Positions 1 through 64,000 of a DNA stretch of 64,000 bases are shown piece by piece. The notes below the pieces were generated by a model. That model was given only the letters and a program-made list of their open reading frames with translations, ran no database searches and was not told the origin of the DNA. The stretch comes from an uncultured bacterium. GTDB taxonomy: Bacteria; Acidobacteriota; Thermoanaerobaculia; Multivoradales; JAHZIX01. Numbering within the stretch: position 1 is the first letter of the stretch; each line of letters starts with the position of its first letter. The translations under genes were made by a program, and so were the position numbers. The stretch spans positions 96,001 to 160,000 of the forward strand of contig CBDUPA010000013.1 of assembly GCA_965368975.1 (NCBI GenBank), read 5' to 3'.

Positions 1-2
1 TA

Positions 3-1226
3 GCCCTCGAGCGACTCTCCTCGCCCGAGCAGCTCGACCAGCTGCTGCAGGTGACCCATCCGCGCGGTTGGCTGGCCCTTGGTGCGCTCGGAGCCCTGCT
101 GCTCGCCGCGCTAGTCTGGGGCTTCTTCGGTTCCATCCCTACCGTCGCCGCGGGCGAGGGAATTCTGCTGCGCCAGGGAGGCGTATCGAACGTCGTTGCC
201 ACCGGCCAAGGGCAAGTGGAAGAGATCCTGGTGAGCGTCGGGCAAAGCGTGGCCAAAGACCAGGTGGTGGCGCGCGTGCGGCAGGAGGCGCTCTTGCGTC
301 AGATCCAGGACACCGAAGACCGGGCCGAGGACCAGCGCCAGGAGAACGAGCGCCTACGCCAGCTGGCCGACGAGCGCCAGCGCCTGACGACGCGCAACCT
401 ACAGCAGCAACGCGTCAACCTGGAACGCAGCATCGAGACCCTGAATACCGAAATCTCGTTGATCCGAGAGCGCCTGGATGCCGAGCAAGAACTCCTGCGT
501 GACGGCCTGGTCACCAAACAGACCGTGCTGGCCAGCGAGCAAGCGCTGAATGCGGCACGCGACCGCCGAGACCGCCTGCAACAAGAACTGGCAGGCCTCG
601 ACCTGACGCGCCTAGAGACCCGTCAGAGCCTCGACCAACAGCAAGAAACGGCCGAGAACCTCCTGCGCGACCTACAACTCGAGATCCGCGAGTTGCAGGC
701 ACGGCTCGAAGAAGAGTCCGCGATCCGCTCACCGTTCGAAGGACGTGTCCTAGAGCTGGCAGTGGATCGCGGCGACGTCGTAGCCCCCGGCACCTCGCTG
801 CTGAGTCTCGAGCTCACCTCCGAAGAGCTAGTGGCGGTGCTCTTCATCCCCGCCGACACGGGTAAGAAGGTGCAACCCGGCATGAAGGTGCAGATTGCAC
901 CGACCATGGTCAAGCGCGAAGAATATGGCTTCATCTACGGTGAAGTGACCTGGGTCGCTGAGTTTCCTTCCACCGCCCGCGGCATGCTGCGCCTGCTGGC
1001 CAACCAGGAGCTGGTGACCCGCCTGCTGGCGCAAGGGCCTCCGATCCAGGTCGACGTGCGCTTGCAGACGGCGGCCAACTCCCCCACCGGCTACGCGTGG
1101 TCCTCGGGAGACGGCCCCAACCTGGAGATCACCAGTGGCACGCTGGCCACCGGCAGCGTCATCGCCGAGCAGAAACGCCCGATCAGCCTGGTGATCCCCG
1201 AGGTCAAGTCGAGGCTGGGTCTGTGA
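3..1226 (+). CDS. NHLP/NHLM bacteriocin system secretion protein (HlyD-family adaptor), 5'-partial
   Basis: Frame is open from base 3 (ALERLSSPEQLDQLLQVTH..., the characteristic N-terminal motif of this family). TM segment, long coiled coil, lipoyl-like halves and C-terminal 'RPISLVIP'; lies next to two ABC genes. Confidence 0.9.
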   Translation, partial: ALERLSSPEQLDQLLQVTHPRGWLALGALGALLLAALVWGFFGSIPTVAAGEGILLRQGGVSNVVATGQGQVEEILVSVGQSVAKDQVVARVRQEALLRQIQDTEDRAEDQRQENERLRQLADERQRLTTRNLQQQRVNLERSIETLNTEISLIRERLDAEQELLRDGLVTKQTVLASEQALNAARDRRDRLQQELAGLDLTRLETRQSLDQQQETAENLLRDLQLEIRELQARLEEESAIRSPFEGRVLELAVDRGDVVAPGTSLLSLELTSEELVAVLFIPADTGKKVQPGMKVQIAPTMVKREEYGFIYGEVTWVAEFPSTARGMLRLLANQELVTRLLAQGPPIQVDVRLQTAANSPTGYAWSSGDGPNLEITSGTLATGSVIAEQKRPISLVIPEVKSRLGL

Positions 1227-1269
1227 TGTGGCGTTGGCAGCTCCTTGACGACGCGGAGCGTGCGCACCG

Positions 1270-3537
1270 GTGATCGCCCGAGCGAAAGCCCTGCTGGCCA
1301 AGCTGCGCGCCTGGTGGACCCAGGACCGGCGGCGTGCCAAGACGCCCACCGTGCTGCAAATGGAAGCCGTCGAATGCGGTGCCGCGTCGCTTGGCATCAT
1401 CCTGGCTTACTTCGGTCGCTGGGTACCCCTGGAAGAACTGCGCAGCGCCTGCGGCGTGTCGCGCGACGGCAGCAAGGCCTCCAACATGCTCAAAGCGGCA
1501 CGCCGCTACGGCCTCGAAGCCAAGGGCTTCAAGACAGAGCCCGCGGGGCTGCGCAAGTTCGAGCCACCGCTGATCCTGCACTGGAACTTCAACCACTTCT
1601 TGGTCCTCGAAGGTTTCGATCGCGAGCGCGTCTACCTCAACGACCCCGGCAGTGGTCCGCGCACTGTCACGCACCAGGAGCTGGATGAGAGCTTCACCGG
1701 CGTCGTGCTGCAATGCAAGCGCGGCGAAGCCTTCCAGGCCGAGGGCACGCCGCCGAGCCTGATCCCGGCCTTGGCGCGCCGCTTGCGTGGCAGTACCGCG
1801 GCGCTCGTCTTCGTGCTGCTGGCCGGGCTCGCGCTGGTGATCCCAACCTTGGTGACCCCGGCCTTCTCCCGCGTCTTCATCGATGCCGTGCTGCTCGATG
1901 CGCGCATCGGCTGGGTCAAGCCGCTGCTGCTGGCCATGACGCTGACCGCATTGATGCTGGCTGCGCTCACCTGGCTGCAGCAGAACTACCTGCTGCGCCT
2001 GGAAACCCGCATGGCGGTGACCGGTTCGGGACGTTTTCTGTGGCATGTGCTGCGCCTGCCGATCGAGTTCTTCACCCAGCGCTTTGCTGGCGACATCAGC
2101 TCGCGCGTGATCATCAACGACCGGGTGGCTCAGCTGCTGTCTCGCGACCTGGCGCGCAACTTCCTCGGCTGCCTGATGATCTTTTTCTTCCTGCTGGTGC
2201 TGCTGCGTTACGACGTCCTGCTGACGCTGGTGGGCCTTGCGGTGGTGTCCCTCAACGTCGTGGCGCTGCGTTTCGTCTCGCGCAAGCGTGTCGATGGCAA
2301 CCGGCGCCTGCTGATGGACAAGGGCAAGATGCACGGTACCGCCATCGGTGGCTTGCAGATGATCGAGACGCTGAAAGCGACCGGTGGTGAAGACGACCTG
2401 TACCACCGCTGGTCCGGCTACCAGGCCAAGGTGGTCAACACGCGCCAGGAGCTGGAGCAGTACACGCAGTACCTGGATGCCGTGCCTCCCCTGCTCGGTG
2501 CGCTCAATACAGCGGCGATCCTCGGCCTGGGCAGCCTACGCGTGATGAGCGGCGCCCTGACGCTGGGCGAACTGATCGCCTTCCAGGTGTTGATGGCCAG
2601 CTTCGTGGCACCGGTCAACCAATTGGTCAATCTGGGCGCGCAGCTGCAGATGGTCGAAGGCGACATGAACCGCCTCGATGACGTCCTGCGCTACCGCATC
2701 GACGAGGGCGTCGCCGAAGCTCACGCCGCTCCCCCAGCCGCCGCGGAGGCGGCGGCCAGCACCCCATTTGCTGAAGAGCCAGCCGCCGAGGAGGCGGCCG
2801 GCGATACCGCCGTCAAGCTGCAAGGCCGCCTCGAGCTACGTGGCGTGACCTTTGGCTACAGCCGGCTCTCACCACCTCTGATCCAAGACTTCGACCTCGT
2901 GCTCGAACCCGGCTCGCGCGTCGCCCTGGTCGGGACCTCTGGCAGTGGGAAATCCACCATCGCCAAGCTGGTGACCGGGCTCTACAGTCCGTGGAGCGGC
3001 GAGATTCTCTTCGATGGCCAGACACGCTCCGAAGTCGACCCAAGGGTCTTGACCAACTCCATGGCGACTGTCGACCAGAGCATCTCCATGTTCGAGGGCA
3101 GCGTGCGCGAGAACCTCACCCTGTGGGACGACTCGCTGCCACAACCCGAGGTCGTGGCGGCCGCTAAAGATGCAGCGATCCACGACGATATCGCCGCCCG
3201 CCCCGGGGGCTACGAGAGCAAGATCGACGAAGGAGGTCAGAACTTCAGCGGCGGCCAGAAACAGCGCCTCGAGATCGCCCGTGCTCTGGTCGGCCGCCCA
3301 TCGCTACTGGTGCTCGACGAAGCCACCAGCGCCCTCGATCCGACGACCGAAGAAGAAATCGACCGCAACCTGCGCCGCCGCGGCTGTACCTGCCTGATCA
3401 TCGCCCACCGCCTGAGTACCATTCGCGACGCCGATGAGATTCTCGTCTTGTCGGACGGCAAGGTGGTCCAGCGTGGCAGCCACGACGAGCTGATCGAGCA
3501 GGACGGCCCCTACGTGCACCTGATCGAGGAGGCGTGA
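1270..3537 (+). CDS. NHLP-family export ABC transporter, C39 peptidase/permease/ATPase
   Basis: C39 motifs QMEAVECGAASL and HWNFNHF; TM domain; Walker A GTSGSGKST, signature FSGGQKQR, Walker B LVLDEATSALD. Confidence 0.93.
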   Translation: MIARAKALLAKLRAWWTQDRRRAKTPTVLQMEAVECGAASLGIILAYFGRWVPLEELRSACGVSRDGSKASNMLKAARRYGLEAKGFKTEPAGLRKFEPPLILHWNFNHFLVLEGFDRERVYLNDPGSGPRTVTHQELDESFTGVVLQCKRGEAFQAEGTPPSLIPALARRLRGSTAALVFVLLAGLALVIPTLVTPAFSRVFIDAVLLDARIGWVKPLLLAMTLTALMLAALTWLQQNYLLRLETRMAVTGSGRFLWHVLRLPIEFFTQRFAGDISSRVIINDRVAQLLSRDLARNFLGCLMIFFFLLVLLRYDVLLTLVGLAVVSLNVVALRFVSRKRVDGNRRLLMDKGKMHGTAIGGLQMIETLKATGGEDDLYHRWSGYQAKVVNTRQELEQYTQYLDAVPPLLGALNTAAILGLGSLRVMSGALTLGELIAFQVLMASFVAPVNQLVNLGAQLQMVEGDMNRLDDVLRYRIDEGVAEAHAAPPAAAEAAASTPFAEEPAAEEAAGDTAVKLQGRLELRGVTFGYSRLSPPLIQDFDLVLEPGSRVALVGTSGSGKSTIAKLVTGLYSPWSGEILFDGQTRSEVDPRVLTNSMATVDQSISMFEGSVRENLTLWDDSLPQPEVVAAAKDAAIHDDIAARPGGYESKIDEGGQNFSGGQKQRLEIARALVGRPSLLVLDEATSALDPTTEEEIDRNLRRRGCTCLIIAHRLSTIRDADEILVLSDGKVVQRGSHDELIEQDGPYVHLIEEA

Positions 3538-6500
3538 AGATGAGTTCACGCCCGGATCCACGGCTGATCGCCCGCCTCGAGCCGCTCGCCGAAGTCGTCA
3601 CGCCGACCGCCAATCGTCCCTTTGAATTGCATCCCGAGGAGCAAGCCTGGTTGATCGTCGCCGGCAGCGTCGATGTTTTCTACCGACGCACGATCCCAGG
3701 CGAAGGGGCGAACACCACCGGGCGACGCAGTCACCTGGGCACTGCCGGCGTCGGCGACGTGCTCTTCGGCTTCGCGCCCGCCTCTGGTTCGAGCTCCGGC
3801 TTGCACTTCTTGGCCACCGGTAACGAAGGCGCCCGCTTGCTGCGCGTTCCGCTGGCGTCGCTGGTTGCCCTGGCCCGCGACCCCGAATTGCTGCCGTGGC
3901 TCGCGGCGGCGGTCGAGAGCTGGGTCTGCTGGCTGCTGCAGCGCTGCGAAAAACCGGCACCACCGCAGAAGTTCGATCTCCTCGCGGCGAGTGCCGAACT
4001 GTCCCCGCAACCTGGTGCCGCCGTGCGTCCAGAGGGCGATGTCGTCTGGTTCCGCCTGCTGGCCGGTAGCTGTTCCCTGCTGGGCGAGGACGAATTGAGC
4101 TTGCGACCCACCAGCTACTTGCTCCCCCTGGCAGCTGACTGCTGGCTCCGCTGTGCCGATTCGGCAATCGAGGTCGCCCCCCGAGCCGGTGTCCCCACCG
4201 AGAGCCATGCCGTGGACAGAGCAGCGACAGAAGAAGCGCCACACGAGGGCCAGGACGAGACGCCGGCGATCGGCGCCGTACTGTCCGGCGTTGGCACTCA
4301 GATCCTGCTGCGCAGCGGCGCCTTGTGGGAAGCCCTGCTGCAGTACCACCACCTGTGCCTACGCTACCTGGCACTGGAACTCGCACGCGCCGAGCAACGA
4401 GAACGCCAACGACTGGATGTGCAGCGGCGACGCGACCAGCAGACCTTTGAGCAGGCGCACCAGCGTCTGGCCTCGGTACTCGGAAGCTCGGCTCCCAGCC
4501 CTGACGCCATCCCTGGCGGCGATGCCGCGCCCAGGCACATGGCTGAGGACCACGATCCTCGCTCCGACGACCTGTTGGCCGCGGCTTGCCGGCTGGTCTT
4601 CGACGAGCAGGGCCTGGAGTTCCAGGCACCAGCACCACACGCCAGTCGCTCGCGCGACCCGGTGGCGCGCTTCGCCGCCGCCGCGCACTTGCGTCATCGT
4701 CGCGTCCTGCTGCGCGACGACTGGTGGCAGCGTGACAACGGCCCACTGCTCGCATTTCGCCTGCCTGCAGGCTCGGGCCCAGGGAGTTCCCCGCAGATGG
4801 GCACTCCCGTCGCTCTGCTGCCGCTATCCCCCACACGCTATGAGATGGTCGACCCGCGCACCGGCAGCCGGCAGATCGTCGACGCTGAGGTGGCAGAAAC
4901 CCTGCAGGGTACAGCGGTGATGTTCTACCCGCCGCTGCCCGACCGGGCAGTGACGCCACTCGATCTGCTCCGCCTGGCGCTGCGTGGACGCCAACAGGAT
5001 CTAAGGATGCTCATCTTGATGGGCATCGGTGGCGGCGTCCTCGCCATGCTGACACCCGTGCTCACCGGCCAGATCGTCGGTCGTGTCATCCCTGAGGCCA
5101 ACCGCTCCCTGCTGCTGCAGATGGGGCTGGCCCTGACCTTCGCCGCGCTGGCCGCCGCCGCCTTCCAGATCACCCGTGGTATCGCCGTGCTGCGCCTGGG
5201 CGGCAAGATCGACGGCACCGTCCAGGCCGCGGTCTGGGATCGCTTGCTCGCCTTGCCTCTGACCTTCTTCCGCCGGTTCTCCGTCGGCGACCTGGCGGCG
5301 CGCTCACTCGGTATCGACACCATGCGCGAAATGCTCACCGGCAACGTGACGACCTCTCTGCTCGCCGCGGTCTTCTCCGGCTTCAGCTTCGCGCTACTCT
5401 TCTACTACAACTGGCGCCTGGCTCTGTTCGCCAGTGGCCTGGTCTTGACGCTGATGCTGGTCACCATCACCCTCACCTGGCTGCAGTTGCGTCACCAGCG
5501 GGCCCTGCTGCGCCTGCAAGGACGCCTGGAAAGCCTCCTGTTCGCGCTCATCTCCGGCATTTCCAAGCTACGCGTCGCGGGCGCCGAACCCCGTGCCTTC
5601 GCCCTCTGGGCCGAGTACTTCACCCAGCAGCGCCAACGGGCGATCCAGGCCCGCTCGATCGCCAACATCCAGGCCGCTTTCAACGCTGCCTACGGCGTCC
5701 TGACGTCGCTCGGTATCTTCGCCATGGTTGCCCTGTCGACCTACGTCGAGCTGTCGATCTCGGACTTCATCGCCTTCAACGCCGCCTACGGTCAATTCCA
5801 GGCCGCCGCTCTGTCGGTCACCGGCCTGCTGTCGTCCCTGATCGCGCTGGTGCCGATCTATGAGCGCGCCAGACCGATCCTCGACACCGTGCCCGAAGTC
5901 GATGCCACCAAGGCGGACGCGGGCGAGCTGCGCGGAGAGCTAGAGTTCAGCCACGTCTCTTTTCGCTACCGTCCGGACGGACCGCTGATCCTGGACGACG
6001 TCTCGTTGCGTGCCAGCCCCGGCGAGTTCATCGCCCTGGTCGGCCCCTCGGGCTCGGGCAAGTCGACCTGCCTGCGCTTGGTGCTCGGCTTCGAAGAACC
6101 CGCCGCCGGCTCGATCTACTTCGACGGCCAAGATCTACCGTCTCTCGACATCCAGAGCGTCCGGCGCCAGATCGGCGTCGTGCTGCAATCCAGCCAACCG
6201 ATGCCGGGCAGCATCTTCAGCAACATCGTCGGCGGCTCCAACCTGACCTTCGACGATGCCTGGGCGGCCGCCGAGATGGCCGGGCTGGCCAAGGACATCA
6301 AGCAGATGCCGATGGGCATGCACACGATCGTCAGCGAGGGCGGATCGACCTTCTCTGGTGGTCAGAAACAGCGCCTGCTGATTGCCCGTGCCCTCGTCCA
6401 CCGGCCGCGCATCCTGCTGTTCGACGAGGCAACCTCGGCACTCGACAACCGAACACAAGAGGTGGTCAGCCGCAGCCTCGAACGGCTCAAAGCGACGCGC

Positions 6501-6650
6501 GTGGTCGTCGCGCACCGCCTCAGCACCATCCGCAACGCGGACCGCATCTACGTGCTCGAACGCGGCCACATCACCGAGCACGGTAACTACGACGAGCTGA
6601 TGCAGATGGATGGCGCCTTCGCGCGCCTGGCGCGCCGGCAGCTGACCTGA
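3534..6650 (+). CDS. NHLP-family export ABC transporter permease/ATPase (second subunit, no catalytic peptidase Cys)
   Basis: GTGA overlap with upstream gene; 'RRVLLRDDWWQRDNGPLLAF' motif typical of this subunit; GPSGSGKST, FSGGQKQR, LLFDEATSALD. Confidence 0.9.
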   Translation: MKMSSRPDPRLIARLEPLAEVVTPTANRPFELHPEEQAWLIVAGSVDVFYRRTIPGEGANTTGRRSHLGTAGVGDVLFGFAPASGSSSGLHFLATGNEGARLLRVPLASLVALARDPELLPWLAAAVESWVCWLLQRCEKPAPPQKFDLLAASAELSPQPGAAVRPEGDVVWFRLLAGSCSLLGEDELSLRPTSYLLPLAADCWLRCADSAIEVAPRAGVPTESHAVDRAATEEAPHEGQDETPAIGAVLSGVGTQILLRSGALWEALLQYHHLCLRYLALELARAEQRERQRLDVQRRRDQQTFEQAHQRLASVLGSSAPSPDAIPGGDAAPRHMAEDHDPRSDDLLAAACRLVFDEQGLEFQAPAPHASRSRDPVARFAAAAHLRHRRVLLRDDWWQRDNGPLLAFRLPAGSGPGSSPQMGTPVALLPLSPTRYEMVDPRTGSRQIVDAEVAETLQGTAVMFYPPLPDRAVTPLDLLRLALRGRQQDLRMLILMGIGGGVLAMLTPVLTGQIVGRVIPEANRSLLLQMGLALTFAALAAAAFQITRGIAVLRLGGKIDGTVQAAVWDRLLALPLTFFRRFSVGDLAARSLGIDTMREMLTGNVTTSLLAAVFSGFSFALLFYYNWRLALFASGLVLTLMLVTITLTWLQLRHQRALLRLQGRLESLLFALISGISKLRVAGAEPRAFALWAEYFTQQRQRAIQARSIANIQAAFNAAYGVLTSLGIFAMVALSTYVELSISDFIAFNAAYGQFQAAALSVTGLLSSLIALVPIYERARPILDTVPEVDATKADAGELRGELEFSHVSFRYRPDGPLILDDVSLRASPGEFIALVGPSGSGKSTCLRLVLGFEEPAAGSIYFDGQDLPSLDIQSVRRQIGVVLQSSQPMPGSIFSNIVGGSNLTFDDAWAAAEMAGLAKDIKQMPMGMHTIVSEGGSTFSGGQKQRLLIARALVHRPRILLFDEATSALDNRTQEVVSRSLERLKATRVVVAHRLSTIRNADRIYVLERGHITEHGNYDELMQMDGAFARLARRQLT

Positions 6651-6672
6651 ACCTTCCACGGGGACCCCAACC

Positions 6673-9600
6673 ATGCAATGCACCCAGTGCCAGTTCGACA
6701 ACCCGCCGGGCATGAAGTTCTGCGGCCAGTGCGGTCAGCCGCTGCCCCGAGCCTGTCCGCAGTGCGGAACCCCCGTGGTCGCCGGTTTCAAATTCTGCGG
6801 CGAGTGCGGCACGCCCCTGTCGACGGACACGCCGGCCGTCGCTCCAGGAGCCGCCACGCCAGCCGCCACGCCGGCCGTCGCTGCAGCCACAGTCGCACCA
6901 GCCCGCGCCCCGAATCACAGCGAACGTGCCCCGATGCACAGCGAAGGTGTCCCGACGCACAGTGAACGCAAACCGGCGACCGTCCTGGCCTGCGAGCTGG
7001 TCGCGGACGGTGGCGGCCACGTCGACGCGGAGGACCTGCACAGCCGCCTGAACCGTTTCCTCGACCTGGCACGCGAAGAGATCCGTCGCTATGAGGGCAC
7101 CCTCGGGCACTTCGGGGCACGAGGCTTCCTGGCACTCTTCGGGGCACCGATCGCCCACGAGGACCACGCGCAGCGCGCAGCCCTGACCGCATTGGCACTG
7201 CAACGCCTGATCCTCGACCACCGCGACGAGTTCCGCACCGCTGCTGGCGTCCAGTTGAGTATCCGTATCGGACTCGACACGGGCGAAGTCGTGGTTGGCG
7301 GTAGCGGTGATCTGGCGGTCGGCGACGCCATCGACCATGCCGAAGAACTCCGGCGGTGCGCCGATGGTGGGCAGATCCGCCTCAGCTCCGCTACGGCCCT
7401 GCTGGTCGCGGACGAAGTCGAGGTCATTCCTCTCGACGGCGACAACGGTGACGTCTTCGAGTTGCACCACGGCGATCCCGAGGCCACCGAGACCGACGAG
7501 TTCCGAGGCACCCTGAGCCCCTTCGTCGGTCGCCGGCGCGAACTCGACGTGCTCGAAGAACTGCGTGAACTCGCCGCCGCCAGCCAAGGCCAGATCGTCG
7601 GCGTCAGCGGCGAAGCCGGGGCCGGCAAGTCGCGGCTGATGCACGAGTTCCGCAAGCGCTTGCAGGGGCAGCGCATTAGCTACCTGCTCGGTCAGTGCCG
7701 CTCGTACGGCCCAGGCATCCCGTACCTCCCCCTCCAGGACATGGTACGCCGCGGCTCACACATCGCGCGCGGCGACGATTCCGCGACCCTGACCCAAAAG
7801 CTACGCGGCAGCCTGGAGAACCTGGGTGTCGATCTCGAGCAGGATCTCCCCCCCTTGCTGCAGCTGCTCGGAGTCGAGGCGGGAACCGAGAGCCTGCAAG
7901 GCCTCGAGCCGCAGGCCTTGCGGCAGCGTCAGTTCGCCGCCATGCGCCGCATGCTGCTCCAGGCCAGCCGCGGTTCCCTGGTCGTCATCGTGCTCGAAGA
8001 CCTGCACTGGATCGACAGCACGTCCGAAGAGTTCCTCGCCTCCATCGTCGAGGGTATGGCGGCCAGCCGCATCCTGCTCCTACTCACCTATCGCTCCGGC
8101 TACCAGCCACCGTGGATGGACCGCTCCTATGCCACGCAGATCCCCATGCGCCGACTGTCAGTACAGCACAGTCGCGAGATCCTCGCCGCCATGCTGCGGC
8201 GCAGTGGCCTACCGGATGCTGACGTCGCGGCCCTGGATAACAGCTCCGTCCTCGACAAGGCCGAGGGCAACCCCTTCTTTCTCGAAGAGCTGGCGCGCGC
8301 CCTGGCCGAACGTGCCAGCCAAGCGCCGGGCCAGACCGGTCCGCCCGTGCCAGACACCATCCAGGGCGTCCTGATGGCGCGCATCGACCGCCTGCCCGAA
8401 CGCCACAAGCATCTATTGCAGACAGCCTCTGTCCTCGGTCGCGAGTTCAGCGGCGAGTTGCTGCAAGGCGTCTGGGGCGGCGAGAGCGGTGATGCCAGCA
8501 GCAAGGCCGAAGAGACGCTGCAAGAGTTGCAGCGCTGGGAATTCCTGCACCGCCTACCAACGACGCCCGCCAGCTTCGCCTTCCGGCATGCGCTGACCCA
8601 GGAAGTGGCCTACCAGAGCCTGCTCAACGAACGCCGCCAGGCGCTGCACGCCCGTGCCGCGAGCGTCCTCGAAGGACTCCATGCCGACCACCCCGAAGCC
8701 GCCTACGACCGCCTCGCCTACCACTACCCACGCGCTGGCAATGCGCAGAAGACCGTGCACTACCTATCGCTCTTCGCTCGCCACGCCGCCAGCACTTATG
8801 CCCACGCCGAGGCAGTCACCGCGCTCACCGAGGCTCTCGGCTACGCCGAACGTCTGCCGGCCGAGGAACGCGATCGTCGATCCCTCGAACTGCTGCTCGA
8901 CCTGGTCAGCTCGCTGTTCCCGCTCGCTCGCTTCCCGCAGAGTCTCGAGGTGCTCGAGCAGCACCGTCAACGTCTCGACCAGGTCGACGATGCGGGCCTC
9001 CACGGACGCTTCCACTTCTGGCTCGCCCACACGCACACCTACCTCGGTGATTCCGAGGCCGCCACCGAGCATGCACAGCTGGCCATCAAGGCCGCGCGCC
9101 GAGCTGGCGACGAGGCGACCGAGGGCAAGGCCCACTACGTCCTCGGCCGCGACGGTTTCTGGGCCGGTCACCTCGAAGAAGGCTTGGAGCACAGCCTCCG
9201 TGCCATCGTCTTGCTGGAGCGCAACGACGAGCCCTGGTGGCAAGGCCAAGCGCATTGGGTCGCCGGCTACCACCACTTCCTGCTCGGGCACGCTGACGAG
9301 GCCCTGGCCGAGATGGCGCGCGCAGGTCGCATCGGCGAAGCCCTCGACGACTCCCGCCTCGACACCTCGTGGTCCACCGGTTTCTTCCACGCCGCCCTCG
9401 GCGATGCCGACCGCGGCATCGAGTTGTGCCAGCAAGGCGTCGAACGCTCCCAGGATCCGCTCAACACCGCAGCGTCCCTCGGCTTCCTCGGCTACGCCTA
9501 CCTGCAGCAGGGCGACCTCGGGCGTGCCGTCGATACCCTGCGAGATTCCATCCATCGCCTGGAAGCTGCAGGCATGCTGCAGTTGTGGGGCTGGTTCCAG

Positions 9601-9777
9601 GTTTACCTGGCACAGGCTTACGAGGCGCGAGAGCAGGTCGATCTGGCGCGCGAGACCGCCGAGCAGGCCTTGGACCTGAACCGGAAAGCCAAGTTCGCCT
9701 ACGGCATCGAGATCGCCGAATCGACGCTGGCGTCGCTGTCTTCCTCGGCATCTCCCCCGGTGAACACGCCCGCCTGA
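6673..9777 (+). CDS. Double zinc-ribbon / degenerate class III nucleotide cyclase / AAA (STAND-like) ATPase / TPR protein
   Basis: Four N-terminal CxxC pairs; cyclase-like 'FLALFGAPIAHEDHAQRA...IRIGLDTGEVVVG'; 'PFVGRRREL', Walker A GEAGAGKSR, 'LEDLHWID', 'GNPFFLEEL'; helical repeat C-terminus. Confidence 0.88.
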   Translation: MQCTQCQFDNPPGMKFCGQCGQPLPRACPQCGTPVVAGFKFCGECGTPLSTDTPAVAPGAATPAATPAVAAATVAPARAPNHSERAPMHSEGVPTHSERKPATVLACELVADGGGHVDAEDLHSRLNRFLDLAREEIRRYEGTLGHFGARGFLALFGAPIAHEDHAQRAALTALALQRLILDHRDEFRTAAGVQLSIRIGLDTGEVVVGGSGDLAVGDAIDHAEELRRCADGGQIRLSSATALLVADEVEVIPLDGDNGDVFELHHGDPEATETDEFRGTLSPFVGRRRELDVLEELRELAAASQGQIVGVSGEAGAGKSRLMHEFRKRLQGQRISYLLGQCRSYGPGIPYLPLQDMVRRGSHIARGDDSATLTQKLRGSLENLGVDLEQDLPPLLQLLGVEAGTESLQGLEPQALRQRQFAAMRRMLLQASRGSLVVIVLEDLHWIDSTSEEFLASIVEGMAASRILLLLTYRSGYQPPWMDRSYATQIPMRRLSVQHSREILAAMLRRSGLPDADVAALDNSSVLDKAEGNPFFLEELARALAERASQAPGQTGPPVPDTIQGVLMARIDRLPERHKHLLQTASVLGREFSGELLQGVWGGESGDASSKAEETLQELQRWEFLHRLPTTPASFAFRHALTQEVAYQSLLNERRQALHARAASVLEGLHADHPEAAYDRLAYHYPRAGNAQKTVHYLSLFARHAASTYAHAEAVTALTEALGYAERLPAEERDRRSLELLLDLVSSLFPLARFPQSLEVLEQHRQRLDQVDDAGLHGRFHFWLAHTHTYLGDSEAATEHAQLAIKAARRAGDEATEGKAHYVLGRDGFWAGHLEEGLEHSLRAIVLLERNDEPWWQGQAHWVAGYHHFLLGHADEALAEMARAGRIGEALDDSRLDTSWSTGFFHAALGDADRGIELCQQGVERSQDPLNTAASLGFLGYAYLQQGDLGRAVDTLRDSIHRLEAAGMLQLWGWFQVYLAQAYEAREQVDLARETAEQALDLNRKAKFAYGIEIAESTLASLSSSASPPVNTPA

Positions 9778-10754
9778 GTCGTCGCGCGCCGCACCGCCCT
9801 GGCATGACGTCGCGCCGCTTCTGCCTGCTGGCGCAGGAGGTAAACCTTCGCTGAAGTCGGCTTGCCCGGTTCCAGCACCAACTTGAAGTGGCTGAGCAGG
9901 CGCACCCACGTCAGGTCCTGCCCCGGCCAGGCAAAGATGGTGTCCTTCTGCGTTTCGGTGCACAAGCCCGCCGCCACCAGACGATCTGTCAGCGCCAACC
10001 AGCGCGCTTCGCGGCTGGGCAAGCGCCGGTACGATCCCTCCAGGCCGATGCGCGAGCCGACCGCGTCGCTCACCTCGAACGAGAGGTGGAGTCGATCGAC
10101 ATCGTCGAGAATCTGGACCGCTTCGGTCAACTGTGCCGCCGGAACCGCCTCGTGCGTCCCTTCACCTCGCGCGCGTGCCAGATACGAGTCGACCTCCTGA
10201 AGAGGAACACCGAACAGCTCGAGCCGCAGCGCCCGCAGACCGCGAGCACGGAGGTCATAGGCGTAGAGCGGAAACGCATCGGCGGGCAAAGCGTCCAGGC
10301 AGAGCTCCAAAGTTCCGCGCCAGCTATCCGGTAAGGAACCGCCGACCAGCGCCGGCGCAAGCTGCTGTAGGAACCAAGCCCGGTCCAGGGGTCGTGTCAG
10401 CGTCCAGCACACGACCGGTACCACCGACTGCGCCGCTGACGGTTCGCCTGGCTCGCCTCGACCGAGATCGAACTCCAACCAAAGCGACGGTACGTAGCCA
10501 GCCTGCCACCAGGGCTCCCAAGTGGCACGCAACTCGGCGAAGCGTTCGTCCTCTCCCAGGTCGGACGGCCGCTCAACCTTGACCGAAAGGTCCACCGCTG
10601 AGTCAGCCGCCTTCGAACCGAGGCGGCACTCCAGCGCTTGCAACAATCCAGCAGGCAAGGAATCTGACTGCTGCCGGACACACAAAAGCGCCCGAGCCGT
10701 CGCCAGCTCAGGTGCCAGGTAACTTTCGAGATGCCCTGAACGGGCTGACGTCAA
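9699..10754 (-). CDS. Hypothetical protein, possible ABBA-type peptide prenyltransferase-like maturase
   Basis: 351-aa ORF whose TTG start overlaps the TGA of the upstream precursor gene (TTGA). Motifs LECRL, LWLEFD, RIGLE, LSHFKLV..PG.P..AKVYL. The functional call is recalled family resemblance only. Confidence 0.55.
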   Translation of the reverse strand: MTSARSGHLESYLAPELATARALLCVRQQSDSLPAGLLQALECRLGSKAADSAVDLSVKVERPSDLGEDERFAELRATWEPWWQAGYVPSLWLEFDLGRGEPGEPSAAQSVVPVVCWTLTRPLDRAWFLQQLAPALVGGSLPDSWRGTLELCLDALPADAFPLYAYDLRARGLRALRLELFGVPLQEVDSYLARARGEGTHEAVPAAQLTEAVQILDDVDRLHLSFEVSDAVGSRIGLEGSYRRLPSREARWLALTDRLVAAGLCTETQKDTIFAWPGQDLTWVRLLSHFKLVLEPGKPTSAKVYLLRQQAEAARRHARAVRRATTQAGVFTGGDAEEDSDASVDSAISMP

Positions 10755-10894
10755 CCGCCGCCGCCGGTGGTCGTGGTGGAGCCATCTCCCGGCTCCGTCC
10801 AGCCACCCGCGACCTCTTCCAAATCGTCCTCGGACAGCTCAGTGACCTCGACGTCCTCGTTCTCGTCCCGTAGATCTTGTTCCTGCTCTTGCAT
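10751..10894 (-). CDS. Double-glycine-leader precursor W2 (47 aa): MQEQEQDLRDENEDVEVTELSEDDLEEVAGG|WTEPGDGSTTTTGGGG
   Basis: Hand-translated; GGAGAG RBS upstream of ATG 10894; ELSxxDLxxVAGG leader motif; not in ORF track (<60 aa). Confidence 0.85.
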   Translation of the reverse strand: MQEQEQDLRDENEDVEVTELSEDDLEEVAGGWTEPGDGSTTTTGGGG

Positions 10895-10926
10895 GTACTC
10901 TCTCCGTTGGATCGGTGGCTATAGAC

Positions 10927-11076
10927 CTAGTTACTGCCGCCACCCTTGCCCGGCTTGGGGTCGGCCCAGCCGCCCGCCAAACCTTCCATGTCCTTCTCGC
11001 TCAACTCGGTGACTTCCTTGCCCTCTGACTCGATCTCAGATTCGGGCTTCTCGTCTCTTGGCTGCGGATCTTCCAT
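10927..11076 (-). CDS. Double-glycine-leader precursor W1 (49 aa): MEDPQPRDEKPESEIESEGKEVTELSEKDMEGLAGG|WADPKPGKGGGSN
   Basis: Hand-translated; AAGGAG RBS; VTELSE..ME.LAGG leader paralogous to W2. Confidence 0.85.
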   Translation of the reverse strand: MEDPQPRDEKPESEIESEGKEVTELSEKDMEGLAGGWADPKPGKGGGSN

Positions 11077-11099
11077 GACGGGCTCCTTGAATCATGAGA

Positions 11100-11127
11100 A
11101 ATCTAGCTCCTAGCCTAGTGGCGTCAA
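11100..11127 (-). promoter_or_regulatory. Candidate sigma-70 promoter for the W-peptide operon
   Basis: Minus strand TTGACG-N16-TAGATT just upstream of the AAGGAG RBS of W1. Confidence 0.3.
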
Positions 11128-11366
11128 GTAGACTCCACCGCCAGCCGATTTGTCAATCTTCGCCAGCTAGCCAGCCACGCAGCTCGTTGCCGCAGGAAAT
11201 CCGGGGGGTGGAGTTGGTCCCCCCCACCCGGAACCCGGCACAGCTGCGTACGAGGTTCCTGTCGGACACCGTGCCATCCACGGCCGCGAAGGAACTCGGG
11301 CACACCATGTGCTTGAAATGCTACAGACTCGCCACTCATTCCGCGCTCAATACAGAGCAGCATTTC

Positions 11367-11396
11367 TTGACACCTCCCATTCTTGCGCTGTAGTAT
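11367..11396 (+). promoter_or_regulatory. Candidate sigma-70 promoter for the radical SAM gene
   Basis: TTGACA (11367-11372)-N18-TAGTAT; GAGGAGG RBS at 11454-11460 before ATG 11465. Confidence 0.45.
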
Positions 11397-11464
11397 CCTC
11401 AATTAAGGGCTAGTTGATTCATGAGTCGTTCTTCGCAACTCGTTTACGGTATTGAGGAGGTTTC

Positions 11465-12916
11465 ATGCCTGCCGGAGTGTCCGAAAAACTCAACGTCTTA
11501 CCTCAGTCCCCGCTCGACGCTACTCCAGAGTGCCTAGCTTCTGCCCAACAAAGTAAGCCCAAGGCTACTGCTCATTGGATTCCGTCTCATTACAATATAC
11601 GGGCTCTCACCGAAGATGGCCGCCTCGTGCTCTGGAATACCTATCGCGGCTCCATGAGCGTATTCCCTGCTGACCAAACTAGCTATATCCGAGGCCTCCT
11701 CAAGAAGGGAGGAATTCACGGAAAAGCCGAAGGTCTCTTGGATTATCTTGTGCAAAAAGGTTTCATGATTTCCGCAGATGCAAATGAATATCGCCAGGTT
11801 CAAACGGCAATTCACCGTCAGCAGTTTCGAACGGACAGACAGGAACTGATTCTGCTCGCGTCCGAGGACTGTAATTTTCGCTGCCGGTACTGTTATGAAG
11901 ACTTTGCCAGAGGCACGATGCTTCCAGAAGTGCGCTCCGGCATCAAAAGCTTCATCCACAAATCACTGAAGCGCCTCACGTCCCTCCACATCAGCTGGTT
12001 CGGTGGAGAGCCGTTGTATGGCTTCTCTGCGATCGAAGATCTTGGCCCGTTCTTTGTCGAAGAATGTGAGAAGAACGAAATTTTCCTGTCCTCTCACATG
12101 ACCACGAATGGTTACCTCCTAACACCTGAAGTCGCAGGCAAGCTCTTGTCCTGGAAGATCAATGACTTTCAAGTGACAATGGATGGGCTACAAGAAGAGC
12201 ACGATTGTAATCGACCAACCCGGGACGGAGAAGGCACCTTCCAGACGATCTTCAACAACCTCGTGAGCCTGAGCAAAAGAGATGACTCTTTCTTGGTCAG
12301 CATTCGAGTCAACTATGACCAGGAGAATGCACCTCGGCTCGATGAGTTCGTCCCCTTGATCGAAAAGCACTTTGCGTACGATGAAAGGTTCCGCTTGGAC
12401 CTTCATCCAATCGGCCAATGGGGTGGTGAAAACGACGAATCCCTCCAAGTCTGCGGCAAAGAAGATTCTCGGAAGCTTCAAGCAAGGCTGAGAGCAGAGG
12501 CTCACCGAAGAGGCATTCAGGTAGGTACCCTGCGCGAAGCCAATCGGCTTGGAGGCGAGGTCTGCTATGCAGCTCGGCCCTACAACCTCCTGATCGGAGC
12601 AACCGGCAAGATAATGAAGTGCACCGTCACGCTGGATACTCAAGAGGAAAATGTTGTAGGCGTGCTCCATGAGGATGGGACTGTCGAGATCAATGACGAC
12701 AGGATGGCGCTATGGACGGAACCCGCCTTTGAGACCGACGAACAATGCCAGAAGTGCGTTGTTCTCCCTACCTGTCAGGGGACACACTGCCCACTGATCC
12801 GCATCCGGACCGGCAACTCCCCATGCAGTGGCCTGAGGCTAGGAGCGAAACCCCAGTTACTAGAGGCCCTCCAGTTTCGATCAGATAAACTGAGACAAAA
12901 AACTGTGTCTTCTTGA
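11465..12916 (+). CDS. Radical SAM/SPASM peptide maturase
   Basis: CNFRCRYC (CxxxCxxC); WFGGEPL; TTNGYLL; SPASM cysteines CYAA, KC and CQKCVVLPTCQGTHC; N-terminal RRE-like segment (LVLWNTYRGS...LVQKGF). Confidence 0.92.
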   Translation: MPAGVSEKLNVLPQSPLDATPECLASAQQSKPKATAHWIPSHYNIRALTEDGRLVLWNTYRGSMSVFPADQTSYIRGLLKKGGIHGKAEGLLDYLVQKGFMISADANEYRQVQTAIHRQQFRTDRQELILLASEDCNFRCRYCYEDFARGTMLPEVRSGIKSFIHKSLKRLTSLHISWFGGEPLYGFSAIEDLGPFFVEECEKNEIFLSSHMTTNGYLLTPEVAGKLLSWKINDFQVTMDGLQEEHDCNRPTRDGEGTFQTIFNNLVSLSKRDDSFLVSIRVNYDQENAPRLDEFVPLIEKHFAYDERFRLDLHPIGQWGGENDESLQVCGKEDSRKLQARLRAEAHRRGIQVGTLREANRLGGEVCYAARPYNLLIGATGKIMKCTVTLDTQEENVVGVLHEDGTVEINDDRMALWTEPAFETDEQCQKCVVLPTCQGTHCPLIRIRTGNSPCSGLRLGAKPQLLEALQFRSDKLRQKTVSS

Positions 12917-12957
12917 CCTTTAGTGGAGAGAAGCACCAAGAGGTAGTTCTGCCGACG

Positions 12958-12973
12958 TGGCGGAACATCTGCA
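12958..12973 (+). promoter_or_regulatory. Candidate sigma-54 (-24/-12) promoter for the NxC precursor
   Basis: TGGCGGAACATCTGCA = GG-N10-GC, ~45 bp before ATG 13017. Confidence 0.3.
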
Positions 12974-13016
12974 TATCACAAGGGCACTGAAGCCCTAAAA
13001 TGAGGAGAGATTGGCA

Positions 13017-13151
13017 ATGAGCGAATCCGTCAAGATCCAGGGAAAAGAGTTGGAAGTTCAAGAACTAAATGATGAAGCTCTGGAAGATGTCGCAGGCGGC
13101 ACCAAGGACACCAACCAGTGCACCGTCATCAATATCTGCAGCGCTGAATAA
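13017..13151 (+). CDS. Double-glycine-leader Cys-containing precursor (44 aa): MSESVKIQGKELEVQELNDEALEDVAGG|TKDTNQCTVINICSAE
   Basis: Hand-translated; GAGGAG RBS; EL.DE.LEDVAGG leader; directly downstream of the rSAM/SPASM gene. Confidence 0.88.
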   Translation: MSESVKIQGKELEVQELNDEALEDVAGGTKDTNQCTVINICSAE

Positions 13152-13181
13152 GCCCGCTATCCCACGATAGCTCTTTGGTGA

Positions 13182-13234
13182 GAGTCGTAGTCGGGGTTTC
13201 CCGACCGAGAATTGGAAGCCCCGACTACCGACTC
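13182..13234. terminator. Long stem-loop between the convergent precursor and DUF2071 genes
   Basis: gagtcgtagtcggggtttcc / ggaagccccgactaccgactc inverted repeat (~20 bp, one bulge, one G-U). Confidence 0.6.
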
Positions 13235-13310
13235 ACTAGCTGGCGCGTATCTCGATCAAGACCAACCTCCTAGCAGTTGGGCCTTATCCACCTCTAGATC
13301 AAACCGAAGG

Positions 13311-14090
13311 TCACCGCGCTATTTCAGGATTCCCACTTTGGGCTCTCAGCCCCCACACCACCACCTCGACGCCCGTCGAGAAGTGCAGAAAACTCGGCTC
13401 CCCTCCCACTCCTGACACAGCCCACTCCAGCACCCCGTTCTCCCCAACCTCCGCCTCCGCCCGCTGCAACGGCCACGGTACATGGTGCACTTCCGCCCGG
13501 TACAGCCTCCCCCGCCTCGACGCCGCATACAGGCAGTAGCGCTCCGTCAGAAAGTGTTCAATCGTCCCCGGCTTCGCCAGCTCGACGTCGGTCGTCGGCC
13601 TGTAGCGGATCTCCAGCCGCGACGCATCGCCTTTCTCTCGCCGCCGTGACCTGACCCGGAACTCTTCCCCATCGCCGTGAAAGTCGATCGAAGCATGCTT
13701 GTAGGGTAGATGAAAGAAGCGCCGCGCCGCCCACACAGCGAGTGGATTCGATGCATCCAGGCTGAAGAACCAGACTCCCGGTTTGCCGCCGTGGGTGACG
13801 TAGGTACGCACGTTGATTTCCGGAAACGCGGAAACCCACGGGAGATTGGGCAGTGGTCGTCGCATTACGCCTTCCATGCGAAAGGGAACGACGCCGATCC
13901 AGGCAGTGCCATCGAACTCGTCGAGTTCCAGCGCCTCTGGGATCAGTGGCCGCAGCGTCGACGCCTTGACCGGCCAGTGGGCGAAGAGTAGATCACGCCA
14001 CTCCTGGCGCCAGGTCCACCGCCTTTTCGGCAGGGGCCAGGGACGGTGATCAATCTGGGCGAAGGCAGGGTGACGCATAGAATCCTTCAC
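13311..14090 (-). CDS. YqjF/DUF2071 family protein
   Basis: HRPWPLP...[46 protein letters not shown]. Confidence 0.88.
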
Positions 14091-16081
14091 CCCGTATAGA
14101 TCTGTACTTCCCGCAAGGCCTTCAGCTTGTCCCGCAACGCCGCCGCCTGCTCGAACTCTAGGTTCTTGGCCGCCACTTTCATCTCTTTCTCCAACCGCTT
14201 GATCTGCTTGGCCAGCGTCTCGCCTTCGCGCGCTTCCCCGATGTCCGACGCCTTGACGACGCCGATATCGTAGTAGTCGAGATTCGCCAGGGCGACGAGG
14301 GGGCTGTGGATGTCCTTGAGGATGGTGGCGGGCTCGATGCCATGCTCGATGTTGTAGGCGTGCTGGGTCTCGCGGCGACGGGTAGTCTCCTCCATCGCAC
14401 GGTGCATGCTCTTGGTAATGCGATCGGCGTAGAAGATGACGTGACTGCCGACATTACGGGCGGCGCGGCCGGCAGTTTGGATGAGGGAGGTTTCGGAGCG
14501 CAGGAAACCCTCCTTGTCGGCGTCGAGAATCGCTACCAAAGAGACTTCCGGAAGGTCGAGACCTTCGCGCAGCAGATTGATGCCGACCAGGATGTCGAAC
14601 TCGCCTCTGCGCAGGCCGGTGATGATCTCGACGCGTTCGAGGGTCTCGATGTCGCTGTGCATGTAGCGTACGCGCATGTCGAGTTCACCCAGGTACTGGC
14701 TCAGCTCCTCGGACATGCGTTTGGTCAGGGTGGTCACCAGGACGCGCTCGCCTTTGTCGATCACCTTGCGCACCTCGGCGACCAGGTCGTCGACCTGACC
14801 CTGCGCTGGACGCACCTCGATCTCGGGGTCGAGCAGGCCCGTGGGGCGGATCAGCTGCTCGACGACGACGCCACCAGTGCGCTCTAGCTCGAACGGAGCC
14901 GGCGTCGCCGAGACGTAGATGCGCTGGCCGACTTTTTCGTCGAACTCTTCGAACTTGAGGGGGCGGTTATCGAGGGCGCTGGGTAGACGGAAACCGAAGT
15001 CGACCAGCGTCTGCTTGCGCGAGCGATCGCCGTGGTACATGGCGCGCACTTGCGGCATCGTTTGGTGACTCTCGTCGACCACCAGCAAGAAGTCGTCGGG
15101 CAGATAGCTGAGCAGCGTCGGGGGGGCTTCGCCGGGCGCGCTGCCGGAGAGATGACGCGAGTAGTTCTCGATACCGTGGCAGAAGCCGATTTCCTGCAGC
15201 ATCTCGAGATCGAAGCGGGTGCGCTGCTCCAGGCGTTGGGCTTCGAGTAGCTTGTTCTCCGCCTCTAGCACGGCCAGGCGTTCTTGCAGCTCTTCGCGGA
15301 TAGTCTCCATGGCGCGCAACATGCGCTCGCGCGGCGTCACGTAGTGGGTCTTGGGGAAGACCGCGACGCGGCTGACTTCGTCCAGCACGTGACCGCGCAA
15401 CGGGTCGAAACGCGTGATGCGCTCGATCTCGTCACCGAAGTACTCGACGCGCACGCCGACGTCCTCATAGGCCGGCTGAATCTCGAGCACGTCGCCACGC
15501 ACGCGGAAGGCTCCGTGGTAGAGGTCCATGTTGGTGCGCTCGTACTGCATCGCCACAAGCTGCTTGAGTGCCTGCTCGAGACCGCTCTCATCGCCCTGCT
15601 CGAAGAAGTGCAGCATGCCGAAGAAAGCATCCGGCGAGCCGAGGCCGTAGATGCACGACACCGACGCGACGATCAACACATCACGACGCTCGAACAGCGC
15701 CTTGGTGGCGCGCAAGCGCAGGCGGTCGATCTCTTCGTTGATGCTGGTTTCTTTTTCGATGTAGGTGTCGCTGGCAGGGACGTAGGCTTCGGGCTGGTAG
15801 TAGTCGTAGTAGGAAACGAAGTACTCGACGGCGTTGTGCGGGAAGAAGCTGCGGAACTCTTGGAACAGCTGTGCCGCCAGCGTCTTGTTGTGCGACAGCA
15901 CCAGCGTCGGACGGTTCAAGGTCTGCACGACCTGGGCGATGGTGAAGGTCTTGCCGGAGCCGGTGACACCGAGCAGGACTTGCTCCTTGTCGCCCGCTTC
16001 GGCGCGTTCGACCAGGGCTTCGATGGCCGCGGGTTGGTCACCCTGGGGGGTGAAGGGGGAAACGATTTGGAAGTCTGGCAT
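14087..16081 (-). CDS. uvrB: Excinuclease ABC subunit B
   Basis: [56 protein letters not shown]-terminal UVR domain. Confidence 0.98.
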
Positions 16082-16093
16082 GGCGCAGGAATC

Positions 16094-16885
16094 CTATACT
16101 CCGGCCTGGGCTACCGGTGTCGAAGTTCTGACCAGACGCCGAATCTCGTCGTAGCCATGGACATGCTGCCCCGGACGCCCCTGCAGAGCCGCTTGTACCA
16201 TCGCTCGAGCCAGTACCTGGGCGCGCAGCGGCCGGTAGGCGCGCAGCGGCCCGACGAGCAATGGCGATAGGACCCAGCTCACCACGCCCCCCAGCTTCTC
16301 CAGCCAGCGGGGGGCTTCGTCCGGACGTTTGCCGAGCAACATGCTGGGCCGGAAGACCTGCAGCGACGGATAGTCCAACACCGCGACGGACGCCTCCGCG
16401 TCCGCCTTGACGCGCAGAAAGAAATTCGGCACGTGCGGCGCGGTGCCTGCCGAGGTGATCAGCAGGAAGCGCTGAGCGCCGGCCTGGCGGGCGTGATAGG
16501 CCAGTTTGGCGACGTAGCCGTGGTCGACGCGGCGGTACTCGGCGCGCGGCGTGCTGCGTGCCAGCGGAGCCCCGAGGCAGCAGAAAATATCGTCGCCGGT
16601 CATCCAAGAAAGGTGTCGGTGCAGGTCGTCGAACTCGAGCTCGTGCTCGACCAGCTTCGGATGCGTGCGACCACTGGCGCGCCGACCCAGCGTCACGACT
16701 CTCGTGTACCGCGGCTCGGCGAGCACTACCTCGAGGAGGTAATGTCCGACCAACCCCGTCGCACCCGCGATCACGGCCGTGCGGCCGGCGCCGGTCTTCC
16801 CTGCTGACGGAACTTCCCCTGCGCGCGGAGCTGCCCTTTCTGTAGGAAGAAGTGAGGCCGAAGGAGCTGTAGCGGAGGCGGTCAC
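16094..16885 (-). CDS. NAD(P)-binding oxidoreductase (YraR/HTATIP2-like atypical SDR)
   Basis: AGATGLVG Rossmann motif; FCCLG; VFRPSMLLG; 'YRPLRAQVLARAM'. Confidence 0.8.
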   Translation of the reverse strand: MTASATAPSASLLPTERAAPRAGEVPSAGKTGAGRTAVIAGATGLVGHYLLEVVLAEPRYTRVVTLGRRASGRTHPKLVEHELEFDDLHRHLSWMTGDDIFCCLGAPLARSTPRAEYRRVDHGYVAKLAYHARQAGAQRFLLITSAGTAPHVPNFFLRVKADAEASVAVLDYPSLQVFRPSMLLGKRPDEAPRWLEKLGGVVSWVLSPLLVGPLRAYRPLRAQVLARAMVQAALQGRPGQHVHGYDEIRRLVRTSTPVAQAGV

Positions 16886-16905
16886 GGCGCTATCATACAG
16901 GCTTC

Positions 16906-18420
16906 ATGGTCTTCAGCTCGCCCCTCTTCGTCTTCTACTTCCTGCCGCTGGCGCTGCTGACCTACTATGCCCTGCTGGCCGTCACCCGGCGCTCGAACTC
17001 GCCGGGCCTCCCCCTCCGGCACGTCGCCTTGACCCTGCTCAGCTACCTTTTCTACGGCTGGTCCAATCCCGCCTTCTGCCTGCTGATGCTGCTGTCGACG
17101 GGGATCGACTATCTGTGCGGCCTGGCGTTGGTCGGTCGCCTGGACCGCAGAGCGATCTTGGGCGTCGAGGACCTACCAAGGCTCGATCCTGAATGCGACC
17201 GGACGCGCGCCCAGAAGTGGGCGGTGACCGTGTCGGTGATCAGCAACCTGTCGCTGCTCGGCTTCTTCAAGTACTTCAATTTCGCCGTCGACAGCTACAC
17301 CGCACTCCTGGCTTCACTGGGCCTGGACGGAGCTAGTGCCGACACACTGCTGCGCGTCACGCTGCCGCTGGGCATCAGCTTCTACACCTTCCAGTCGATG
17401 AGCTACACGCTCGACGTCTACCGTGGCCAGACGGCACCGCTCGCCCGCTTCGTCGACTTCGCCTGCTACGTCTCGATGTTCCCGCAGCTGGTCGCCGGAC
17501 CGATCATCCGTTTCTCCGAGGTCGCCGAGCAACTGCGCGAGCGCACGCACACGCTCGAGAAGTTTTCCCGCGGCTGTGCCTTCTTCAGCCTTGGCATGGC
17601 CAAGAAGGTCCTGCTGGCCAATCCGTGCGGGCAGATCGCAGACCTGGTCTTCGACGCCGGCTCTGTGCACACGCTCGACGCCTGGTTCGGTCTCTTCGCC
17701 TACGGCTTCCAGATCTACTTCGACTTCAGCGGCTACTCGGACATGGCGATCGGCCTCGGCTTGATGCTCGGCTTCGTCTTCCCCAAGAACTTCGACTCCC
17801 CCTACAAGGCGCGCAGCGTCACCGATTTCTGGCGTCGCTGGCACATCTCGCTCTCCAGCTGGCTGCGCGACTATCTCTACATTCCCCTCGGCGGTAATCG
17901 CAAAGGCACGGCGCGCACCTACGTCAACTTGATGCTGGTGATGCTGCTCGGCGGCCTGTGGCACGGCGCGTCGTGGAACTTCGTCCTCTGGGGTGGGCTG
18001 CACGGCTTGTTTCTCGCTATTGAACGGATGCTGGGCAAGTCCAGTCCACTGCGTCGCTGGCCGATCGCGGCACAGGTCACCTTGACCTTCCTGCTGGTCA
18101 ACCTGCCGTGGGTCTTCTTCCGCGCCGAGACTCTCGACGGTGCCTTGGCTATGCTGGTCAGCCTGTGCGGTCTCGGTCCCCTCCTGCAAGGCGCAGACCC
18201 ACAGGCAGGCGCCACGCTCCTGGCCGGCTTGCTCTATACGCCGTACCACCTGATCTGCTTCAGCCTCGCCGCGCTCGTCACTTTCGGTGCGCCCCAAACC
18301 TGGGACTGGACGCGCCACCTCACACCCACGCGCGCCTTCGTCGCACTGCTGCTCTTTGCTCTCGCTCTGGTGTCCATGCTGAGCCAGGGCTACAACCCGT
18401 TCATCTATTTCATTTTCTGA
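16906..18420 (+). CDS. algI: MBOAT family O-acyltransferase (AlgI/PatA-like)
   Basis: MVFSS..F..YFLP, LPLGISFYTFQSMSY, FPQLVAGPIIR, QIYFDFSGYSDMAIGLG, FWRRWHISLSSWLRDYLYIPLGGNR, GLWHGA, C-terminal NPFIYFIF. Confidence 0.9.
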   Translation: MVFSSPLFVFYFLPLALLTYYALLAVTRRSNSPGLPLRHVALTLLSYLFYGWSNPAFCLLMLLSTGIDYLCGLALVGRLDRRAILGVEDLPRLDPECDRTRAQKWAVTVSVISNLSLLGFFKYFNFAVDSYTALLASLGLDGASADTLLRVTLPLGISFYTFQSMSYTLDVYRGQTAPLARFVDFACYVSMFPQLVAGPIIRFSEVAEQLRERTHTLEKFSRGCAFFSLGMAKKVLLANPCGQIADLVFDAGSVHTLDAWFGLFAYGFQIYFDFSGYSDMAIGLGLMLGFVFPKNFDSPYKARSVTDFWRRWHISLSSWLRDYLYIPLGGNRKGTARTYVNLMLVMLLGGLWHGASWNFVLWGGLHGLFLAIERMLGKSSPLRRWPIAAQVTLTFLLVNLPWVFFRAETLDGALAMLVSLCGLGPLLQGADPQAGATLLAGLLYTPYHLICFSLAALVTFGAPQTWDWTRHLTPTRAFVALLLFALALVSMLSQGYNPFIYFIF

Positions 18421-18430
18421 GCCCGGCGGC

Positions 18431-18568
18431 ACTCACTGAGGCACGAAAACTGAGTAAGTGGCTACCCACTTTCGAGGTCACGAGTACTCACTTCAGAGAT
18501 ACAGAATTTCTAGTCACTCAGGAATAGCCTGTATCTAGAGGGTTTTCGAAACTGGCACGGTCCTTGAA
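18431..18568 (+). promoter_or_regulatory. Candidate sigma-54 promoter with upstream enhancer-like repeats for the graspetide precursors
   Basis: CTGGCACGGTCCTTGAA at 18552-18568 (consensus -24 element, -12 GA variant). Imperfect palindrome TGAGTA-N6-TACCCA at 18451-18468; ACTCA half-sites at 18431, 18486 and 18516. Confidence 0.55.
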
Positions 18569-18683
18569 ATGAACTGGATACAAGGACGGCGATGAAACCC
18601 AGAGCACACTGGAAGTACTCGCCAAGTACCAACAAACAGGAGTCTTCTGACTTGACTCCACTGCACAGTCCAGGAGTAGAAAC

Positions 18684-18839
18684 ATGAAGAAGCTAGAACG
18701 CGTCAACGGTGAACTGTTCGAGAGCCTGACCGTCGAGGAGACCCAGATGGTCGCCGGTGGTGCCGAAGGCACCGCGGAAGCCACCTACAACCAGACCTCC
18801 GGCTGGGATGCCAAGGCCGATATCAAGTTCAAGTTCTGA
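18684..18839 (+). CDS. Graspetide precursor A1 (51 aa): MKKLERVNGELFESLTVEETQMVAGG|AEGTAEATYNQTSGWDAKADIKFKF
   Basis: Hand-translated; AGGAG RBS; GG leader; upstream of the ATP-grasp maturase. Confidence 0.9.
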   Translation: MKKLERVNGELFESLTVEETQMVAGGAEGTAEATYNQTSGWDAKADIKFKF

Positions 18840-18894
18840 TCCTAGGCTCGTCAGCCACCTCTACTTCACCTTCTGATGCATCAGGGGAACCACC

Positions 18895-19059
18895 ATGAAG
18901 AAGACGAAACTGGAGCGTCTGCAGGGCAAACTCTTCGAGTCTCTGAGCACGGAGCAGGTCCAGATGACAGCCGGCGGCGGCACCTACGTGCTCGACTACA
19001 GCTACAACGAGACCGGCATCTATGACGCCCAAGGTCTTCCGGACGCCCTGTTCAAGTAG
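18895..19059 (+). CDS. Graspetide precursor A2 (54 aa): MKKTKLERLQGKLFESLSTEQVQMTAGG|GTYVLDYSYNETGIYDAQGLPDALFK
   Basis: Hand-translated; AGGGGA RBS; leader paralogous to A1/A3 (KLER...LFESL). Confidence 0.88.
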   Translation: MKKTKLERLQGKLFESLSTEQVQMTAGGGTYVLDYSYNETGIYDAQGLPDALFK

Positions 19060-19144
19060 TGCAACTCAAGCGGATCGCACAGTTGCATACCTCCGTCAGA
19101 TACCGCATCGAATCACGCACTGAATCAACCAAGAGGACAGACCC

Positions 19145-19303
19145 ATGAAGAAGAAGCTGGAACGGATGAACGAAGACTTGTTCGAGAGCCTGAGCGTCGA
19201 AGAAACCCAGATGGTCGCCGGTGGTGCCGAGGGCACCGCTGAGGCCACCTACAACCAGACCTCCGGCTGGGACGCCAAGGCCGACATCAAGTTCAAGTTC
19301 TGA
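19145..19303 (+). CDS. Graspetide precursor A3 (52 aa): MKKKLERMNEDLFESLSVEETQMVAGG|AEGTAEATYNQTSGWDAKADIKFKF
   Basis: Hand-translated; AGAGGA RBS; core identical to A1. Confidence 0.9.
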   Translation: MKKKLERMNEDLFESLSVEETQMVAGGAEGTAEATYNQTSGWDAKADIKFKF

Positions 19304-19318
19304 TTCACGTTTCGGTTC

Positions 19319-19367
19319 ACACAGAGACGGCGGAGAGCGGGAGTCTCCCTCTCCGCCGTCTCTGTGT
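19319..19367 (+). terminator. Perfect 19-bp stem-loop between precursors and maturase genes
   Basis: acacagagacggcggagag-N11-ctctccgccgtctctgtgt, followed by tcacgtttt. Confidence 0.75.
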
Positions 19368-19476
19368 TCACGTTTTCCGCTTCGTGTCGAGATCGGCTTG
19401 CCCCTGGGGCTCCACGACCGCCGAACTGATATCATGATGTTGCAGAAGCGGCCTGCGAGTTAGGGAAGGAAGGCCG

Positions 19477-20544
19477 ATGATCCTGATCCTCAGCCAGAGT
19501 GGTTTCGAGACCACCACCGAGCGGGTCATGGACTGGCTGGAAGCAGCTGGCGCCCCGCACCGGCGAGTGAACGGTCGTGATCTCAGTCGCGACGCTCGCC
19601 TCGATCTGCAGCTGGACGGCTGCGGCACGTCGCTGCGGCTGGAGAACGAGGGCGAACCGCTCGATCTCGATGCGGTCGATGCCGTGTGGGCTCGACGCTG
19701 GAGTGCCGATGCGCACCTCGAGACTCTCGGCTACTTCGAGCAGGGTGCCACGCCCGCGCCCCTACCCCACACTGCTTTCCAGATCCAGAAGCAGCTCAGC
19801 TTCGACCTGCACAAGCTCAGCGAGTTCTTCTTCGAACGCCTGCGAGACAGACCCTGGTTGACGCGACCGGGCACCATCAGTCCGAACAAGCTGACGGTCC
19901 TGGAGCGAGCCGTCGCTCACGGCATGGACATCCCGGCCACGCTGGTGACCACCGAGCGCGCGGCGGTGAGCTGTTTTGTCGAACGCTTCGAACGAGTGAT
20001 CACGAAGGTTGTCGGCGAGGTCGACATCTTTCCGTTCGAGGACGCGACGGCCATGCTCTATACCGCCCTCCTCGACGCCGCTGCGGTGGCAGCGCTGCCT
20101 GAGCACTTCTTCCCGTCGCTGTTCCAGGAGGCGGTGAGCAAGAGCTACGAAATCCGCGTCTTCTATCTCGACGGCCGGTGCGACGCCATGGCGATCTTCT
20201 CGCAGGCCGATGCGCAGACCGCTGCCGACTTTCGCAACTACAACTACCAGAAGCCCAACCGAAACGTCCCGTACCGCTTGCCGGCACGGCTCGAAACCAA
20301 GGTGCGCGCCTTGATGGACGAACTCGAGCTCGATACCGGCTCCCTCGACTTCATGAAGGCCCAGGACGGCCGCGACATCTTCCTCGAAGTCAATCCGGTG
20401 GGCCAGTTCGGCATGGTGTCGCTGCCCTGCAACTATCACCTGGAAAAGCAGGTGGCCGAGTACCTGGTGCGCCTGGCTACTGGATACGAGGCGGCGAGGC
20501 GACAGGAAGCAGCGGAGACGGAGGCGACCGGAGCTGAAGCATGA
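19477..20544 (+). CDS. gwsG: Grasp-with-SPASM system ATP-grasp peptide maturase
   Basis: MILILSQ...TTERVMDWL N-terminus; NKL.VL..A...G.DIPATLVT; FFPSLFQE.V.K.YEIRVFYL; MAIFSQ...T..DFR.YN..KPNR.VPY; FLEVNPVGQFGMVS.PCNY.LEK. Confidence 0.9.
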   Translation: MILILSQSGFETTTERVMDWLEAAGAPHRRVNGRDLSRDARLDLQLDGCGTSLRLENEGEPLDLDAVDAVWARRWSADAHLETLGYFEQGATPAPLPHTAFQIQKQLSFDLHKLSEFFFERLRDRPWLTRPGTISPNKLTVLERAVAHGMDIPATLVTTERAAVSCFVERFERVITKVVGEVDIFPFEDATAMLYTALLDAAAVAALPEHFFPSLFQEAVSKSYEIRVFYLDGRCDAMAIFSQADAQTAADFRNYNYQKPNRNVPYRLPARLETKVRALMDELELDTGSLDFMKAQDGRDIFLEVNPVGQFGMVSLPCNYHLEKQVAEYLVRLATGYEAARRQEAAETEATGAEA

Positions 20545-20762
20545 ACGAGCACGACGATGCACGCGCCTTCTTCCGCAGACTGAGCCCGCAGGCACAGGAA
20601 GAGGCGTCGATCCCCTATCGCTTCGCGGAGTTGCGCCGCCCCGAAGCCGTGGCGGTGCAACGCGTAGCGCAGAGTGACCACTATCGCAGCGACGCCTTCG
20701 AGTGCCGTGCCTTCCACAAGCCGATCTCCCGATGCTTTCCGCCCGTGGAGGAACCAGCATGA
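20541..20762 (+). CDS. Small hypothetical protein (73 aa) coupled between gwsG and gwsS
   Basis: ATGA overlaps at both ends (20541-20544 and 20759-20762). Confidence 0.65.
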   Translation: MNEHDDARAFFRRLSPQAQEEASIPYRFAELRRPEAVAVQRVAQSDHYRSDAFECRAFHKPISRCFPPVEEPA

Positions 20763-21793
20763 ATGGGGACCGCCGCTTCCGTCTCTTCGCGAACTGCATC
20801 CCTGTGCGCGGAGCCCGGCGCAGTGTGATCTGTGACCTGCAGCGAGGCAGCTATCGTTTCATCCCCAATGGCCTGTACGACATCCTCACCGCATACCCCG
20901 ACCGCACGCTGGACGAAATTCGAGCCGATTTCGAGGCCACCGAGCACGAGATCATCGACGAGTATTTCGATTTCCTGCTGCGCCACGAACTCGGCTTCTG
21001 GTGCGAGGAGCCGGAACGTTTTCCCGCTCTCGATCTCAGCTGGGAGGTGCCCCAGCGCATCACCAACGCCATCATCGATCTCGACGCAAGCTCCGAGCAC
21101 CAACACCCCAGCGCCTTCGCACAGCTGATCACGCAGCTCGACGACCTCGGTTGCAGAGCCTTGGAGCTGCGCGTATTCGCCGGCCTGGAACCCTCCCGAC
21201 TGCCAGCACTCCTCGCTACCTGCCAGCGCAGCCGCCTGCGCTCGATCGACCTGTTGACGCCCTACCAGGAAGGCATGCTCGATGATGACTGGCAGCAGCT
21301 GTGCCAGCAACATCCACGACTGAGCCAGATCGTGATCCACTCGGCGCCCGAGACACGCCGCATTCGCGTCGAGGGGACCGGCGTGCCCATCCACTACCGC
21401 CGCGAGCACATCAATGCGCCGAGCTGCTGCGGCCAGGTGCATCCGGGCTACTTCGTGTGCAACCTGAAGATGTTCACCGAGGCACAGACTCACAATACCT
21501 GCCTCAACCGCAAGCTGGCTGTCGATGCCGGCGGTGAGATCAAGAACTGCCCGTCCATGCCCCGCTCCTTCGGCAACGTTCGAGAGACATCTCTGCACAG
21601 CGCACTGGCGCACCGTGACTTCCCCCGCTGGTGGCGCGTGCACAAGGATCAGATCGACGTCTGCAAGGACTGTGAGTTCCGGTACCTGTGCACCGATTGC
21701 CGTGCCTACCTCAGCGATCGCGACAATCTCCTCTCCAAGCCCGCGAAGTGCACGTATGACCCCTACACGGCCAGCTGGGGATCGGCAAGCTGA
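20759..21793 (+). CDS. gwsS: Grasp-with-SPASM system SPASM-domain peptide maturase
   Basis: FRLFANCIPVRGARRSVICDLQR N-terminus; ITNAIID; NTCLNRK, NCPSM, CKDCEFRYLCTDCRAY, KPAKCTYDPY. Start placed at ATG 20759 (ATGA overlap, GGAGG RBS). Confidence 0.9.
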   Translation: MNGDRRFRLFANCIPVRGARRSVICDLQRGSYRFIPNGLYDILTAYPDRTLDEIRADFEATEHEIIDEYFDFLLRHELGFWCEEPERFPALDLSWEVPQRITNAIIDLDASSEHQHPSAFAQLITQLDDLGCRALELRVFAGLEPSRLPALLATCQRSRLRSIDLLTPYQEGMLDDDWQQLCQQHPRLSQIVIHSAPETRRIRVEGTGVPIHYRREHINAPSCCGQVHPGYFVCNLKMFTEAQTHNTCLNRKLAVDAGGEIKNCPSMPRSFGNVRETSLHSALAHRDFPRWWRVHKDQIDVCKDCEFRYLCTDCRAYLSDRDNLLSKPAKCTYDPYTASWGSAS

Positions 21794-21830
21794 CTCTCGT
21801 CGCCTCTTGCCCTCAGCAGACGACTTGCCC

Positions 21831-23012
21831 TCAGCAAATGGCGTGCTGCCCTGTCCGTTCCTGCGCCCCTGAGGTGCGGATCCCATCGTCACCGTTCGCT
21901 TCCAGATCGTATTGGCGAATCTTGTTGAACAGCGTCTTGCGGCTGATTCCCAGGCTCTCGGCCGTGGCAGTGCGGTTCCCGTGGTAGATCAAGAGTCGAG
22001 ACAGAATCATCTGCTTCTCCACCTGCTCGGTCGCCTGCCCGACGGCCTCGGCCAGCGTCATCCGGTCCAACCGTTCGACCGATAGCCGGCCTTCGATCTT
22101 GCTGTGCCAGGCTGCCGAGATCGGCTTCTCAGGCTCGAGCAAACGTGCCGGCAAGTCCTCCTCCTGGAGGACGTCGGCGCTCGCCAGGACCATCGAGCGA
22201 CACAGAGTGTTCTCTAGCTCCCGTACGTTCCCCGGCCAGTCGTGGCGCACCAGGACGCGCATCGCCTCCGGGGTGATTCCCCGTATGCTCAAGCCGAGCT
22301 GGCGATTGATCTTGCTGACCAGGTAATTGCACAGCAAGGGAATGTCCTGGCGCCGCTCGCGCAGGGGCGGCAGCTCGACGTGCACCACGTTGAGCCTCCA
22401 GTACAGGTCATCCCGGAATCGCCCCTCGGCGACCTCCTGTTCGAGATTCTTGTTGGTCGCGGCCACCAGACGAACATCGACATCCCGCGGCTCACGCGCG
22501 CCGACCGGCGTATAGCGCCGCTCCTGCAGCACGCGCAAGAGCTTGGCCTGGGCATCAATCGCCAGATCTCCGACCTCGTCGAGGAAGAGAGTCCCGTGAT
22601 CAGCCTGCTCGAAGCGCCCGATGCGACTGTCTCGAGCGTCCGTGAAAGCGCCCTGGATGTGGCCGAAGAACTCACTCTCGACCAGGTTCTGCGGAATCGC
22701 GCTGCAATTGACCGCTACGAACGGACCGGCCACCCGCAAGCTGCCGCAGTGCAACGTCCGAGCCACCAGTTCCTTGCCGGTGCCCGACTCGCCGGTCACC
22801 AAGACCGTAGCGTCGACCCTGGCCACCTTGCTGACCGTGGCCAGCACCTGCTGGATCCCCGGACTGCGCCCGATCATCTGCGTCTCCTGCTGGCCGCAGT
22901 CCTGACGGCTGGGGCGCTGGCGGGGCGCCGGGGAAGCCTCGGACGAGGGCACCACCGAAGCGATGCCGGTTCGGCGGACTGAGGATCGATCCGCAACGGC
23001 TGAGGGAAGCAT
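21831..23012 (-). CDS. Sigma-54 enhancer-binding protein (AAA+ and Fis HTH) without a recognisable regulatory domain
   Basis: GESGTGKELVA, GAFTDA, LFLDEVGDL, FRDDLYWRLNVV, WPGNVRELEN, HTH 'GNRTATAESLGISRKTLFNKI'. GGAGGT RBS before ATG 23012. Confidence 0.9.
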   Translation of the reverse strand: MLPSAVADRSSVRRTGIASVVPSSEASPAPRQRPSRQDCGQQETQMIGRSPGIQQVLATVSKVARVDATVLVTGESGTGKELVARTLHCGSLRVAGPFVAVNCSAIPQNLVESEFFGHIQGAFTDARDSRIGRFEQADHGTLFLDEVGDLAIDAQAKLLRVLQERRYTPVGAREPRDVDVRLVAATNKNLEQEVAEGRFRDDLYWRLNVVHVELPPLRERRQDIPLLCNYLVSKINRQLGLSIRGITPEAMRVLVRHDWPGNVRELENTLCRSMVLASADVLQEEDLPARLLEPEKPISAAWHSKIEGRLSVERLDRMTLAEAVGQATEQVEKQMILSRLLIYHGNRTATAESLGISRKTLFNKIRQYDLEANGDDGIRTSGAQERTGQHAIC

Positions 23013-23141
23013 CGTTCTCACCTCCATCCATTCGTCCAGGTAGACGAGGTGTCCTAGCGCTTCACGTCTTCTAGGAGTTGCGCTGCCCCATGGAGCGCCT
23101 CCTACTCATCTAGTATACGCCTTCCGATTGCCGGCGCCAGT

Positions 23142-24059
23142 TCAAGACCTCGGCTTGCGAATCCGAGCGACCAGACCGTCTTGCAGCTTTACCCCAGAAG
23201 CTGCGGGCTCGAGTTCTGCCTCTACAAACACCAGTTGCGAGGCCGCGTCGACCTGGGGCGCGATCTGCGACACCGTGCCACGCAGCGTCAAATCCATGCC
23301 TTCCAGCGAGGCTTCAACGCGGTCGCCTGCCTGCAGGTGGCTGACGACCTGCGGCGGAACCGCGAAACGCAAGACGAAGTCGTCCGAAGCGATGAGCCGA
23401 AGCACGGGCGTGCCAGGGTGAACCTGGGCCCCGGGATCCAGGAAGCGGGCCGCAATGCGGCCGTCGATCGGGGCGCGCAGCACCGAGCGCTGGAGCCGGT
23501 TCTCCAGTTGCAGCACGTAGGCCGCCTGCTCAGCGACGCGGGCGCGGGCACTCTCGACGTCGGCCACTGCCATATCTCGCTCGCTGTGGCTGCTCTCCAA
23601 TTCTTCCTGCGCGAAGAGATCCGGCATCGTTCGGCGTCGGCGCAGCTGCTCCTCGGCTCGGCGCAACTCGACCTCGGCGCGGCGCACGTCGGCTGCCGCT
23701 GCTTGACGACTGGCCTGAGCTCGGGCCAGATCTTGCGTCAGCTCCTGGGTTTCCAGGCGGGCCAACGGCTGCCCCGTCAGCACCGCATCCCCGACCCGCA
23801 CGGCCACTTCGGCAAGCGTGCCGTCGACCTCGGCGCCCAGGTCGACAGCCTGCCGTGCTACCACCACGCCGATCCAGCGCCCCTGCTCCGGCTCTGCCGC
23901 GGTGCCCACACCTTCGACCTCTTGCCCGGGAAGCGTGGAGCTTGCAAGCGGCGCTGGTCCCCCATCGTCGGGCACCGGCTCGGCAGAGCATCCGGCAAGA
24001 CCGCTCAGAGCGCTGAGCAGACTGAGAACCACAACGAGAAAGCCTTTTCTTGCAGGCAT
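23142..24059 (-). CDS. Efflux membrane-fusion (periplasmic adaptor) lipoprotein
   Basis: Start at ATG 24059 gives a signal peptide with lipobox LAG-C; lipoyl half 'V.VRVGDAV..GQPLARL'; coiled coil; 'LRAPIDGRI'. Confidence 0.8.
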   Translation of the reverse strand: MPARKGFLVVVLSLLSALSGLAGCSAEPVPDDGGPAPLASSTLPGQEVEGVGTAAEPEQGRWIGVVVARQAVDLGAEVDGTLAEVAVRVGDAVLTGQPLARLETQELTQDLARAQASRQAAAADVRRAEVELRRAEEQLRRRRTMPDLFAQEELESSHSERDMAVADVESARARVAEQAAYVLQLENRLQRSVLRAPIDGRIAARFLDPGAQVHPGTPVLRLIASDDFVLRFAVPPQVVSHLQAGDRVEASLEGMDLTLRGTVSQIAPQVDAASQLVFVEAELEPAASGVKLQDGLVARIRKPRS

Positions 24060-24170
24060 TTGCGTCCCTCTCTCTCGGCGCGGTAGCGGTTGACGCTCAA
24101 CGCTGGTGGTTGATACCGTGAGTCCAGGTGCCATGTTGCAAGCCGGGTCCATCACCTGGGGAGGTACAAC

Positions 24171-26156
24171 GTGAACGCCGCATCAACAACTGTACCAGTT
24201 CCCACCTTGCTGCTGGGCTTTCCAGCACCGCTGCGGCATCAGCTCGTCGACGCACTCGCAGGCCTCGTCGAAGACCTGCAAGCCAGCCCCCAGGCGGCAG
24301 ACGACCGGGCTCCGGCGTTGGTCTGCCTCGGACCGGAGTTGCCGGGGTCGCAGGCAGCGACCTGGCTGGAGCATTCGTTGCCACCGCCGGCGGTGACGTC
24401 GGCGGTTGGCACGTCGGCGGTTGGCACGTCGGCAGTAGGTCAACCGTTGGTTCTCGTACTCGCCGGCGGCGACGATCTCAGCCTTTTTCAGCCCTGGCTC
24501 GACGCCGATCAGCTCTACTACTTGAGCCCAGGGCCGCCACCGCCAGCGCAGCTCACGGCCCTCCTACGGAGCGCGGCGCAGCATTGCCGTGCCGCCACCC
24601 GGATGGCCGCAGGTATGGCACCTTCCGCTGCCCTCTCCGGCCCCCCGGCCACGGGTCTGACGCAGCCGGCAGTACAGCAAGCGCTTCGCCGCCTGGGTTT
24701 GCAGGATGATCCAGGCGATGGAGCCGAATTGCTGTCCGAAGCCGTCCGAGAGAGCGTTCGCGCCGATGGCGGTGTCTGCTGGCTGCACGACACCCGCGAT
24801 CAGAGCTTGTGGACACGCGACAGCAGCAGCGGTGGCGAACGCCGCCACAGCGCCAGTGTCGGCCTGACCAGCTTCGTCCTGCGCAGTGGTCTGGCCCTGT
24901 CTCTGCGACGCTCGAGCGAGGATCAGCGCTTCGACCCGGAAGCCGATGCTGTGGTGCTGCACTCAGGGCCCGCGGCCGTCAGCGAGGAGGACGCGGCAGA
25001 CCGATGGCTCGCCGTGCCGGTCAGGGCGCCGGCGGCAGACGGCGAGATCCACGGGCCCGTGATCGCCGTGCTGGTTGCCCAGCGCCACGGCAATCGTGCT
25101 GCCTTCAACCCTCACGACCAGCGAGTGCTGGAGCAGCTGGCGACGGCCGCGGCTCCCCACGTACTGGCCCTGGTCGAAGGCGATGCCACGCCCGAGCTCG
25201 AGGTCCCCCAGGCGGCCGCCGACCTGTTCCGCCGCGAGGCCCTGCGCGACTCGCTCCTGGGCCACGAGAGTGCTCGCGATCCGCTAATGCTGTCCCCGAC
25301 CTGGACACGCTGGTCCTACCGCCTGCTGGTGGCGGCGCTCGGTGCGGCGTTGCTGTTCTCGCTCGTCTTCGAGGTCGGCGAGTATGCCCGCGGTATCGCC
25401 GTGATCACCCTCGGCGGCCGTACCGACCTGACCGCCGTCGCCGCCGGAACCGCACAAGCCGTCGAAGTCGAACCCGGAGACGCGGTATCGGCCGGCCAGG
25501 TGCTGGTGCGGTTCTATGAGGCCGGCGAGCTGGCCGAGCTGGAGCGTATCGACCGCGAGATCGAGCTGCACCTGATCAACCGCCTACGCTTTCCCGCGGA
25601 TCCAGCCTCGGAGCAAGCTCTGCTGTCCCTGCGAGCGCAGCGTGAGCTGGCCACGGCACGCCTCGAGGAGCGCTCGCTCCGCGCCCCGGTGAGCGGCAGG
25701 ATCAGCGACCTGCGCGTGCGGGCCGGCCAGTACCTGACGCCCGGGCAACTCCTGCTGTCCGTGCTCCACGAAGATAGCGTGCCGAAGGCGGTCATTCTGC
25801 TACCTGGCGAGTACCGACCGCTGGTGCAAGAGGGGATGCGCGTGCGCCTGGAGATCTCCGGATACAACTATGCCTACCAGCTGCTGGACGTTGAGCAGGT
25901 GAGCGAGAACGTCGTCGGTCCGAACGAAGCTCGGCGCTACCTGAGCGAGGGCGTCGCCGACACGGTTCGTGTGCCGGGGCCCGTCGTCCTGCTCGAGGCC
26001 GCTTTGCCCTCGCTGACCTTCCAGGCTGACGGCGACATCTACCAGTACCACAACGGCATGCTCGGAACCGCCGAGGTTCGCGTACGGTCCGAGAAAATCC
26101 TGTTCACCCTCGTGCCCGGACTGAAAGCCGCGCTCACTTTCGCCAACGGGAGCTGA
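24171..26156 (+). CDS. GAF-domain / HlyD-family secretion adaptor fusion
   Basis: GAF-like segment (GLTSFVLRSG...DQRFDPEAD...WLAVPV...VIAVLVA...AFNPHDQRVLEQLA), then 'LFRREAL', TM helix, lipoyl/coiled coil and C-terminal 'GMLGTAEVRVRSEKILFTLVPGLK'. Confidence 0.8.
   Translation: MNAASTTVPVPTLLLGFPAPLRHQLVDALAGLVEDLQASPQAADDRAPALVCLGPELPGSQAATWLEHSLPPPAVTSAVGTSAVGTSAVGQPLVLVLAGGDDLSLFQPWLDADQLYYLSPGPPPPAQLTALLRSAAQHCRAATRMAAGMAPSAALSGPPATGLTQPAVQQALRRLGLQDDPGDGAELLSEAVRESVRADGGVCWLHDTRDQSLWTRDSSSGGERRHSASVGLTSFVLRSGLALSLRRSSEDQRFDPEADAVVLHSGPAAVSEEDAADRWLAVPVRAPAADGEIHGPVIAVLVAQRHGNRAAFNPHDQRVLEQLATAAAPHVLALVEGDATPELEVPQAAADLFRREALRDSLLGHESARDPLMLSPTWTRWSYRLLVAALGAALLFSLVFEVGEYARGIAVITLGGRTDLTAVAAGTAQAVEVEPGDAVSAGQVLVRFYEAGELAELERIDREIELHLINRLRFPADPASEQALLSLRAQRELATARLEERSLRAPVSGRISDLRVRAGQYLTPGQLLLSVLHEDSVPKAVILLPGEYRPLVQEGMRVRLEISGYNYAYQLLDVEQVSENVVGPNEARRYLSEGVADTVRVPGPVVLLEAALPSLTFQADGDIYQYHNGMLGTAEVRVRSEKILFTLVPGLKAALTFANGS
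24396..24440 (+). repeat. 15-nt tandem repeat x3 (TSAVG)
   Basis: acgtcggcggttggc x2 plus acgtcggcagtaggt. Confidence 0.7.
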
Positions 26157-26158
26157 AC

Positions 26159-28468
26159 ATGCGCGACGCCGACAACCACGACAGCGGCAGGAACCCCGAA
26201 CACAGGGGCGGTACCGAGCCCACTGACGCGAGCGACAGCCTGCCGCTGTGGCAACGCTGGCCCGCCTTCCTCGGCGTCGACCTGTTGCGGCGACGCGCCA
26301 AACTGCGCTTCGTACAGCAAACTGCCGCCACGGACTGTGGCGCGGCCTGCCTGGCCATGGTGCTCAGCTACCACGGCAAGAACCTGCGTCTCAATGAGGT
26401 CCGCGAGGTCATGAGCGTCAGCCGCATGGGTGTCGACGCCTTCACCATCTTGGAAACCGGCCGCCACTTCGGTCTGCGTGGCCGTGCCCTCAAAGTGCGT
26501 GAGGTCGCGCACCTGCGCTATCTCGACCCGGGTGCCGTGCTGCACTGGCGGTTCAATCACTTCGTGGTTCTCGAACGCATCGAGAAGCGCGGCGCCTGGG
26601 TCGTCGATCCCGCCGTCGGCCGGCGCCTGATCCCATGGCCCGAACTGGGTCGTGCCTTCACCGGCGTCGCCCTGGTGTTCGAAACTAGCGAGGACTTCGA
26701 ACCTCTGCCGGCGGACCAGAAAGGCGTCTGGCGGTACCTGCGCCAGTTGCTCAGCCAGAGCGGCCTGCTCACCCGTATCTTGGTGACGTCCCTGCTGATC
26801 CAGCTGCTGGCACTGTCGGTGCCGGTGCTCACGGGCCTACTGGTCGACCGCGTGGTGCCACGTGGTGACCACAACCTGCTGCTGGTCCTGGTGGCCGGAG
26901 CCGCCGGCATCGTCGGCTTCAAGCTGCTCGCCGGCCTGGTGCGCTCCTTCCTCCTGCTCTTCCTGCGCACCCGTCTGGACGCCCGCATGACCGTGCAGTT
27001 CCTGGAGCATCTGGTTGCGCTGCCCTACCTGTTTTTCCAGCAGCGTTCCTCGGGCGATCTGATGATGCGCCTGAACAGCAACGCGGTGGTGCGCGAGATC
27101 CTCACTTCTGGCGCCATCTCGGGCATCTTCGACGGCGCCATGGTCTCTCTCTACCTCTTGCTGCTGCTGGCCGCCAACACCAAGATAGGGCTGGTGGTAG
27201 CCTTGCTCGGCCTGCTCCAAGTAGCTGTCTTCCTGGTGACTCGCAAACGCCAAGCCGAGCTGATGACCGAGACCCTGCAGACGCAGGCCGACGCCCGTGG
27301 CTTCGAGGTCCAGTTGCTGTCCGGCATCGAGACCCTGAAGTCGAGCGGCGCGGAGTTCCGCGCCGTCGAGCGCTGGTCGCACCTCTTCGTGCGCGAGCTC
27401 AACGTCTCGCTCGACCGCGGCCGGCTGGATGCCGGTGTCAACTCCGTGCTCGACGCCCTGGCCACCGGCGCACCGCTAGCCGTGCTGCTCTACGGTAGCC
27501 ACCTGGTGCTCGCCGGCGAACTCACCCTCGGCACCATGCTGGCGCTCAGCGCTCTGGCCCAGGGCTTCCTGGGCCCGCTGGCGACCCTGGTTCACACCTC
27601 CTTCCAACTGCAGCTTCTGGGTAGCTACCTGGAACGCCTCAACGACGTGCTGGAGACGCCGCGCGAACAGGAGAGTACCGAGAAGCGCATCGATGTCGGC
27701 GCCCTGCGTGGCCAGGTACGGGTCGACGAGGTGAGCTTCCGCTATGCTCCGATGGCGGCGCCCGCGGTTGCTGGAGTCAGCCTGGACATCCGTCCGGGAC
27801 AGCTGGTCGCCCTGGTCGGTTCTTCAGGCTCCGGCAAGTCGACCCTCGCCGGCCTGCTCGCCGGTCTCTACCGCCCAGACAGCGGCCGTATCCTGTTCGA
27901 CGGCCTGAGCTTGGCCGAGGCCGACTTGCGCCAGCTGCGCGGCCAGCTCGGTTTCGTGCCGCAGCACAGCTTCCTCTTCGGCATGAGCGTGCGCGCCAAC
28001 ATCGCGCTCAACGACCCGTCCCTGCCCCTCTCCCGGATCATCGAAGCGGCGCGCATGGCACAGATCCACGACGACATCTTGACCATGCCCATGGGCTATG
28101 AATCCCTGCTCGCCGATGGTGGCGCCTCGCTCTCCGGCGGCCAGCGCCAGCGGCTGGCGCTGGCCCGCGCCCTGGTACACCGCCCCAAGGTGTTGATTCT
28201 CGACGAGGCCACTAGCGCCCTGGATGCGGTCACCGAGGCGAGGATCCAGCAGAACCTGGCGCGCCTACGCTGCACCCGCATCGTCGTCGCGCATCGCCTG
28301 AGCACCATCCGTGACGCCAACCGCATCGTGGTCCTCGATCGTGGTCACTTGATCGAACACGGCAGCCACGACGAGCTCATGGCAGCACGAGGCAAGTATC
28401 ATGAGCTGGTCACGGCGCAACTACAGAAGAGCCAGGCCGCCACAATCGCCCCAGAATTGACCCCTTGA
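26159..28468 (+). CDS. Peptidase-containing ABC transporter (C39 PCAT)
   Basis: QQTAATDCGAACLAMVL, LHWRFNHFVV, VVDPAVG; GSSGSGKST, LSGGQRQR, LILDEATSALD. Confidence 0.93.
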   Translation: MRDADNHDSGRNPEHRGGTEPTDASDSLPLWQRWPAFLGVDLLRRRAKLRFVQQTAATDCGAACLAMVLSYHGKNLRLNEVREVMSVSRMGVDAFTILETGRHFGLRGRALKVREVAHLRYLDPGAVLHWRFNHFVVLERIEKRGAWVVDPAVGRRLIPWPELGRAFTGVALVFETSEDFEPLPADQKGVWRYLRQLLSQSGLLTRILVTSLLIQLLALSVPVLTGLLVDRVVPRGDHNLLLVLVAGAAGIVGFKLLAGLVRSFLLLFLRTRLDARMTVQFLEHLVALPYLFFQQRSSGDLMMRLNSNAVVREILTSGAISGIFDGAMVSLYLLLLLAANTKIGLVVALLGLLQVAVFLVTRKRQAELMTETLQTQADARGFEVQLLSGIETLKSSGAEFRAVERWSHLFVRELNVSLDRGRLDAGVNSVLDALATGAPLAVLLYGSHLVLAGELTLGTMLALSALAQGFLGPLATLVHTSFQLQLLGSYLERLNDVLETPREQESTEKRIDVGALRGQVRVDEVSFRYAPMAAPAVAGVSLDIRPGQLVALVGSSGSGKSTLAGLLAGLYRPDSGRILFDGLSLAEADLRQLRGQLGFVPQHSFLFGMSVRANIALNDPSLPLSRIIEAARMAQIHDDILTMPMGYESLLADGGASLSGGQRQRLALARALVHRPKVLILDEATSALDAVTEARIQQNLARLRCTRIVVAHRLSTIRDANRIVVLDRGHLIEHGSHDELMAARGKYHELVTAQLQKSQAATIAPELTP

Positions 28469-30183
28469 TGGCCCCCCACGACCACGAAGCCCGCCGCATC
28501 GCACAAGCTCACGTCCAGGCCGGTCGTACCGACGTCTCGCGCGGCACGGCCGGAGTTCTCCTGGTCGCTTTCCTCCTGCTGCTCGGGCTACCGCCCCTGC
28601 TGCACCACGACCTCCTCGGGTTCCTGGGCTGGACCCTGCCGGCGGCTTCGCACCCCGACAGCGAGCCTTTCGCCGACTTCGCGCTCAATCTGCCCGGCGC
28701 GCTACTCACCGATGGTCTGCTGGTCAAGAACCGGGCCGTGCAACGGGAACTACGACGCTTTGAGGACGAGTTGGACCGGGAGTTCCATCCTGCCCGTGCC
28801 CTGCGCCCTCACGTGCAATCCCTCTTGCTGCACCTGCGCCAAGGCAATCTCGAGGCCCTTGTCGGTGCCGACACCGGCAGCGGTCCCTGGCTCTACTTCC
28901 GTCCGGACGTGAGCTACCTCACCGGTCCCGGCTTCCTGGAGCCCGCGGTCCTGGCAGCTCGACGCCGGAGTACCGAGAGCTGGCAGGCGCCCCCCGAACC
29001 GGACCCGCGGCCGGCACTGCTACAGTTGCATCGGGAGCTGGCTGAGCGGGGTATCGACTTGGTTCTCTTGCCAACCCCCGTCAAGCCGATGCTGCATCCG
29101 GAAGGCTTTGCGGCTGGCGCCGAGTTGGGCGTGAGGGAGCTGCAGAATCCGTCCTGGAAGCACTTCCTGGCCGACCTGGAAGCGGCCGGCGTCGAGGTCC
29201 TGCTCCCCTGGCGGTTCGACCACGAACAGCAGCAGATCCAACACCCGCCGCTCTCGTCTCTGCGTACGGACACTCACTGGACGCCCGGCAGCGTCGAGAC
29301 GACCGCGACCGCCCTGGCGGAGCGCCTGGCTGGCCGCGTCCCGGCACTGCGTACACCACGGTTGGCGCGTGCCGATGTGCAAACCCAAACCGGTCTCGGC
29401 GACCTTGCCCGCATGTTGCAGCTGCCTGCGTCGCAGCAGCAGATCGGCGCAGAAACCATCACGACCCGCCCTATCGTCAGCGTCGACGGCAAGCCCTGGC
29501 AGTCCGCTCCGGATGCAGCAGTGCTCCTGCTCGGCGACAGCTTCACCAACGTCTACAGCCAGGCTGACCTCGGCTGGGGCGCTGGTGCCGGCCTGGCGGA
29601 GCAGCTGAGCTTCGAGCTGCAGGTGCCGGTGCAACGCCTGGCGGTCAATGACGGCAGTGACCTCGCCGTACGCCAGCGCTTGGCCGCGCTGCCTGCGGAG
29701 CGCTTCGAAACGCTCCGGGTCGTCGTCTACCAGTTCGCTGTGCGCGAGCTGACCACCGGCGACTGGCGTCCCGTGCCTCTGCCCGTGGGAGGGGCAGCAG
29801 CAGCGGCAGAGACAAACAAGACGACTTTCACCGGCCTGGAGCCCCTGCGTCTGGAGGCGAGACTCGCGAGTGCACCCGATCTGCCGAGTCCCGCCGAGCT
29901 TCCCTATCGCGACGGCATCGTCGGCCTGGTGCTGCGCGACCTGTCGACGCCGAACGCCGCTCCGAGTTTGCCGGAGGAAATCCTCCTCTACACCTGGTGG
30001 CTGCGCGACGGCAACCTGACCGCCGCCGCCAGCTGGGCTCCCGGACGCAAGCTCGAACTCGACATCGTCCCCTGGGCATCCGTGGCCCCGGACCTGGACA
30101 GCTACCAACGCGTCGAACCGGACGATCCCGAGGCCTTCCTGCTCGACGCCTACTGGACAGACCTGCCAGAATCGTCACCATGA
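28468..30183 (+). CDS. AlgJ/AlgX-like SGNH O-acetyltransferase
   Basis: N-terminal TM; WLYFRPD; 'L..RGIDLVLLPTPVKP'; RTDTHWT; GDLARML; VLLLGDSF. Confidence 0.8.
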   Translation: MAPHDHEARRIAQAHVQAGRTDVSRGTAGVLLVAFLLLLGLPPLLHHDLLGFLGWTLPAASHPDSEPFADFALNLPGALLTDGLLVKNRAVQRELRRFEDELDREFHPARALRPHVQSLLLHLRQGNLEALVGADTGSGPWLYFRPDVSYLTGPGFLEPAVLAARRRSTESWQAPPEPDPRPALLQLHRELAERGIDLVLLPTPVKPMLHPEGFAAGAELGVRELQNPSWKHFLADLEAAGVEVLLPWRFDHEQQQIQHPPLSSLRTDTHWTPGSVETTATALAERLAGRVPALRTPRLARADVQTQTGLGDLARMLQLPASQQQIGAETITTRPIVSVDGKPWQSAPDAAVLLLGDSFTNVYSQADLGWGAGAGLAEQLSFELQVPVQRLAVNDGSDLAVRQRLAALPAERFETLRVVVYQFAVRELTTGDWRPVPLPVGGAAAAAETNKTTFTGLEPLRLEARLASAPDLPSPAELPYRDGIVGLVLRDLSTPNAAPSLPEEILLYTWWLRDGNLTAAASWAPGRKLELDIVPWASVAPDLDSYQRVEPDDPEAFLLDAYWTDLPESSP

Positions 30184-31247
30184 AGACCTGCTGCCTCAGC
30201 CTTGCCTTGCTCCTTCTCGCCTGTACACCAGCTACGCCAGCGGCACCCGAAGAAGCTGCACCAACTGAGGAGGTGCCAGCTGAAGCCGAGTCAGCTAAAG
30301 CCAAGCGAGCAGGAGAGGAGCAAGCCCGCTTCGTAGAGTACTTGCGCGGCCTGCTCGCGCCGTCGACCGACAGGCGTACGATCCAGGGCCAGAGCGGCTG
30401 GCTCTACTTCCAGCCCGAACTGAGCTCGCTGACCGTCGAAGAGATCCGCGAGCCACTGGCTGCGATCCTCGACTTCCACCGCCAGTTGCAGGAACGCGGC
30501 GTCGAGTTGTTGTTCGCGCCCATCCCGGCCAAGGCCGCCGTCTACCCCGATCACCTGCCCGGTGCGCCCACCTTTGCACAGCCCCTCCCCAGGTTGGATA
30601 CGGTCCACGGTGAGTTCCTGGAGACCCTGCGGGAGCAAGGAGTCCCCGTTGTCGACCTGCTGCCGCTCTTCCTTGAACACCGCGATGACACCGAAGGTGC
30701 GATGCACTGCCGTCAAGACACGCACTTCTCCGGCCGCGCGACGGTCTTGATCGCACATTCTCTCGCCGAGCTGGTGCGGCAACGGGCTTGGTGGCAGGAG
30801 GTCGAGACCGGCCGTTTTGAGCCTGCCGGCCTTGCACGGGAGACCCGTCAGGTGACGATCGAGGGTGACCTCCGGCGCGAGTTGCCACCGCCCCAGCCCG
30901 CCGCCGAAACCTTGTCGCTGACCTTCGTCGGCCGTCGCGAAGGCGACGCCTTGTTGCCAATACCGCCGGACCGAGACAGCCCTATCCTCCTTCTCGGCGA
31001 CAGCCACACCCTGGTGTTCCACACCGGCGGCGATCTGCACGCCAAGGGTGCCGGCTTGGTCGACCAGCTCGCTTTCGAACTCGGCATGCCACTGGACCTG
31101 ATCGGCGTCCGTGGCTCCGGCGCCACGTCGTCGCGCGTCAACCTGCTGCGTCGCGGCGGCGTCGAGGGCAAGAAGCTGGTGATCTGGGTGCTGACGGCGC
31201 GGGAGTTGACGGAAGGGGATTGGAAACAGGTGCCGGTATCGCGCTAA
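30180..31247 (+). CDS. AlgX/AlgJ-like SGNH O-acetyltransferase, lipoprotein
   Basis: Start ATG 30180 (ATGA overlap), signal MKTCCLSLALLLLAC; GWLYF; PIPAKAAVYPD; QDTHFS; ILLLGDSH. Confidence 0.8.
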   Translation: MKTCCLSLALLLLACTPATPAAPEEAAPTEEVPAEAESAKAKRAGEEQARFVEYLRGLLAPSTDRRTIQGQSGWLYFQPELSSLTVEEIREPLAAILDFHRQLQERGVELLFAPIPAKAAVYPDHLPGAPTFAQPLPRLDTVHGEFLETLREQGVPVVDLLPLFLEHRDDTEGAMHCRQDTHFSGRATVLIAHSLAELVRQRAWWQEVETGRFEPAGLARETRQVTIEGDLRRELPPPQPAAETLSLTFVGRREGDALLPIPPDRDSPILLLGDSHTLVFHTGGDLHAKGAGLVDQLAFELGMPLDLIGVRGSGATSSRVNLLRRGGVEGKKLVIWVLTARELTEGDWKQVPVSR

Positions 31248-31258
31248 GAGTTGCTTGT

Positions 31259-31299
31259 GATGTCTTGATGCCTGCAGAGTAGATGCTATGATGCCTGCA
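31259..31299 (+). promoter_or_regulatory. vapBC promoter/operator, probably leaderless
   Basis: TTGATG-N16-TATGAT with extended TGn, ending 6 nt before ATG 31299; direct repeat TGATGCCTGCA at 31266 and 31289. Confidence 0.55.
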
Positions 31300-31568
31300 T
31301 GAGAACGACGCTGACCCTTGACGATGATCTGGCCTCAGCCCTCAAGGAAGCTGCCTTCCGCCAGGGAGAATCCTTCAAGGCCATTGTGAACGAAACGCTA
31401 CGCCGGGGTTTAACGGCTCTACAGTCCCCTCCGACGGCGAAACGCTATCGGCTCGAGCCGGCTCATCTTGGCGGAGTACGGCCGGGAATCAACCTCGACA
31501 AGGCTCTGCAAGTGGCCGACGCACTGGAAGATGAAGCCATCGCCAGCAAGCTGGAATTGCGCAAGTGA
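31299..31568 (+). CDS. vapB: VapB-type antitoxin (ribbon-helix-helix)
   Basis: MRTTLTLDDDL...SFKAIVNETLRRGL; GTGA overlap with the PIN gene. Confidence 0.85.
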   Translation: MRTTLTLDDDLASALKEAAFRQGESFKAIVNETLRRGLTALQSPPTAKRYRLEPAHLGGVRPGINLDKALQVADALEDEAIASKLELRK

Positions 31569-31996
31569 TCCTGGTCGACGCCAACCTACTGATCTACGCG
31601 GTAGACGCAGATTCCCCGCACCACGAGCGAGCGCGTATATGGCTGGAAAACACGCTCTCTGGAACGACTCGCGTCGGGCTCGCCTGGATTGTTCTACTGG
31701 CCTTTACCCGTATCACTACGAGATCAAGTGTCCTGAACAGCCCTTTGTCTCTAGAAGCGGCGTTGACTTACGTCGAATCTTGGTTGGAGCAACCGTTCGT
31801 GACGGTCCTCAGTCCAGGTGATCATCACTGGCCAGTTTTTCGCAACCTACTCGTAGCTACAGGCACAGCCGGCAACCTCGTTTCGGACGTTCATCTGGCA
31901 GCCTTGGCGATCGAACACGGTTGCGAAGTTGTTTCGGCAGACAATGACTTCAAGCGGTTTCCGGGGATTCACCATTCGAATCCCCTGCAGAGTTAG
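31565..31996 (+). CDS. vapC: VapC PIN-domain toxin
   Basis: [11 protein letters not shown]...SPHHERAR; [17 protein letters not shown]; [11 protein letters not shown]. Confidence 0.92.
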
Positions 31997-34164
31997 GCCT
32001 GCTCCCCCAACCGCCCCAACAACTCCCGCGCCGCCTCCGGAATCACCGTCCCCGGCCCGAAGATCGCCGTGACGCCCGCGTCGTAGAGCGGCTGGTAGTC
32101 CTGCGGCGGAATCACGCCGCCCGCAACGATCAGGATGTCCTCGCGCCTCATCTCGACGAGATGCTTCCTCAACTCGGGAATCAACGTCAGATGTCCGGCC
32201 GCCAGGGTCGACGCGCCCACGATGTGAACATCGTTCTCGACCGCTTGCCGCGCCGTCTCTTCCGGCGTCTGGAACAGCGGCCCGATGTCGACGTCGAAGC
32301 CGAGATCGGCAAAGGCGGTGGCGATGACCTTCTGACCCCGGTCGTGGCCATCCTGCCCCATCTTGGCGATCAGGATCCGGGGACGCCGGCCTTCCTCTTC
32401 GGCGAAGGCGTCCGCCAGCTTGCGGACTTCCAGCAGCTGATGTTCGGCGTCACCGCCCGCTTGCTCGGCTTCGCCTTTGTAGACGCCCGAGATCGTCCGC
32501 ACCGTCGCTTCGTGTCGACCGAAGGCTTTCTCCATGGCGTCGCTGATCTCCCCTACCGTGGCGCGCGCGCGCGCAGCCTCGACGCTCAAGGCTAGCAGGT
32601 TGCCTTCCCCTGTCTCGGCGGAGCGAGTCAGCGCAGCCAAGGCTTCCTGCAGCTTGGCCTCATCCCGGTTGGCGCGCAGTTCCTTCAATCTGGCCAGCTG
32701 TGCTTCGCGCACGGCGGTGTTGTCGACCTTCAAGATCTCGGGGGCGCTGTCGTCGTCGGAGCGGTACTTGTTGACGCCGACGATGGTCTGACGTCCCGAG
32801 TCGATTCGCGCCTGCGCGCGGGCGGAGGCTTCCTCGATACGCATCTTGGGAATACCGGTCTCGATCGCCTTGGCCATGCCGCCGAGTTCTTCGATCTCTT
32901 CGATGTGCGCCATGGCCCCGGCGGCAACGTCGCGGGTCAGGGCCTCGACGTAGTAGCTGCCACCCCACGGATCGATGACACGACACGAGCCGGTTTCCTG
33001 CTGCAGGTAGAGCTGTGTATTGCGCGCGATGCGGGCCGAGAAGTCGCTAGGCAGGGCGAGGGCTTCGTCGAGCGAGTTCGTGTGCAAGCTTTGCGTGTGG
33101 CCGTGGACGGCGGCCATGGCTTCCACGCAAGTGCGGGCGACGTTGTTGTAGACGTCTTGGGCGGTGAGGCTCCAGCCGGAAGTCTGGCAGTGGGTACGCA
33201 GGGCCAGGGATTTGGGGTTCTTCGGGTCAAACGGCTGCAACAATCTCGCCCACAGCCACCTGGCGGCGCGCAGCTTGGCGACTTCCATGAAGTAGTTCAT
33301 GCCGATGCCGAAGAAGAACGAGATACGCGGCGCGAAGCTGTCGATGTCGAGACCAGCGGCGAGGCCCGTGCGGACGTACTCGAGGCCATCGGCGAGGGTG
33401 TAGCCGAGTTCGAGCTCTGCCGTCGCCCCTGCCTCCTGCATGTGGTAGCCGGAAACGCTGATCGAGTTGAAGCGCGGCATCTGGCGCGAGGTGTAGCCGA
33501 AGATGTCGGCGATGATGCGCATGGAGGGCCCGGGTGGGTAGATGTAGGTGTTGCGCACCATGAATTCTTTGAGGATGTCGTTCTGGATCGTGCCGATCAG
33601 CTGCTCCGGCTTCACCCCTTGCTCCTCCGCCGCCACGATATAGAGCGCCAGGATCGGCAGCACGGCGCCGTTCATGGTCATCGACACGCTCATCTGGTCG
33701 AGCGGGATGCCGTCGAACAGGATCTGCATGTCGAGGATCGAGTCGATGGCGACGCCGGCCATGCCGACATCCCCGATAACGCGCGGGTGGTCGGAGTCGT
33801 AGCCGCGATGCGTGGCGAGGTCGAAGGCGATCGACAGGCCCTTCTGGCCGGCAGCGAGGTTGCGACGATAGAAGGCGTTGGACTGTTCAGCAGTAGAAAA
33901 ACCGGCGTACTGGCGGATGGTCCACGGCCGGCGCACATACATCGTCGAGTACGGACCGCGTACGTACGGTGGCAGGCCGGGCTGGGTGTCGACGGGAGTG
34001 CCCTCGAGATCCGCGGCGGTGTAGCGGCGCCGGACGTCGATGCCTTCCGGAGTGTGCCAGGGGACGCTCTCCGCCGGCCCCGGGGACAGCGCCGGTCGAG
34101 CCACTTCGTTGGCCGCCGTGGGCACACGGTACGGGATCTGGGTCAGGTCCGGGAAGCGACTCAT
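31993..34164 (-). CDS. scpA: Methylmalonyl-CoA mutase, large catalytic subunit
   Basis: RGPYSTMY...[30 protein letters not shown]12-binding [10 protein letters not shown]. True start ATG 34164 overlaps the mutA stop. Confidence 0.96.
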
Positions 34165-36251
34165 GACGCGGACTCCTGCGAGTGGTCGAAGCTGGCCAGC
34201 AACTCGCGCAGCAACTGGCAGGTGTTGGCACCCAGGTGGGCGAAGTGGGTGATGCCGGCTGCGCGGAAGGCGGCTTCGTGTTCTCCCGCCTTGCCGGCCA
34301 CGACGATGCAGGTGGCGCCGGCCGCGCGCAGGCGGCGCGCCAGGGCTGGGACGCGCTCGGGGTAGGCCTCGTCGGGACCGCACAGCACGGCGACGTCGGT
34401 GTCGGTGTCGTCGAAGGCGGCAAGGAAGGCGTCGTCGTCGCCCGGCGGGAACTCAGCGGTGTCGAGACCGCCGACGGCCAGCAGGTTGCGCACGAAGTCA
34501 GCACGCGGCTTGTGTCCCCTGGGATCCCCGAGGTGTAGCACGCTCGCGGGTGGTTTCCAGCCGAGACGTCGCTCGAGCTCGTCGGCAACGGCGCGTAGCT
34601 GCTCAAACGGCTCGGACAGTCGCCAGGGCGTCAACGCAGGAGCCGTGGTGGCTGGGCCTGCGGCTCGTGGCAGCGCCGCCGTCAGCTCGTGCAGGCAGGC
34701 ACCCGCTGCAGCAGCGGCGGTCAGCGTCTCGAGGCTCGGTTGGTGGACGAGGTCGGCGATCGCGGCGCCAGGGTCTGCCGTGCGCGCGGCGAGCGCGGCA
34801 AGGGTGTCGCGGCGCAAGGCGTCGAGGTCTGGGGGCACCTTCGCCAGCGGTTCTTCGGCCAGGTTGGGATATTCACTGACCCCGGTCAGCGGGGTGCGGC
34901 GCGTGCACACGTCGCGCTTCCGGCGCTCCAGGCTCTCGGCCAGCTGCCGCGCGACGGCCCCAGAGGTCAGGCTTTGCGCCATGCCACCTGCACCTTCGAT
35001 TTCCTGCAAGCGATTCCAGGCCGCTGTCGCCAGCTGCTCGGTCAGCTCCTCGACGTAGCCGCTGCCAGCGCCGGGATCGGCGACCCGGTGCAGGTGGCTT
35101 TCTTCGCGCAGCATCAGCTGGGTGTTGATCGCCAGCCGGCGACTGAAGACAGAAGGCAATCCGACCGCCTGATCGTAAGGCGCGGTACCTACGGTATCCG
35201 CACCGCCGACGATGGCGGCGAAGCTCTCGACCGTGCCGCGCAGCAGGTTGACACCGCGATCGAGCGTCGTACGGCCGCGCCGGCAGGTGACCGCGTGCAG
35301 ATGGACGCCGCGGGCCTCGGGCGAAGCGCCGACGGCTTCCGCCAGGCGAGCCCATAGACGGCGGGCTGCACGCAGCTTGGCGATCTCCAGGAACAGGTCA
35401 CCGCTGACCGCGAAGACGAGTTGGATCTGCTGGCAAGCGGCGTCGGGCTCCAAGGAGGCCTCATTCTGCGGTGGATCGAGGAGCCGACGCAGGTAGGCAG
35501 CACCGGTCGCCAGGGCGTAGGCCAATTCGTCGACGGCACCGCCGCCGGCCTCGTGGTACGGCACGGCCGAGACGCGCAACGCGCGCAGCCCTGGTGCCTC
35601 GCGGGCACACCAGCGGGCCAACTGGCACGCCTCGCGCAGGTGGTCGTCGAGCGTCGCCGGTAATTGACCGTCCACGGCGAGCGTGCCAAAGGGATCAGCG
35701 CCCAGAGACCCACGCAGCTGCGCCGTTTCCATGGAGCGTTCCTGCAGCCACGCGAGCAGCAGTCCGGCCGCCGGCAACGCTCCGGCGCCAGCGTCGAGAT
35801 GGATCTCGTGCGTGGCTGGATCGAGATCGGCCAGCGCCTGCCCCAGGGCCTCTACGGAGGTCAGCGACACGCCACCTCGACCGATGAGCTCTCTCGCCTC
35901 TTTCGGGCTACTGCCCGCGCGGCCGGCATCGTCGAAGCGCAGCCAGACACCGGTGGCACCGTGACGCAGGTCGAGCGCCACGCGGCGCCCGGTCTCTTCC
36001 GGCGACGGATGCTCGTGCAGGGGCAGCGGTCGGCCAAACTCGCCAGATGCCAGCGGCTGGAACCCGACTTCTTCCGCCGCTTGCGAGACCGGCTGGTAGA
36101 GTGGCTCCAGCTCGAGACTACCGCCATCTCGGCCCTCTCCCGCGAGGTAGGTTTTCAGGGAGCCGAAGGCGGCTCCCTTGAGGTCCTTCTCCACCTTTTC
36201 GTGCCAAGCGTCGACACCGGTCGGTGGAAAGTCGGCGAACAGCTCCGACAT
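34161..36251 (-). CDS. mutA: Methylmalonyl-CoA mutase small subunit
   Basis: FPP....W...VEKDLKGA; [15 protein letters not shown]; [14 protein letters not shown]; [17 protein letters not shown]; GVSEYPN. Confidence 0.9.
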
Positions 36252-36311
36252 GGTGAGGCTCCCTGAGAGTCAGCGTGCTAGCGAAAGGATGGAAGACTCG
36301 TACCGCGGCGA

Positions 36312-37457
36312 TCAGCCGCGCAACAAGTGACGCGAAATCACCAGCCGCTGCATCTCGCTGGTGCCCTCGTAGATCGTGGTCACGCGCACGTCGCGGTACA
36401 GGCGGGCAATCTCGTAGTCTTCGCAGAAGCCGTTGCCGCCGTGAATCTGCAGCGCCGTGCACACCGCCTCGTTGGCCGCCTCGGTGGCGTAGACCTTGGC
36501 TTGCGACGCCAGGCGTCCGGCCTCGGGTGCTTTCTCGCGAGATGCGGCGTAGCGAGTGAGAACACGAGCGGCGGCCAGCTTGGTCGCCATCTCGGCGATC
36601 TGGAACTGGATCGCCTGGAACTTGGCGATCGGGCGGCCGAACTGCTCGCGCTGCCGGGCGTAGTCGCACGCCAGCTCGAGTGCCCGCTGGTGCATGCCGA
36701 CCGCCTGCGCGGCGATGCCGATGCGCGAGTGATCGAGGGTCGCCAGGGCGATCTTCAGACCCTGTCCTTCTTCACCGACCAGGTTGGCGGCAGGGATGCG
36801 ACAGTCCTGGAAGTAGATCGGTGCGGTGCGCGACGCCTTGAGGCCGAGCTTTTCTTCCCCGGTCCCGACCGAGAAGCCCTCGGCGTCGGTGGGCACGAGG
36901 AACGCACTGATGCCGCGCTTGCCGGCCTCCGGATCCGTCACCGCCAGCACCATGAAGTAGCGGGCTTCGCCCGCGTTGGTGATCCACGCCTTCTCACCGT
37001 TGAGCACCCAGCTGTCGCCGTCGCGCTTGGCCTTGGTGCGCATGGAGCCGGCATCGCTGCCGGAACCCGGCTCCGTCAGGCCGAAGCCACCCAAACACTC
37101 CCCCGAGGCCAGCTCGGTCAGAGCGGTGGACTTCAGGTGCTCGGAGCCGAAGCGGTTGAGCGGCCAGCAGCACACCGAGTTGGTGACGCTCATGGTGACC
37201 GCCGTTGCCGGACAGATGCGCGCCAGCTCTTCGACCGCCACGGTGTAGGTCACCGTATCGAAGCCAGCGCCACCGTATTCTTCCGGTACCATCATGCCGA
37301 GCATGCCGAGTTCGCCCAGCTCGCGCAGGATGTTGCCCGGGAAAGCGTGCTCACGGTCCCGCTCGGCGACGCCCGGAGCGATTCGCTCCTCGGCGAAACG
37401 CCGCACTTCTTCACGGATCAGCTGTTGGTCTGCGTTGAGCTGGAAGTCCATGTGCAC
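36312..37457 (-). CDS. Acyl-CoA dehydrogenase
   Basis: [49 protein letters not shown]. Confidence 0.93.
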   Translation of the reverse strand: MHMDFQLNADQQLIREEVRRFAEERIAPGVAERDREHAFPGNILRELGELGMLGMMVPEEYGGAGFDTVTYTVAVEELARICPATAVTMSVTNSVCCWPLNRFGSEHLKSTALTELASGECLGGFGLTEPGSGSDAGSMRTKAKRDGDSWVLNGEKAWITNAGEARYFMVLAVTDPEAGKRGISAFLVPTDAEGFSVGTGEEKLGLKASRTAPIYFQDCRIPAANLVGEEGQGLKIALATLDHSRIGIAAQAVGMHQRALELACDYARQREQFGRPIAKFQAIQFQIAEMATKLAAARVLTRYAASREKAPEAGRLASQAKVYATEAANEAVCTALQIHGGNGFCEDYEIARLYRDVRVTTIYEGTSEMQRLVISRHLLRG

Positions 37458-37458
37458 C

Positions 37459-38604
37459 TCAGCTCTTGTTCAGGACCCAGTCGGCGATCACCATCTTCTG
37501 CACCTCGCTGGTGCCCTCGTAGATCTCGGTGATGCGGGCGTCGCGGAAGTAGCGTTCGACGTTGTAGTCCTTGGTGTAGCCGTAGCCGCCATGGATCTGC
37601 AGCGCCTTGTCGGTTACGCGCTGCGACATCTCCGAGGCGAAGAGCTTGGCTTGTGCCGCCTCGAGGCTGTAGCGCCGGCCGCTGTCCTTTGCGACCGCCG
37701 CCTTCCAGGTCAGCAAGCGGGCGGCATCGATCTCGGTGGACATGTCGGCGAGGTAGAACTGAATCGCCTGAAAGCCGGACAACGGCTGCCCGAACTGCTC
37801 GCGCTGCTGCGAGTAGGCCAGCGCTTCTTCGAACGCACCCCGAGCAATGCCGATCGCCTGCGCGGCGATGCCAATGCGGCCACCGTCCAGCGTGCTCATG
37901 GCGATCTTGAAACCCTCGCCTTCTTTGCCCAGGCGATGCGCGGCCGGCACCCGCATATCTTCGAAAAACAGCTCGGTGGTGCCCGAAGCGTTGACGCCGA
38001 GCTTGAACTCGGACTCGCCTCGACTGTAGCCCTCGGTGTCGGCCGACACCAGGAACGCCGTGATCCCCTTGTGCCCGGCCTGCAGGTCGACGCTGGCGAA
38101 GACGATCGCGATGTGCGCGTGGGTGGCGTTGGTGATGAAGACCTTCGAGCCGTTGAGCACGTAGTCGTCACCGTCGCGACGGGCGGTGGTGCGCAGGCTG
38201 GCGGCGTCGCTGCCGGCGTCGGGCTCGGTGAGCGCGAAGCAGCCCAGTTTCTTGCCCGCGGCCAGCGGCGCCAGGAACTCGCGCTTCTGCTCTTCGCTGC
38301 CGTACTTGGCGATCGGATCGCACACCAAGGAATTGTTGACGCTCAGGATGACACCGGTGTTGGCACACGCACGGCTGAGCTCTTCGATCACCAGCGCATA
38401 AGCGACGGCGTCCATACCGCCACCGTCGTACTGTTCCTCCACGCAGACCCCGGCAAGCCCTAATTCACCGGCCTTGTGAAAGGTCTCGATCGGGAACTCA
38501 CTCGACTGGTCGATCTCTTTGGCGTGCGGCTTGACTTCCTCTTCGGCAAATTGCCGCACGGACTCCTGCAGCAGACGCTGCTCTTCGTTCAGCTCGATAT
38601 ACAT
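37459..38604 (-). CDS. Acyl-CoA dehydrogenase (butyryl-CoA/short-branched-chain type)
   Basis: [51 protein letters not shown]. Confidence 0.93.
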
Positions 38605-38706
38605 GCGTTCAGCTTCCTTCTCGCGTCGTAGGTGGGAGCGAGCTGGGCGTGGATGAAGTAAGGGCCCAGCCGGGACAGCTGATGCTACCAGGTTTGGTCC
38701 TGATCT

Positions 38707-40086
<1,380 letters not shown>

Positions 40087-40246
40087 CTGTTAGGTCTCTC
40101 CGAGCCGGCTGCTCTGTGGTTCCGCCAAGTGTATGTCGTTTCTACCAAGCATGAAAAACGGACCGCGAGGCACAACGCCCGCGGCCCGTGAGAACTCTCC
40201 GACCGGCTTCGGTTCGCAAACTCTGGTGAAGCCCGTCCTCCTCGGA

Positions 40247-41767
40247 TCAGGGTACTTCGACGAACGCGAAGCGCTTGGCCGGCGGATCGACGCGGTGGGT
40301 CTCGACATACAAGCGCAGGAAACCACCGCTCTCGACGCCGCTGACCGCCCGTTCGAAAGTCTCGACGTTGCTGACCTGCGCACCGTTGACCTCGCTGATC
40401 ACGTCACCGACGCGAACTCCCTCGGCAAACAGTGGGCTGGTCTGGGCGATGTCGGAGATCCAAACACCGGCAGCATCCTCTGGTATTCCGAAGCGCGAGC
40501 GCAAACCCGGAGTCAGGTTCTGGTACTCGGCCTGCAGCCAGTCGATGCTGGAGTCAGCCTCTTCCGGCACCACCGCCGCCACGACATCGGCAGCCGGACG
40601 CTCGGTGAGCTGCACCTGGATCTTCTTCTCTTCACCACCGCGCAGCACGGTGAGCATGGTCTTGCTGTCGGGCGACAGGCCGGCGACGTAGTCGATCAGG
40701 TCACGGGTACGGCGCACCTCCTGGTCGTCGACCTTGCGCACGATATCGCCAGCTTCGACGCCGGCACGGGCAGCCGGAGTGTCCGGGTGCACGACGCTGA
40801 CCAGCGCGCCATCAGTCGAATCGAGGCCGAAAGAACGCGCAGCGCGGTAGTCCAGATTGTCGATGCTGACGCCCAGGTAGCCGCGGCGCACCTGGCCTTC
40901 GTCGCGCAGCGCCGGCAGGATCTGCTTGAGGGTCTTGACCGGCACCGCGAAGCCGATGTTCTCGGCGCCATAGTTGATCGCGGTGGCGATCCCGACCACC
41001 TGGCCCTCGAGGTTGACGATCGGGCCTCCGGAATTGCCAAAGTTGATGGCGGCATCGGTCTGGATGAAGTTCTCGAACGAGCTGTCCCCTGCCGGGCTCA
41101 GCCCCAAACCGCTACGACCAAGAGCGCTCACGACACCGACGGTCACGGTGTGATCGAGCGACAACGGGCTGCCGATCACCATGATCCAGTCCCCCACACG
41201 CAGGCTGTCGTCCGCCCCCAGCTCCAGGTACGGAATCTCTTCCGTCAGGCCCTGGATGCGCAGCAGGGCCAGGTCGGTCTCGGGATCCGAGCCCTGGACG
41301 ACGGCTTCATACTGGCGACCGTTCAACTCGACGTTGAGCTCTTCGGCGCTGCGCACGACGTGATAATTCGTCACCACCAAGCCATCGGCGCTGATCACGA
41401 AACCACTACCACCAGAGTCGCTGCGAAACTCTCGCTGCTCCGGCTGTGGCTGAGGACCGCGGCGCGGCCCGAAGAAGAATTCGAACGGATCGGTGTTGCC
41501 TTGTGGGCCGCGCATCCCCTGGCGCGTCTCGAAGCTGGTGGCCTCGATCGACACGACCGTCGGCGAGACGGCTTCCGCCAGGTCGGCGAAGCTGGGCACG
41601 ACGGAAGTCGCGGCCGCGACGCGGACCGGCTGCGGTTCCGCCGCGGCGAAGGACGTGAGTTCGGCGCTGGAAGCCAGCACCATGCCGAAGACGACGGCGG
41701 CGGCGACCAGGACCAGAGTCCCCATCTGCCGCGCTCCACTCGGACGAGTACGTTGTTGCGTAGTCAT
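40247..41767 (-). CDS. degP: Do/DegP (HtrA) serine protease with PDZ domains
   Basis: GSGFVIS, VTNYHVV, TDLALL, IQTDAAINFGNSGGP, two PDZ domains. Confidence 0.9.
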   Translation of the reverse strand: MTTQQRTRPSGARQMGTLVLVAAAVVFGMVLASSAELTSFAAAEPQPVRVAAATSVVPSFADLAEAVSPTVVSIEATSFETRQGMRGPQGNTDPFEFFFGPRRGPQPQPEQREFRSDSGGSGFVISADGLVVTNYHVVRSAEELNVELNGRQYEAVVQGSDPETDLALLRIQGLTEEIPYLELGADDSLRVGDWIMVIGSPLSLDHTVTVGVVSALGRSGLGLSPAGDSSFENFIQTDAAINFGNSGGPIVNLEGQVVGIATAINYGAENIGFAVPVKTLKQILPALRDEGQVRRGYLGVSIDNLDYRAARSFGLDSTDGALVSVVHPDTPAARAGVEAGDIVRKVDDQEVRRTRDLIDYVAGLSPDSKTMLTVLRGGEEKKIQVQLTERPAADVVAAVVPEEADSSIDWLQAEYQNLTPGLRSRFGIPEDAAGVWISDIAQTSPLFAEGVRVGDVISEVNGAQVSNVETFERAVSGVESGGFLRLYVETHRVDPPAKRFAFVEVP

Positions 41768-42033
41768 AGTCGCGATCTTCTCCTAGGTGTCGAGTTCTCG
41801 AAGGATTTGAGCTGGTTCGAACGCCAGCCCTGGCGAGGAGACTGCAAAACGTCTGCCAGTTCTCCCAAACAGCTGCAAGCAGTCCGCTGGCCTTAAGCCT
41901 CGTAGGCCTCCCGCAAGGCATGCCGCGAGGAGCTGTCACGCAAGGGCTCCAGTCCTCGATCATGGAGTGCCATTTTGGCGCAAACATCCCCAAAAGGACG
42001 CCTTCAGTACAGCTCATCAGGCAAACAGAAGAC

Positions 42034-42062
42034 TTGAAATCTCAGCGGATTGAGTCTATACT
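42034..42062 (+). promoter_or_regulatory. Sigma-70 promoter of the rimP-nusA-infB operon
   Basis: TTGAAA-N17-TATACT. Confidence 0.7.
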
Positions 42063-42091
42063 CCGCTCTGCAAGTTTAGCTTGCACTCACG

Positions 42092-42117
42092 AAAGTGGGC
42101 TGGTGCCCACTTTTTTT
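42092..42117 (+). terminator. rimP leader hairpin / attenuator
   Basis: aaagtgggc-tggt-gcccacttttttt, matching the GUGGGC...GCCCAC-U-tract element conserved upstream of rimP. Confidence 0.75.
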
Positions 42118-42127
42118 GTTGCCCTCA

Positions 42128-42862
42128 ATGATGCCCGAAACCACCATGAGTCCGACTCCACCCCGCGATTCGTTTTCCCCGGCCATGCCCGCCGGTGCCT
42201 TTGCTGGTGCCGACGAGCCGGACGTGGGCCCCGCCTCTATCGAGACGCCCTCCGCGAGCGCGACGCGCGCTGAGGCAACCCCAGGTACAACTACCCCAGG
42301 TACAACAGCCCCGGCCACAACAACACTGCGCGGACCGCTCGACAGCGAGGTCGCGGAAGAGTTGGTGGCGGTGGCGGCAGCCCAAGACTGCGAGCTGCTG
42401 CTGGCCGAGTACCGCGGTGGTGTGCTGCGGCTCGTTCTCGATCGTGAAGAAGGCGTCACGCACACCCACTGCGAGCGCGTTTCGCGGCAAGCCTCGGCGG
42501 TACTCGATGTCCTCGACTTCGGTCGCGGCAAGTACGTGCTCGAGGTCAGCTCACCGGGCCTGGATCGAGAACTCTATGCGCCGCGCGACTACTTGCGCTT
42601 CGCGGGCCATCTGGCGCGTGTGACCTTCCGGGATCCCGCAGACGGCAACAAGAAGACCGTGATCGGTCGCCTCGCTCCTCTCGATACACCCGCAGAGCTC
42701 GAGACCTCCGAGGAGCACGACTGGCAATTGCAACTCACTGAGGAGCTGCAACCGGTCCCGGGAGCCAAGAAGCCGGGCAAGGCCACGTTGCCGACACCCG
42801 GCAAGACCTACACATTCCCCCTTTCGGCCGTGCAACTTGCGCGGCTCGAAGTTGAACTCTGA
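42128..42862 (+). CDS. rimP: Ribosome maturation factor RimP
   Basis: LRLVLDREEGVT...CERVSR; YVLEVSSPGLDREL; lies upstream of nusA; start uncertain. Confidence 0.88.
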   Translation: MMPETTMSPTPPRDSFSPAMPAGAFAGADEPDVGPASIETPSASATRAEATPGTTTPGTTAPATTTLRGPLDSEVAEELVAVAAAQDCELLLAEYRGGVLRLVLDREEGVTHTHCERVSRQASAVLDVLDFGRGKYVLEVSSPGLDRELYAPRDYLRFAGHLARVTFRDPADGNKKTVIGRLAPLDTPAELETSEEHDWQLQLTEELQPVPGAKKPGKATLPTPGKTYTFPLSAVQLARLEVEL

Positions 42863-42936
42863 CCGTCAACGCTCCGAGTGTGCACTCGAGCTGAACAAGC
42901 GGCAAACGACCAGAACCCAGGACCAGAGGACCAGAC

Positions 42937-44496
42937 ATGGCCCAGGCGCAAATAGCGGACGTGAACTTCCAGGAAATCCTGCGTCAGGTGGCGCGAGAGA
43001 AGGACATCGAACTCGACCGGTGGGTCAAGGCGATCGAAGACGCCATGGCTTCCGCAGCCAAGAAGCAGCACCGGATCAAGGAGCCTGTGCGCGCCCGCCT
43101 CGACCCTGAGACCGGGGGCTTCGAAGCCTTCATCGTCAAGACCGTGGTCGAGAAGGTCGAGGATCCGCTGGCCGAATGGGCCCTTGAAGAAGCGCAGGAT
43201 CACAAGCCGGATGCCGCCGTTGGTGACGAAATTCTGCTGCCCATCCCTACCGAGGGGCTAGGGCGTATCGCCGCACAGAGCGCCAAGCAGGTGCTCTATC
43301 AGCGTATCCGCGAAGCCGAGCGCGAGAAGGTCTACAACGAGTACATCGATCGTGTCGGCGAGATCGTCAACGGCACCGTCAAGCGCTTCGAGCGCGGTGA
43401 CATCATCGTCGACTTGGGGCGCACCGAGGCAATTGTGCCGCGCCAGGAGCAGTCACGCCACGAGCGCTACAGCCAGGGTGAACGTATCCGCGCGGTGATC
43501 GTCGACGTGCACACGCTGCCGAAGGGGCCGCAGATCGTTCTCTCTCGTACTGATCCGCGCCTGCTGGTCAAGCTCTTCGAGATGGAAGTACCCGAGATCT
43601 ACGACGGCACCGTCGTGATCAAGGGCGCCGTACGGGCGCCGGGTGAGCGAGCCAAGGTCGCCGTCCACAGCCGCGAGCGCGATGTCGATCCGGTCGGCGC
43701 TTGCGTCGGCATGAAGGGCTCGCGCGTGCAGTCGATCATCCGCGAGTTGCGCGGCGAGAAGATCGACATCATCGAGTTCTCGGAAGACCTGGTGACGTTC
43801 GCGCAGAGCGCTCTGGCCCCGGCGAAGATCACTCGCGTGTCCGTGACCCATCACGGCGAGTACCCCCACCTCGACGTCATCGTCGAAGACGAGCAACTGT
43901 CGTTGGCGATCGGCAAGCGCGGCCAAAACGTGCGGCTGGCAGCTGAACTGATCGGCGCCAGGATCGATATCAAGAGCGAGAGCGACGTCAAAGACGAGGT
44001 TGCCGATGCGCTGGCCAGCTTGCTGCAGATTGGGGAGCCCGAAGGCGAGCAGGAAGCCCTCGACCTCACTGGTGCACCGGGCGTTGACGAAGCAATAGCC
44101 GAAGGCTTGGGCGCGGCCGGACTCGATTCTCTCGAGGCTCTGGCCGAGGCCGATGCCGAGGCGCTGCAGGCCGTCGAGGGCTTCGATCTCGACCAGGCGG
44201 CAGCACTGCGCGAATGGGCTGAAGCCCAGCTCGCCGAGCGCACCAGTCAGATCGACCTCGGCGCTGACTTCTCCGTCGACGAAGACGAAGAGGCCGCTTC
44301 GACCATGGACGATCAGGACTTCATGGCGGCGCTGAGCAAAGCCTTCGAAGAATCCGATATGTTCGAAGGGGACGAAGACCCGACCGGCGCTGATGAGGCT
44401 GAACCAGCCGAAGACGAATCAGCCGAAGACGAATCAGCCGAGGACGAGCCAGCCGAAGACGCTGGCGCGGCAGCCGAAGACAAAGAAGACGCCTGA
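42937..44496 (+). CDS. nusA: Transcription factor NusA
   Basis: GRIAAQSAKQV, S1/KH domains, DPVGACVGMKGSRVQ, LSLAIGKRGQNVRLA; acidic tail. Confidence 0.96.
   Translation: MAQAQIADVNFQEILRQVAREKDIELDRWVKAIEDAMASAAKKQHRIKEPVRARLDPETGGFEAFIVKTVVEKVEDPLAEWALEEAQDHKPDAAVGDEILLPIPTEGLGRIAAQSAKQVLYQRIREAEREKVYNEYIDRVGEIVNGTVKRFERGDIIVDLGRTEAIVPRQEQSRHERYSQGERIRAVIVDVHTLPKGPQIVLSRTDPRLLVKLFEMEVPEIYDGTVVIKGAVRAPGERAKVAVHSRERDVDPVGACVGMKGSRVQSIIRELRGEKIDIIEFSEDLVTFAQSALAPAKITRVSVTHHGEYPHLDVIVEDEQLSLAIGKRGQNVRLAAELIGARIDIKSESDVKDEVADALASLLQIGEPEGEQEALDLTGAPGVDEAIAEGLGAAGLDSLEALAEADAEALQAVEGFDLDQAAALREWAEAQLAERTSQIDLGADFSVDEDEEAASTMDDQDFMAALSKAFEESDMFEGDEDPTGADEAEPAEDESAEDESAEDEPAEDAGAAAEDKEDA
44405..44461 (+). 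repeat. 15-nt tandem repeat (~4 copies) in the NusA acidic tail
   Basis: cagccgaagacgaat units encoding AEDES/AEDEP. Confidence 0.7.
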
Positions 44497-44593
44497 ACCC
44501 GGCACCGAGCCGGCTGCAAGGCGGCGAGCTCGCCGCACGAGAAGTGCAGGATGATAGATCGCTGAGATAGCGAGACAGGAGTAGAGAGAAGAT

Positions 44594-47308
44594 ATGTCAA
44601 AGATTCGGGTGCAAGACCTGGCACGCAAATTGGGCATGCCGGAACAGGATTTGATGTTCAAGCTCAAGTCCATCGGCGTGCGCGTGGAAGGTGCAGACTC
44701 CCACATCGATACCGACATCCTGCAGGCGGTCCTCACGGGCAAAAAGGTCAGCCATCCCAAGGAAGTCATCCTGCGCGACGAGGAACCCCATGCCCGCTCC
44801 GGCCGCGCCGTCGTGCCGCGCCGCCCACCCGCCAACCCGTTGAAACCGGCGCCCCGGCGTACGATCATCCAGAAGGCGGATTCCCACATCAAGACGCTAC
44901 CGGTTTCGGAGCGGCCGGCGGCTCCCAAGACGCCACCGCCAGCCACCAAGGCAGCGGACGCCGATGCGGCGGCGCGGGCCAGGGCCGCAGACAAGGAACA
45001 AGCAGCCAGGGCAGCCGAAGCTCAGGCTGCGGAAGCCAAGGCCGAGGCGGCCGAAGCTCAGGCTGCGGAAGCCAAGGCCGAGGCGACCGAGGCGCCCCCG
45101 GCCCAGGCAGCGGCGAGCGTGGACACCGCAACCGCCAAGACAAGCGCGGCCGAAGACAGCAAAGGGACGGCCACCAAGGCTGCCCCCAGGGCCACCGGAA
45201 GGCCGGCGACAGGCAAGCCCGCGACGGGCAGGCCTGGCGGTAAGCCCGGCGGTAAGCCCGGCGCGACCAAGGCCGGTCCCGCCAAGGCTGCGGCTTCACC
45301 ACCTCGAGGCGCGGTCAAGCCGGGCGAGCCCCCCAAGCCGAAGCGCCTGGGTCGACGCCAGAATCTGAAGGTTCGTGTCATCAGCGACGAGCCGATGCCG
45401 GGCCTGCGGCCCGTACCCAAGAAGGTCGAGCCGATGAAGCCGACCTCGGTACGCGGCAAGCGGCGCGCCGCCAAGCGCGATGAGCAACCGCCACAGATCT
45501 CTTCGCGTCATGGCGGCCTGGCCTTCAAGGATGCCAGACCGGACAGCCCTGTGATCATCTCCGAGGCCATGACGGTGCGCGACTTCGCCGACAAGCTCGG
45601 CGTCAAGACCAAGGATCTGATCAAGGAGCTGTTCAAGAAAGGCGTGATGGCCAACATCAACGCCGTTCTCGAGCCCGAATTGGCCGAACAGATCGCCACC
45701 GACCTCGGCGTCGAGACCATGGTGGTCAGCTTCGAGGAAGAAGTACAGCTGCAGGAAGAGCTGGCGGTGGCCGACGGCGGCGATCCGGCCGACAGCGAAC
45801 CGCGGGCGCCAGTGGTCACCATCATGGGCCACGTCGACCACGGTAAGACTTCCCTACTCGATGCCATCCGCTCCTCTCGCGTTACCGAGAGCGAGTTCGG
45901 CGGCATCACTCAGCACATCGGCGCCTACGAAGTCGAGATCGAAGGTCGCAAGATCGTCTTCCTCGACACGCCGGGTCACGAAGCCTTCACCATGATGCGT
46001 GCCCGAGGCGCCCGCGTCACCGACATCGTCATCTTGGTGGTGGCCGCCGACGACGGCGTCATGCCGCAGACGATGGAGGCGATCGATCACGCGCAGGCCG
46101 GCGACGTGCCGCTGATCGTTGCGATCAACAAGATCGACAAGGCCAACGCCAACGCCGATCGCGTGAAGAAGGAACTGGCCGACCGCAACCTGCTGGTCGA
46201 AGACTGGGGCGGCAACGTCGTCAGCAGTGAAATCTCGGCGCTCAAGAACCAGGGTATTCCCGAGTTGCTCGAACTGGTCCTCCTGCAAGCCGACCTCATG
46301 GAGCTGAAGGCCAACCCCAAGCTCGCCGCCCAGGGCGTGGTTCTGGAGGCGCGCAAGGAAGCCGGTCGCGGCATCATCGCCGATCTGCTCGTGCAGAACG
46401 GCACGCTGAACGTCGGCGACGCCTTCGTCTCCGGCAAAGCCTGGGGGCGCGTGCGCTCGATGATCAACGATTTCGGCCAACGTATCGACGCAGCCGGTCC
46501 TGCGACCCCGGTCGAAGTCACCGGTTTCAACGACGTGCCGGAAGCCGGCGATCTGTTCCAGGTCCTGGAAGCAGAATCCAAGGCACGCAGCATTGCCGAG
46601 CATCGCCAGCTGGAAGACCGCAAGCGCTCGTTGCAGGCCACACCCCAGCGCATGTCGCTCGATCAACTCTTCAGCCGCATCGAGGCTGGAGAGGTCAAGG
46701 AACTTCCGGTGATCCTCAAGGCGGACGTGCAAGGCTCCGTCGAGGTGCTGCGCGACACGCTCGACAAACTGGCCACCGACAAGGTCAAGGTGCGTATCAT
46801 CCGCTCGGCGGTTGGTGCTGTCACGACCAACGATGTCCTGCTCGCCTCCTCCTCTGACGCCGTCGTCATCGGCTTCAACGTCCGCCCCGAGCGCAACGCG
46901 TCCGAGCTGGCCGAGAAGGAAGAGGTCGACATCCGCCTGCACACGGTGATCTACGAGCTGGCGGACGAGCTCAAGAAAGCCATGGCCGGCATGCTCGACC
47001 CGACCTTCCGCGAGGTCACCAAGGGCCGTGCCGAGGTGCGCGATACCTTCAAGGTACCGAAGTTTGGTGTCATCGCCGGCTGCCACGTGGTCGAAGGTGT
47101 CATCACCCGCAACGCTTCCGCTCGCCTGCTGCGCGACAACGTGGTCGTACAGGAGAGCAAGATCGCTTCCCTGCGCCGCTTCAAGGAAGATGCCACCGAG
47201 GTACGCAATGGCTTCGACTGCGGTATCGCACTCGAACGCTACCAGGACGTCAAGCCCGGTGACGTGATCGAGACCTATGCCCGCGAAGAAGTAGCACCGG
47301 AGGTCTGA
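44594..47308 (+). CDS. infB: Translation initiation factor IF-2
   Basis: [43 protein letters not shown]. Confidence 0.97.
45014..45085 (+). repeat. 36-nt perfect tandem duplication in the IF-2 linker
   Basis: gccgaagctcaggctgcggaagccaaggccgaggcg x2. Confidence 0.75.
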
Positions 47309-47343
47309 GCGTCGGTCGAGCACCGACTCCCGCTTCTACTGCC

Positions 47344-47700
47344 ATGATCGTCGGAATCTGTGTCTGCGAGCTACACCTCCCCGGAGTGCGTGGCCTCAAG
47401 GGCAAACGAAAAATCATCAAGAGTCTGATCGAACGCGCGCACCAGCGCTTTCGGGTCTCGGCTGCCGAGACCGATTTCCACGACCTCCATCAGCGGGCCG
47501 AAATCGGCCTGGCTGCGGTGGGTCGTCATGAGCGAGATATGGAACGACTCCTCAATCAGCTGCGCGAAGTCTTCGAGAGTGATCCCGAAGCGTTTGTCTC
47601 CCAATGGAGCACAGAATTCGTGCAGCCGGGCGGGGATCCGTGGTCAAGCTACAACGCGAGCTACAATGACAGCGATGGGACAGAGGGGGACGAGTCATGA
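47344..47700 (+). CDS. DUF503 (YlxP-like) protein
   Basis: MIVG....ELHLPG..GLKGKR...SAAE...HDLHQRAEIG; canonical position between infB and rbfA. Confidence 0.85.
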   Translation: MIVGICVCELHLPGVRGLKGKRKIIKSLIERAHQRFRVSAAETDFHDLHQRAEIGLAAVGRHERDMERLLNQLREVFESDPEAFVSQWSTEFVQPGGDPWSSYNASYNDSDGTEGDES

Positions 47701-48071
47701 ATCGACGGCCCGAGCGTGTCGCCGAGATGCTGCGAGCCGAGCTCTCCGACCTCATGCTCTTCGAAGTCAAAGACCCCCGCGTTCGCCTGGCGTCGATCAG
47801 CGAAGTACGCCTCACTGGTGACCTGCAGCGCGCCCGTGTCCTGGTTTCGGTGCTCGCCGAGGGCGAAGACGAAGCACAGCTCCACGAGCAACGCCGGCAA
47901 GTGATCGAGGCCCTCGACCATGCTCGCGGCTTCCTGCGCAGTCAGCTCGCCAAGCGCACCCGGCTGCGCGTCGCTCCCGAGTTGATCTTCGAACTCGACC
48001 GCGGCGCCGAGCACAGCCAGCGCATCAATGAAATCCTGGAGACGCTCCATGCCGGCGACGAAACTACCTGA
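47697..48071 (+). CDS. rbfA: Ribosome-binding factor A
   Basis: RPERVAE, KDPRV, DLQRARV, GFLRSQLAKR..LRVAPELIFELD. Confidence 0.93.
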   Translation: MNRRPERVAEMLRAELSDLMLFEVKDPRVRLASISEVRLTGDLQRARVLVSVLAEGEDEAQLHEQRRQVIEALDHARGFLRSQLAKRTRLRVAPELIFELDRGAEHSQRINEILETLHAGDETT

Positions 48072-49104
48072 CACGCTTCTGCGGCGCCTACGCCAGGGCA
48101 ACCGCTTCTTGATCACCAGCCATCTCAACCCGGATGGCGACGCCATTGGTTCGTCGCTGGGCCTGGCGCGCATCCTCCGGCGCATGGGCAAGAGCGCGAC
48201 CGTGTGGAGTCACGATCCGGTTCCCAGCATCTACCGGCTGCTACCGGGCGGTGACCGTATCCACACCGGTGACGAACCGCCAGCCGGCTTCCCCGCCACC
48301 TTCAACGCGGTGATCGTGATGGAGTGCCCCAGCCTCGACCGCACCGGGCTGGAAGGCCAGATCGAGAAGCTGACGCTGCTCAACATCGACCATCATCTCG
48401 GGAACCAGCTCTACGGTGCCGTCAACTGGGTCGACTCGGCGGCACCGTCCGTCGGCGAGATGGTCTTCCGCCTGGCACGGGCGCTGGGCGCCGAAGTCGA
48501 CACGGCTGCCGCCACTTGCCTCTACCTGACTCTGGTCACCGACACCGGAAGCTTTCGCTACTCCAACGCTACCGAGCAAGCTTTCCGCGCTGCCGCCGAC
48601 CTGGTGGCCTTGGGCGCGCAACCAGCTCAGGTCGCCGAATGGGTGTACGAGAACCAGCCCGAAGCACGCTTGCGCTTGCTCGCCGAAATGCTCACCACCC
48701 TGGAGCGTCACGCCGACGGCCGCATCGCTACGATCGAGCTGTCGCAGGCCATGATGCACAAGGCTCAAGCCGAAGCAGGGGACGCTGAAGGCTTGATCAA
48801 CTACCCGCGTACGATCGCTGGCGTCCAGGCCGTGGCCATGTTCCGCGAGCGCGAGGACGGTACCTACAAAGTCTCTATGCGCAGTCACGGAGCCGTCGAT
48901 GTCCAGCGCGTTGCCCTGCGTCACGGAGGCGGCGGGCACCAGAATGCCGCCGCTTGTGAAGTCGACGGCAACCTCGCCGAAGTGCGCGCGAAAATGCTCG
49001 AAGAGCTGGAGGCGGCCCTGAGTAGCGCACACCAGGCCGCCCCCACACAGGACAGCGCCACGGAAGACGCCGTGACACCATCCCAGGAGGACGGAGATTC
49101 ATGA
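48049..49104 (+). CDS. nrnA: DHH/DHHA1 phosphoesterase (NrnA-like oligoribonuclease/PAP phosphatase)
   Basis: SHLNPDGDAIGS, NIDHH, TDTGSFRY, GGGGHQNAA. Confidence 0.88.
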   Translation: MPATKLPDTLLRRLRQGNRFLITSHLNPDGDAIGSSLGLARILRRMGKSATVWSHDPVPSIYRLLPGGDRIHTGDEPPAGFPATFNAVIVMECPSLDRTGLEGQIEKLTLLNIDHHLGNQLYGAVNWVDSAAPSVGEMVFRLARALGAEVDTAAATCLYLTLVTDTGSFRYSNATEQAFRAAADLVALGAQPAQVAEWVYENQPEARLRLLAEMLTTLERHADGRIATIELSQAMMHKAQAEAGDAEGLINYPRTIAGVQAVAMFREREDGTYKVSMRSHGAVDVQRVALRHGGGGHQNAAACEVDGNLAEVRAKMLEELEAALSSAHQAAPTQDSATEDAVTPSQEDGDS

Positions 49105-50057
49105 AGGACGGGCTCCTTCTGGTCGACAAGCACGCTGGCTGTACGTCGCACGACATCGTGCAGCAGACCCGCCGCTTGGTCGGACAGCGCAAGATCGGTC
49201 ACTGCGGTACGCTCGATCCGAGTGCCACCGGGCTTCTGGTGTTGACGCTCGGCCGCGCGACACGGCTGACCCGTTTCCTGATCCAGGCACCCAAGGTCTA
49301 CGAAGGGCGTATCCGCTTCGGTGCCGAGACGGACACCTACGACGCTGCCGGCGAGACCGTGCACGAAGGCGACACCAGCTCCCTCACCCAGGCTGCCGTC
49401 GAGGAGGCCATGGCGTCGTTGAACGGCACCATCGAACAGGTACCGCCGCGCTACTCCGCCAAGAAGATCAAGGGCCAGAAGTACTACGAGCTGGCGCGCA
49501 AAGGCGAAGAAGTGCCGCAGGAAGCCAAGACGGTCACCGTCTATGAATTCGCCCCCCTCGAAGGCCCCGGCGGTACCCTGGAGGCAGATGAGATCTCCTT
49601 CCGTCTGGCCTGCGCATCCGGTACCTATGCACGCACGCTGGCCCACGATGTCGGCCAGATTGTCGGTTGCGGCGCCCACTTGAGCCAGCTGCGCCGGATC
49701 AAGGTAGGGAGCTTCGAGGTCGAGCAAGCCCAAACCCTGGAAGTCTTGCATCATCTCCGTCAGCAGCTTGAAGAAGCTGGTGACACCGAACGTATCGAGG
49801 GGACGGATTGGCTGGGCAGCAGTTGGATCCCCTTTGACGAGATCCGTCTCCCCTTCTCCGAGGTCACTGCCGACGCGCAGCAAGAGCAGCGTATCCACCA
49901 GGGCCAGACCGTCCTGGTCCGCGATCTCGAAGCAGAAGAGGGTGACTGGGTGAAACTGATCAACCGCCGCCGGCGTTTCATCGCCGTCGGCTCCGTAGTT
50001 GAACGCATCGGAAACCGCGATGTCGGCGTCGTGCAGCCACGGGTCGTCTTCCATTGA
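49101..50057 (+). CDS. truB: tRNA pseudouridine(55) synthase
   Basis: DK..G.TSHD, KIGHCGTLDP.ATGLL, QVPPRYSAK, CASGTYARTLA. Confidence 0.95.
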   Translation: MKDGLLLVDKHAGCTSHDIVQQTRRLVGQRKIGHCGTLDPSATGLLVLTLGRATRLTRFLIQAPKVYEGRIRFGAETDTYDAAGETVHEGDTSSLTQAAVEEAMASLNGTIEQVPPRYSAKKIKGQKYYELARKGEEVPQEAKTVTVYEFAPLEGPGGTLEADEISFRLACASGTYARTLAHDVGQIVGCGAHLSQLRRIKVGSFEVEQAQTLEVLHHLRQQLEEAGDTERIEGTDWLGSSWIPFDEIRLPFSEVTADAQQEQRIHQGQTVLVRDLEAEEGDWVKLINRRRRFIAVGSVVERIGNRDVGVVQPRVVFH

Positions 50058-50136
50058 TCCGCACTCCCGCAAGCACCGTAGCTGTGCTACAATCCGCCGG
50101 TTGAAAAAGTAGAGAGTACGTACGGAGGAGTTTACG

Positions 50137-50406
50137 TTGCCGCAGACCAAGCAAATCAAAGAGCAGATCATCAGTGAGTACCGGGGCCACGAAGGCGATT
50201 CTGGTTCCGCCGACGTCCAGGTGGCCTTGCTCACCAGCCGCATTATCGAACTGACCGAGCACTTCAAGACCCACAAGCACGACCACAACGGTCGCCGCGG
50301 TCTTCTCCAGATGGTCGGCCGTCGCCGCCGACTGCTCGACTACATCAAGAAGCGCGACATCGAGCGCTACCGCGACCTGATCGCGCGCCTCGGCCTGCGC
50401 AAGTAA
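50137..50406 (+). CDS. rpsO: 30S ribosomal protein S15
   Basis: [14 protein letters not shown]...[21 protein letters not shown]...LGLRK; GGAGGAG RBS, TTG start. Confidence 0.97.
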
Positions 50407-50652
50407 TCCTCGTCCATCCGGACGACGACCCCACCACCCTATCCAGTCGACCCCCTCAGACCTCACCGCTCAGATTCTCGTCACCGTGGTGCCGCTTCGT
50501 AACGGAACCCGTGTGTCGCGAACCTGGAGGCGGCGAGTGCTCACCAGGGTAAGTACCGGATAGGGTCGTGGTGTATCCACCGGTACCACTAAAGGTACCC
50601 GCGCGCCCCGGTGTCGGGGCCCGCCTTAGCTGATGTTGAAAAAGGAAAAGAA

Positions 50653-52953
50653 ATGAAGCTACGAAGAGAGATTTCCATCGGTGAAGGGACGCTGATCCTG
50701 GAATCCGGCCACCTCGCCAAGCAAGCCGACGGCTCCTGTACCGTCCGCATGGGCGACTCCCTGGTGCTCGCCACCGCCTGCGCCACCAAGAGCGAAGGCA
50801 CCCGCGACTTCCTGCCCCTGACCGTCGACTACCGCGAGTACAGCTCCGCCGCTGGACGCATTCCCGGCGGCTTCTTCAAGCGCGAGGGTCGGCCTTCCGA
50901 AAAGGAAATCATCACTTGCCGCCTGATCGACCGGCCGCTGCGGCCGCTGTTCCCGGAAGGCTACTTCCAGGAAACTCAGATCATCGCTTTCGTCATGTCC
51001 GCCGACGGTGACAACGACACGGACATTCTGGCCATCAACGGCGCCTCCACCGCCTTGGTGCTGTCGGACATTCCGTTCTACCACCCGGTGGGCGCCGTGC
51101 GCGTCGCCCTGATCGACGATGAAGTCATCTTCAACCCGACGAACAGCCAGCGCGACGTCTCCGACCTCGACCTGATCGTCGTGGGCACCGAAGAGGCCAT
51201 CGCGATGGTCGAAGCGGGTGCCAACCAGCTGCCCGAGGACGTCATTCTCGACTGCATCTTCCAGGCCCACGAGAAGGTCAAGGAGATCATCGAAGCACAG
51301 AAGTCGATGTTCATCGAGAGCGGCCTGACCAAGCCGGACTGGGAAGTGCCCCAGCGCTACACCCAGGAAGTCTACGACGAGGTCAAGGCAGCGATCTACG
51401 AGCCGCTGTGGAAGGCGTTGCACACCAAGGGCAAGTTCGAGCGCAAGGCGGCCGCCGGTGAGGTGGTCAAGGGCTTCCTGGAGACCATCCCGGAAGAAGA
51501 CGAGGTGAAGCGCGCTCAGGCCAAGATCGTCGTGTACGTACTGGAAGAAGAGATCCTGCGCGCCGCGATCCTGCAGAACAAGCGCCGTTTCGACGATCGA
51601 CGCCTTGACGAGATTCGCGATATCGAGATCGTCACCGGCTACCTACCGCGGACCCACGGTTCGGCCCTGTTCACCCGCGGCGAAACTCAGGCGATGGCCA
51701 CGGCGACTCTCGGTACCCGTCGCGACGCCCAGATCATCGAGGAGTACGAGGGCGAGTCGCTGCAGAAGTTCCTGCTGCACTACAACTTCCCGCCCTTCTC
51801 CGTCGGCGAGGTGCGTTTCCTGCGTGGTCCCGGTCGGCGTGAGATCGGTCACGGCGTGCTCGCGCGCCGCGCACTGACCCCGGTGCTGCCGCACGAGGAC
51901 GACTTCCCCTATACCGTGCGTGTCGTCTCGGACATCTTGGAGTCCAATGGCTCCTCGTCGATGGCGACCGTCTGCGGTGGTTCGCTGGCGCTGTTCGATG
52001 CCGGTGTACCGATGCTGGCGCCGGTCGCCGGTGTCGCCATGGGTCTGGTCAAGACCGATGACGGCTTCGCGGTGCTGTCCGACATCGCCGGTCAGGAAGA
52101 CCACTACGGTGACATGGACTTCAAGGTCGCTGGTACCCGCGAGGGCATCACCGCCCTGCAGATGGATATCAAGATCAAAGGCGTGAGCCGCGAGATCATG
52201 GGCACCGCCCTCGAGCAGGCCAAGGCCGGCCGCTACCACATCCTCGACCTGATGGAGCGTTCCCTGCCGGCGCCGCGTACCGACCTGTCGCAGTATGCTC
52301 CGCGTCTGCACACCATCGAGATCCAGAAGGACAAGATCCGCGACGTCATCGGCCCCGGTGGCAAGACGATCCGCTCGATCATCGAAGAGACGGGTTGCGA
52401 CATCGAGATCGAGAACGACGGCCGCGTCATCATCGCGTCCCCGGACGCACCGGCGGCGCAACGCGCGATCGAGATCATCGAGCGCCTCACCGAGGTGCCC
52501 GAGGTAGGCAAGACCTATGCTGGCCGCGTCACGCGCATCGAGAGCTTCGGTGCCTTCGTCGAGATTCTCCCCGGCACCGAGGGCTTGCTGCACATCAGTG
52601 AGCTGGCCCCCTATCGCGTCGCCGAGGTGACGGACATCGTCACTGAGGGTGACGAGGTGACCGTCAAGGTGATCGACATGGACCTCGAGTCCAACCGCAT
52701 CCGCCTGTCGCGCAAGGCCGTGATCATGGAGGCGCCGGACTACAACCCGGCCGACTATGAGGGCATGGACGCGCCCGACACCGGCGGTGGTGACCGAGGA
52801 GGTCGCGGTGGCGGCCGAGGCGGTGATCGTCGCGGTGGCGGTGGTGGCCGTCCCGGTGGCGGCGGCGGCGGCCGTGGTGGTCGTCCGGGCGGCGGTGGTG
52901 GCCGTGGCGGTGATCGTCGCGGTGGTGGCGGGGGCCGAGGTGGCAACCGCTGA
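50653..52953 (+). CDS. pnp: Polyribonucleotide nucleotidyltransferase
   Basis: DFLPLTVDYRE...GRIPGGFFKREGRP, HGSALFTRGETQ, ESNGSSSMA, GDMDFKVAG, KH and S1 domains; start at ATG 50653. Confidence 0.97.
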   Translation: MKLRREISIGEGTLILESGHLAKQADGSCTVRMGDSLVLATACATKSEGTRDFLPLTVDYREYSSAAGRIPGGFFKREGRPSEKEIITCRLIDRPLRPLFPEGYFQETQIIAFVMSADGDNDTDILAINGASTALVLSDIPFYHPVGAVRVALIDDEVIFNPTNSQRDVSDLDLIVVGTEEAIAMVEAGANQLPEDVILDCIFQAHEKVKEIIEAQKSMFIESGLTKPDWEVPQRYTQEVYDEVKAAIYEPLWKALHTKGKFERKAAAGEVVKGFLETIPEEDEVKRAQAKIVVYVLEEEILRAAILQNKRRFDDRRLDEIRDIEIVTGYLPRTHGSALFTRGETQAMATATLGTRRDAQIIEEYEGESLQKFLLHYNFPPFSVGEVRFLRGPGRREIGHGVLARRALTPVLPHEDDFPYTVRVVSDILESNGSSSMATVCGGSLALFDAGVPMLAPVAGVAMGLVKTDDGFAVLSDIAGQEDHYGDMDFKVAGTREGITALQMDIKIKGVSREIMGTALEQAKAGRYHILDLMERSLPAPRTDLSQYAPRLHTIEIQKDKIRDVIGPGGKTIRSIIEETGCDIEIENDGRVIIASPDAPAAQRAIEIIERLTEVPEVGKTYAGRVTRIESFGAFVEILPGTEGLLHISELAPYRVAEVTDIVTEGDEVTVKVIDMDLESNRIRLSRKAVIMEAPDYNPADYEGMDAPDTGGGDRGGRGGGRGGDRRGGGGGRPGGGGGGRGGRPGGGGGRGGDRRGGGGGRGGNR

Positions 52954-52999
52954 TCCCTATACCTCTCTCGCCGGCACCACGGGTGCCGGCGGAGAGGGC

Positions 53000-53761
53000 G
53001 TGCACCGGGACGAGCTGGCGTCGTACCTGAACGACTACCTGCGCATCGACCAGTTCAAGGACTACGGTCCGAACGGCCTGCAGGTACAAGGTAAGGAACG
53101 CATCCGCAAGCTCGTCACCGGTGTTTCCGCCTGCCAGGAACTCTTCGTCCGTGCTCGCGAGGCGAGCGCCGACGCGGTGATGGTGCACCACGGGATCTTC
53201 TGGGACTACTCCCCTTCCCCGCTCACCGGTATGCAGTACCGACGCGTCGCCGAGCTGATCCGAGGTGACGTCAACCTCTTGGCCTATCACCTGCCACTCG
53301 ACGCCCACCCGGAGCTCGGCAACAATGCCTTGGCCGCGCGGGCTTTCGGTCTCGAGAACCTCGAGCCCTTCGGCCTCCACAACGGCCAGTACATCGGCTT
53401 CAAGGGCGTCTTCCACGACAAGGTCTCGACCAGCGTCCTGGCAGCCCGCTGCCGTCAGGTCTATGGCGCACGAGAGCCCCTGATCCTCGAAGGCGGCGAA
53501 GACTTCGACATCCGCTCCATGGGCATCATCAGTGGCGGTGCGCAAAAGGAGCTCTACCAGGCCATCGACGCCGGCCTCGATGCTTTCCTCACCGGCGAGG
53601 TCAGCGAATGGGTGATGAACGTGGCGCGCGAGAACCGCATCCACTTCATTTCAGCCGGTCACTACGCCACCGAAGTATGCGGCATCACGGCCTTGGGGCG
53701 CCACGTAGCGGAAGAGTTCGGCATCGAGGTCGAATTCATCGACATCCCGAATTCCGTGTAG
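53000..53761 (+). CDS. Nif3-like dinuclear metal centre protein (YbgI family)
   Basis: DYGPNGLQV.G, VHHGIFW, YHLPLDAHPELGNN, AGHYATE; GTG start at 53000 with GGAGAGG RBS. Confidence 0.9.
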   Translation: MHRDELASYLNDYLRIDQFKDYGPNGLQVQGKERIRKLVTGVSACQELFVRAREASADAVMVHHGIFWDYSPSPLTGMQYRRVAELIRGDVNLLAYHLPLDAHPELGNNALAARAFGLENLEPFGLHNGQYIGFKGVFHDKVSTSVLAARCRQVYGAREPLILEGGEDFDIRSMGIISGGAQKELYQAIDAGLDAFLTGEVSEWVMNVARENRIHFISAGHYATEVCGITALGRHVAEEFGIEVEFIDIPNSV

Positions 53762-53858
53762 ATCCTTCGCTCTCCCCAGAGGCCAGGGTGCCAAGAAGAA
53801 CCGGAGCCTTGCCAGAGGCAGCTCCGGTTTTCTTGTGCCATCAAGGACTCCGCGCCTG

Positions 53859-54983
53859 CTACTGAGCTTTGTCACCTCCGTAGTATTCACGGCGCAGAAC
53901 CTCGACCAGCCGCTCGTCGACCAGCCCTGGCGGGTTGCCACTGAAGTCGAGGTCATGGGCTGTACGGAAGGCGTCGACGGCATCGATAGCCTCCTGATCG
54001 TAGCTGCCGTAGGCACGCTGGTAGGCGTGAGCCTTCTCGTTGAATCCCTGCACCGCCTCGAAGAAGGCTTCCGGCTGACTGCGCATCTGCGTGCGGTCCG
54101 CATCGAACTCAGGCGCCTCGGGGAAGCTTTCCAGATCCTTGCGCCAGAAGCCGAGAGCGTGCAGCATGCGCTTCAACTCGACGACGTCATCCCCCTGGAT
54201 CGCCGAGAAGCTGCGGTGCCCTAGACGGTTGGCGGTCAGGTAGTAGATGCGCTTCATCTCGGCGACCGGCGTGGCATGCTCGCCAACGTCGATCGACAGC
54301 GAGATGTGGTCGCCACCGCGTCCGTAGACGCCCGGATCGGCGACCCGGATGGCGGCACTCTGCAGGCGCCCCCAGCGGCCGTCACCGCCCTTGGCTTGCC
54401 CGGCTTCGAGCGCCAGGATCAGGCGCTCGGCCAGCGGCATGTCCGTACCCGCGGTCGACTCGAAATGGTCGCCCACCGCGTCGACGACTTCGCGGCCCAC
54501 CAGGATGTTGCCCTGCACTGTGTAGTTGTCTCCCTGACGGCTGCCCGCCCAGGCATTGTTCTCGCCACCGGTGAAGGCAGCCTTGCGGCCTTCCATATCG
54601 ATCAGGCCGAGCTGGCGCAGCTCGCGGCCGTTGTCCCCGTCCAGCAACTGCTCAATGGCAGCCTCCGGCGCGACACCCTGCTCCAGAAGGTCGAGACCTT
54701 GACGCCCGTACTCCACCACCGTCCAGCTCTGCGTCGCCACCGCGCCGACGCCCGCACGCGCCCAGGGCACGGCCCGCCCGACGAACGGCACCCGCGTGGT
54801 CACCGCCACGCCACTCTCACCGGTCGCGGGATCGATGGCACAGATCGAGAACGTCGCCTCGGCAGGCACAGTACCGAGGACGGCAAGCACGGCAACGAGC
54901 CACAGGGTGGAACTGAAGGGCGAACGACCATGCGGAACAGGACTGTAGCCAGGGGGCAGGAGCGAGGGACGGCGAGACTTCAT
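53859..54983 (-). CDS. DUF1028 domain protein (Ntn-hydrolase-like) with C-terminal peptidoglycan-binding-like region
   Basis: Signal peptide then TFSICA.DP.TGE.GVAV, GVGAVATQ, QGNILVG, GGDGR.GRLQSAA. Confidence 0.8.
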   Translation of the reverse strand: MKSRRPSLLPPGYSPVPHGRSPFSSTLWLVAVLAVLGTVPAEATFSICAIDPATGESGVAVTTRVPFVGRAVPWARAGVGAVATQSWTVVEYGRQGLDLLEQGVAPEAAIEQLLDGDNGRELRQLGLIDMEGRKAAFTGGENNAWAGSRQGDNYTVQGNILVGREVVDAVGDHFESTAGTDMPLAERLILALEAGQAKGGDGRWGRLQSAAIRVADPGVYGRGGDHISLSIDVGEHATPVAEMKRIYYLTANRLGHRSFSAIQGDDVVELKRMLHALGFWRKDLESFPEAPEFDADRTQMRSQPEAFFEAVQGFNEKAHAYQRAYGSYDQEAIDAVDAFRTAHDLDFSGNPPGLVDERLVEVLRREYYGGDKAQ

Positions 54984-55257
54984 GGAGAACCTCCGAGCGT
55001 CGTGGTTTCGAGGAATCAGACGAGGGAACCAAAGAACAGTCTACCTGGTCCCCTACCACACGACGAGTAGAACCCATGCTTGAGAGTTGGGAGCTTGAGA
55101 ACTCTTGGGTTATGATGGACCTGCTATTTGCATGACTTCTGCAGACAGCCGGTAGCCCAACAAGATATCCCAGAGGAAGACCCCATACCAGAGGACCAGA
55201 TCCAGAGACAGGCGCAGGGATAAGCTCTGGCGACTGTCTCGGGAGGGAGAGAGAGCT

Positions 55258-56961
55258 ATGAAACCAACCACCATTCTGCTCAGCGTATTGACGGCAGCGC
55301 TGACACTGACAGCTCTGGCTGTGCCCATGCCAGCCGCGGCTCAGTGCGGAGAGACCATTACTCACCTCGGCGGCCGCTCGACGGCAATCGTCCCCGGCGG
55401 CGTCAAGGACGCCAAGGGTATGCTGGAGGCACTCGAGAACCCGAAAGTCCAGTCCATGCTGATGGAGGCCATCCAGCAGGGCTTGGCCCTCGAAGGCATG
55501 CCGGTGGACCGAGACCGTGACTTCCGTATCTACGGTGAAATCGTCTACCAAGCCAAGCAACTCGCCGAGGCGAATGCCGCCCCGCGGGACTACGGGAAGG
55601 GCACCCAGCTGTTGTGGATGGCCTACCGCAAGGACGGTGAGGTCACGCTGCTGGACAAGCCGTGCTGGGGCGCCTCCCGGCCGATGCAGGCCTGGGAAGT
55701 CCCCGTCCGCCTCGACGGCAAGATTTACCAGTTCATCATGCCTCGCCAGTGCATCAACCTGTCGGCCCAGTCAGAGTCGATCCCAGATCCAGACTACGTA
55801 CCGCCGGCCCCACCGAAGGAAGAGGCCGAGTGTAAGTTGCGCGCATCGGCCGACAACGAGACCGGCATCATTACGCTCGACGCCAGCGGCTCGAAGGGCA
55901 CCGTGACCATCGTTGGTGTCACGAACGGCGGCCAGCGCATGGCTCCGGACGTCACCTCCACCGGCGCCAACCAGTGGCGGTTCCCGAGCCAGGGCGAGGC
56001 CCCGAACGGTGACTACGTGTTCACCGCCGAGGCCAAGACCAAGGACGAAACCAAGACGTGTGAGGCCACGGCCCAGATGACGCCGCCGACCATCGCCTGT
56101 AACCTTGCGGCGACCGTCACCGACGACCGTCACATCAACGTCGCCGTGACACCGCAGGATGTCGAGGTCGAGGGCATGCGGGTCGAGTACACCCTGAACC
56201 CGAGCGGGAAGACCGGTTCCGCCTCGCTCGACGACGGCTCGCACATGTGGCTGTTCCCCGCCAGAGGCAAGGCCAAGCCGGGCAGCTACAACTTCGTCGC
56301 CGACGTTCGTGGTCGCCGTGACGGTAAGGGCACTTGCACCAGTGGTGACGTCGAGGTTCCCATTCCGCCGTTCCCCACCTGGACCGTGCGCGCCTACGGT
56401 GCGCGTCTCGATACGTCGGCGGACGAGTTCTTCCTAGCCAGCACCGATCCGGCGACCAACACGATTCCGATCCGCGAGCACTTCAACATCGAGAACGGCA
56501 GCGGCTTCGGTTTCGGCCTCGAATACCGTCCGACTCAGAAGATCGGTGTCGAAGCCGGCCTGCTCCTGGCCAGCCTGGACGCCAGCTACAAGCTCGACAT
56601 CGGTAGCGACTGGGCCATGGACCAAGACGACGTCGACTTCACCGCCTTCACCCTCGGCCTGAACTTCCACCCGCTGGAGACCTCCGGCCGCTTCGACCTG
56701 TTCCTGGGACCGTTCATCGGCTTCAGCAACTTCGACGACGCCGACTTCAGCGCGTTGGGCACCACCAAGGGGTATGACTTCGACGGTGGCTTCCTGTGGG
56801 GCGCCCAGATCGGCTTCGACCTGCTGTTCACCGAAGGTGGCCCGTGGGCCTTCACCAGCGCGTTACGCTACCTGGAAACTTCCGCTGAGGAGAACAGCTT
56901 CGAGATCGATCTCGACGAGCTGATCCTGAGCGCCGGTATCGCGTACCGCTTCCCGCGCTGA
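55258..56961 (+). CDS. Secreted protein with a C-terminal outer-membrane beta-barrel (OmpW-like)
   Basis: Signal peptide; Cys-paired beta-rich middle; amphipathic strands ending 'LSAGIAYRF'. Confidence 0.65.
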   Translation: MKPTTILLSVLTAALTLTALAVPMPAAAQCGETITHLGGRSTAIVPGGVKDAKGMLEALENPKVQSMLMEAIQQGLALEGMPVDRDRDFRIYGEIVYQAKQLAEANAAPRDYGKGTQLLWMAYRKDGEVTLLDKPCWGASRPMQAWEVPVRLDGKIYQFIMPRQCINLSAQSESIPDPDYVPPAPPKEEAECKLRASADNETGIITLDASGSKGTVTIVGVTNGGQRMAPDVTSTGANQWRFPSQGEAPNGDYVFTAEAKTKDETKTCEATAQMTPPTIACNLAATVTDDRHINVAVTPQDVEVEGMRVEYTLNPSGKTGSASLDDGSHMWLFPARGKAKPGSYNFVADVRGRRDGKGTCTSGDVEVPIPPFPTWTVRAYGARLDTSADEFFLASTDPATNTIPIREHFNIENGSGFGFGLEYRPTQKIGVEAGLLLASLDASYKLDIGSDWAMDQDDVDFTAFTLGLNFHPLETSGRFDLFLGPFIGFSNFDDADFSALGTTKGYDFDGGFLWGAQIGFDLLFTEGGPWAFTSALRYLETSAEENSFEIDLDELILSAGIAYRFPR

Positions 56962-57007
56962 TCGTTCCTGCAGCAACTCTGGGAGCCTGACCGGCTTCCA
57001 GAGCCCC

Positions 57008-57042
57008 AACGGCCCGCCAACCTCTGAGGTGGCGGGCCGTTT
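57008..57042 (+). terminator. Rho-independent terminator
   Basis: aacggcccgcca-N10-tggcgggccgtt followed by T. Confidence 0.7.
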
Positions 57043-57173
57043 CCGTCTAGAGTGGCTCAAGTAAGAAGGAACTGTCCAATCACCAACTGGGCCCAAGGAA
57101 CATAGTTCCAATAAGGGCCCCCAGAATGAAGAGCCATACGACTAAGGTCAAGATGTTCTCTGCTTGCTGCTCA

Positions 57174-58016
57174 CTATTCTGATTGTTTCCCGTTGGTATC
57201 GAACTCGGTGCCTTGGTAAATCTCGTTCCCGGACGCTTCGGCGAACTGGCCATGCAGAACCTTGACAGCTACAAGCTCGCGGCTGCGTCTATCCCACTTT
57301 CCAGACCGTCGCAAAGCCCCCATTTCCCAGAACCCCGATGAGCTTGTAACGTCCCGTCAGCAAGTCCCCAGGCTTGAGACGCCCTCCCGCCCGAATCTTC
57401 CGGCTCATGTCGAGAATCTTGGTATCGATGGTAGACGTGTCTTCACCTTGAGTCGCAGGATCCTCTTTCTGCTCGTACAGCCGCGTCAGCTCTTCAGTCC
57501 ACTCGCGCACTTCTTCAGACGGATACTCAACTGCTGGCTCTGGTGGCAACTGCAGTGTAGAGCCTAGTGCAGCTGGCAAAACCTCAGGCTGTCCGCTCAA
57601 GTGTCGATACAGGCTGTGGTACCCGCTCTCAAGGCGGTATCCTTTAGCGCCACGCAGATCTGAGGGAACAGACTGAGAGTTGTCATCCTCAAAAACAACC
57701 GGAATGAAGCGTGTATTCTCTGCCCCAGCATCGTAAAGGCTCTGCGTCAGAATCGCTCCCTCCCAGCTTGCCCCTTTCTTACGCTTCTTCCTTCATAACA
57801 GCGAGCGTACACAGCAGTACAAACAACAAGCACAAAGTCAGCCGCTTGGATCTGATTCTTCGTCCAGCGCGGCCACCCTTCACTGGGCGACGTTTCATAG
57901 CGATCCAAGCGGACGTCAATTCGTTCGGATCGAAGACGCTGTGCCAGGCTAAGTGCTCGTTGCTTATGTTCAGCAGAAACGTGACTATAACTCACGAAGA
58001 CTCTGGGCGAACTCAT
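57174..58016 (-). pseudogene. Frameshifted SEFIR(TIR-like)-Ser/Thr kinase gene remnant
   Basis: MSSPRVFVSYSH...GWPRW...ADFVLVVCT. Frame switch near 57790 continues KGASWEGAILTQSLYD...RFIPVVF; kinase start RYKLIGVLGNGGFATVWK. Second switch near 57297 gives WDRRSRELVAVKVLHGQF, after which homology ends. Confidence 0.75.
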
Positions 58017-58163
58017 GGCAGACTGAGTCACCTTTGCGAGCTATGGTCAAGAGTAACTTCCGACCATAGCTCACACCTTTGCTCCTGACGTTAGAACGGT
58101 CCTCATCTCTACAACCCTACAGCACTGCACGGTCCGCTGAAGAAGGTAAAAGCTAGCCAGCTC

Positions 58164-59336
58164 TTACGCAATCGCCGAGTCCGGCCGCAACCCCAGCAAG
58201 AACTCTTCCCCCGGCAAGCAGAGGATTCCGTCGACCACCAAGCGCTCGTCGCCACGGTAGATCAGCGCGACTGTGCTCTCTGGGTAGTCCTCACGGAAGG
58301 CTTTGAGCGCTCGCAGATCCTGGGGCCGGACCGTCGCTGTGTTCTTGACTTCCAGAGCATAAAAGCCGGCTTCGCCATAGACCACGAAGTCCACTTCGAC
58401 GCCCGAACGAGTGCGCCAGTAGAACAGCTTCGCTTCCTGCCGCGAGTAAGCGATCCAGGCGCGTAGGTGCTGGGCGACCAGACCTTCGAATGCGGTGCCA
58501 TCGATCTCCTCGACCCGATCCAGAGGGCCACGCGGACGCAGAGCGCGAAAGACACCAGTATCGAAGAGAAAGAACTTTGGGTGGGCCACGACAGCTCGGC
58601 GGGCCCGCTGGGTGAACACCGGTAGGCGGAAACAGAGCAGTAGGTCTTCGAGCACCTCCAGATAGCCGGCAACCGTGCGGCGCTGCACCTGACAGTCCCG
58701 TGCCACGTTGCTGATGTTCAGCACCCCACCGTGAGAGAAGCTAACTGCTTCCAAGAACCGTGCAAAGCTGCCCACGTCTCGTACCCAGCCCTCAAACTGG
58801 ACTTCCTGCTCCAGGTACAGGGCAGCATAGGAACGAACCACGTCTTCCGGATCCGGCGCGGCCACGACCAGCGGTATTAGGCCATGGCGCAGCGCTTCGG
58901 CGAGTCGGAAGTTTGGTAGCTCTGCGGCCATGAACGGATGCAACGTCCGGTAGACGGCACGGCCTGCGAGCAGGTCGACACCTTCTCGGCGGAGCTTGCG
59001 GGCACTGGAGCCAGTGAGCACGAAGCGCTTGCGCACCGCCCCAGTAGCAAGCGGTCGTTCCAGCAGGTCGTGTACGACGTTGAGCAGTTCCGGAACACGC
59101 TGTACTTCGTCGACCACGACCAGCTCGGTACCGGCAGCACCCTGCACCAGCTCACTGAGTCTTTCTGGCTTGGACTGGAGACGCCGGTAGACATCCGGCT
59201 CCAACAGGTTGACAAATAGCGCGTCTGGAAAGCGATGCTGCAACCAGGTGGACTTGCCGGTGCCACGCGGACCGAAGAGGAAGAAGCTCTGTTCCGGTAC
59301 AGGAAAAAAGCGGCGCTGGAAGTCGAGTCGGCTCAT
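58164..59336 (-). CDS. AAA+ ATP-binding protein with C-terminal DUF4143
   Basis: FGPRGTGKST, VVDEVQRVP, LTGSSARKL, PKFFLFDTG, YWRTRSGVEVDFV...EVK. Confidence 0.88.
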   Translation of the reverse strand: MSRLDFQRRFFPVPEQSFFLFGPRGTGKSTWLQHRFPDALFVNLLEPDVYRRLQSKPERLSELVQGAAGTELVVVDEVQRVPELLNVVHDLLERPLATGAVRKRFVLTGSSARKLRREGVDLLAGRAVYRTLHPFMAAELPNFRLAEALRHGLIPLVVAAPDPEDVVRSYAALYLEQEVQFEGWVRDVGSFARFLEAVSFSHGGVLNISNVARDCQVQRRTVAGYLEVLEDLLLCFRLPVFTQRARRAVVAHPKFFLFDTGVFRALRPRGPLDRVEEIDGTAFEGLVAQHLRAWIAYSRQEAKLFYWRTRSGVEVDFVVYGEAGFYALEVKNTATVRPQDLRALKAFREDYPESTVALIYRGDERLVVDGILCLPGEEFLLGLRPDSAIA

Positions 59337-59513
59337 GGTGCACTCGTGCAAATCGAGTCGATCTGGGTATGGGTTTTCGACTGATGGTTCATTCTGGCAT
59401 CTGACTTTCCATTTTGCGACGCAATTTGGAATCCTCGATGCCAGATTAGCATTCTTCAGCGACTCCTTCAAGGCCCCGATGAAGCCCTGACGCGCGTGCG
59501 GTATCATGGCTCT

Positions 59514-61355
59514 ATGTTGTCCTCAACTCTCCGCGTTTCTGCCTCGCCCTTCTTACTCCCACTCGCCCTCGCGGCGCTGCTGTCACCAGCAGCCGCAGCG
59601 CAGGACTTGCCCCTGTTCACCGACATCGCTCCGACGAGCGGCCTCGACTTCCATCATTTCAACGGCATGTCCGGCGAGATGTACCTCACCGAGATGACCG
59701 GCCTGGCAGCCGCGCTGTTCGACTACGACGGCGATGGTGATCTCGACGTCTACCTCGGTCAGGGCACCATGCTCGGGCCCGAAGCGACGCTGGCCGACGC
59801 GACCTGCCCGATTCCGGAGGGCTTCTCCACCACCAAGTCACCGACTGACCGCCTATTCCGCAACGACCTGGGGCCTGACGGACCGCGCTTCGTCGACGTC
59901 AGTGCCAAGGCAGGCGTCGATCTGGAAGGTTGGTCGATGGGGGCAACAACCGGGGACTTCGACAACGACGGCGACGTCGACCTCTACGTCACCCAATTCG
60001 GCCCCAATCGCCTACTGCGCAATCGCGGGGACGGCACCTTCGAGGATATCGGCAAGCAGGCAGGAGTCGACGATGCACTGTGGGGGCTGAGCGCTGCCTT
60101 CTTCGACTACGACCGTGACGGCTGGCTCGATCTCTACGTCGCCAACTATGTCGACTTTCCCAACGATCGCACCATCACTTGCTACGCGCGCAGCAGTCGG
60201 CGTGACTACTGTGGTCCGTCCGGCTTCGAGCCACATCCCGACCGCCTCTACCGCAACCGTGGCGACGGTACCTTCGAGGACGTCAGTGCGCAGAGCGGTA
60301 TCGCGCGCTTGCGCGGCGCCGGCATGGGCGTGGTGGCGGTCGATTTCGACGACAATGGCTGGCTCGATCTCTACGTCGCCAACGACGGTATGCCCAACTA
60401 CTTGTGGTTGAATCAGGGGGACGGAACCTTCCTGGAGGAGGCCCTGTTCGCCGGCACCGCGGTCAATGCGAGCGGTACGCCCGAAGCCAGCATGGGCGTC
60501 GACGCTGGTGACTTCGACGACGACGGCGACTTCGATCTGTTCATGACGCACCTGCTGGGCGAGACCAACACCTTGTTCGTCAACCAGGGCGAAGGCCTGT
60601 TCGTCGACCGCTCCAGCGACGCTGGCTTGGCGGCAGACAGCCTGCCCTGGACCTCCTTCGGCACCACCTGGTTCGACTACGATGGCGACGGTCGACTCGA
60701 CCTGGTGATCGCCAATGGCTCCGTCAAAGTGCTCGAAGAGCAGCGGGAGGGCGACGCCTATCCTCTGCGCCAGCCAAACCAGCTGTTCCGCAACCTCGAC
60801 GGCCGCCGCTTCGTCGACACCACCGCCTCGGCGGGTCCGAGCTTCACACAGCTGCGCGTCAGCCGCGGCATCGCCCAGGGAGATATCGACAACGACGGCG
60901 ACACCGACCTGCTGGTGACCAACAGCTGCGGACCGGTCGAGCTCCTGCGCAACGAGACGGGCCAGAACAAGCCGTGGCTGGGACTGCGCCTGGTCGACGC
61001 GCACGGACGCGACGCCCTAGGCGCGGTACTCGAGGTCATCCAGCCCGGAGCCGCGAAGTTGACCCGGCGCGTCCATACCGACGGCAGCTACACGGTAGCC
61101 AACGACCCTCGTGTCCAGGTCGGCCTCGGTAGCATGGACTACAGTGTCCGCCGACGCGGTCTGCCGGTGCGCGTGCGTTGGCCGGACGGCAGTGCCGAGA
61201 CCTTTGCCAACGTTCCCTTCTCACGCTACAGCGAGCTGCGTCAAGGCAGTGGCACCTCCGACGCACCCAATTCCCCACGCGCCGGCACTCCAGACCCAGA
61301 CAACGGTACAACCGGCGCCGACGCGACCGACCGCCAACCGGAGACCCACCGATGA
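59514..61355 (+). CDS. CRTAC1-family FG-GAP repeat / ASPIC-UnbV protein
   Basis: Signal peptide; repeated DYDGDGDLD/DFDNDGDVD motifs; C-terminal 'VRVRWPDG'. Confidence 0.88.
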   Translation: MLSSTLRVSASPFLLPLALAALLSPAAAAQDLPLFTDIAPTSGLDFHHFNGMSGEMYLTEMTGLAAALFDYDGDGDLDVYLGQGTMLGPEATLADATCPIPEGFSTTKSPTDRLFRNDLGPDGPRFVDVSAKAGVDLEGWSMGATTGDFDNDGDVDLYVTQFGPNRLLRNRGDGTFEDIGKQAGVDDALWGLSAAFFDYDRDGWLDLYVANYVDFPNDRTITCYARSSRRDYCGPSGFEPHPDRLYRNRGDGTFEDVSAQSGIARLRGAGMGVVAVDFDDNGWLDLYVANDGMPNYLWLNQGDGTFLEEALFAGTAVNASGTPEASMGVDAGDFDDDGDFDLFMTHLLGETNTLFVNQGEGLFVDRSSDAGLAADSLPWTSFGTTWFDYDGDGRLDLVIANGSVKVLEEQREGDAYPLRQPNQLFRNLDGRRFVDTTASAGPSFTQLRVSRGIAQGDIDNDGDTDLLVTNSCGPVELLRNETGQNKPWLGLRLVDAHGRDALGAVLEVIQPGAAKLTRRVHTDGSYTVANDPRVQVGLGSMDYSVRRRGLPVRVRWPDGSAETFANVPFSRYSELRQGSGTSDAPNSPRAGTPDPDNGTTGADATDRQPETHR

Positions 61356-63007
61356 GCCGTCTCTCTCGTCCCGCCGCCCTTCTCGTCTCGACCGTCGTGG
61401 CGCTGCTGTGTGGCGTCCAGATAGCCGACGCGCAGCCCTACCGCGATCCTGCACCACCAATCCCACAAGCCGGCGCCACCAGTGGTACCAACGGCGGTAG
61501 CGGCAACCGTGTCGAGCTGCAGCCGGTCGATTTCCCCAATCTCGAGGGCCTGGAACCGGCGGTCGCCGAGCAGTTGCAGGCGGTGCAGGGCATGCTGGTC
61601 GAGACGCTCGAAGGCCTGCAGACGAACCCGAGCGCACTGGAGCCGCAGCAGCTGGCCCTGCGCTTCGGGGAACTGGGTATGGCCTACCAGGCCTACGAAT
61701 TCTACGACGCCGCCGAAGCCGCCTATCTCAACGCCGTGCGGCTGGCTCCGGACGACTTCCGCTGGGTCTACTATCTGGCCACGTTGTCGCGCCAGCAGAA
61801 CCAGCTCGAGCGCGCCAACACTGCCTACCGGCGAGCGCTGGAGATCTACGACCAGCACATTCCTGCACGCTACTACCTGGCGCAAAACCTGCTCACCCAG
61901 GGCGATCAGGAAACCGCGGTGCTGTTGCTGCAGCAGATCCTCCAGATCTTCCCGGTCGAACCCAGCGCACACGCCGCCCTGGCCGAGATCGCGCTGCAGC
62001 AGGGCGAGTACCAGCAAGCCATCGAGCACCTCACCCGGGCCCTCGACGAGCAGCCCGAGGCCAACCGGCTCCACTACACCCTGGGCATGGCCTACCGGGG
62101 CCTCGGCGATATGGACAAGGCCCGCCACCACCTGGAGCTGGCTGGGCGTGTCGGTGTGCGACCGCAGGATCGTCTGCTCAATGAGCTCACAGAGCTGGCC
62201 CAGGGTGAGCGCGTCTACCTGCTGCGTGGCCGCACTGCCTTCGCAGCCGGCCGCTACAACGAAGCCGCTCAGGCCTTCGCCAACGCCATCGCAGCGGACC
62301 CACAGAGTGATCGTGCCCGTACCAACCTCGCCGCCGCCCTCGGCCAACTCGGCCGCACAGACGAAGCAGTCCTTCAGCTGCGCAAGGTGATCGAGAACGA
62401 TCCCTACAACCGCACCGTCCTGTTCAACCTCGCCATGCTGCTGGTGCAGAAGGGCGAACACGAAGAAGCCGCGAAGCACCTGGAAGTGGTCGTCGAGGGC
62501 ATGTATGACGATCCTGAGGCACAGTTCCAATACTCGCTCGCCCTGCGTCGCCTGGGCCGCCACGACGAGGCCCTGGTACCTGCCCAGCGTGCCGTCGGGC
62601 TCGACCCGCTGCGCGCCGAGTCCCAGTTGCAGCTGACGCAGGTTTACCTCGACCTCGACCAAACCGCCGAAGCCGCCCGCGCGCTGCGCGCCGCCAACGA
62701 GCTGATGCCCGAAGACGGCCGCATCGCCCGTGCCCTCGCTCGGCTCCTCGCCGCTGGCCCCGACCTCGACTTGCGCGATGGTGCTCGTGCGCTAGAGCTG
62801 GCCGAACTGGTGTTCCAAGCGCAGCAGACCACCGAGCACGCCGAACTCATCGCCCTGGCCCTGGCGCAGCTGGATCGCTGCGAAGAAGCCGCCACCTGGC
62901 AGCGGCAAGCGATCGAAGCCGCGGCCCAGGCCGGTGCCGCCGGCGCTGCCCAGCGCATGACCCAGATGCTGATCCGCTACGACCACGATCGGCCGTGCCG
63001 GCCGTGA
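61352..63007 (+). CDS. Tetratricopeptide repeat protein (secreted)
   Basis: ATGA overlap with the CRTAC1 gene; signal peptide; multiple TPR motifs. Confidence 0.85.
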   Translation: MSRLSRPAALLVSTVVALLCGVQIADAQPYRDPAPPIPQAGATSGTNGGSGNRVELQPVDFPNLEGLEPAVAEQLQAVQGMLVETLEGLQTNPSALEPQQLALRFGELGMAYQAYEFYDAAEAAYLNAVRLAPDDFRWVYYLATLSRQQNQLERANTAYRRALEIYDQHIPARYYLAQNLLTQGDQETAVLLLQQILQIFPVEPSAHAALAEIALQQGEYQQAIEHLTRALDEQPEANRLHYTLGMAYRGLGDMDKARHHLELAGRVGVRPQDRLLNELTELAQGERVYLLRGRTAFAAGRYNEAAQAFANAIAADPQSDRARTNLAAALGQLGRTDEAVLQLRKVIENDPYNRTVLFNLAMLLVQKGEHEEAAKHLEVVVEGMYDDPEAQFQYSLALRRLGRHDEALVPAQRAVGLDPLRAESQLQLTQVYLDLDQTAEAARALRAANELMPEDGRIARALARLLAAGPDLDLRDGARALELAELVFQAQQTTEHAELIALALAQLDRCEEAATWQRQAIEAAAQAGAAGAAQRMTQMLIRYDHDRPCRP

Positions 63008-63118
63008 AGCCAGCGGCACAATCCCCCCAACCTCCGGCGCAGCCCACGGCGGCGTCCCTCAGCCACTCCGGTCTCCAGACCCCAGAACACAACCCACGAA
63101 CAGGAAGGACCGGACATC

Positions 63119-64000
63119 ATGAAACTAGCTATTCTATCTCGATCTCCAAAGGCCTATAGCACCCGAAGACTCAAGGCGGCAGCTGAGGAGCGCGGACACA
63201 AGGTCCGCATCCTCAACACGTTGCGCTTCGCCATCGACCTCTCGGCCAACGTCCCGGACCTGCAGTACCGAGGCAAGCACCTGTCGCATTATGACGCGAT
63301 CCTGCCGAGAATCGGTGCCTCGATCACCTTCTTCGGCATGGCCGTCGTCCGGCAGTTCGAACAGATGGATGTTTATACTCCAACCACCTCTGCCGGTATT
63401 GCCAATTCGAGAGACAAACTGCGGGCGATCCAGATCCTGGCGCGCCACGGCATCGGCATTCCGGGCACGATGTTCGTCCGGGATCGAGCCGATGTGATCC
63501 CCGCTATCGAAGAGGTCGGAGGCGCGCCGGTCGTGATCAAGCTCTTGGAAGGCACTCAGGGCATCGGCGTCATCCTGGCGCCCGACAACAAAGTCGCCGA
63601 AGCGGTCGTCGAGACTCTCCAGAGCACCCGCCAGAACGTCCTCATCCAGCGCTTCATCGCAGAGAGCCGGGGCAAGGACATCCGAGCCTTCGTCGTTGGT
63701 GACCGGGTGATCGCCGCCATGCGGCGGAGTGCTTCCGGAGATGAGTTTCGTTCCAACGTCCACCGTGGCGGCACCACCGAGGCCGTAGAGTTGCCCCCCG
63801 AATACTCGAGGGTAGCGGTGCAGGCAGCACAGATCATGGGCCTGCGGGTCGCCGGCGTGGACTTGCTGGAGAGCGACCGAGGCCCCCTGGTGATGGAGGT
63901 CAACAGCTCTCCGGGCCTCGAAGGTATCGAGGGTGCGACCGGTCTGGACATCGCCGGTGCCATCGTCGACTTCGTCGCCAGCCAGGTGGACTTCCCGGAA
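63119..64000 (+). CDS. rimK: RimK-family alpha-L-glutamate ligase, 3'-partial
   Basis: Hand-translated, not in ORF track: MKLAILSRSPKAYSTRRL...PRIGASITFFG.AVVRQFE...SRDKLR...KLLEGTQGIGV...FRSNVHRGG...EVNSSPGLEGIE. Runs off the window. Confidence 0.92.
   Translation, partial: MKLAILSRSPKAYSTRRLKAAAEERGHKVRILNTLRFAIDLSANVPDLQYRGKHLSHYDAILPRIGASITFFGMAVVRQFEQMDVYTPTTSAGIANSRDKLRAIQILARHGIGIPGTMFVRDRADVIPAIEEVGGAPVVIKLLEGTQGIGVILAPDNKVAEAVVETLQSTRQNVLIQRFIAESRGKDIRAFVVGDRVIAAMRRSASGDEFRSNVHRGGTTEAVELPPEYSRVAVQAAQIMGLRVAGVDLLESDRGPLVMEVNSSPGLEGIEGATGLDIAGAIVDFVASQVDFPE

Follow-up and report, generated by a model that had tools for sequence, protein, structure and literature searches.

The region 1-28468 of the window (i.e., the whole 64-kb stretch of an acidobacterial genome that was analysed) probably harbours two independent clusters for ribosomal, modified and exported peptides, a reading which includes the assignment of a prenyltransferase-like (PT-like) enzyme and which builds on the genes present and their families, the predicted fold, conservation and synteny. 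Cluster A begins some 2 kb upstream of base 1, ends near 13.2 kb and comprises an NHLP-type exporter, a regulator, the PT-like enzyme, the precursors P1-P3 and a radical SAM/SPASM enzyme. Cluster B, at 18.55-28.5 kb, is of the grasp-with-spasm graspetide type and has its own exporter, and a housekeeping block (13311-18420; DUF2071, UvrB, epimerase, MBOAT) parts the two. A first-pass annotation had described a single hub of three cassettes, a view with which neither this block nor the separate exporter of the grasp-with-spasm cluster agrees. Its inventory was borne out, as all three proposed maturase types (radical SAM/SPASM, ATP-grasp/SPASM pair and prenyltransferase-like ORF) are present according to profile matches and a fold model, and two C39-peptidase ABC systems locate within 28 kb (1270-3537 and 26159-28468; Pfam/NCBIfam matches). 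The genes of cluster A are as follows:

Directly upstream of the window (L055:7950-9917): TolC-like outer-membrane gene (PF02321, OEP)
1-1226 (+): HlyD-type adaptor of NHLP export, 5' end at base 1 or slightly before it (TIGR03794, 370 bits, cut-off 156)
1270-3537 (+): C39-peptidase/permease/ATPase, NHLM_micro_ABC1 (TIGR03796, 1094 bits, cut-off 853)
3534-6650 (+): second ABC subunit without peptidase, NHLM_micro_ABC2 (TIGR03797, 922 bits, cut-off 709)
6673-9777 (+): zinc-ribbon/cyclase-like/AAA_16 (STAND)/TPR regulator (Pfam DZR, AAA_16, TPR)
9699-10754 (-): 351-aa ABBA-fold prenyltransferase-like enzyme (AF2 model, Foldseek)
10751-10894 (-): precursor P1, 47 aa
10927-11076 (-): precursor P2, 49 aa
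11465-12916 (+): radical SAM/SPASM maturase (PF04055; CxxxCxxC at Cys136; GC 0.52)
13017-13151 (+): precursor P3, 44 aa from ATG or 46 aa from TTG at 13011

The export genes of cluster A resemble the NHLP/Nif11 export system in that TIGR03794, TIGR03796 and TIGR03797 are all matched above their curated cut-offs and in that Gly-Gly leader precursors are present. The protein encoded by 1270-3537 matches Peptidase_C39 with an E-value of 1.7e-32, and inspection by eye placed Cys, His and Asp of both C39 domains of the region at what we take to be the C39 catalytic positions. It is predicted that the TolC-like protein, HlyD, the C39-ABC protein and the second ABC subunit jointly cleave leaders behind Gly-Gly and carry the cores out of the cell. 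Differences from the known system concern ABC2, which possesses a 345-aa N-terminal extension outside the TIGR03797 match (residues 346-1037), and the precursors of the window, whose short leaders score under the Nif11 and NHLP cut-offs, whereas Trp precursors of relatives carry true Nif11-type leaders (three of four tested above cut-off). The regulator, whose Guanylate_cyc match is slightly under the cut-off, is convergent with the PT-like gene; in 20 of 29 loci, a homologue of the regulator lies immediately downstream of the PT-like gene, also convergent, and the same arrangement occurs in G001, G006, G010, G015 and G017.

The six small genes of 44-54 aa that had been proposed together with ribosome-binding sites and AGG motifs were found at these sizes and are conserved elsewhere. 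They had been called hidden, which holds true only for the ORF list of the first-pass annotation, as all six peptides already have entries in a public collection of proteins (from NCBI, ENA and Logan) and public annotations call all of them. By eye, a purine-rich Shine-Dalgarno-like run was identified 5-10 nt 5' of each ATG of P1-P6. A-G-G forms the leader end in all six precursors, and each leader also has an L/M-x4-L/M pattern upstream of it. GC3 amounts to 0.73-0.85 for P1, P2, P4, P5 and P6 (neighbouring genes 0.72-0.87), and that of P3 (0.58) is close to that of the adjoining radical SAM gene (0.57). Since precursor homologues adjoin enzyme homologues in other genomes for all three precursor groups, the pairing is beyond chance, and the six peptide genes are, judged from sequence comparison, real and conserved.

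For the 351-aa enzyme, which had been guessed to be prenyltransferase-like, modelling supported the guess, as the predicted structure is a barrel of the ABBA prenyltransferase type. Neither Pfam nor NCBIfam matches were found for the enzyme, none of 22 family members scanned gave a Pfam match, and the sequence search against solved structures returned 0 matches at E<=10; hence the assignment rests on predicted fold and context. The AF2 model (pLDDT 87.9, pTM 0.88) shows ten strands in five alpha-beta-beta-alpha repeats, and a Foldseek comparison with the PDB gave 59 matches at E<=1e-3 (best E 9.7e-7). Similarity in these fold matches is moderate, with TM 0.36-0.47, rmsd 6.6-10 A and identity 9-16%. 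The enzyme family counts 4109 cluster representatives at E<=1e-3. In its alignment 17 columns are invariant; among them are Glu, Asp, Tyr, Arg, His and Lys, which lie on predicted strands and recur there at i/i+2 spacing. Among ten long relatives scanned, three are fused to a SAM methyltransferase and one carries a squalene-hopene-cyclase C domain above the cut-off, with one more below.

That the barrel is not a prenyltransferase, but a leader-binding scaffold or chaperone, or that it modifies Trp with another electrophile or by another reaction, is considered unlikely, yet it is the most probable of the alternatives. It would be in line with TM-scores that all stay below 0.5, with a search that did not find sequence similarity to characterised prenyltransferases and with a low protein-atlas recognition value (1198), the nearest clusters all being 'hypothetical'. 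However, the fold matches listed are all ABBA aromatic prenyltransferases (IptA, PriB, NphB/Orf2, CloQ, 5- and 6-DMATS, AmbP1/3, EpzP, DMATS1), and the invariant columns with polar residues on the modelled barrel strands argue for catalysis. Moreover, terpene-cyclase-type and olefin-type methyltransferase fusions hint at isoprenoid chemistry, and a cyclase-fused enzyme that geranylgeranylates Trp is described in PMC13290415.

Based on predicted fold and context, the enzyme was read as a prenyltransferase which most likely acts on a precursor Trp in a leader-dependent manner. P1 possesses a short acidic leader ending L-x4-L..V-A-G-G, followed by a core with Trp first and a Gly/Thr-rich tail; P2 is of the same type, with Trp likewise as first core residue. 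The TTG start of the enzyme overlaps the P1 stop codon and a sigma-70-like promoter candidate for P2 locates to 11127-11100(-), and P2, P1 and the enzyme gene would form one operon, to which the STAND/TPR regulator is convergent. The predicted complex of enzyme and P1 scored 0.74, the best of three controls 0.02; 58 of 80 solved complexes reached this mark, as did 2 of 110 mismatched pairs (approximate counts, own alignment used). Contact agreement was at least 71% and partner pLDDT at least 57 in the complex runs. The predicted interface comprises P1 residues 18-22 and 24-36 and thus the L-x4-L motif, GG and Trp, although the complex score may stem from likeness to known enzyme-leader complexes. 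It is suggested from these models that the enzyme most likely binds the L-x4-L...A-G-G leader end and prenylates the indole of the first core Trp, and the short peptide then freed by cleavage would be linear and bear a lipid on its N-terminal Trp.

Homologous enzymes elsewhere are likewise preceded by conserved Trp-bearing precursors. A GG-leader precursor was identified at most 1.5 kb upstream on the same strand in 35 of 45 loci, counts which overstate independence, because the loci come from kin and the collections overlap (L011 and L068 hold the same precursor); no upstream precursor was found in the other ten, among them both Polyangium loci and six with flanks of only 1.5 kb. Trp occurred in 33 of the 35 automatically picked cores. 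The two Trp-less picks (L059, L082) are spurious overlapping ORFs, Trp-bearing Nif11-type precursors being present in both loci, and after correction Trp lies within core residues 1-5 in 33 of 35 and at position 1 in 13 of 35.

By analogy, the 351-aa enzyme resembles lanthipeptide prenyltransferases, here without a lanthionine synthetase. Two such enzymes have been reported, namely MppC of the Moorena mpp cluster, which requires a Nif11 domain (PMC12715784), and, as described in PMC13290415, the cyclase-fused Trp prenyltransferase NctPC. The comparison with both was drawn by description, predicted fold and context and not by sequence, and it concerns an enzyme whose barrel is of the alpha-beta-beta-alpha type, encoded beside a GG-type (Nif11/NHLP) precursor whose short core contains Trp. 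With MppC the enzyme would further share leader L-x4-L contact via its C-terminal helix (predicted here, described for MppC; PMC12715784), and with NctPC, as described in PMC13290415, the terpene-cyclase-like fusions of some relatives. A PT-like paralogue in the same genome is preceded by two Trp-containing type-2 lantibiotic precursors and followed by LanM, which is the published mpp layout (PMC12715784). In contrast, the window holds no lanthionine synthetase and P1 and P2 contain no Cys, hence their modified form would be linear. Further differences are that Trp is the first core residue, that the short leaders have no Nif11 domain such as MppC requires (TIGR03798 gives 12 bits for P1 and none for P2, and a structured Nif11 domain is absent from both), and that the host is acidobacterial, with the 351-aa gene paired with the STAND/TPR regulator and often an NHLP exporter. 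The expected product, a short ribosomal peptide with one prenylated Trp, here N-terminal, also recalls ComX/ComQ of Bacillus and PalQ, the latter acting on a terminal Trp; unlike the barrel enzyme, though, ComQ and PalQ are described in the literature as all-helical and of the trans-isoprenyl-diphosphate-synthase type, and the ComP-type kinase of the ComX system has no counterpart here, the adjoining regulator being the STAND/TPR protein.

The remaining part of cluster A consists of the radical SAM/SPASM gene and P3, a cassette whose GC of 0.52 compares with about 0.65 otherwise. P3 combines a GG leader with a 16-aa core containing two Cys as well as Asn/Thr and is followed by a terminator-like hairpin (13156-13171). 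The best NCBIfam match of the enzyme is TIGR04463 (203 bits, cut-off 525). It shares with TIGR04463, CefB, FlmE/OhkG and PapB-type maturases the CxxxCxxC motif, a SPASM region and a short GG-leader precursor with Cys and Asn/Thr, but scores far under every curated cut-off and falls into no named family. Orthologues with 51-54% identity are found in G007 and G025, each with its own Cys/Asn-rich GG-leader precursor, and P3-like precursors sit downstream of the orthologous genes. The cassette has probably been acquired horizontally and docked next to the P2-P1-enzyme operon; its enzyme probably forms thioether cross-links, and the P3 product would share the exporter of cluster A.

A synteny comparison for swapped cassettes had been proposed and was positive for the left half of the region, as G001, G006, G010 and G017 all retain HlyD, C39-ABC1, ABC2, the regulator, the PT-like gene and the Trp precursor as one block, and the cassette past the Trp precursor varies (LanM together with Cys-rich precursors, different precursors containing Cys, or a radical SAM enzyme and a Cys core). 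The constant part thus turned out to be larger than the exporter that had been assumed, including also the regulator, the PT-like enzyme and the Trp precursor. The variable cassettes of related Acidobacteriota support, at sequence level, the idea of precursor-plus-maturase cassettes on shared export for cluster A only. Exporter sharing across maturase classes is an already known concept behind the NHLP/Nif11 families matched here, Haft, Basu and Mitchell reportedly having described in 2010 one C39 exporter common to unrelated maturase classes.

Cluster B comprises the following features:

18553-18567 (+): candidate promoter of sigma-54 type (-24/-12; TGGCAC-N5-TTGA), 117 nt upstream of P4
18684-18839 (+): precursor P4, graspetide type, 51 aa
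18895-19059 (+): precursor P5, graspetide type, 54 aa
19145-19303 (+): precursor P6, graspetide type, 52 aa
19477-20544 (+): ATP-grasp peptide maturase (TIGR04192, 282 bits, cut-off 230; MvdD pre-ATP-grasp domain)
20541-20762 (+): seventh small gene (73 aa), with two conserved Cys close to its C-terminal end
20759-21793 (+): SPASM-domain maturase (TIGR04193, 336 bits, cut-off 175); ORF opens at 20702, likely start ATG 20759
21831-23027 (-): sigma-54-dependent activator without receiver domain (Sigma54_activat, E 4.4e-69; HTH_8)
23142-24155 (-): HlyD-type adaptor
24171-26156 (+): GAF-HlyD fusion adaptor
26159-28468 (+): second C39-peptidase ABC exporter (Peptidase_C39, E 7.6e-29; TIGR03796, 632 bits, under the cut-off of 853)

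The leader of P4 starts MKKL, ends M-V-A-G-G and precedes a core rich in Thr/Ser, Asp/Glu and Lys; P5 belongs to the same leader family with a different core, and the core of P6 is identical to that of P4. Codon comparison of P4 and P6 revealed 10 synonymous and 4 non-synonymous differences (cores 5 and 0), and their sequences point to purifying selection; the 60 nt upstream of both genes are identical at 16 positions. The sigma-54-type motif is the sole match in the window; 32 of 100 shuffles of the window also yielded it by chance, and in G010 no correctly oriented copy was found. The motif is suggested to drive P4-P5-P6, with a strong hairpin after P6, where an inverted repeat with 24-nt arms locates to 19319-19367. 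ATGA overlaps join the 73-aa gene to the ATP-grasp and SPASM genes, and the three are presumed to be translationally coupled. The 73-aa protein has no Pfam or NCBIfam match, and a homologue resides at the same position in G010 (35% identical, E 4e-10); a motif check found no CxxxCxxC in the SPASM maturase. The ATP-grasp enzyme would form side-chain ester or amide rings, and the sigma-54 activator, two HlyD adaptors and the separate C39-ABC exporter would complete the cluster.

Literature passages refer to the TIGR04192/TIGR04193 combination as 'branch 5' (PMC8939145) and as SPASM-associated 'group 14' (PMC13097080). Cluster B resembles this system in that both enzymes score above cut-off, several GG-leader precursors start MKK(x)L, Thr/Ser and Asp/Glu occur in the core and, compared with those passages, a small gene directly precedes the SPASM gene with C39-ABC and HlyD nearby. 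It differs in that the cores lack Cys, in that the 73-aa protein, a possible counterpart of the 'LPL family', is without family match, and in its acidobacterial host, branch 5 being described there as highly specific to Bacteroides (PMC8939145). The passages on branch 5 and group 14 name no characterised product.

One integrated hub, in which the three cassettes form a single unit and the peptides use either C39 exporter interchangeably, appears improbable. It could explain why all six leaders share the A-G-G end and the upstream L/M-x4-L/M pattern and why two of the three C39 domains of the genome lie in 1-28468, and it gains from L060 and L062, two other genomes in which grasp-with-spasm genes adjoin the regulator and the PT module. 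Further GG-leader precursor candidates occur in the genome without a local C39 exporter, and therefore export in trans must be common. However, the two halves are set apart by a housekeeping block of 5 kb to which uvrB belongs, each half has its own exporter, and the block conserved in relatives contains cluster A genes only. Furthermore, in G010 the same grasp-with-spasm pair directly adjoins its own C39-ABC and HlyD together with two precursors of the P4-P6 leader family, which is distinct from that of P1-P3. Two independent clusters hence remain the preferred reading.

Least probable of all is a clustering without functional meaning, i.e., unrelated mobile insertions, the radical SAM cassette being one and the grasp-with-spasm cluster the other, that reached the vicinity of uvrB by chance, with peptides processed independently of the adjoining exporter: the foreign GC of the radical SAM cassette and the patchy occurrence in five same-family genomes (PT-like gene in one, a radical SAM match of only 37% identity in one, grasp-with-spasm matches above cut-off in none) would fit, but GG leaders need a C39-type peptidase, of which the genome has only three, and the radical SAM cassette adjoins the same NHLP exporter and regulator, in varied arrangements, in G007, G025 and L059.

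The part of the window that stands out is the combination of a Trp-first precursor peptide, a barrel enzyme without curated family, a regulator and an exporter, located at the left end of the gene map. In the following map, P1 to P6 denote the six small GG-leader precursor peptides, and core refers to the part after Gly-Gly.

1-1226: NHLP-system HlyD adaptor (TIGR03794 family)
1270-3537: C39-ABC1
3534-6650: ABC2, peptidase-less
6673-9777: zinc-ribbon / cyclase-like / AAA_16 / TPR regulator
9699-10754 (-): 351-aa barrel protein without family match
10751-11076 (-): precursors P1 (10751-10894, 47 aa) and P2 (10927-11076, 49 aa)
11465-12916: radical SAM/SPASM enzyme
13017-13151 (+): precursor P3, 44 aa
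13311-18420: DUF2071, UvrB, epimerase and MBOAT genes
18684-19303 (+): precursors P4 (18684-18839, 51 aa), P5 (18895-19059, 54 aa) and P6 (19145-19303, 52 aa)
19477-20544: ATP-grasp (TIGR04192)
20702/20759-21793: SPASM protein (TIGR04193)
21831-23027 (-): sigma-54 activator
23142-26156: two HlyD adaptors
26159-28468: second C39-ABC

Two AlgX-like genes come after the second C39-ABC, a TolC-like outer-membrane gene is found directly upstream of base 1, and the ORFs scanned beyond 31 kb are housekeeping genes (methylmalonyl-CoA mutase, NusA, IF-2, PNPase). The host assembly comprises 7.1 Mb in 59 contigs and is 99.3% complete; the GC content of the window is approximately 0.65, with dips (0.56-0.60) in the intervals 10-14 kb and 18-20 kb, and its maximum AT skew (0.30, positions 44001-46000) falls within the IF-2 gene (44594-47308). 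Genomes sharing the genes discussed here belong to the Acidobacteriota, mostly to the Thermoanaerobaculia, and UvrB of the window is 78% identical to UvrB of the metagenome-assembled genome (MAG) carrying locus L075.

All six small genes described by the first-pass annotation, with their ribosome-binding sites and A-G-G leader ends, were found to be present with lengths of 44-54 aa. A Shine-Dalgarno-like stretch was recognised by eye ahead of the ATG in each of the six, and each leader ends in A-G-G, position -4 being hydrophobic and a Leu occurring about 12 residues upstream. The GC3 of P1, P2, P4, P5 and P6 (0.73-0.85) equals that of the adjoining genes. Comparison of P4 with P6 revealed 5 synonymous and 0 non-synonymous codon differences within the cores, 5 synonymous and 4 non-synonymous ones within the leaders and 16 identical positions among the 60 nt upstream, and the two are old duplicates. 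That the small ORFs represent chance frames in GC-rich DNA was rejected, because they are conserved and the core differences between P4 and P6 are synonymous only. Their description as hidden genes had to be abandoned, since the exact sequences of all six are already part of the public protein collection (NCBI, ENA, Logan). The proposal that more precursors might lie upstream of base 1 was likewise not borne out, as the leader-pattern scan of the 10 kb upstream identified no further GG-leader ORF; this stretch contains the TolC-like gene, a DUF7005 protein and a DUF4132 protein only.

With a relaxed leader pattern, all six frames of the whole host genome yielded 178 matches, in 78 of which no more than 80 residues follow GG, P1 to P6 being included, and about ten more of these matches, on contigs C1, C7, C10, C13 and C16, are plausible precursors. 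Among these, the ones at C1:253148-253279, C10:200942-201127, C10:228913-229005, C16:363-615 and C7:132659-132760 are without a C39 domain on their own contig, and the one on C7 is situated just upstream of two ATP-grasp genes. The host genome holds only three C39 domains, two of which are within the window. An NHLP/Nif11-like leader was not detected in the precursors of cluster A, the left cluster reaching to about 13.2 kb, as P1 scored 12.1 bits against the TIGR03798 cut-off of 32.3 and P2 and P3 gave no match. Above this cut-off, a Nif11-type leader was identified in the Trp precursors of three out of four relatives tested (53.3, 42.7 and 53.4 bits), and the precursor of locus L015, which is of the same family as the host genome, is short as are P1 and P2. 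Scans of sigma-70 promoters and terminators were overall not above shuffles, whereby three sites are suggestive by position only.

The 351-aa barrel enzyme is a member of a large family without Pfam or NCBIfam match. A word-indexed search returned only 22 relatives, every one of them annotated as hypothetical, and a full HMMER pass with the alignment of these relatives extended the family to 4109 cluster representatives at E<=1e-3, 1598 of which also pass E<=1e-30. Neither Pfam nor NCBIfam matched the barrel protein, Pfam returned nothing for its 22 aligned members even at E<=10, the family profile gave 0 matches against PDB sequences at E<=10, and by sequence the protein does not belong to the PTase_Orf2, Trp_DMAT or cyanobactin-type families. 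Its assignment as an ABBA prenyltransferase comes from the predicted fold: the AlphaFold2 model (pLDDT 87.9, pTM 0.88) is built of ten strands arranged as five alpha-beta-beta-alpha repeats, which would correspond to the ten-strand antiparallel barrel of the ABBA type. Foldseek identified 59 PDB matches at E<=1e-3, and all matches listed are ABBA aromatic prenyltransferases, with the bacterial indole prenyltransferases IptA and PriB at the top (E about 1e-6, at a moderate TM of 0.42-0.47). The family alignment contains 17 invariant columns, including E94, D96, Y164, R171, R177, R285, H289, K291, K303 and Y305; the invariant residues are mostly located at i/i+2 spacing on the predicted strands, and for the charged ones this would be the pattern expected of a charged barrel lumen. 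ABBA prenyltransferases bind the prenyl diphosphate through basic and Tyr residues of the barrel lining, and the invariant residues are candidates for such a role.

Since the alignments of the homologues begin at approximately residue 8-15 of the long ORF, the true start was assigned to a TTG codon which overlaps the stop codon of P1. The public gene call for the enzyme (P0001, 298 aa) begins at ORF residue 54 and is probably truncated at its N-terminus, because the 53 residues left out of it are part of the homologues and of the model, in which they would form strand 1 and the preceding helix. At the opposite end of the gene, the 3' ends of the regulator and enzyme genes overlap by 79 nt (9699-9777), and the final 21 residues of the enzyme show no conservation and were modelled with low confidence. 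Ten long relatives were inspected for fusions, of which three carry CMAS-type SAM methyltransferases and one, from a Gemmatimonadaceae MAG, carries a squalene-hopene-cyclase C domain above the cut-off, with one more such domain below the cut-off. The fusions of the barrel domain to a CMAS-type SAM methyltransferase or a squalene-hopene-cyclase-like domain (protein-collection entries P0133, P0144, P0148, P0149 and P0137) come from other lineages; in the five further long relatives (567-732 aa) no second domain was recognisable, and the barrel occurs twice in two of them.

The enzyme's likely substrate was approached by means of 45 loci with a barrel-enzyme homologue, 16 coming from the genome search (1.5-kb flanks) and 29 from named contigs retrieved with a 7-row alignment; the set includes duplicates, the precursors of L011 and L068 being identical. 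A GG-leader ORF was identified within 1.5 kb upstream and on the same strand at 35 of the 45 loci, and 33 of the 35 automatically picked cores contain Trp. The two other picks (L059 and L082) are spurious ORFs overlapping the enzyme start, and the real precursors at these loci are of the Nif11 type with Trp at core position 4. With this correction, exactly one Trp is found in 34/35 cores and Trp resides within the first five residues in 33/35; in 13/35 it occupies position 1, as it does in P1 and P2. What remains of the core besides Trp is a short stretch of 6-28 residues with abundant Pro and Gly. No precursor was found within 1.5 kb upstream at L012, L019, L021, L022, L023 and L029, which are more distant members with short flanks, nor upstream at L070, where 694 nt were available, or at L074, where the precursor is located downstream instead; the two Polyangium loci are devoid of a GG-leader precursor in the neighbourhood of the gene.

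Complex prediction for the enzyme with P1 gave a score of 0.74, as compared to 0.02 for the best of three controls, a mark which is reached by 58/80 solved complexes and 2/110 mismatched pairs, this calibration being rough because an own alignment was used. The runs agreed in at least 71% of the contacts, with a partner pLDDT of at least 57. In the predicted complex, the confident interface spans residues 18-22 and 24-36 on the P1 side, which takes in the L-x4-L motif, GG and core residues 1 to 5; on the enzyme side it involves strand residues and the C-terminal helix. The modelled complex supports binding of P1 by the enzyme.

Leader-dependent prenylation of a peptide Trp is already known from MppC, a barrel prenyltransferase which attaches a geranyl group to one Trp of a lanthipeptide with Nif11 leader and for which the leader is strictly needed (PMC12715784), and passages of PMC13290415 describe NctPC, which is fused to a terpene cyclase, the Trp of a ribosomal peptide becoming geranylgeranylated. 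Both a partner lanthionine synthetase and a core ring of Cys plus Ser/Thr distinguish this type from the module of the window, and both are encountered with a second family member of the host genome, which is split across the end of contig C13 (209613-210643) and the start of C18 (1-3796; loci L028 and L053). Two precursors precede this paralogue (61 bits with the type-2 lantibiotic leader model, cut-off 23.5), their Trp is positioned between Cys and Ser, and a class II lanthionine synthetase (DUF4135 plus LANC_like) follows; this second cluster is likely a prenylated lanthipeptide cluster. Lanthionine synthetase (LanM) genes also flank L010, L063, L069 and L077, whose Trp-first cores contain Cys and Thr, and the Cys-free locus L015 in genome G001. 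In the same genome, at L085 (C128, 5415-9027), a Trp-first precursor with a Cys-free core is immediately preceded by a LanM gene; this LanM either serves only two Cys-rich precursors further upstream or dehydrates without ring formation. Within 1-31 kb of the window, no DUF4135 or LANC_like domain was found in the large ORFs, and the cores of P1 and P2 are without Cys. Because no LanM is nearby and P1 and P2 lack Cys, the window enzyme was read as a lanthionine-independent branch of the same enzyme kind. The module is rated as a probable variant of leader-dependent peptide Trp prenylation, a kind already known. No account of a module of Trp-first precursor and barrel prenyltransferase in Acidobacteriota was found in the literature, whereby supplements, such as the mined clusters of PMC12715784, could list such modules.

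The remaining systems are known kinds as well, namely the NHLP export system, with scores above all cut-offs (HlyD 370 vs 156, ABC1 1094 vs 853, ABC2 922 vs 709 bits), the grasp-with-spasm system and the radical SAM/SPASM maturases. The radical SAM/SPASM protein of the window itself scored 203 bits against the TIGR04463 cut-off of 525, and the best 25 of its 63 NCBIfam matches are all below the cut-off; its orthologues (51-54% identity) are accompanied by their own GG-leader precursors with Cys/Asn-rich cores. GC contents of 0.52 and 0.48 for the radical SAM gene and P3, as compared to 0.62-0.68 in adjoining genes, and GC3 values of 0.57 and 0.58, as compared to 0.72-0.87, fit a recent acquisition of both as one unit.

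The first-pass annotation had interpreted the locus as a modular hub, in which precursor and maturase cassettes plug into shared export. While the underlying observation was confirmed, synteny supports the interpretation in part, namely for cluster A only, where cassettes do vary beside a constant part; this constant part includes not the exporter alone but also regulator, enzyme and Trp precursor. The block of HlyD, C39-ABC1, ABC2, regulator, and convergent enzyme with Trp precursor is whole in the compared genomes G001, G006, G010 (contig C43) and G017, with an ABC1 identity of 64-69% across conserved blocks; in G015 the same genes are spread over 30 kb, and G003 has the exporter alone. A regulator homologue, convergent and just downstream of the enzyme, was identified at 20 of the 29 named loci. 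Beyond the Trp precursor, G001 carries a LanM with two Cys-rich precursors, G006 a Cys/Trp precursor, G017 two Cys precursors, G010 a Cys-rich precursor and the host genome its radical SAM cassette. The latter type of cassette resides between regulator and enzyme in G007 and between regulator and exporter in G025, which has no prenyltransferase-like gene there, and grasp-with-spasm genes were found beside the regulator at L060 and L062. The conserved pairing of the barrel enzyme with a regulator and an exporter, with different cassettes at one site in related genomes, amounts to natural plug-in peptide biosynthesis which is testable by cassette swaps. The N-terminal 345-residue extension of ABC2 (3534-4568, +) is outside the TIGR03797 model and without Pfam match; it is apparently conserved, as tblastn alignments with the 1038-aa query span 1018 and 1006 columns in G007 and G025.

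The product of the Trp module may be either an antibiotic-like lipopeptide or a ComX-like signal. A far-reaching proposal, which we regard as unlikely, is that exporter, STAND/TPR cyclase-like regulator, barrel prenyltransferase and Trp-first precursor constitute an Acidobacteriota cell-to-cell signalling system, whose peptide products would be linear, very short (6-17 residues in relatives) and prenylated at a single Trp, resembling ComX of Bacillus but made by an enzyme of unrelated fold, whereby the TPR regulator would act as receptor and the docked radical SAM, LanM and graspetide cassettes would be cargo that is controlled and exported. As compared to the ComQXPA systems, in which ComQ is all-helical and trans-IDS-like, the window enzyme was modelled as an alpha/beta barrel. 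If the barrel enzyme prenylates linear Trp-first peptides, leader-dependent prenylation reaches beyond lanthipeptides and cyanobacteria into the Acidobacteriota, and the enzyme would offer a compact system of two genes for attaching a lipid to the N-terminal residue of peptides.

Cluster B (18.55-28.5 kb) was identified as a grasp-with-spasm system with its own C39-ABC exporter, as ATP-grasp (TIGR04192, 282 vs 230 bits) and the adjacent SPASM protein (TIGR04193, 336 vs 175 bits) both exceed the cut-off. The same pair is encoded in G010 (57% and 43% identity), where two precursors of the leader family of P4 to P6 precede it and C39-ABC and HlyD genes directly follow. The SPASM protein contains no CxxxCxxC motif, and the cores of P4 to P6 are without Cys. 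Between the ATP-grasp and SPASM genes, a 73-aa ORF (20541-20762, +) was found which is missing from the first-pass annotation; its ATG overlaps the ATP-grasp stop codon, and its stop codon overlaps the SPASM ATG at 20759. The 73-aa protein gave no match in Pfam or NCBIfam, and a homologue with a conserved Cys-containing C-terminal motif is encoded at the same place in G010 (35% identity, E 4e-10). For branch 5 of the graspetides, passages of PMC8939145 describe small "LPL family" proteins encoded ahead of the SPASM gene, and the 73-aa gene takes the position of this family. In literature passages on this graspetide branch no characterised product was found, and the cluster, in which a seventh small protein is conserved and the cores are free of Cys, offers a tractable entry to it. 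With respect to expression, a candidate sigma-54 site (TGGCAC-N5-TTGA, 18553-18567), the sole such site in the 64 kb, is correctly oriented with respect to P4 and precedes it by 117 nt, with the sigma-54 activator gene nearby; ahead of the G010 precursors no such motif in the right orientation was found. Behind P6, the arms of an inverted repeat measure 24 nt each, and this repeat may favour precursor transcripts over enzyme transcripts.

Follow-up and report, generated by a model that had tools for sequence, protein, structure and literature searches.

Which cross-links would an ATP-grasp ligase close in a precursor peptide in which acidic and nucleophilic residues alternate along both halves of a short core? 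The question arises at a locus in the window (the whole stretch of 64,000 nucleotides that was analysed) where three small genes, A1, A2 and A3, lie upstream of a ligase gene (Table 1). These appear to encode GG-leader graspetide precursors, and we put it at about an even chance that the A1/A3 product is held by two esters, T8-D16 and T4-D20, around an E6/K18 ion pair.

Table 1. Features of the graspetide locus, in window coordinates.
Feature	Position	Strand	Remarks
Sigma-54-type promoter-like site TGGCAC-N5-TTGA	18553..18567	+	117 nt 5′ of A1 start codon
Precursor A1	18684..18839	+	51 aa; leader 18684-18761 with GG end; core 18762-18836
Precursor A2	18895..19059	+	54 aa; divergent paralogue, leader type as A1; core with S8/D16, T2/D22
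Precursor A3	19145..19303	+	52 aa; core same as A1
Long stem-loop, 19 + 3 pairs	19319..19367	+	between precursor genes and ligase gene
ATP-grasp graspetide ligase (gwsG)	19477..20544	+	TIGR04192 GRASP_w_spasm, 281.9 bits vs 230-bit cut-off
73-aa ORF	20541..20762	+	conserved partner directly 5′ of SPASM gene, LPL-family position
SPASM-domain peptide maturase (gwsS)	20759..21793	+	TIGR04193, 335.8 bits vs 175-bit cut-off
Sigma-54-dependent transcriptional activator	21831..23027	-	Pfam Sigma54_activat 231.9 bits + HTH_8; matches from ~residue 50
Membrane-fusion (HlyD/RND adaptor) protein	23142..24155	-	TIGR01730, 120.1 bits vs 94.9-bit cut-off
GAF domain fused to HlyD-type adaptor	24171..26156	+	Pfam GAF 30.3 bits, HlyD_3 43.8 bits
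Peptidase-C39 ABC exporter (PCAT)	26159..28468	+	Pfam Peptidase_C39 100.7 bits, ABC_membrane, ABC_tran

The 25-residue core that follows the GG site directly, AEGTAEATYNQTSGWDAKADIKFKF, is identical in A1 and A3; bp 18762 is the first base of A1 core residue 1 and bp 19300 the final coding base of A3, and an AGGAG-like ribosome-binding site is visible by eye 5′ of A1. An earlier note on this DNA had numbered the core in this way, and had given A2 (present in the public protein collection as P0002) the pairs T2/D22 and S8/D16 and the residues Y9/Y15; both readings agree with the sequence, A2 being numbered from its third Gly. The A1 and A3 cores differ by five synonymous and no nonsynonymous codon changes, whereas their leaders differ by five synonymous and five amino-acid-changing ones (one of the latter a Met/Lys offset from the additional residue of A3). 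Because the core changes are only synonymous and half of the leader changes alter the protein, the core is taken as a real product under purifying selection. It contains no Cys, and its loop (residues 9-15) has no Asp and no Asp-Gly. The A3 leader matches Pfam PF14406 (Bacteroid_pep) weakly, at 20.2 bits, below the 25-bit cut-off.

The protein encoded by the ligase gene beside the precursors is, by its matches, a genuine graspetide ATP-grasp ligase and belongs to the MvdD/MdnC type. Its TIGR04192 score exceeds the cut-off, it has the Pfam MvdD pre-ATP-grasp domain (PF21068), and its profile matches the solved microviridin and chryseoviridin ligases 7m4s, 5ig9, 5ig8 and 7mgv (E 5e-49 to 3e-41); the earlier note had taken the core for that of a graspetide, and the matches uphold that call. 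It scores 151.4 bits against the model of MvdC, an amide ligase, and 118.3 bits against MvdD. Both TIGR04192 and TIGR04193 lie above their curated cut-offs in adjacent genes, which places the cluster in the grasp-with-spasm group. The TIGR04193 match begins at residue 26 of a longer GTG ORF, and the likely start of the SPASM gene is an ATG at 20759 that shares bases with the 73-aa ORF's stop codon. Of the domain models, TIGR04085 (SPASM domain) alone matches the SPASM protein, at residues 270-341, with no radical SAM domain; no CxxxCxxC occurs in the three aligned homologues, in which C13, C25 and C82 are the N-terminal Cys residues that never vary. Radical SAM membership calls for an N-terminal CxxxCxxC together with a radical SAM domain, and the protein appears to have neither. 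It has no Pfam match at E<=0.01 and no solved-structure profile match at E<=1, and its AlphaFold model (mean pLDDT 50.2) is too poor for fold comparison. The 73-aa ORF, for which Pfam and NCBIfam gave no match, is 35% identical to its positional counterparts in G010 and metagenome locus L045. A small ORF occurs directly 5′ of the SPASM gene in all three loci compared, with an invariant C-terminal F-x-K-P-I-S-x-C, and the aligned place that reads L-P-L in G010 reads I-P-Y in the window.

The four pairs E2/K22, T4/D20, E6/K18 and T8/D16 of the A1 core all fall at i+j=24, so that every acid faces a nucleophile as the earlier note had stated, and the odd positions (A, G, A, A, Y on one strand; W, A, A, I, F, F on the other) make up the small or hydrophobic second face that it had also described. 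In tests framed post hoc, with the pattern already seen, four acid/nucleophile pairs in any one register arose in 2.1% and four consecutive i,i+2 rungs in 0.043% of 200,000 composition-preserving shuffles of the core, and a perfect polar-even/apolar-odd contrast in none of 100,000. An AlphaFold model of moderate confidence, built on three sequences, has strands at core residues 1-10 and 14-23, symmetric about residue 12 (block pLDDT 71-75); together these features support an amphipathic two-strand unit.

A1 alone would not settle register 24, because the period-4 patterns of both its strands also permit register 28 (three pairs, E6/K22, T8/D20 and T12/D16) and register 20 (two pairs); it is A2 and the homologues that appear to fix it. 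In A2 the pair T4/D20 is replaced by V4/L20 and E2/K22 by T2/D22, so that register 24 is retained with donor-first pairs, and D6 lies opposite Q18. No other register has at least two donor-N-terminal pairs in both A1 and A2, and shuffled pairs show such agreement in 1.7% of cases. By sequence the spacing is that of a nested stem-loop, with three residues between T4 and T8 and between D16 and D20 in A1, and five between T2 and S8 and between D16 and D22 in A2, again with the donors N-terminal.

A word-based homologue search from A1 alone had A1 itself as its sole match (one candidate of one), and a Protein Atlas search from A1 gave no usable match. A full HMM search yielded eight further A1-like cores, nine in total; the eight were compared as protein sequences. 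T8/D16 is present in 9/9 cores, acid6/K18 in 9/9 (the acid is E in seven and D in two) and T4/D20 in 7/9 (the exceptions are C/D and T/T), counts that are not independent because the cores are close relatives, which share 10 to 17 of 23 positions with A1. At pair 2/22, two cores have acid/Lys, four acid/Arg (E/R or D/R), two T/T and one D/T, so that position 22 is K twice, R four times and T three times; all four A1 pairs recur in P0008. K18 is never Arg in the nine cores, whereas position 22 varies between K, R and T. In the seven cores that were tabulated, only four of 23 positions never vary, K18 among them, T8 and D16 are the sole invariant donor/acceptor pair, and the C-terminal strand is well conserved throughout (I21 in 7/7, A17 and D20 in 6/7, A19 in 5/7).

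The alignment thus supports a hairpin register that holds across the A1-like cores, with rungs 8/16, 6/18 and 4/20 conserved. The outer pair 2/22 is not a conserved cross-link in these cores, a conserved lactam there being ruled out because position 22 is often Arg or Thr. Of the stapled amphipathic hairpin proposed earlier, then, the graspetide precursors, the two-strand unit and register 24 are supported, with the residues of the three inner rungs conserved, but the outer E2-K22 rung is not. The distant relative P0005 has T10/D17, R8/E19, T6/D21 and E4/R23 in one register (by eye), Thr/Asp pairs alternating with Arg/Glu pairs in either orientation; the acid6/K18 pair is missing in P0005, P0006, P0009 and P0010. 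A further candidate relative, P0007, is a 550-aa repeat protein with a spurious leader match and was rejected.

Of 401 sampled genomes of the host's phylum, the host itself is the only one with the grasp-with-spasm family; within its order the family occurs in 27 of 300, and in the phylum of a Bacteroidota MAG, a separate sample, in 10 of 401. A six-frame search of the 300 same-order genomes gave 28 matches to the leader type outside the host genome, 26 of which share a contig with a TIGR04192 match, within ~2 kb (compared by eye). Sister loci (L045 and L049-L071, mostly family f7) have the ligase, small ORF, SPASM protein and leader type of the window, but their precursors lie 3′ of the SPASM gene, whereas those of the window lie 5′ of the ligase. 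The consensus of their cores has four invariant Thr residues N-terminal and four invariant acids C-terminal. D/E is C-terminal to S/T in 18/20 same-order sister cores and, in another count, 23/24; only 1/24 has at least two Lys residues. By eye, the cores of the sister loci L045 and L049-L071 have no more than a single Lys, their acceptor strand has no Lys and there is no acid/Lys rung. Ligase scans gave three loci in genome contigs, all from Bacteroidota MAGs, and three in metagenomes, all with cores unrelated to A1. The Bacteroidota precursor cores cannot be aligned, in line with PMC8939145, so they allow no general test of i+j covariation.

If two nested esters are the right reading, the ligase would bind the leader (conserved part L-F-x-x-L ... 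E ... G-G), phosphorylate Asp side chains on the C-terminal strand and couple them with Thr/Ser hydroxyls of the opposite strand, the donor lying N-terminal as usual (a direction assumed for this ligase group by analogy with other graspetide groups). The product would be a stem-loop (β-hairpin) in register i+j=24 with two nested ω-esters, T8-D16 inside T4-D20 in A1/A3, and S8-D16 and T2-D22 in A2. E6/K18 would then be a conserved cross-strand ion pair enclosed by the two esters and E2/K22 a variable outer one, with the apolar odd positions on the opposite face of the hairpin. The SPASM-domain protein and the 73-aa ORF might carry out a second step or have a chaperone role, and the C39 exporter (PCAT) would cleave off the leader after GG and export the product. 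Two observations appear to count against this reading: K18 is invariant, although a simple salt bridge should accept Arg as well, and two cores lack T4/D20, one of them with Cys/Asp in its place.

In an alternative reading a third rung, a reversed E6-K18 lactam, is closed between the same two esters, a structure that we consider unlikely although it fares best among the alternatives. An acid at position 6 and Lys at 18 in every A1-like core, with no Arg at 18 while position 22 toggles, would fit such a link; E6 and K18 are same-face cross-strand neighbours in register 24 between conserved Thr/Asp pairs, some graspetide ligases form both esters and amides according to the published excerpts available, and the higher MvdC than MvdD score of the ligase points weakly the same way. 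Yet in every mapped graspetide covered by those excerpts the donor is N-terminal to the acceptor and an acid-first link is never seen; fuscimiditide, with two esters in its stem TMRVT...DVEKD, gave no product once the two stems were swapped. The sister cores argue likewise (23/24 of the usual polarity, and only 1/24 with at least two Lys), A2 has D6 opposite Q18, four distant relatives have no such pair, and, with the entire C-terminal strand highly conserved, the invariance of K18 may reflect recognition or target binding.

Somewhat less probable still is a connectivity of another kind, in which the product is defined by the T8-D16 ester alone, by register 28 (T12-D16 with T8-D20), by interlocked microviridin-like rings or by further modification by the SPASM protein. 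T8/D16 is indeed the sole invariant donor/acceptor pair, but T4/D20 is kept in 7/9 cores, which speaks against a single ester. In register 28, A1 has two donor-first pairs but A2 a single pair, and this register was set aside because T12 is not conserved (T in two, A in four and S in one of the seven tabulated cores and, by eye, A in two more, hence Ala in 6/9 and Ser in 1/9). The nearest solved ligases make interlocked microviridins, but the microviridin-type motif T-x-K-x-P-S-D is absent from precursors A1-A3 as read from their sequences. A defining SPASM modification is favoured by a SPASM protein without assignable chemistry.

The four-rung ladder of the earlier note, in which E2-K22 and E6-K18 lactams alternate with T4-D20 and T8-D16 esters, now looks very improbable. 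All four pairs are present in A1/A3 and P0008, in a periodic pattern that few shuffles reproduce, but pair 2/22 is acid/Lys in only two of the nine cores, and both lactams would have the reversed polarity that the mapped graspetides, the fuscimiditide stem swap (in the excerpts available) and the sister cores all tell against. Two Thr-Asp ester staples are thus more likely than four mixed ones. That the genes encode bacteriocin-like peptides of the double-glycine kind, which only share the exporter and stay unmodified because they are no substrates of the ligase, as weak, leader-only matches to bacteriocin/lantibiotic leader models (all below cut-off) and an amphipathic cationic C-terminal strand that could act on membranes might suggest, is the least credible reading of all, given the same leader type beside TIGR04192 ligases in 26/28 matches elsewhere in the order and donors and acceptors that are the most conserved core positions.

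The promoter-like site differs by one mismatch from TGGCACNNNNNTTGC. With 7 such matches in the window where 5.05 would be expected, it is not significant alone, and it is offered as a lead only, on account of where it lies and of the sigma-54 activator that the cluster encodes. That activator gave no receiver-domain match. Folding of 19301-19400 gives -50.4 kcal/mol (z = -5.17; 0/200 shuffles as stable), and the stem-loop after A3 is probably a partial terminator or a processing/stability element; a simple terminator scan passed over it, the stem and T-run being outside the scan rules. The best NCBIfam match of the C39 exporter is TIGR03796, at 631.7 bits below the 853.3-bit cut-off. Methyltransferase models matched nothing among the ten cluster proteins that were scanned. 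A 572-aa ORF 3′ of the exporter was compared with the 498-aa ORF of the G010 locus and is unrelated to it. GC content gives no island signature.

Grasp-with-spasm systems form a large graspetide group defined only by bioinformatics; they are 'Branch 5' of Makarova et al. (2022, PMC8939145) and, judging from co-occurrence text in the available part of Carter et al. (2026, PMC13097080), the window cluster is probably 'group 14' of its RODEO classification. Our literature search found such clusters described bioinformatically and found no experimentally determined product, and the supplementary precursor lists of these two papers may already include A1-like cores. Like Branch 5 loci, the window has a small ORF directly 5′ of the SPASM gene, a C39 exporter with an HlyD-type adaptor, and GG-leader precursors that begin MKK, in several divergent copies; unlike many Branch 5 cores, its cores have no Cys. 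Branch 5 was described as highly specific for Bacteroidetes in the part of PMC8939145 available, but its occurrence in 27/300 genomes of the host's non-Bacteroidota order does not fit that restriction.

The window core is short, Cys-free and highly regular, and its eight natural variants are a ready mutational series. The locus makes testable which rungs the ligase closes, whether the donor-N-terminal rule holds for an invariant acid/Lys pair held between two esters, and what roles the radical-SAM-motif-free SPASM protein and its small partner have. A lactam between the invariant acid6 and Lys18 of the A1-like cores, flanked by two Thr-Asp esters and with a further SPASM-protein step on a Cys-free core, is an unlikely prospect; if true, the lactam would be the first graspetide cross-link with its acceptor N-terminal to its donor, and a pre-stapled hairpin would let an ATP-grasp ligase work on either strand. 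A reversed lactam may, by analogy, already exist among marinomonasin-like graspetides, because their precursors have a conserved C-terminal Lys after the acceptors (from the available part of PMC9576775).

Compared with the mapped systems, as far as the available accounts describe them, the topology is less foreign than the earlier note supposed, which had not recognised it from described graspetides. Amycolimiditide and albusimiditide are four-rung stem-loop ladders with four nested esters, and the albusimiditide rungs T19-D32, T17-D34 and T11-D40, T9-D42 lie on alternate residues, the same i,i+2 geometry as in A1; in these actinobacterial peptides, however, all rungs are Thr-Asp esters with the donor N-terminal, and an aspartimide is present. 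Graspimiditides combine an aspartyl O-methyltransferase with a loop Asp that becomes an aspartimide; in the window cluster no O-methyltransferase gene was identified and the A1 loop has neither Asp nor Asp-Gly, so no aspartimide is expected in A1. The microviridins (MdnB/MdnC, AMdnB) and chryseoviridin (CdnC), whose ligases are the closest solved ones by profile, mix esters and amides in one peptide, but their rings are interlocked (cage-like) rather than nested and the Lys donor is N-terminal to its Glu. A1 also resembles fuscimiditide, in which two nested Thr-Asp esters are separated by three residues on either strand and a charged cross-strand pair lies at mid-stem, the A1 counterpart being T4-A-E-A-T8 ... 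D16-A-K-A-D20 (T-x-charged-x-T ... D-x-charged-x-D). The charge orientation is reversed (the N-terminal strand has a base in fuscimiditide and an acid in A1), and the window ligase belongs to another subfamily, with a SPASM partner. If only the two esters form, the A1/A3 product would be an ordinary fuscimiditide-like stem-loop from a new lineage.

Three small ORFs, A1, A2 and A3, encode precursors with a common leader type, MKK...L-F-E-S-L...E...G-G; a ribosome-binding site was identified by eye for each. The 25-residue core following the GG site is identical in A1 and A3, as the earlier note had it, and the A2 core is divergent. The precursor genes are followed on the same strand by a stem-loop and then, in this order, by the genes for an ATP-grasp ligase, a 73-aa ORF and a SPASM-domain protein; further out are a sigma-54 activator and a membrane-fusion protein (divergently transcribed), a GAF-HlyD fusion and a C39-peptidase ABC exporter. 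The stem-loop (-50.4 kcal/mol for 100 nt folded, z -5.17) could set the relative amounts of precursor and enzyme transcripts. The activator has no receiver-domain match, and the -24/-12-like site 5′ of A1 is not significant by itself (seven matches in the window, five expected). The fusion of a GAF domain to an HlyD-type membrane-fusion protein beside the exporter is an unusual sensor-adaptor combination. The flanking acyltransferase and SGNH proteins belong to a polysaccharide O-acetylation module, and the 10-kb cluster looks as if inserted between them; no island signature was seen in the GC content.

Coordinates of the precursor cluster, its flanks and related features
Feature	Location	Position	Remark
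Flanks: MBOAT/DltB-like acyltransferase (one side) and two AlgX-like SGNH proteins (other side)	window	16906-18420, 28465-31247	
-24/-12-like site	window	18553-18567	sigma-54 type
Precursors A1, A2, A3	window		51, 54 and 52 aa
A1 core codon 1 to A3 final codon	window	18762-19300	
Stem-loop	window	19319-19367	22 pairs, strong; between last precursor gene and ligase gene
73-aa ORF	window	20541-20762	position and sequence conserved
Counterpart of 73-aa ORF	locus L027	5868-6101 (-)	
Counterpart of 73-aa ORF	locus L045	6019-6255	
SPASM-domain protein	window	20759-21793	
Sigma-54 activator	window	21831-23027 (-)	
GAF-HlyD fusion	window	24171-26156	
ATP-grasp match below cut-off	host genome, C7	133760-135342	
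ATP-grasp match below cut-off	host genome, C18	56244-56774	
ATP-grasp match below cut-off	host genome, C5	70022-70642	

The ligase matches TIGR04192 (281.9 bits; cut-off 230) and the SPASM protein TIGR04193 (335.8 bits; cut-off 175), and a profile of 15 ligase sequences hits the microviridin and chryseoviridin ligases of known structure (E 5e-49 to 3e-41). The three SPASM homologues compared lack a CxxxCxxC radical SAM motif and share invariant N-terminal C13, C25 and C82; the protein has no Pfam match, nor a relative of known structure at E<=1, and its chemistry on Cys-free cores is hard to account for. The 73-aa ORF (35% identity, two invariant Cys, invariant C-terminal F-x-K-P-I-S-x-C) is probably the counterpart of the "LPL" family that Makarova et al. 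placed upstream of SPASM genes. Four more ATP-grasp matches in the host genome, two of them in tandem, fall below the TIGR04192 cut-off and suggest further graspetide-type clusters.

TIGR04192 exceeds its curated cut-off in two of 41 relatives, host included (the host and G010), and was found in one of the 401 genomes sampled from the host's phylum (the host), in 27 of 300 genomes of the host's order at E<=1e-50 (26 over the cut-off), in 25 of the 92 genomes of family f7 within that order, and in ten of 401 genomes from the phylum of a Bacteroidota MAG. A six-frame precursor-profile search of the order gave matches in 19 of the 300 genomes; 26 of 28 non-host matches have a TIGR04192 match on the same contig no more than about 2 kb away (by eye), the other two being in a genome, G1044, with no ligase match listed. 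Therefore the leader family belongs to these ligases, and peptides that escape ligase modification are hardly credible.

Each of the four acids of the A1/A3 core stands opposite a nucleophile at i+j=24 (register 24), as the earlier note claimed. In tests devised post hoc, with the pattern already known, four pairs in some register arose in 2.1% of 200,000 composition-preserving shuffles and four consecutive i,i+2 rungs in 0.043%; 9/9 even strand positions are polar and 11/11 odd ones apolar or aromatic, which bears out the small or hydrophobic opposite face, and 0 of 100,000 shuffles match this contrast in A1. By another such test the A1/A3 core is under purifying selection, its codons differing at five synonymous and no non-synonymous sites, against five synonymous and five amino-acid-changing differences in the leaders (one of the latter an alignment offset).

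Four lines of evidence point to register 24. In no other register do both A1 and A2 have two donor-first (Ser/Thr/Lys before Asp/Glu) pairs; a shared register of this kind occurs in 1.7% of shuffled pairs, and A2 does keep the register. In A2, T4/D20 is replaced by V4/L20 and E2/K22 by T2/D22. Most homologues have Ala or Ser in place of T12, which register 28 requires. An AlphaFold model built on an alignment of three sequences (mean pLDDT 67.8, with core blocks at 71-75) puts core residue 12 midway between two strands, one spanning residues 27-36 (core 1-10) and the other 40-49 (core 14-23). Since both strands follow period-4 patterns, partial complementarity also exists in registers 20 and 28; another connectivity is rather improbable.

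A word-based search with A1 found no homologues. An A1/A3/A2 profile, run as a full HMM search against 1.84 billion representatives, gave nine matches at E<=0.001, a second round with a 10-sequence profile 12 proteins at E<=1 (522 candidates), and a cluster look-up two more. Nine distinct cores are A1-like (A1, P0003, P0004, P0008 and P0011-P0015), seven tabulated by script and P0014 and P0015 by eye. P0012 comes from a Thermoanaerobaculia MAG according to NCBI, and P0004 and P0014 share a 7,558-base contig, presumably in tandem. Pair 8/16 is T/D in all nine; 6/18 is E/K in seven and D/K in two; 4/20 is T/D in seven, C/D in one and T/T in one; and 2/22 varies (E/R 3, E/K 2, T/T 2, D/R 1, D/T 1). 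Of 23 positions compared across the seven tabulated cores, only four never vary: T8, D16, K18 and I21. The register and three rungs are kept in relatives, and sequence comparison confirms the observation and puts it on firmer ground than the sequence alone could. The Cys4/Asp20 pair of P0013 would be a natural thioester-rung candidate, or a rung loss. Among more distant relatives (by eye), P0005 has T/D, R/E, T/D and E/R in a single register, in P0006 Thr/Ser pairs lie between T8/D14 and T2/D20, and P0010 has T8/D16.

Sister-locus cores are unrelated to A1. The two of G010 have T5, T10, D19 and D23 in common; in f7, where the precursor lies downstream of the SPASM gene, the consensus core has four invariant Thr and then four invariant acids. 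Loci L045 and L049-L071 of the same order, with precursors 3′ of the SPASM gene, have a conserved core in which four invariant Thr likewise precede four invariant acids, the turn holds Pro-x-Pro and an R-D-G-D motif occurs; this predicts a four-rung all-ester ladder for the sister loci. Acids lie C-terminal to hydroxyl residues in 18/20 cores and in 23/24 distinct same-order cores; donor-first pairs outnumber reversed ones in 23/24, and just one of the 24 has at least two Lys. The A1-like cores, with acids on strand 1 and Lys on strand 2, are therefore outliers. Among the window, L027, L038 and L047 cores, several that are not otherwise related (A1, A2, the two G010 precursors, L038 and L047) share an aromatic-or-Val/Asn/Asp-Glu-Gln triplet, mostly with Thr, Ser or Val before it, which may be a recognition element.

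The A1/A3 product is probably a hairpin stapled by two ester rungs, and the chance that in A1 these are T8-D16 and T4-D20 seems about even. The ligase would bind the leader and close T8-D16 first and T4-D20 second, in the usual direction, giving a stem-loop whose seven-residue loop (positions 9-15) would be bracketed by the conserved aromatic pair 9/15; E2/K22 would be a dispensable outer ion pair, and the exporter would cleave after GG. An additional, reversed E6-K18 lactam is unlikely, and is entertained because the acid at 6 and Lys18 are invariant and Arg never occurs at 18. The four-rung stapled hairpin of the earlier note is partly supported: its register and three of its acid/nucleophile pairs are conserved, its outer rung (2/22) is not, and the full ladder is very improbable.

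Makarova et al. 2022 (PMC8939145) describe this architecture under the name Branch 5: besides the ligase it comprises hypervariable MKK/GG precursors and a TIGR04193 SPASM protein preceded by a small LPL protein. They regard it as highly specific for Bacteroidetes. According to Carter et al. 2026 (PMC13097080), a SPASM-domain protein always accompanies group 14, and the groups they characterise are others. Our literature search found no experimental work on the grasp-with-spasm group; the locus is a non-Bacteroidota addition to a graspetide group known from bioinformatics. The earlier note did not recognise the topology among described graspetides, which overlooks the graspimiditide ladders: according to Choi et al. 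2023 (bioRxiv 10.1101/2023.06.21.545981), albusimiditide has four nested esters (T19-D32, T17-D34, T11-D40, T9-D42), amycolimiditide also has four, and the donor is N-terminal to the acceptor in all mapped graspetides. A 2026 review (PMC13001092) gives two to five Thr-Asp rungs for the class. Precedents thus exist for nested ladders, for four rungs and for spacing on alternate residues; these texts give none for ladders that mix esters and amides or for reversed polarity, and the locus is a clean experimental test case for the donor-first rule. According to PMC12291112, fuscimiditide with its stems swapped gives no product, and its stem, TMRVT...DVEKD, contains an Arg/Glu pair; E6/K18 of A1 would sit in a like place, between the two putative esters.
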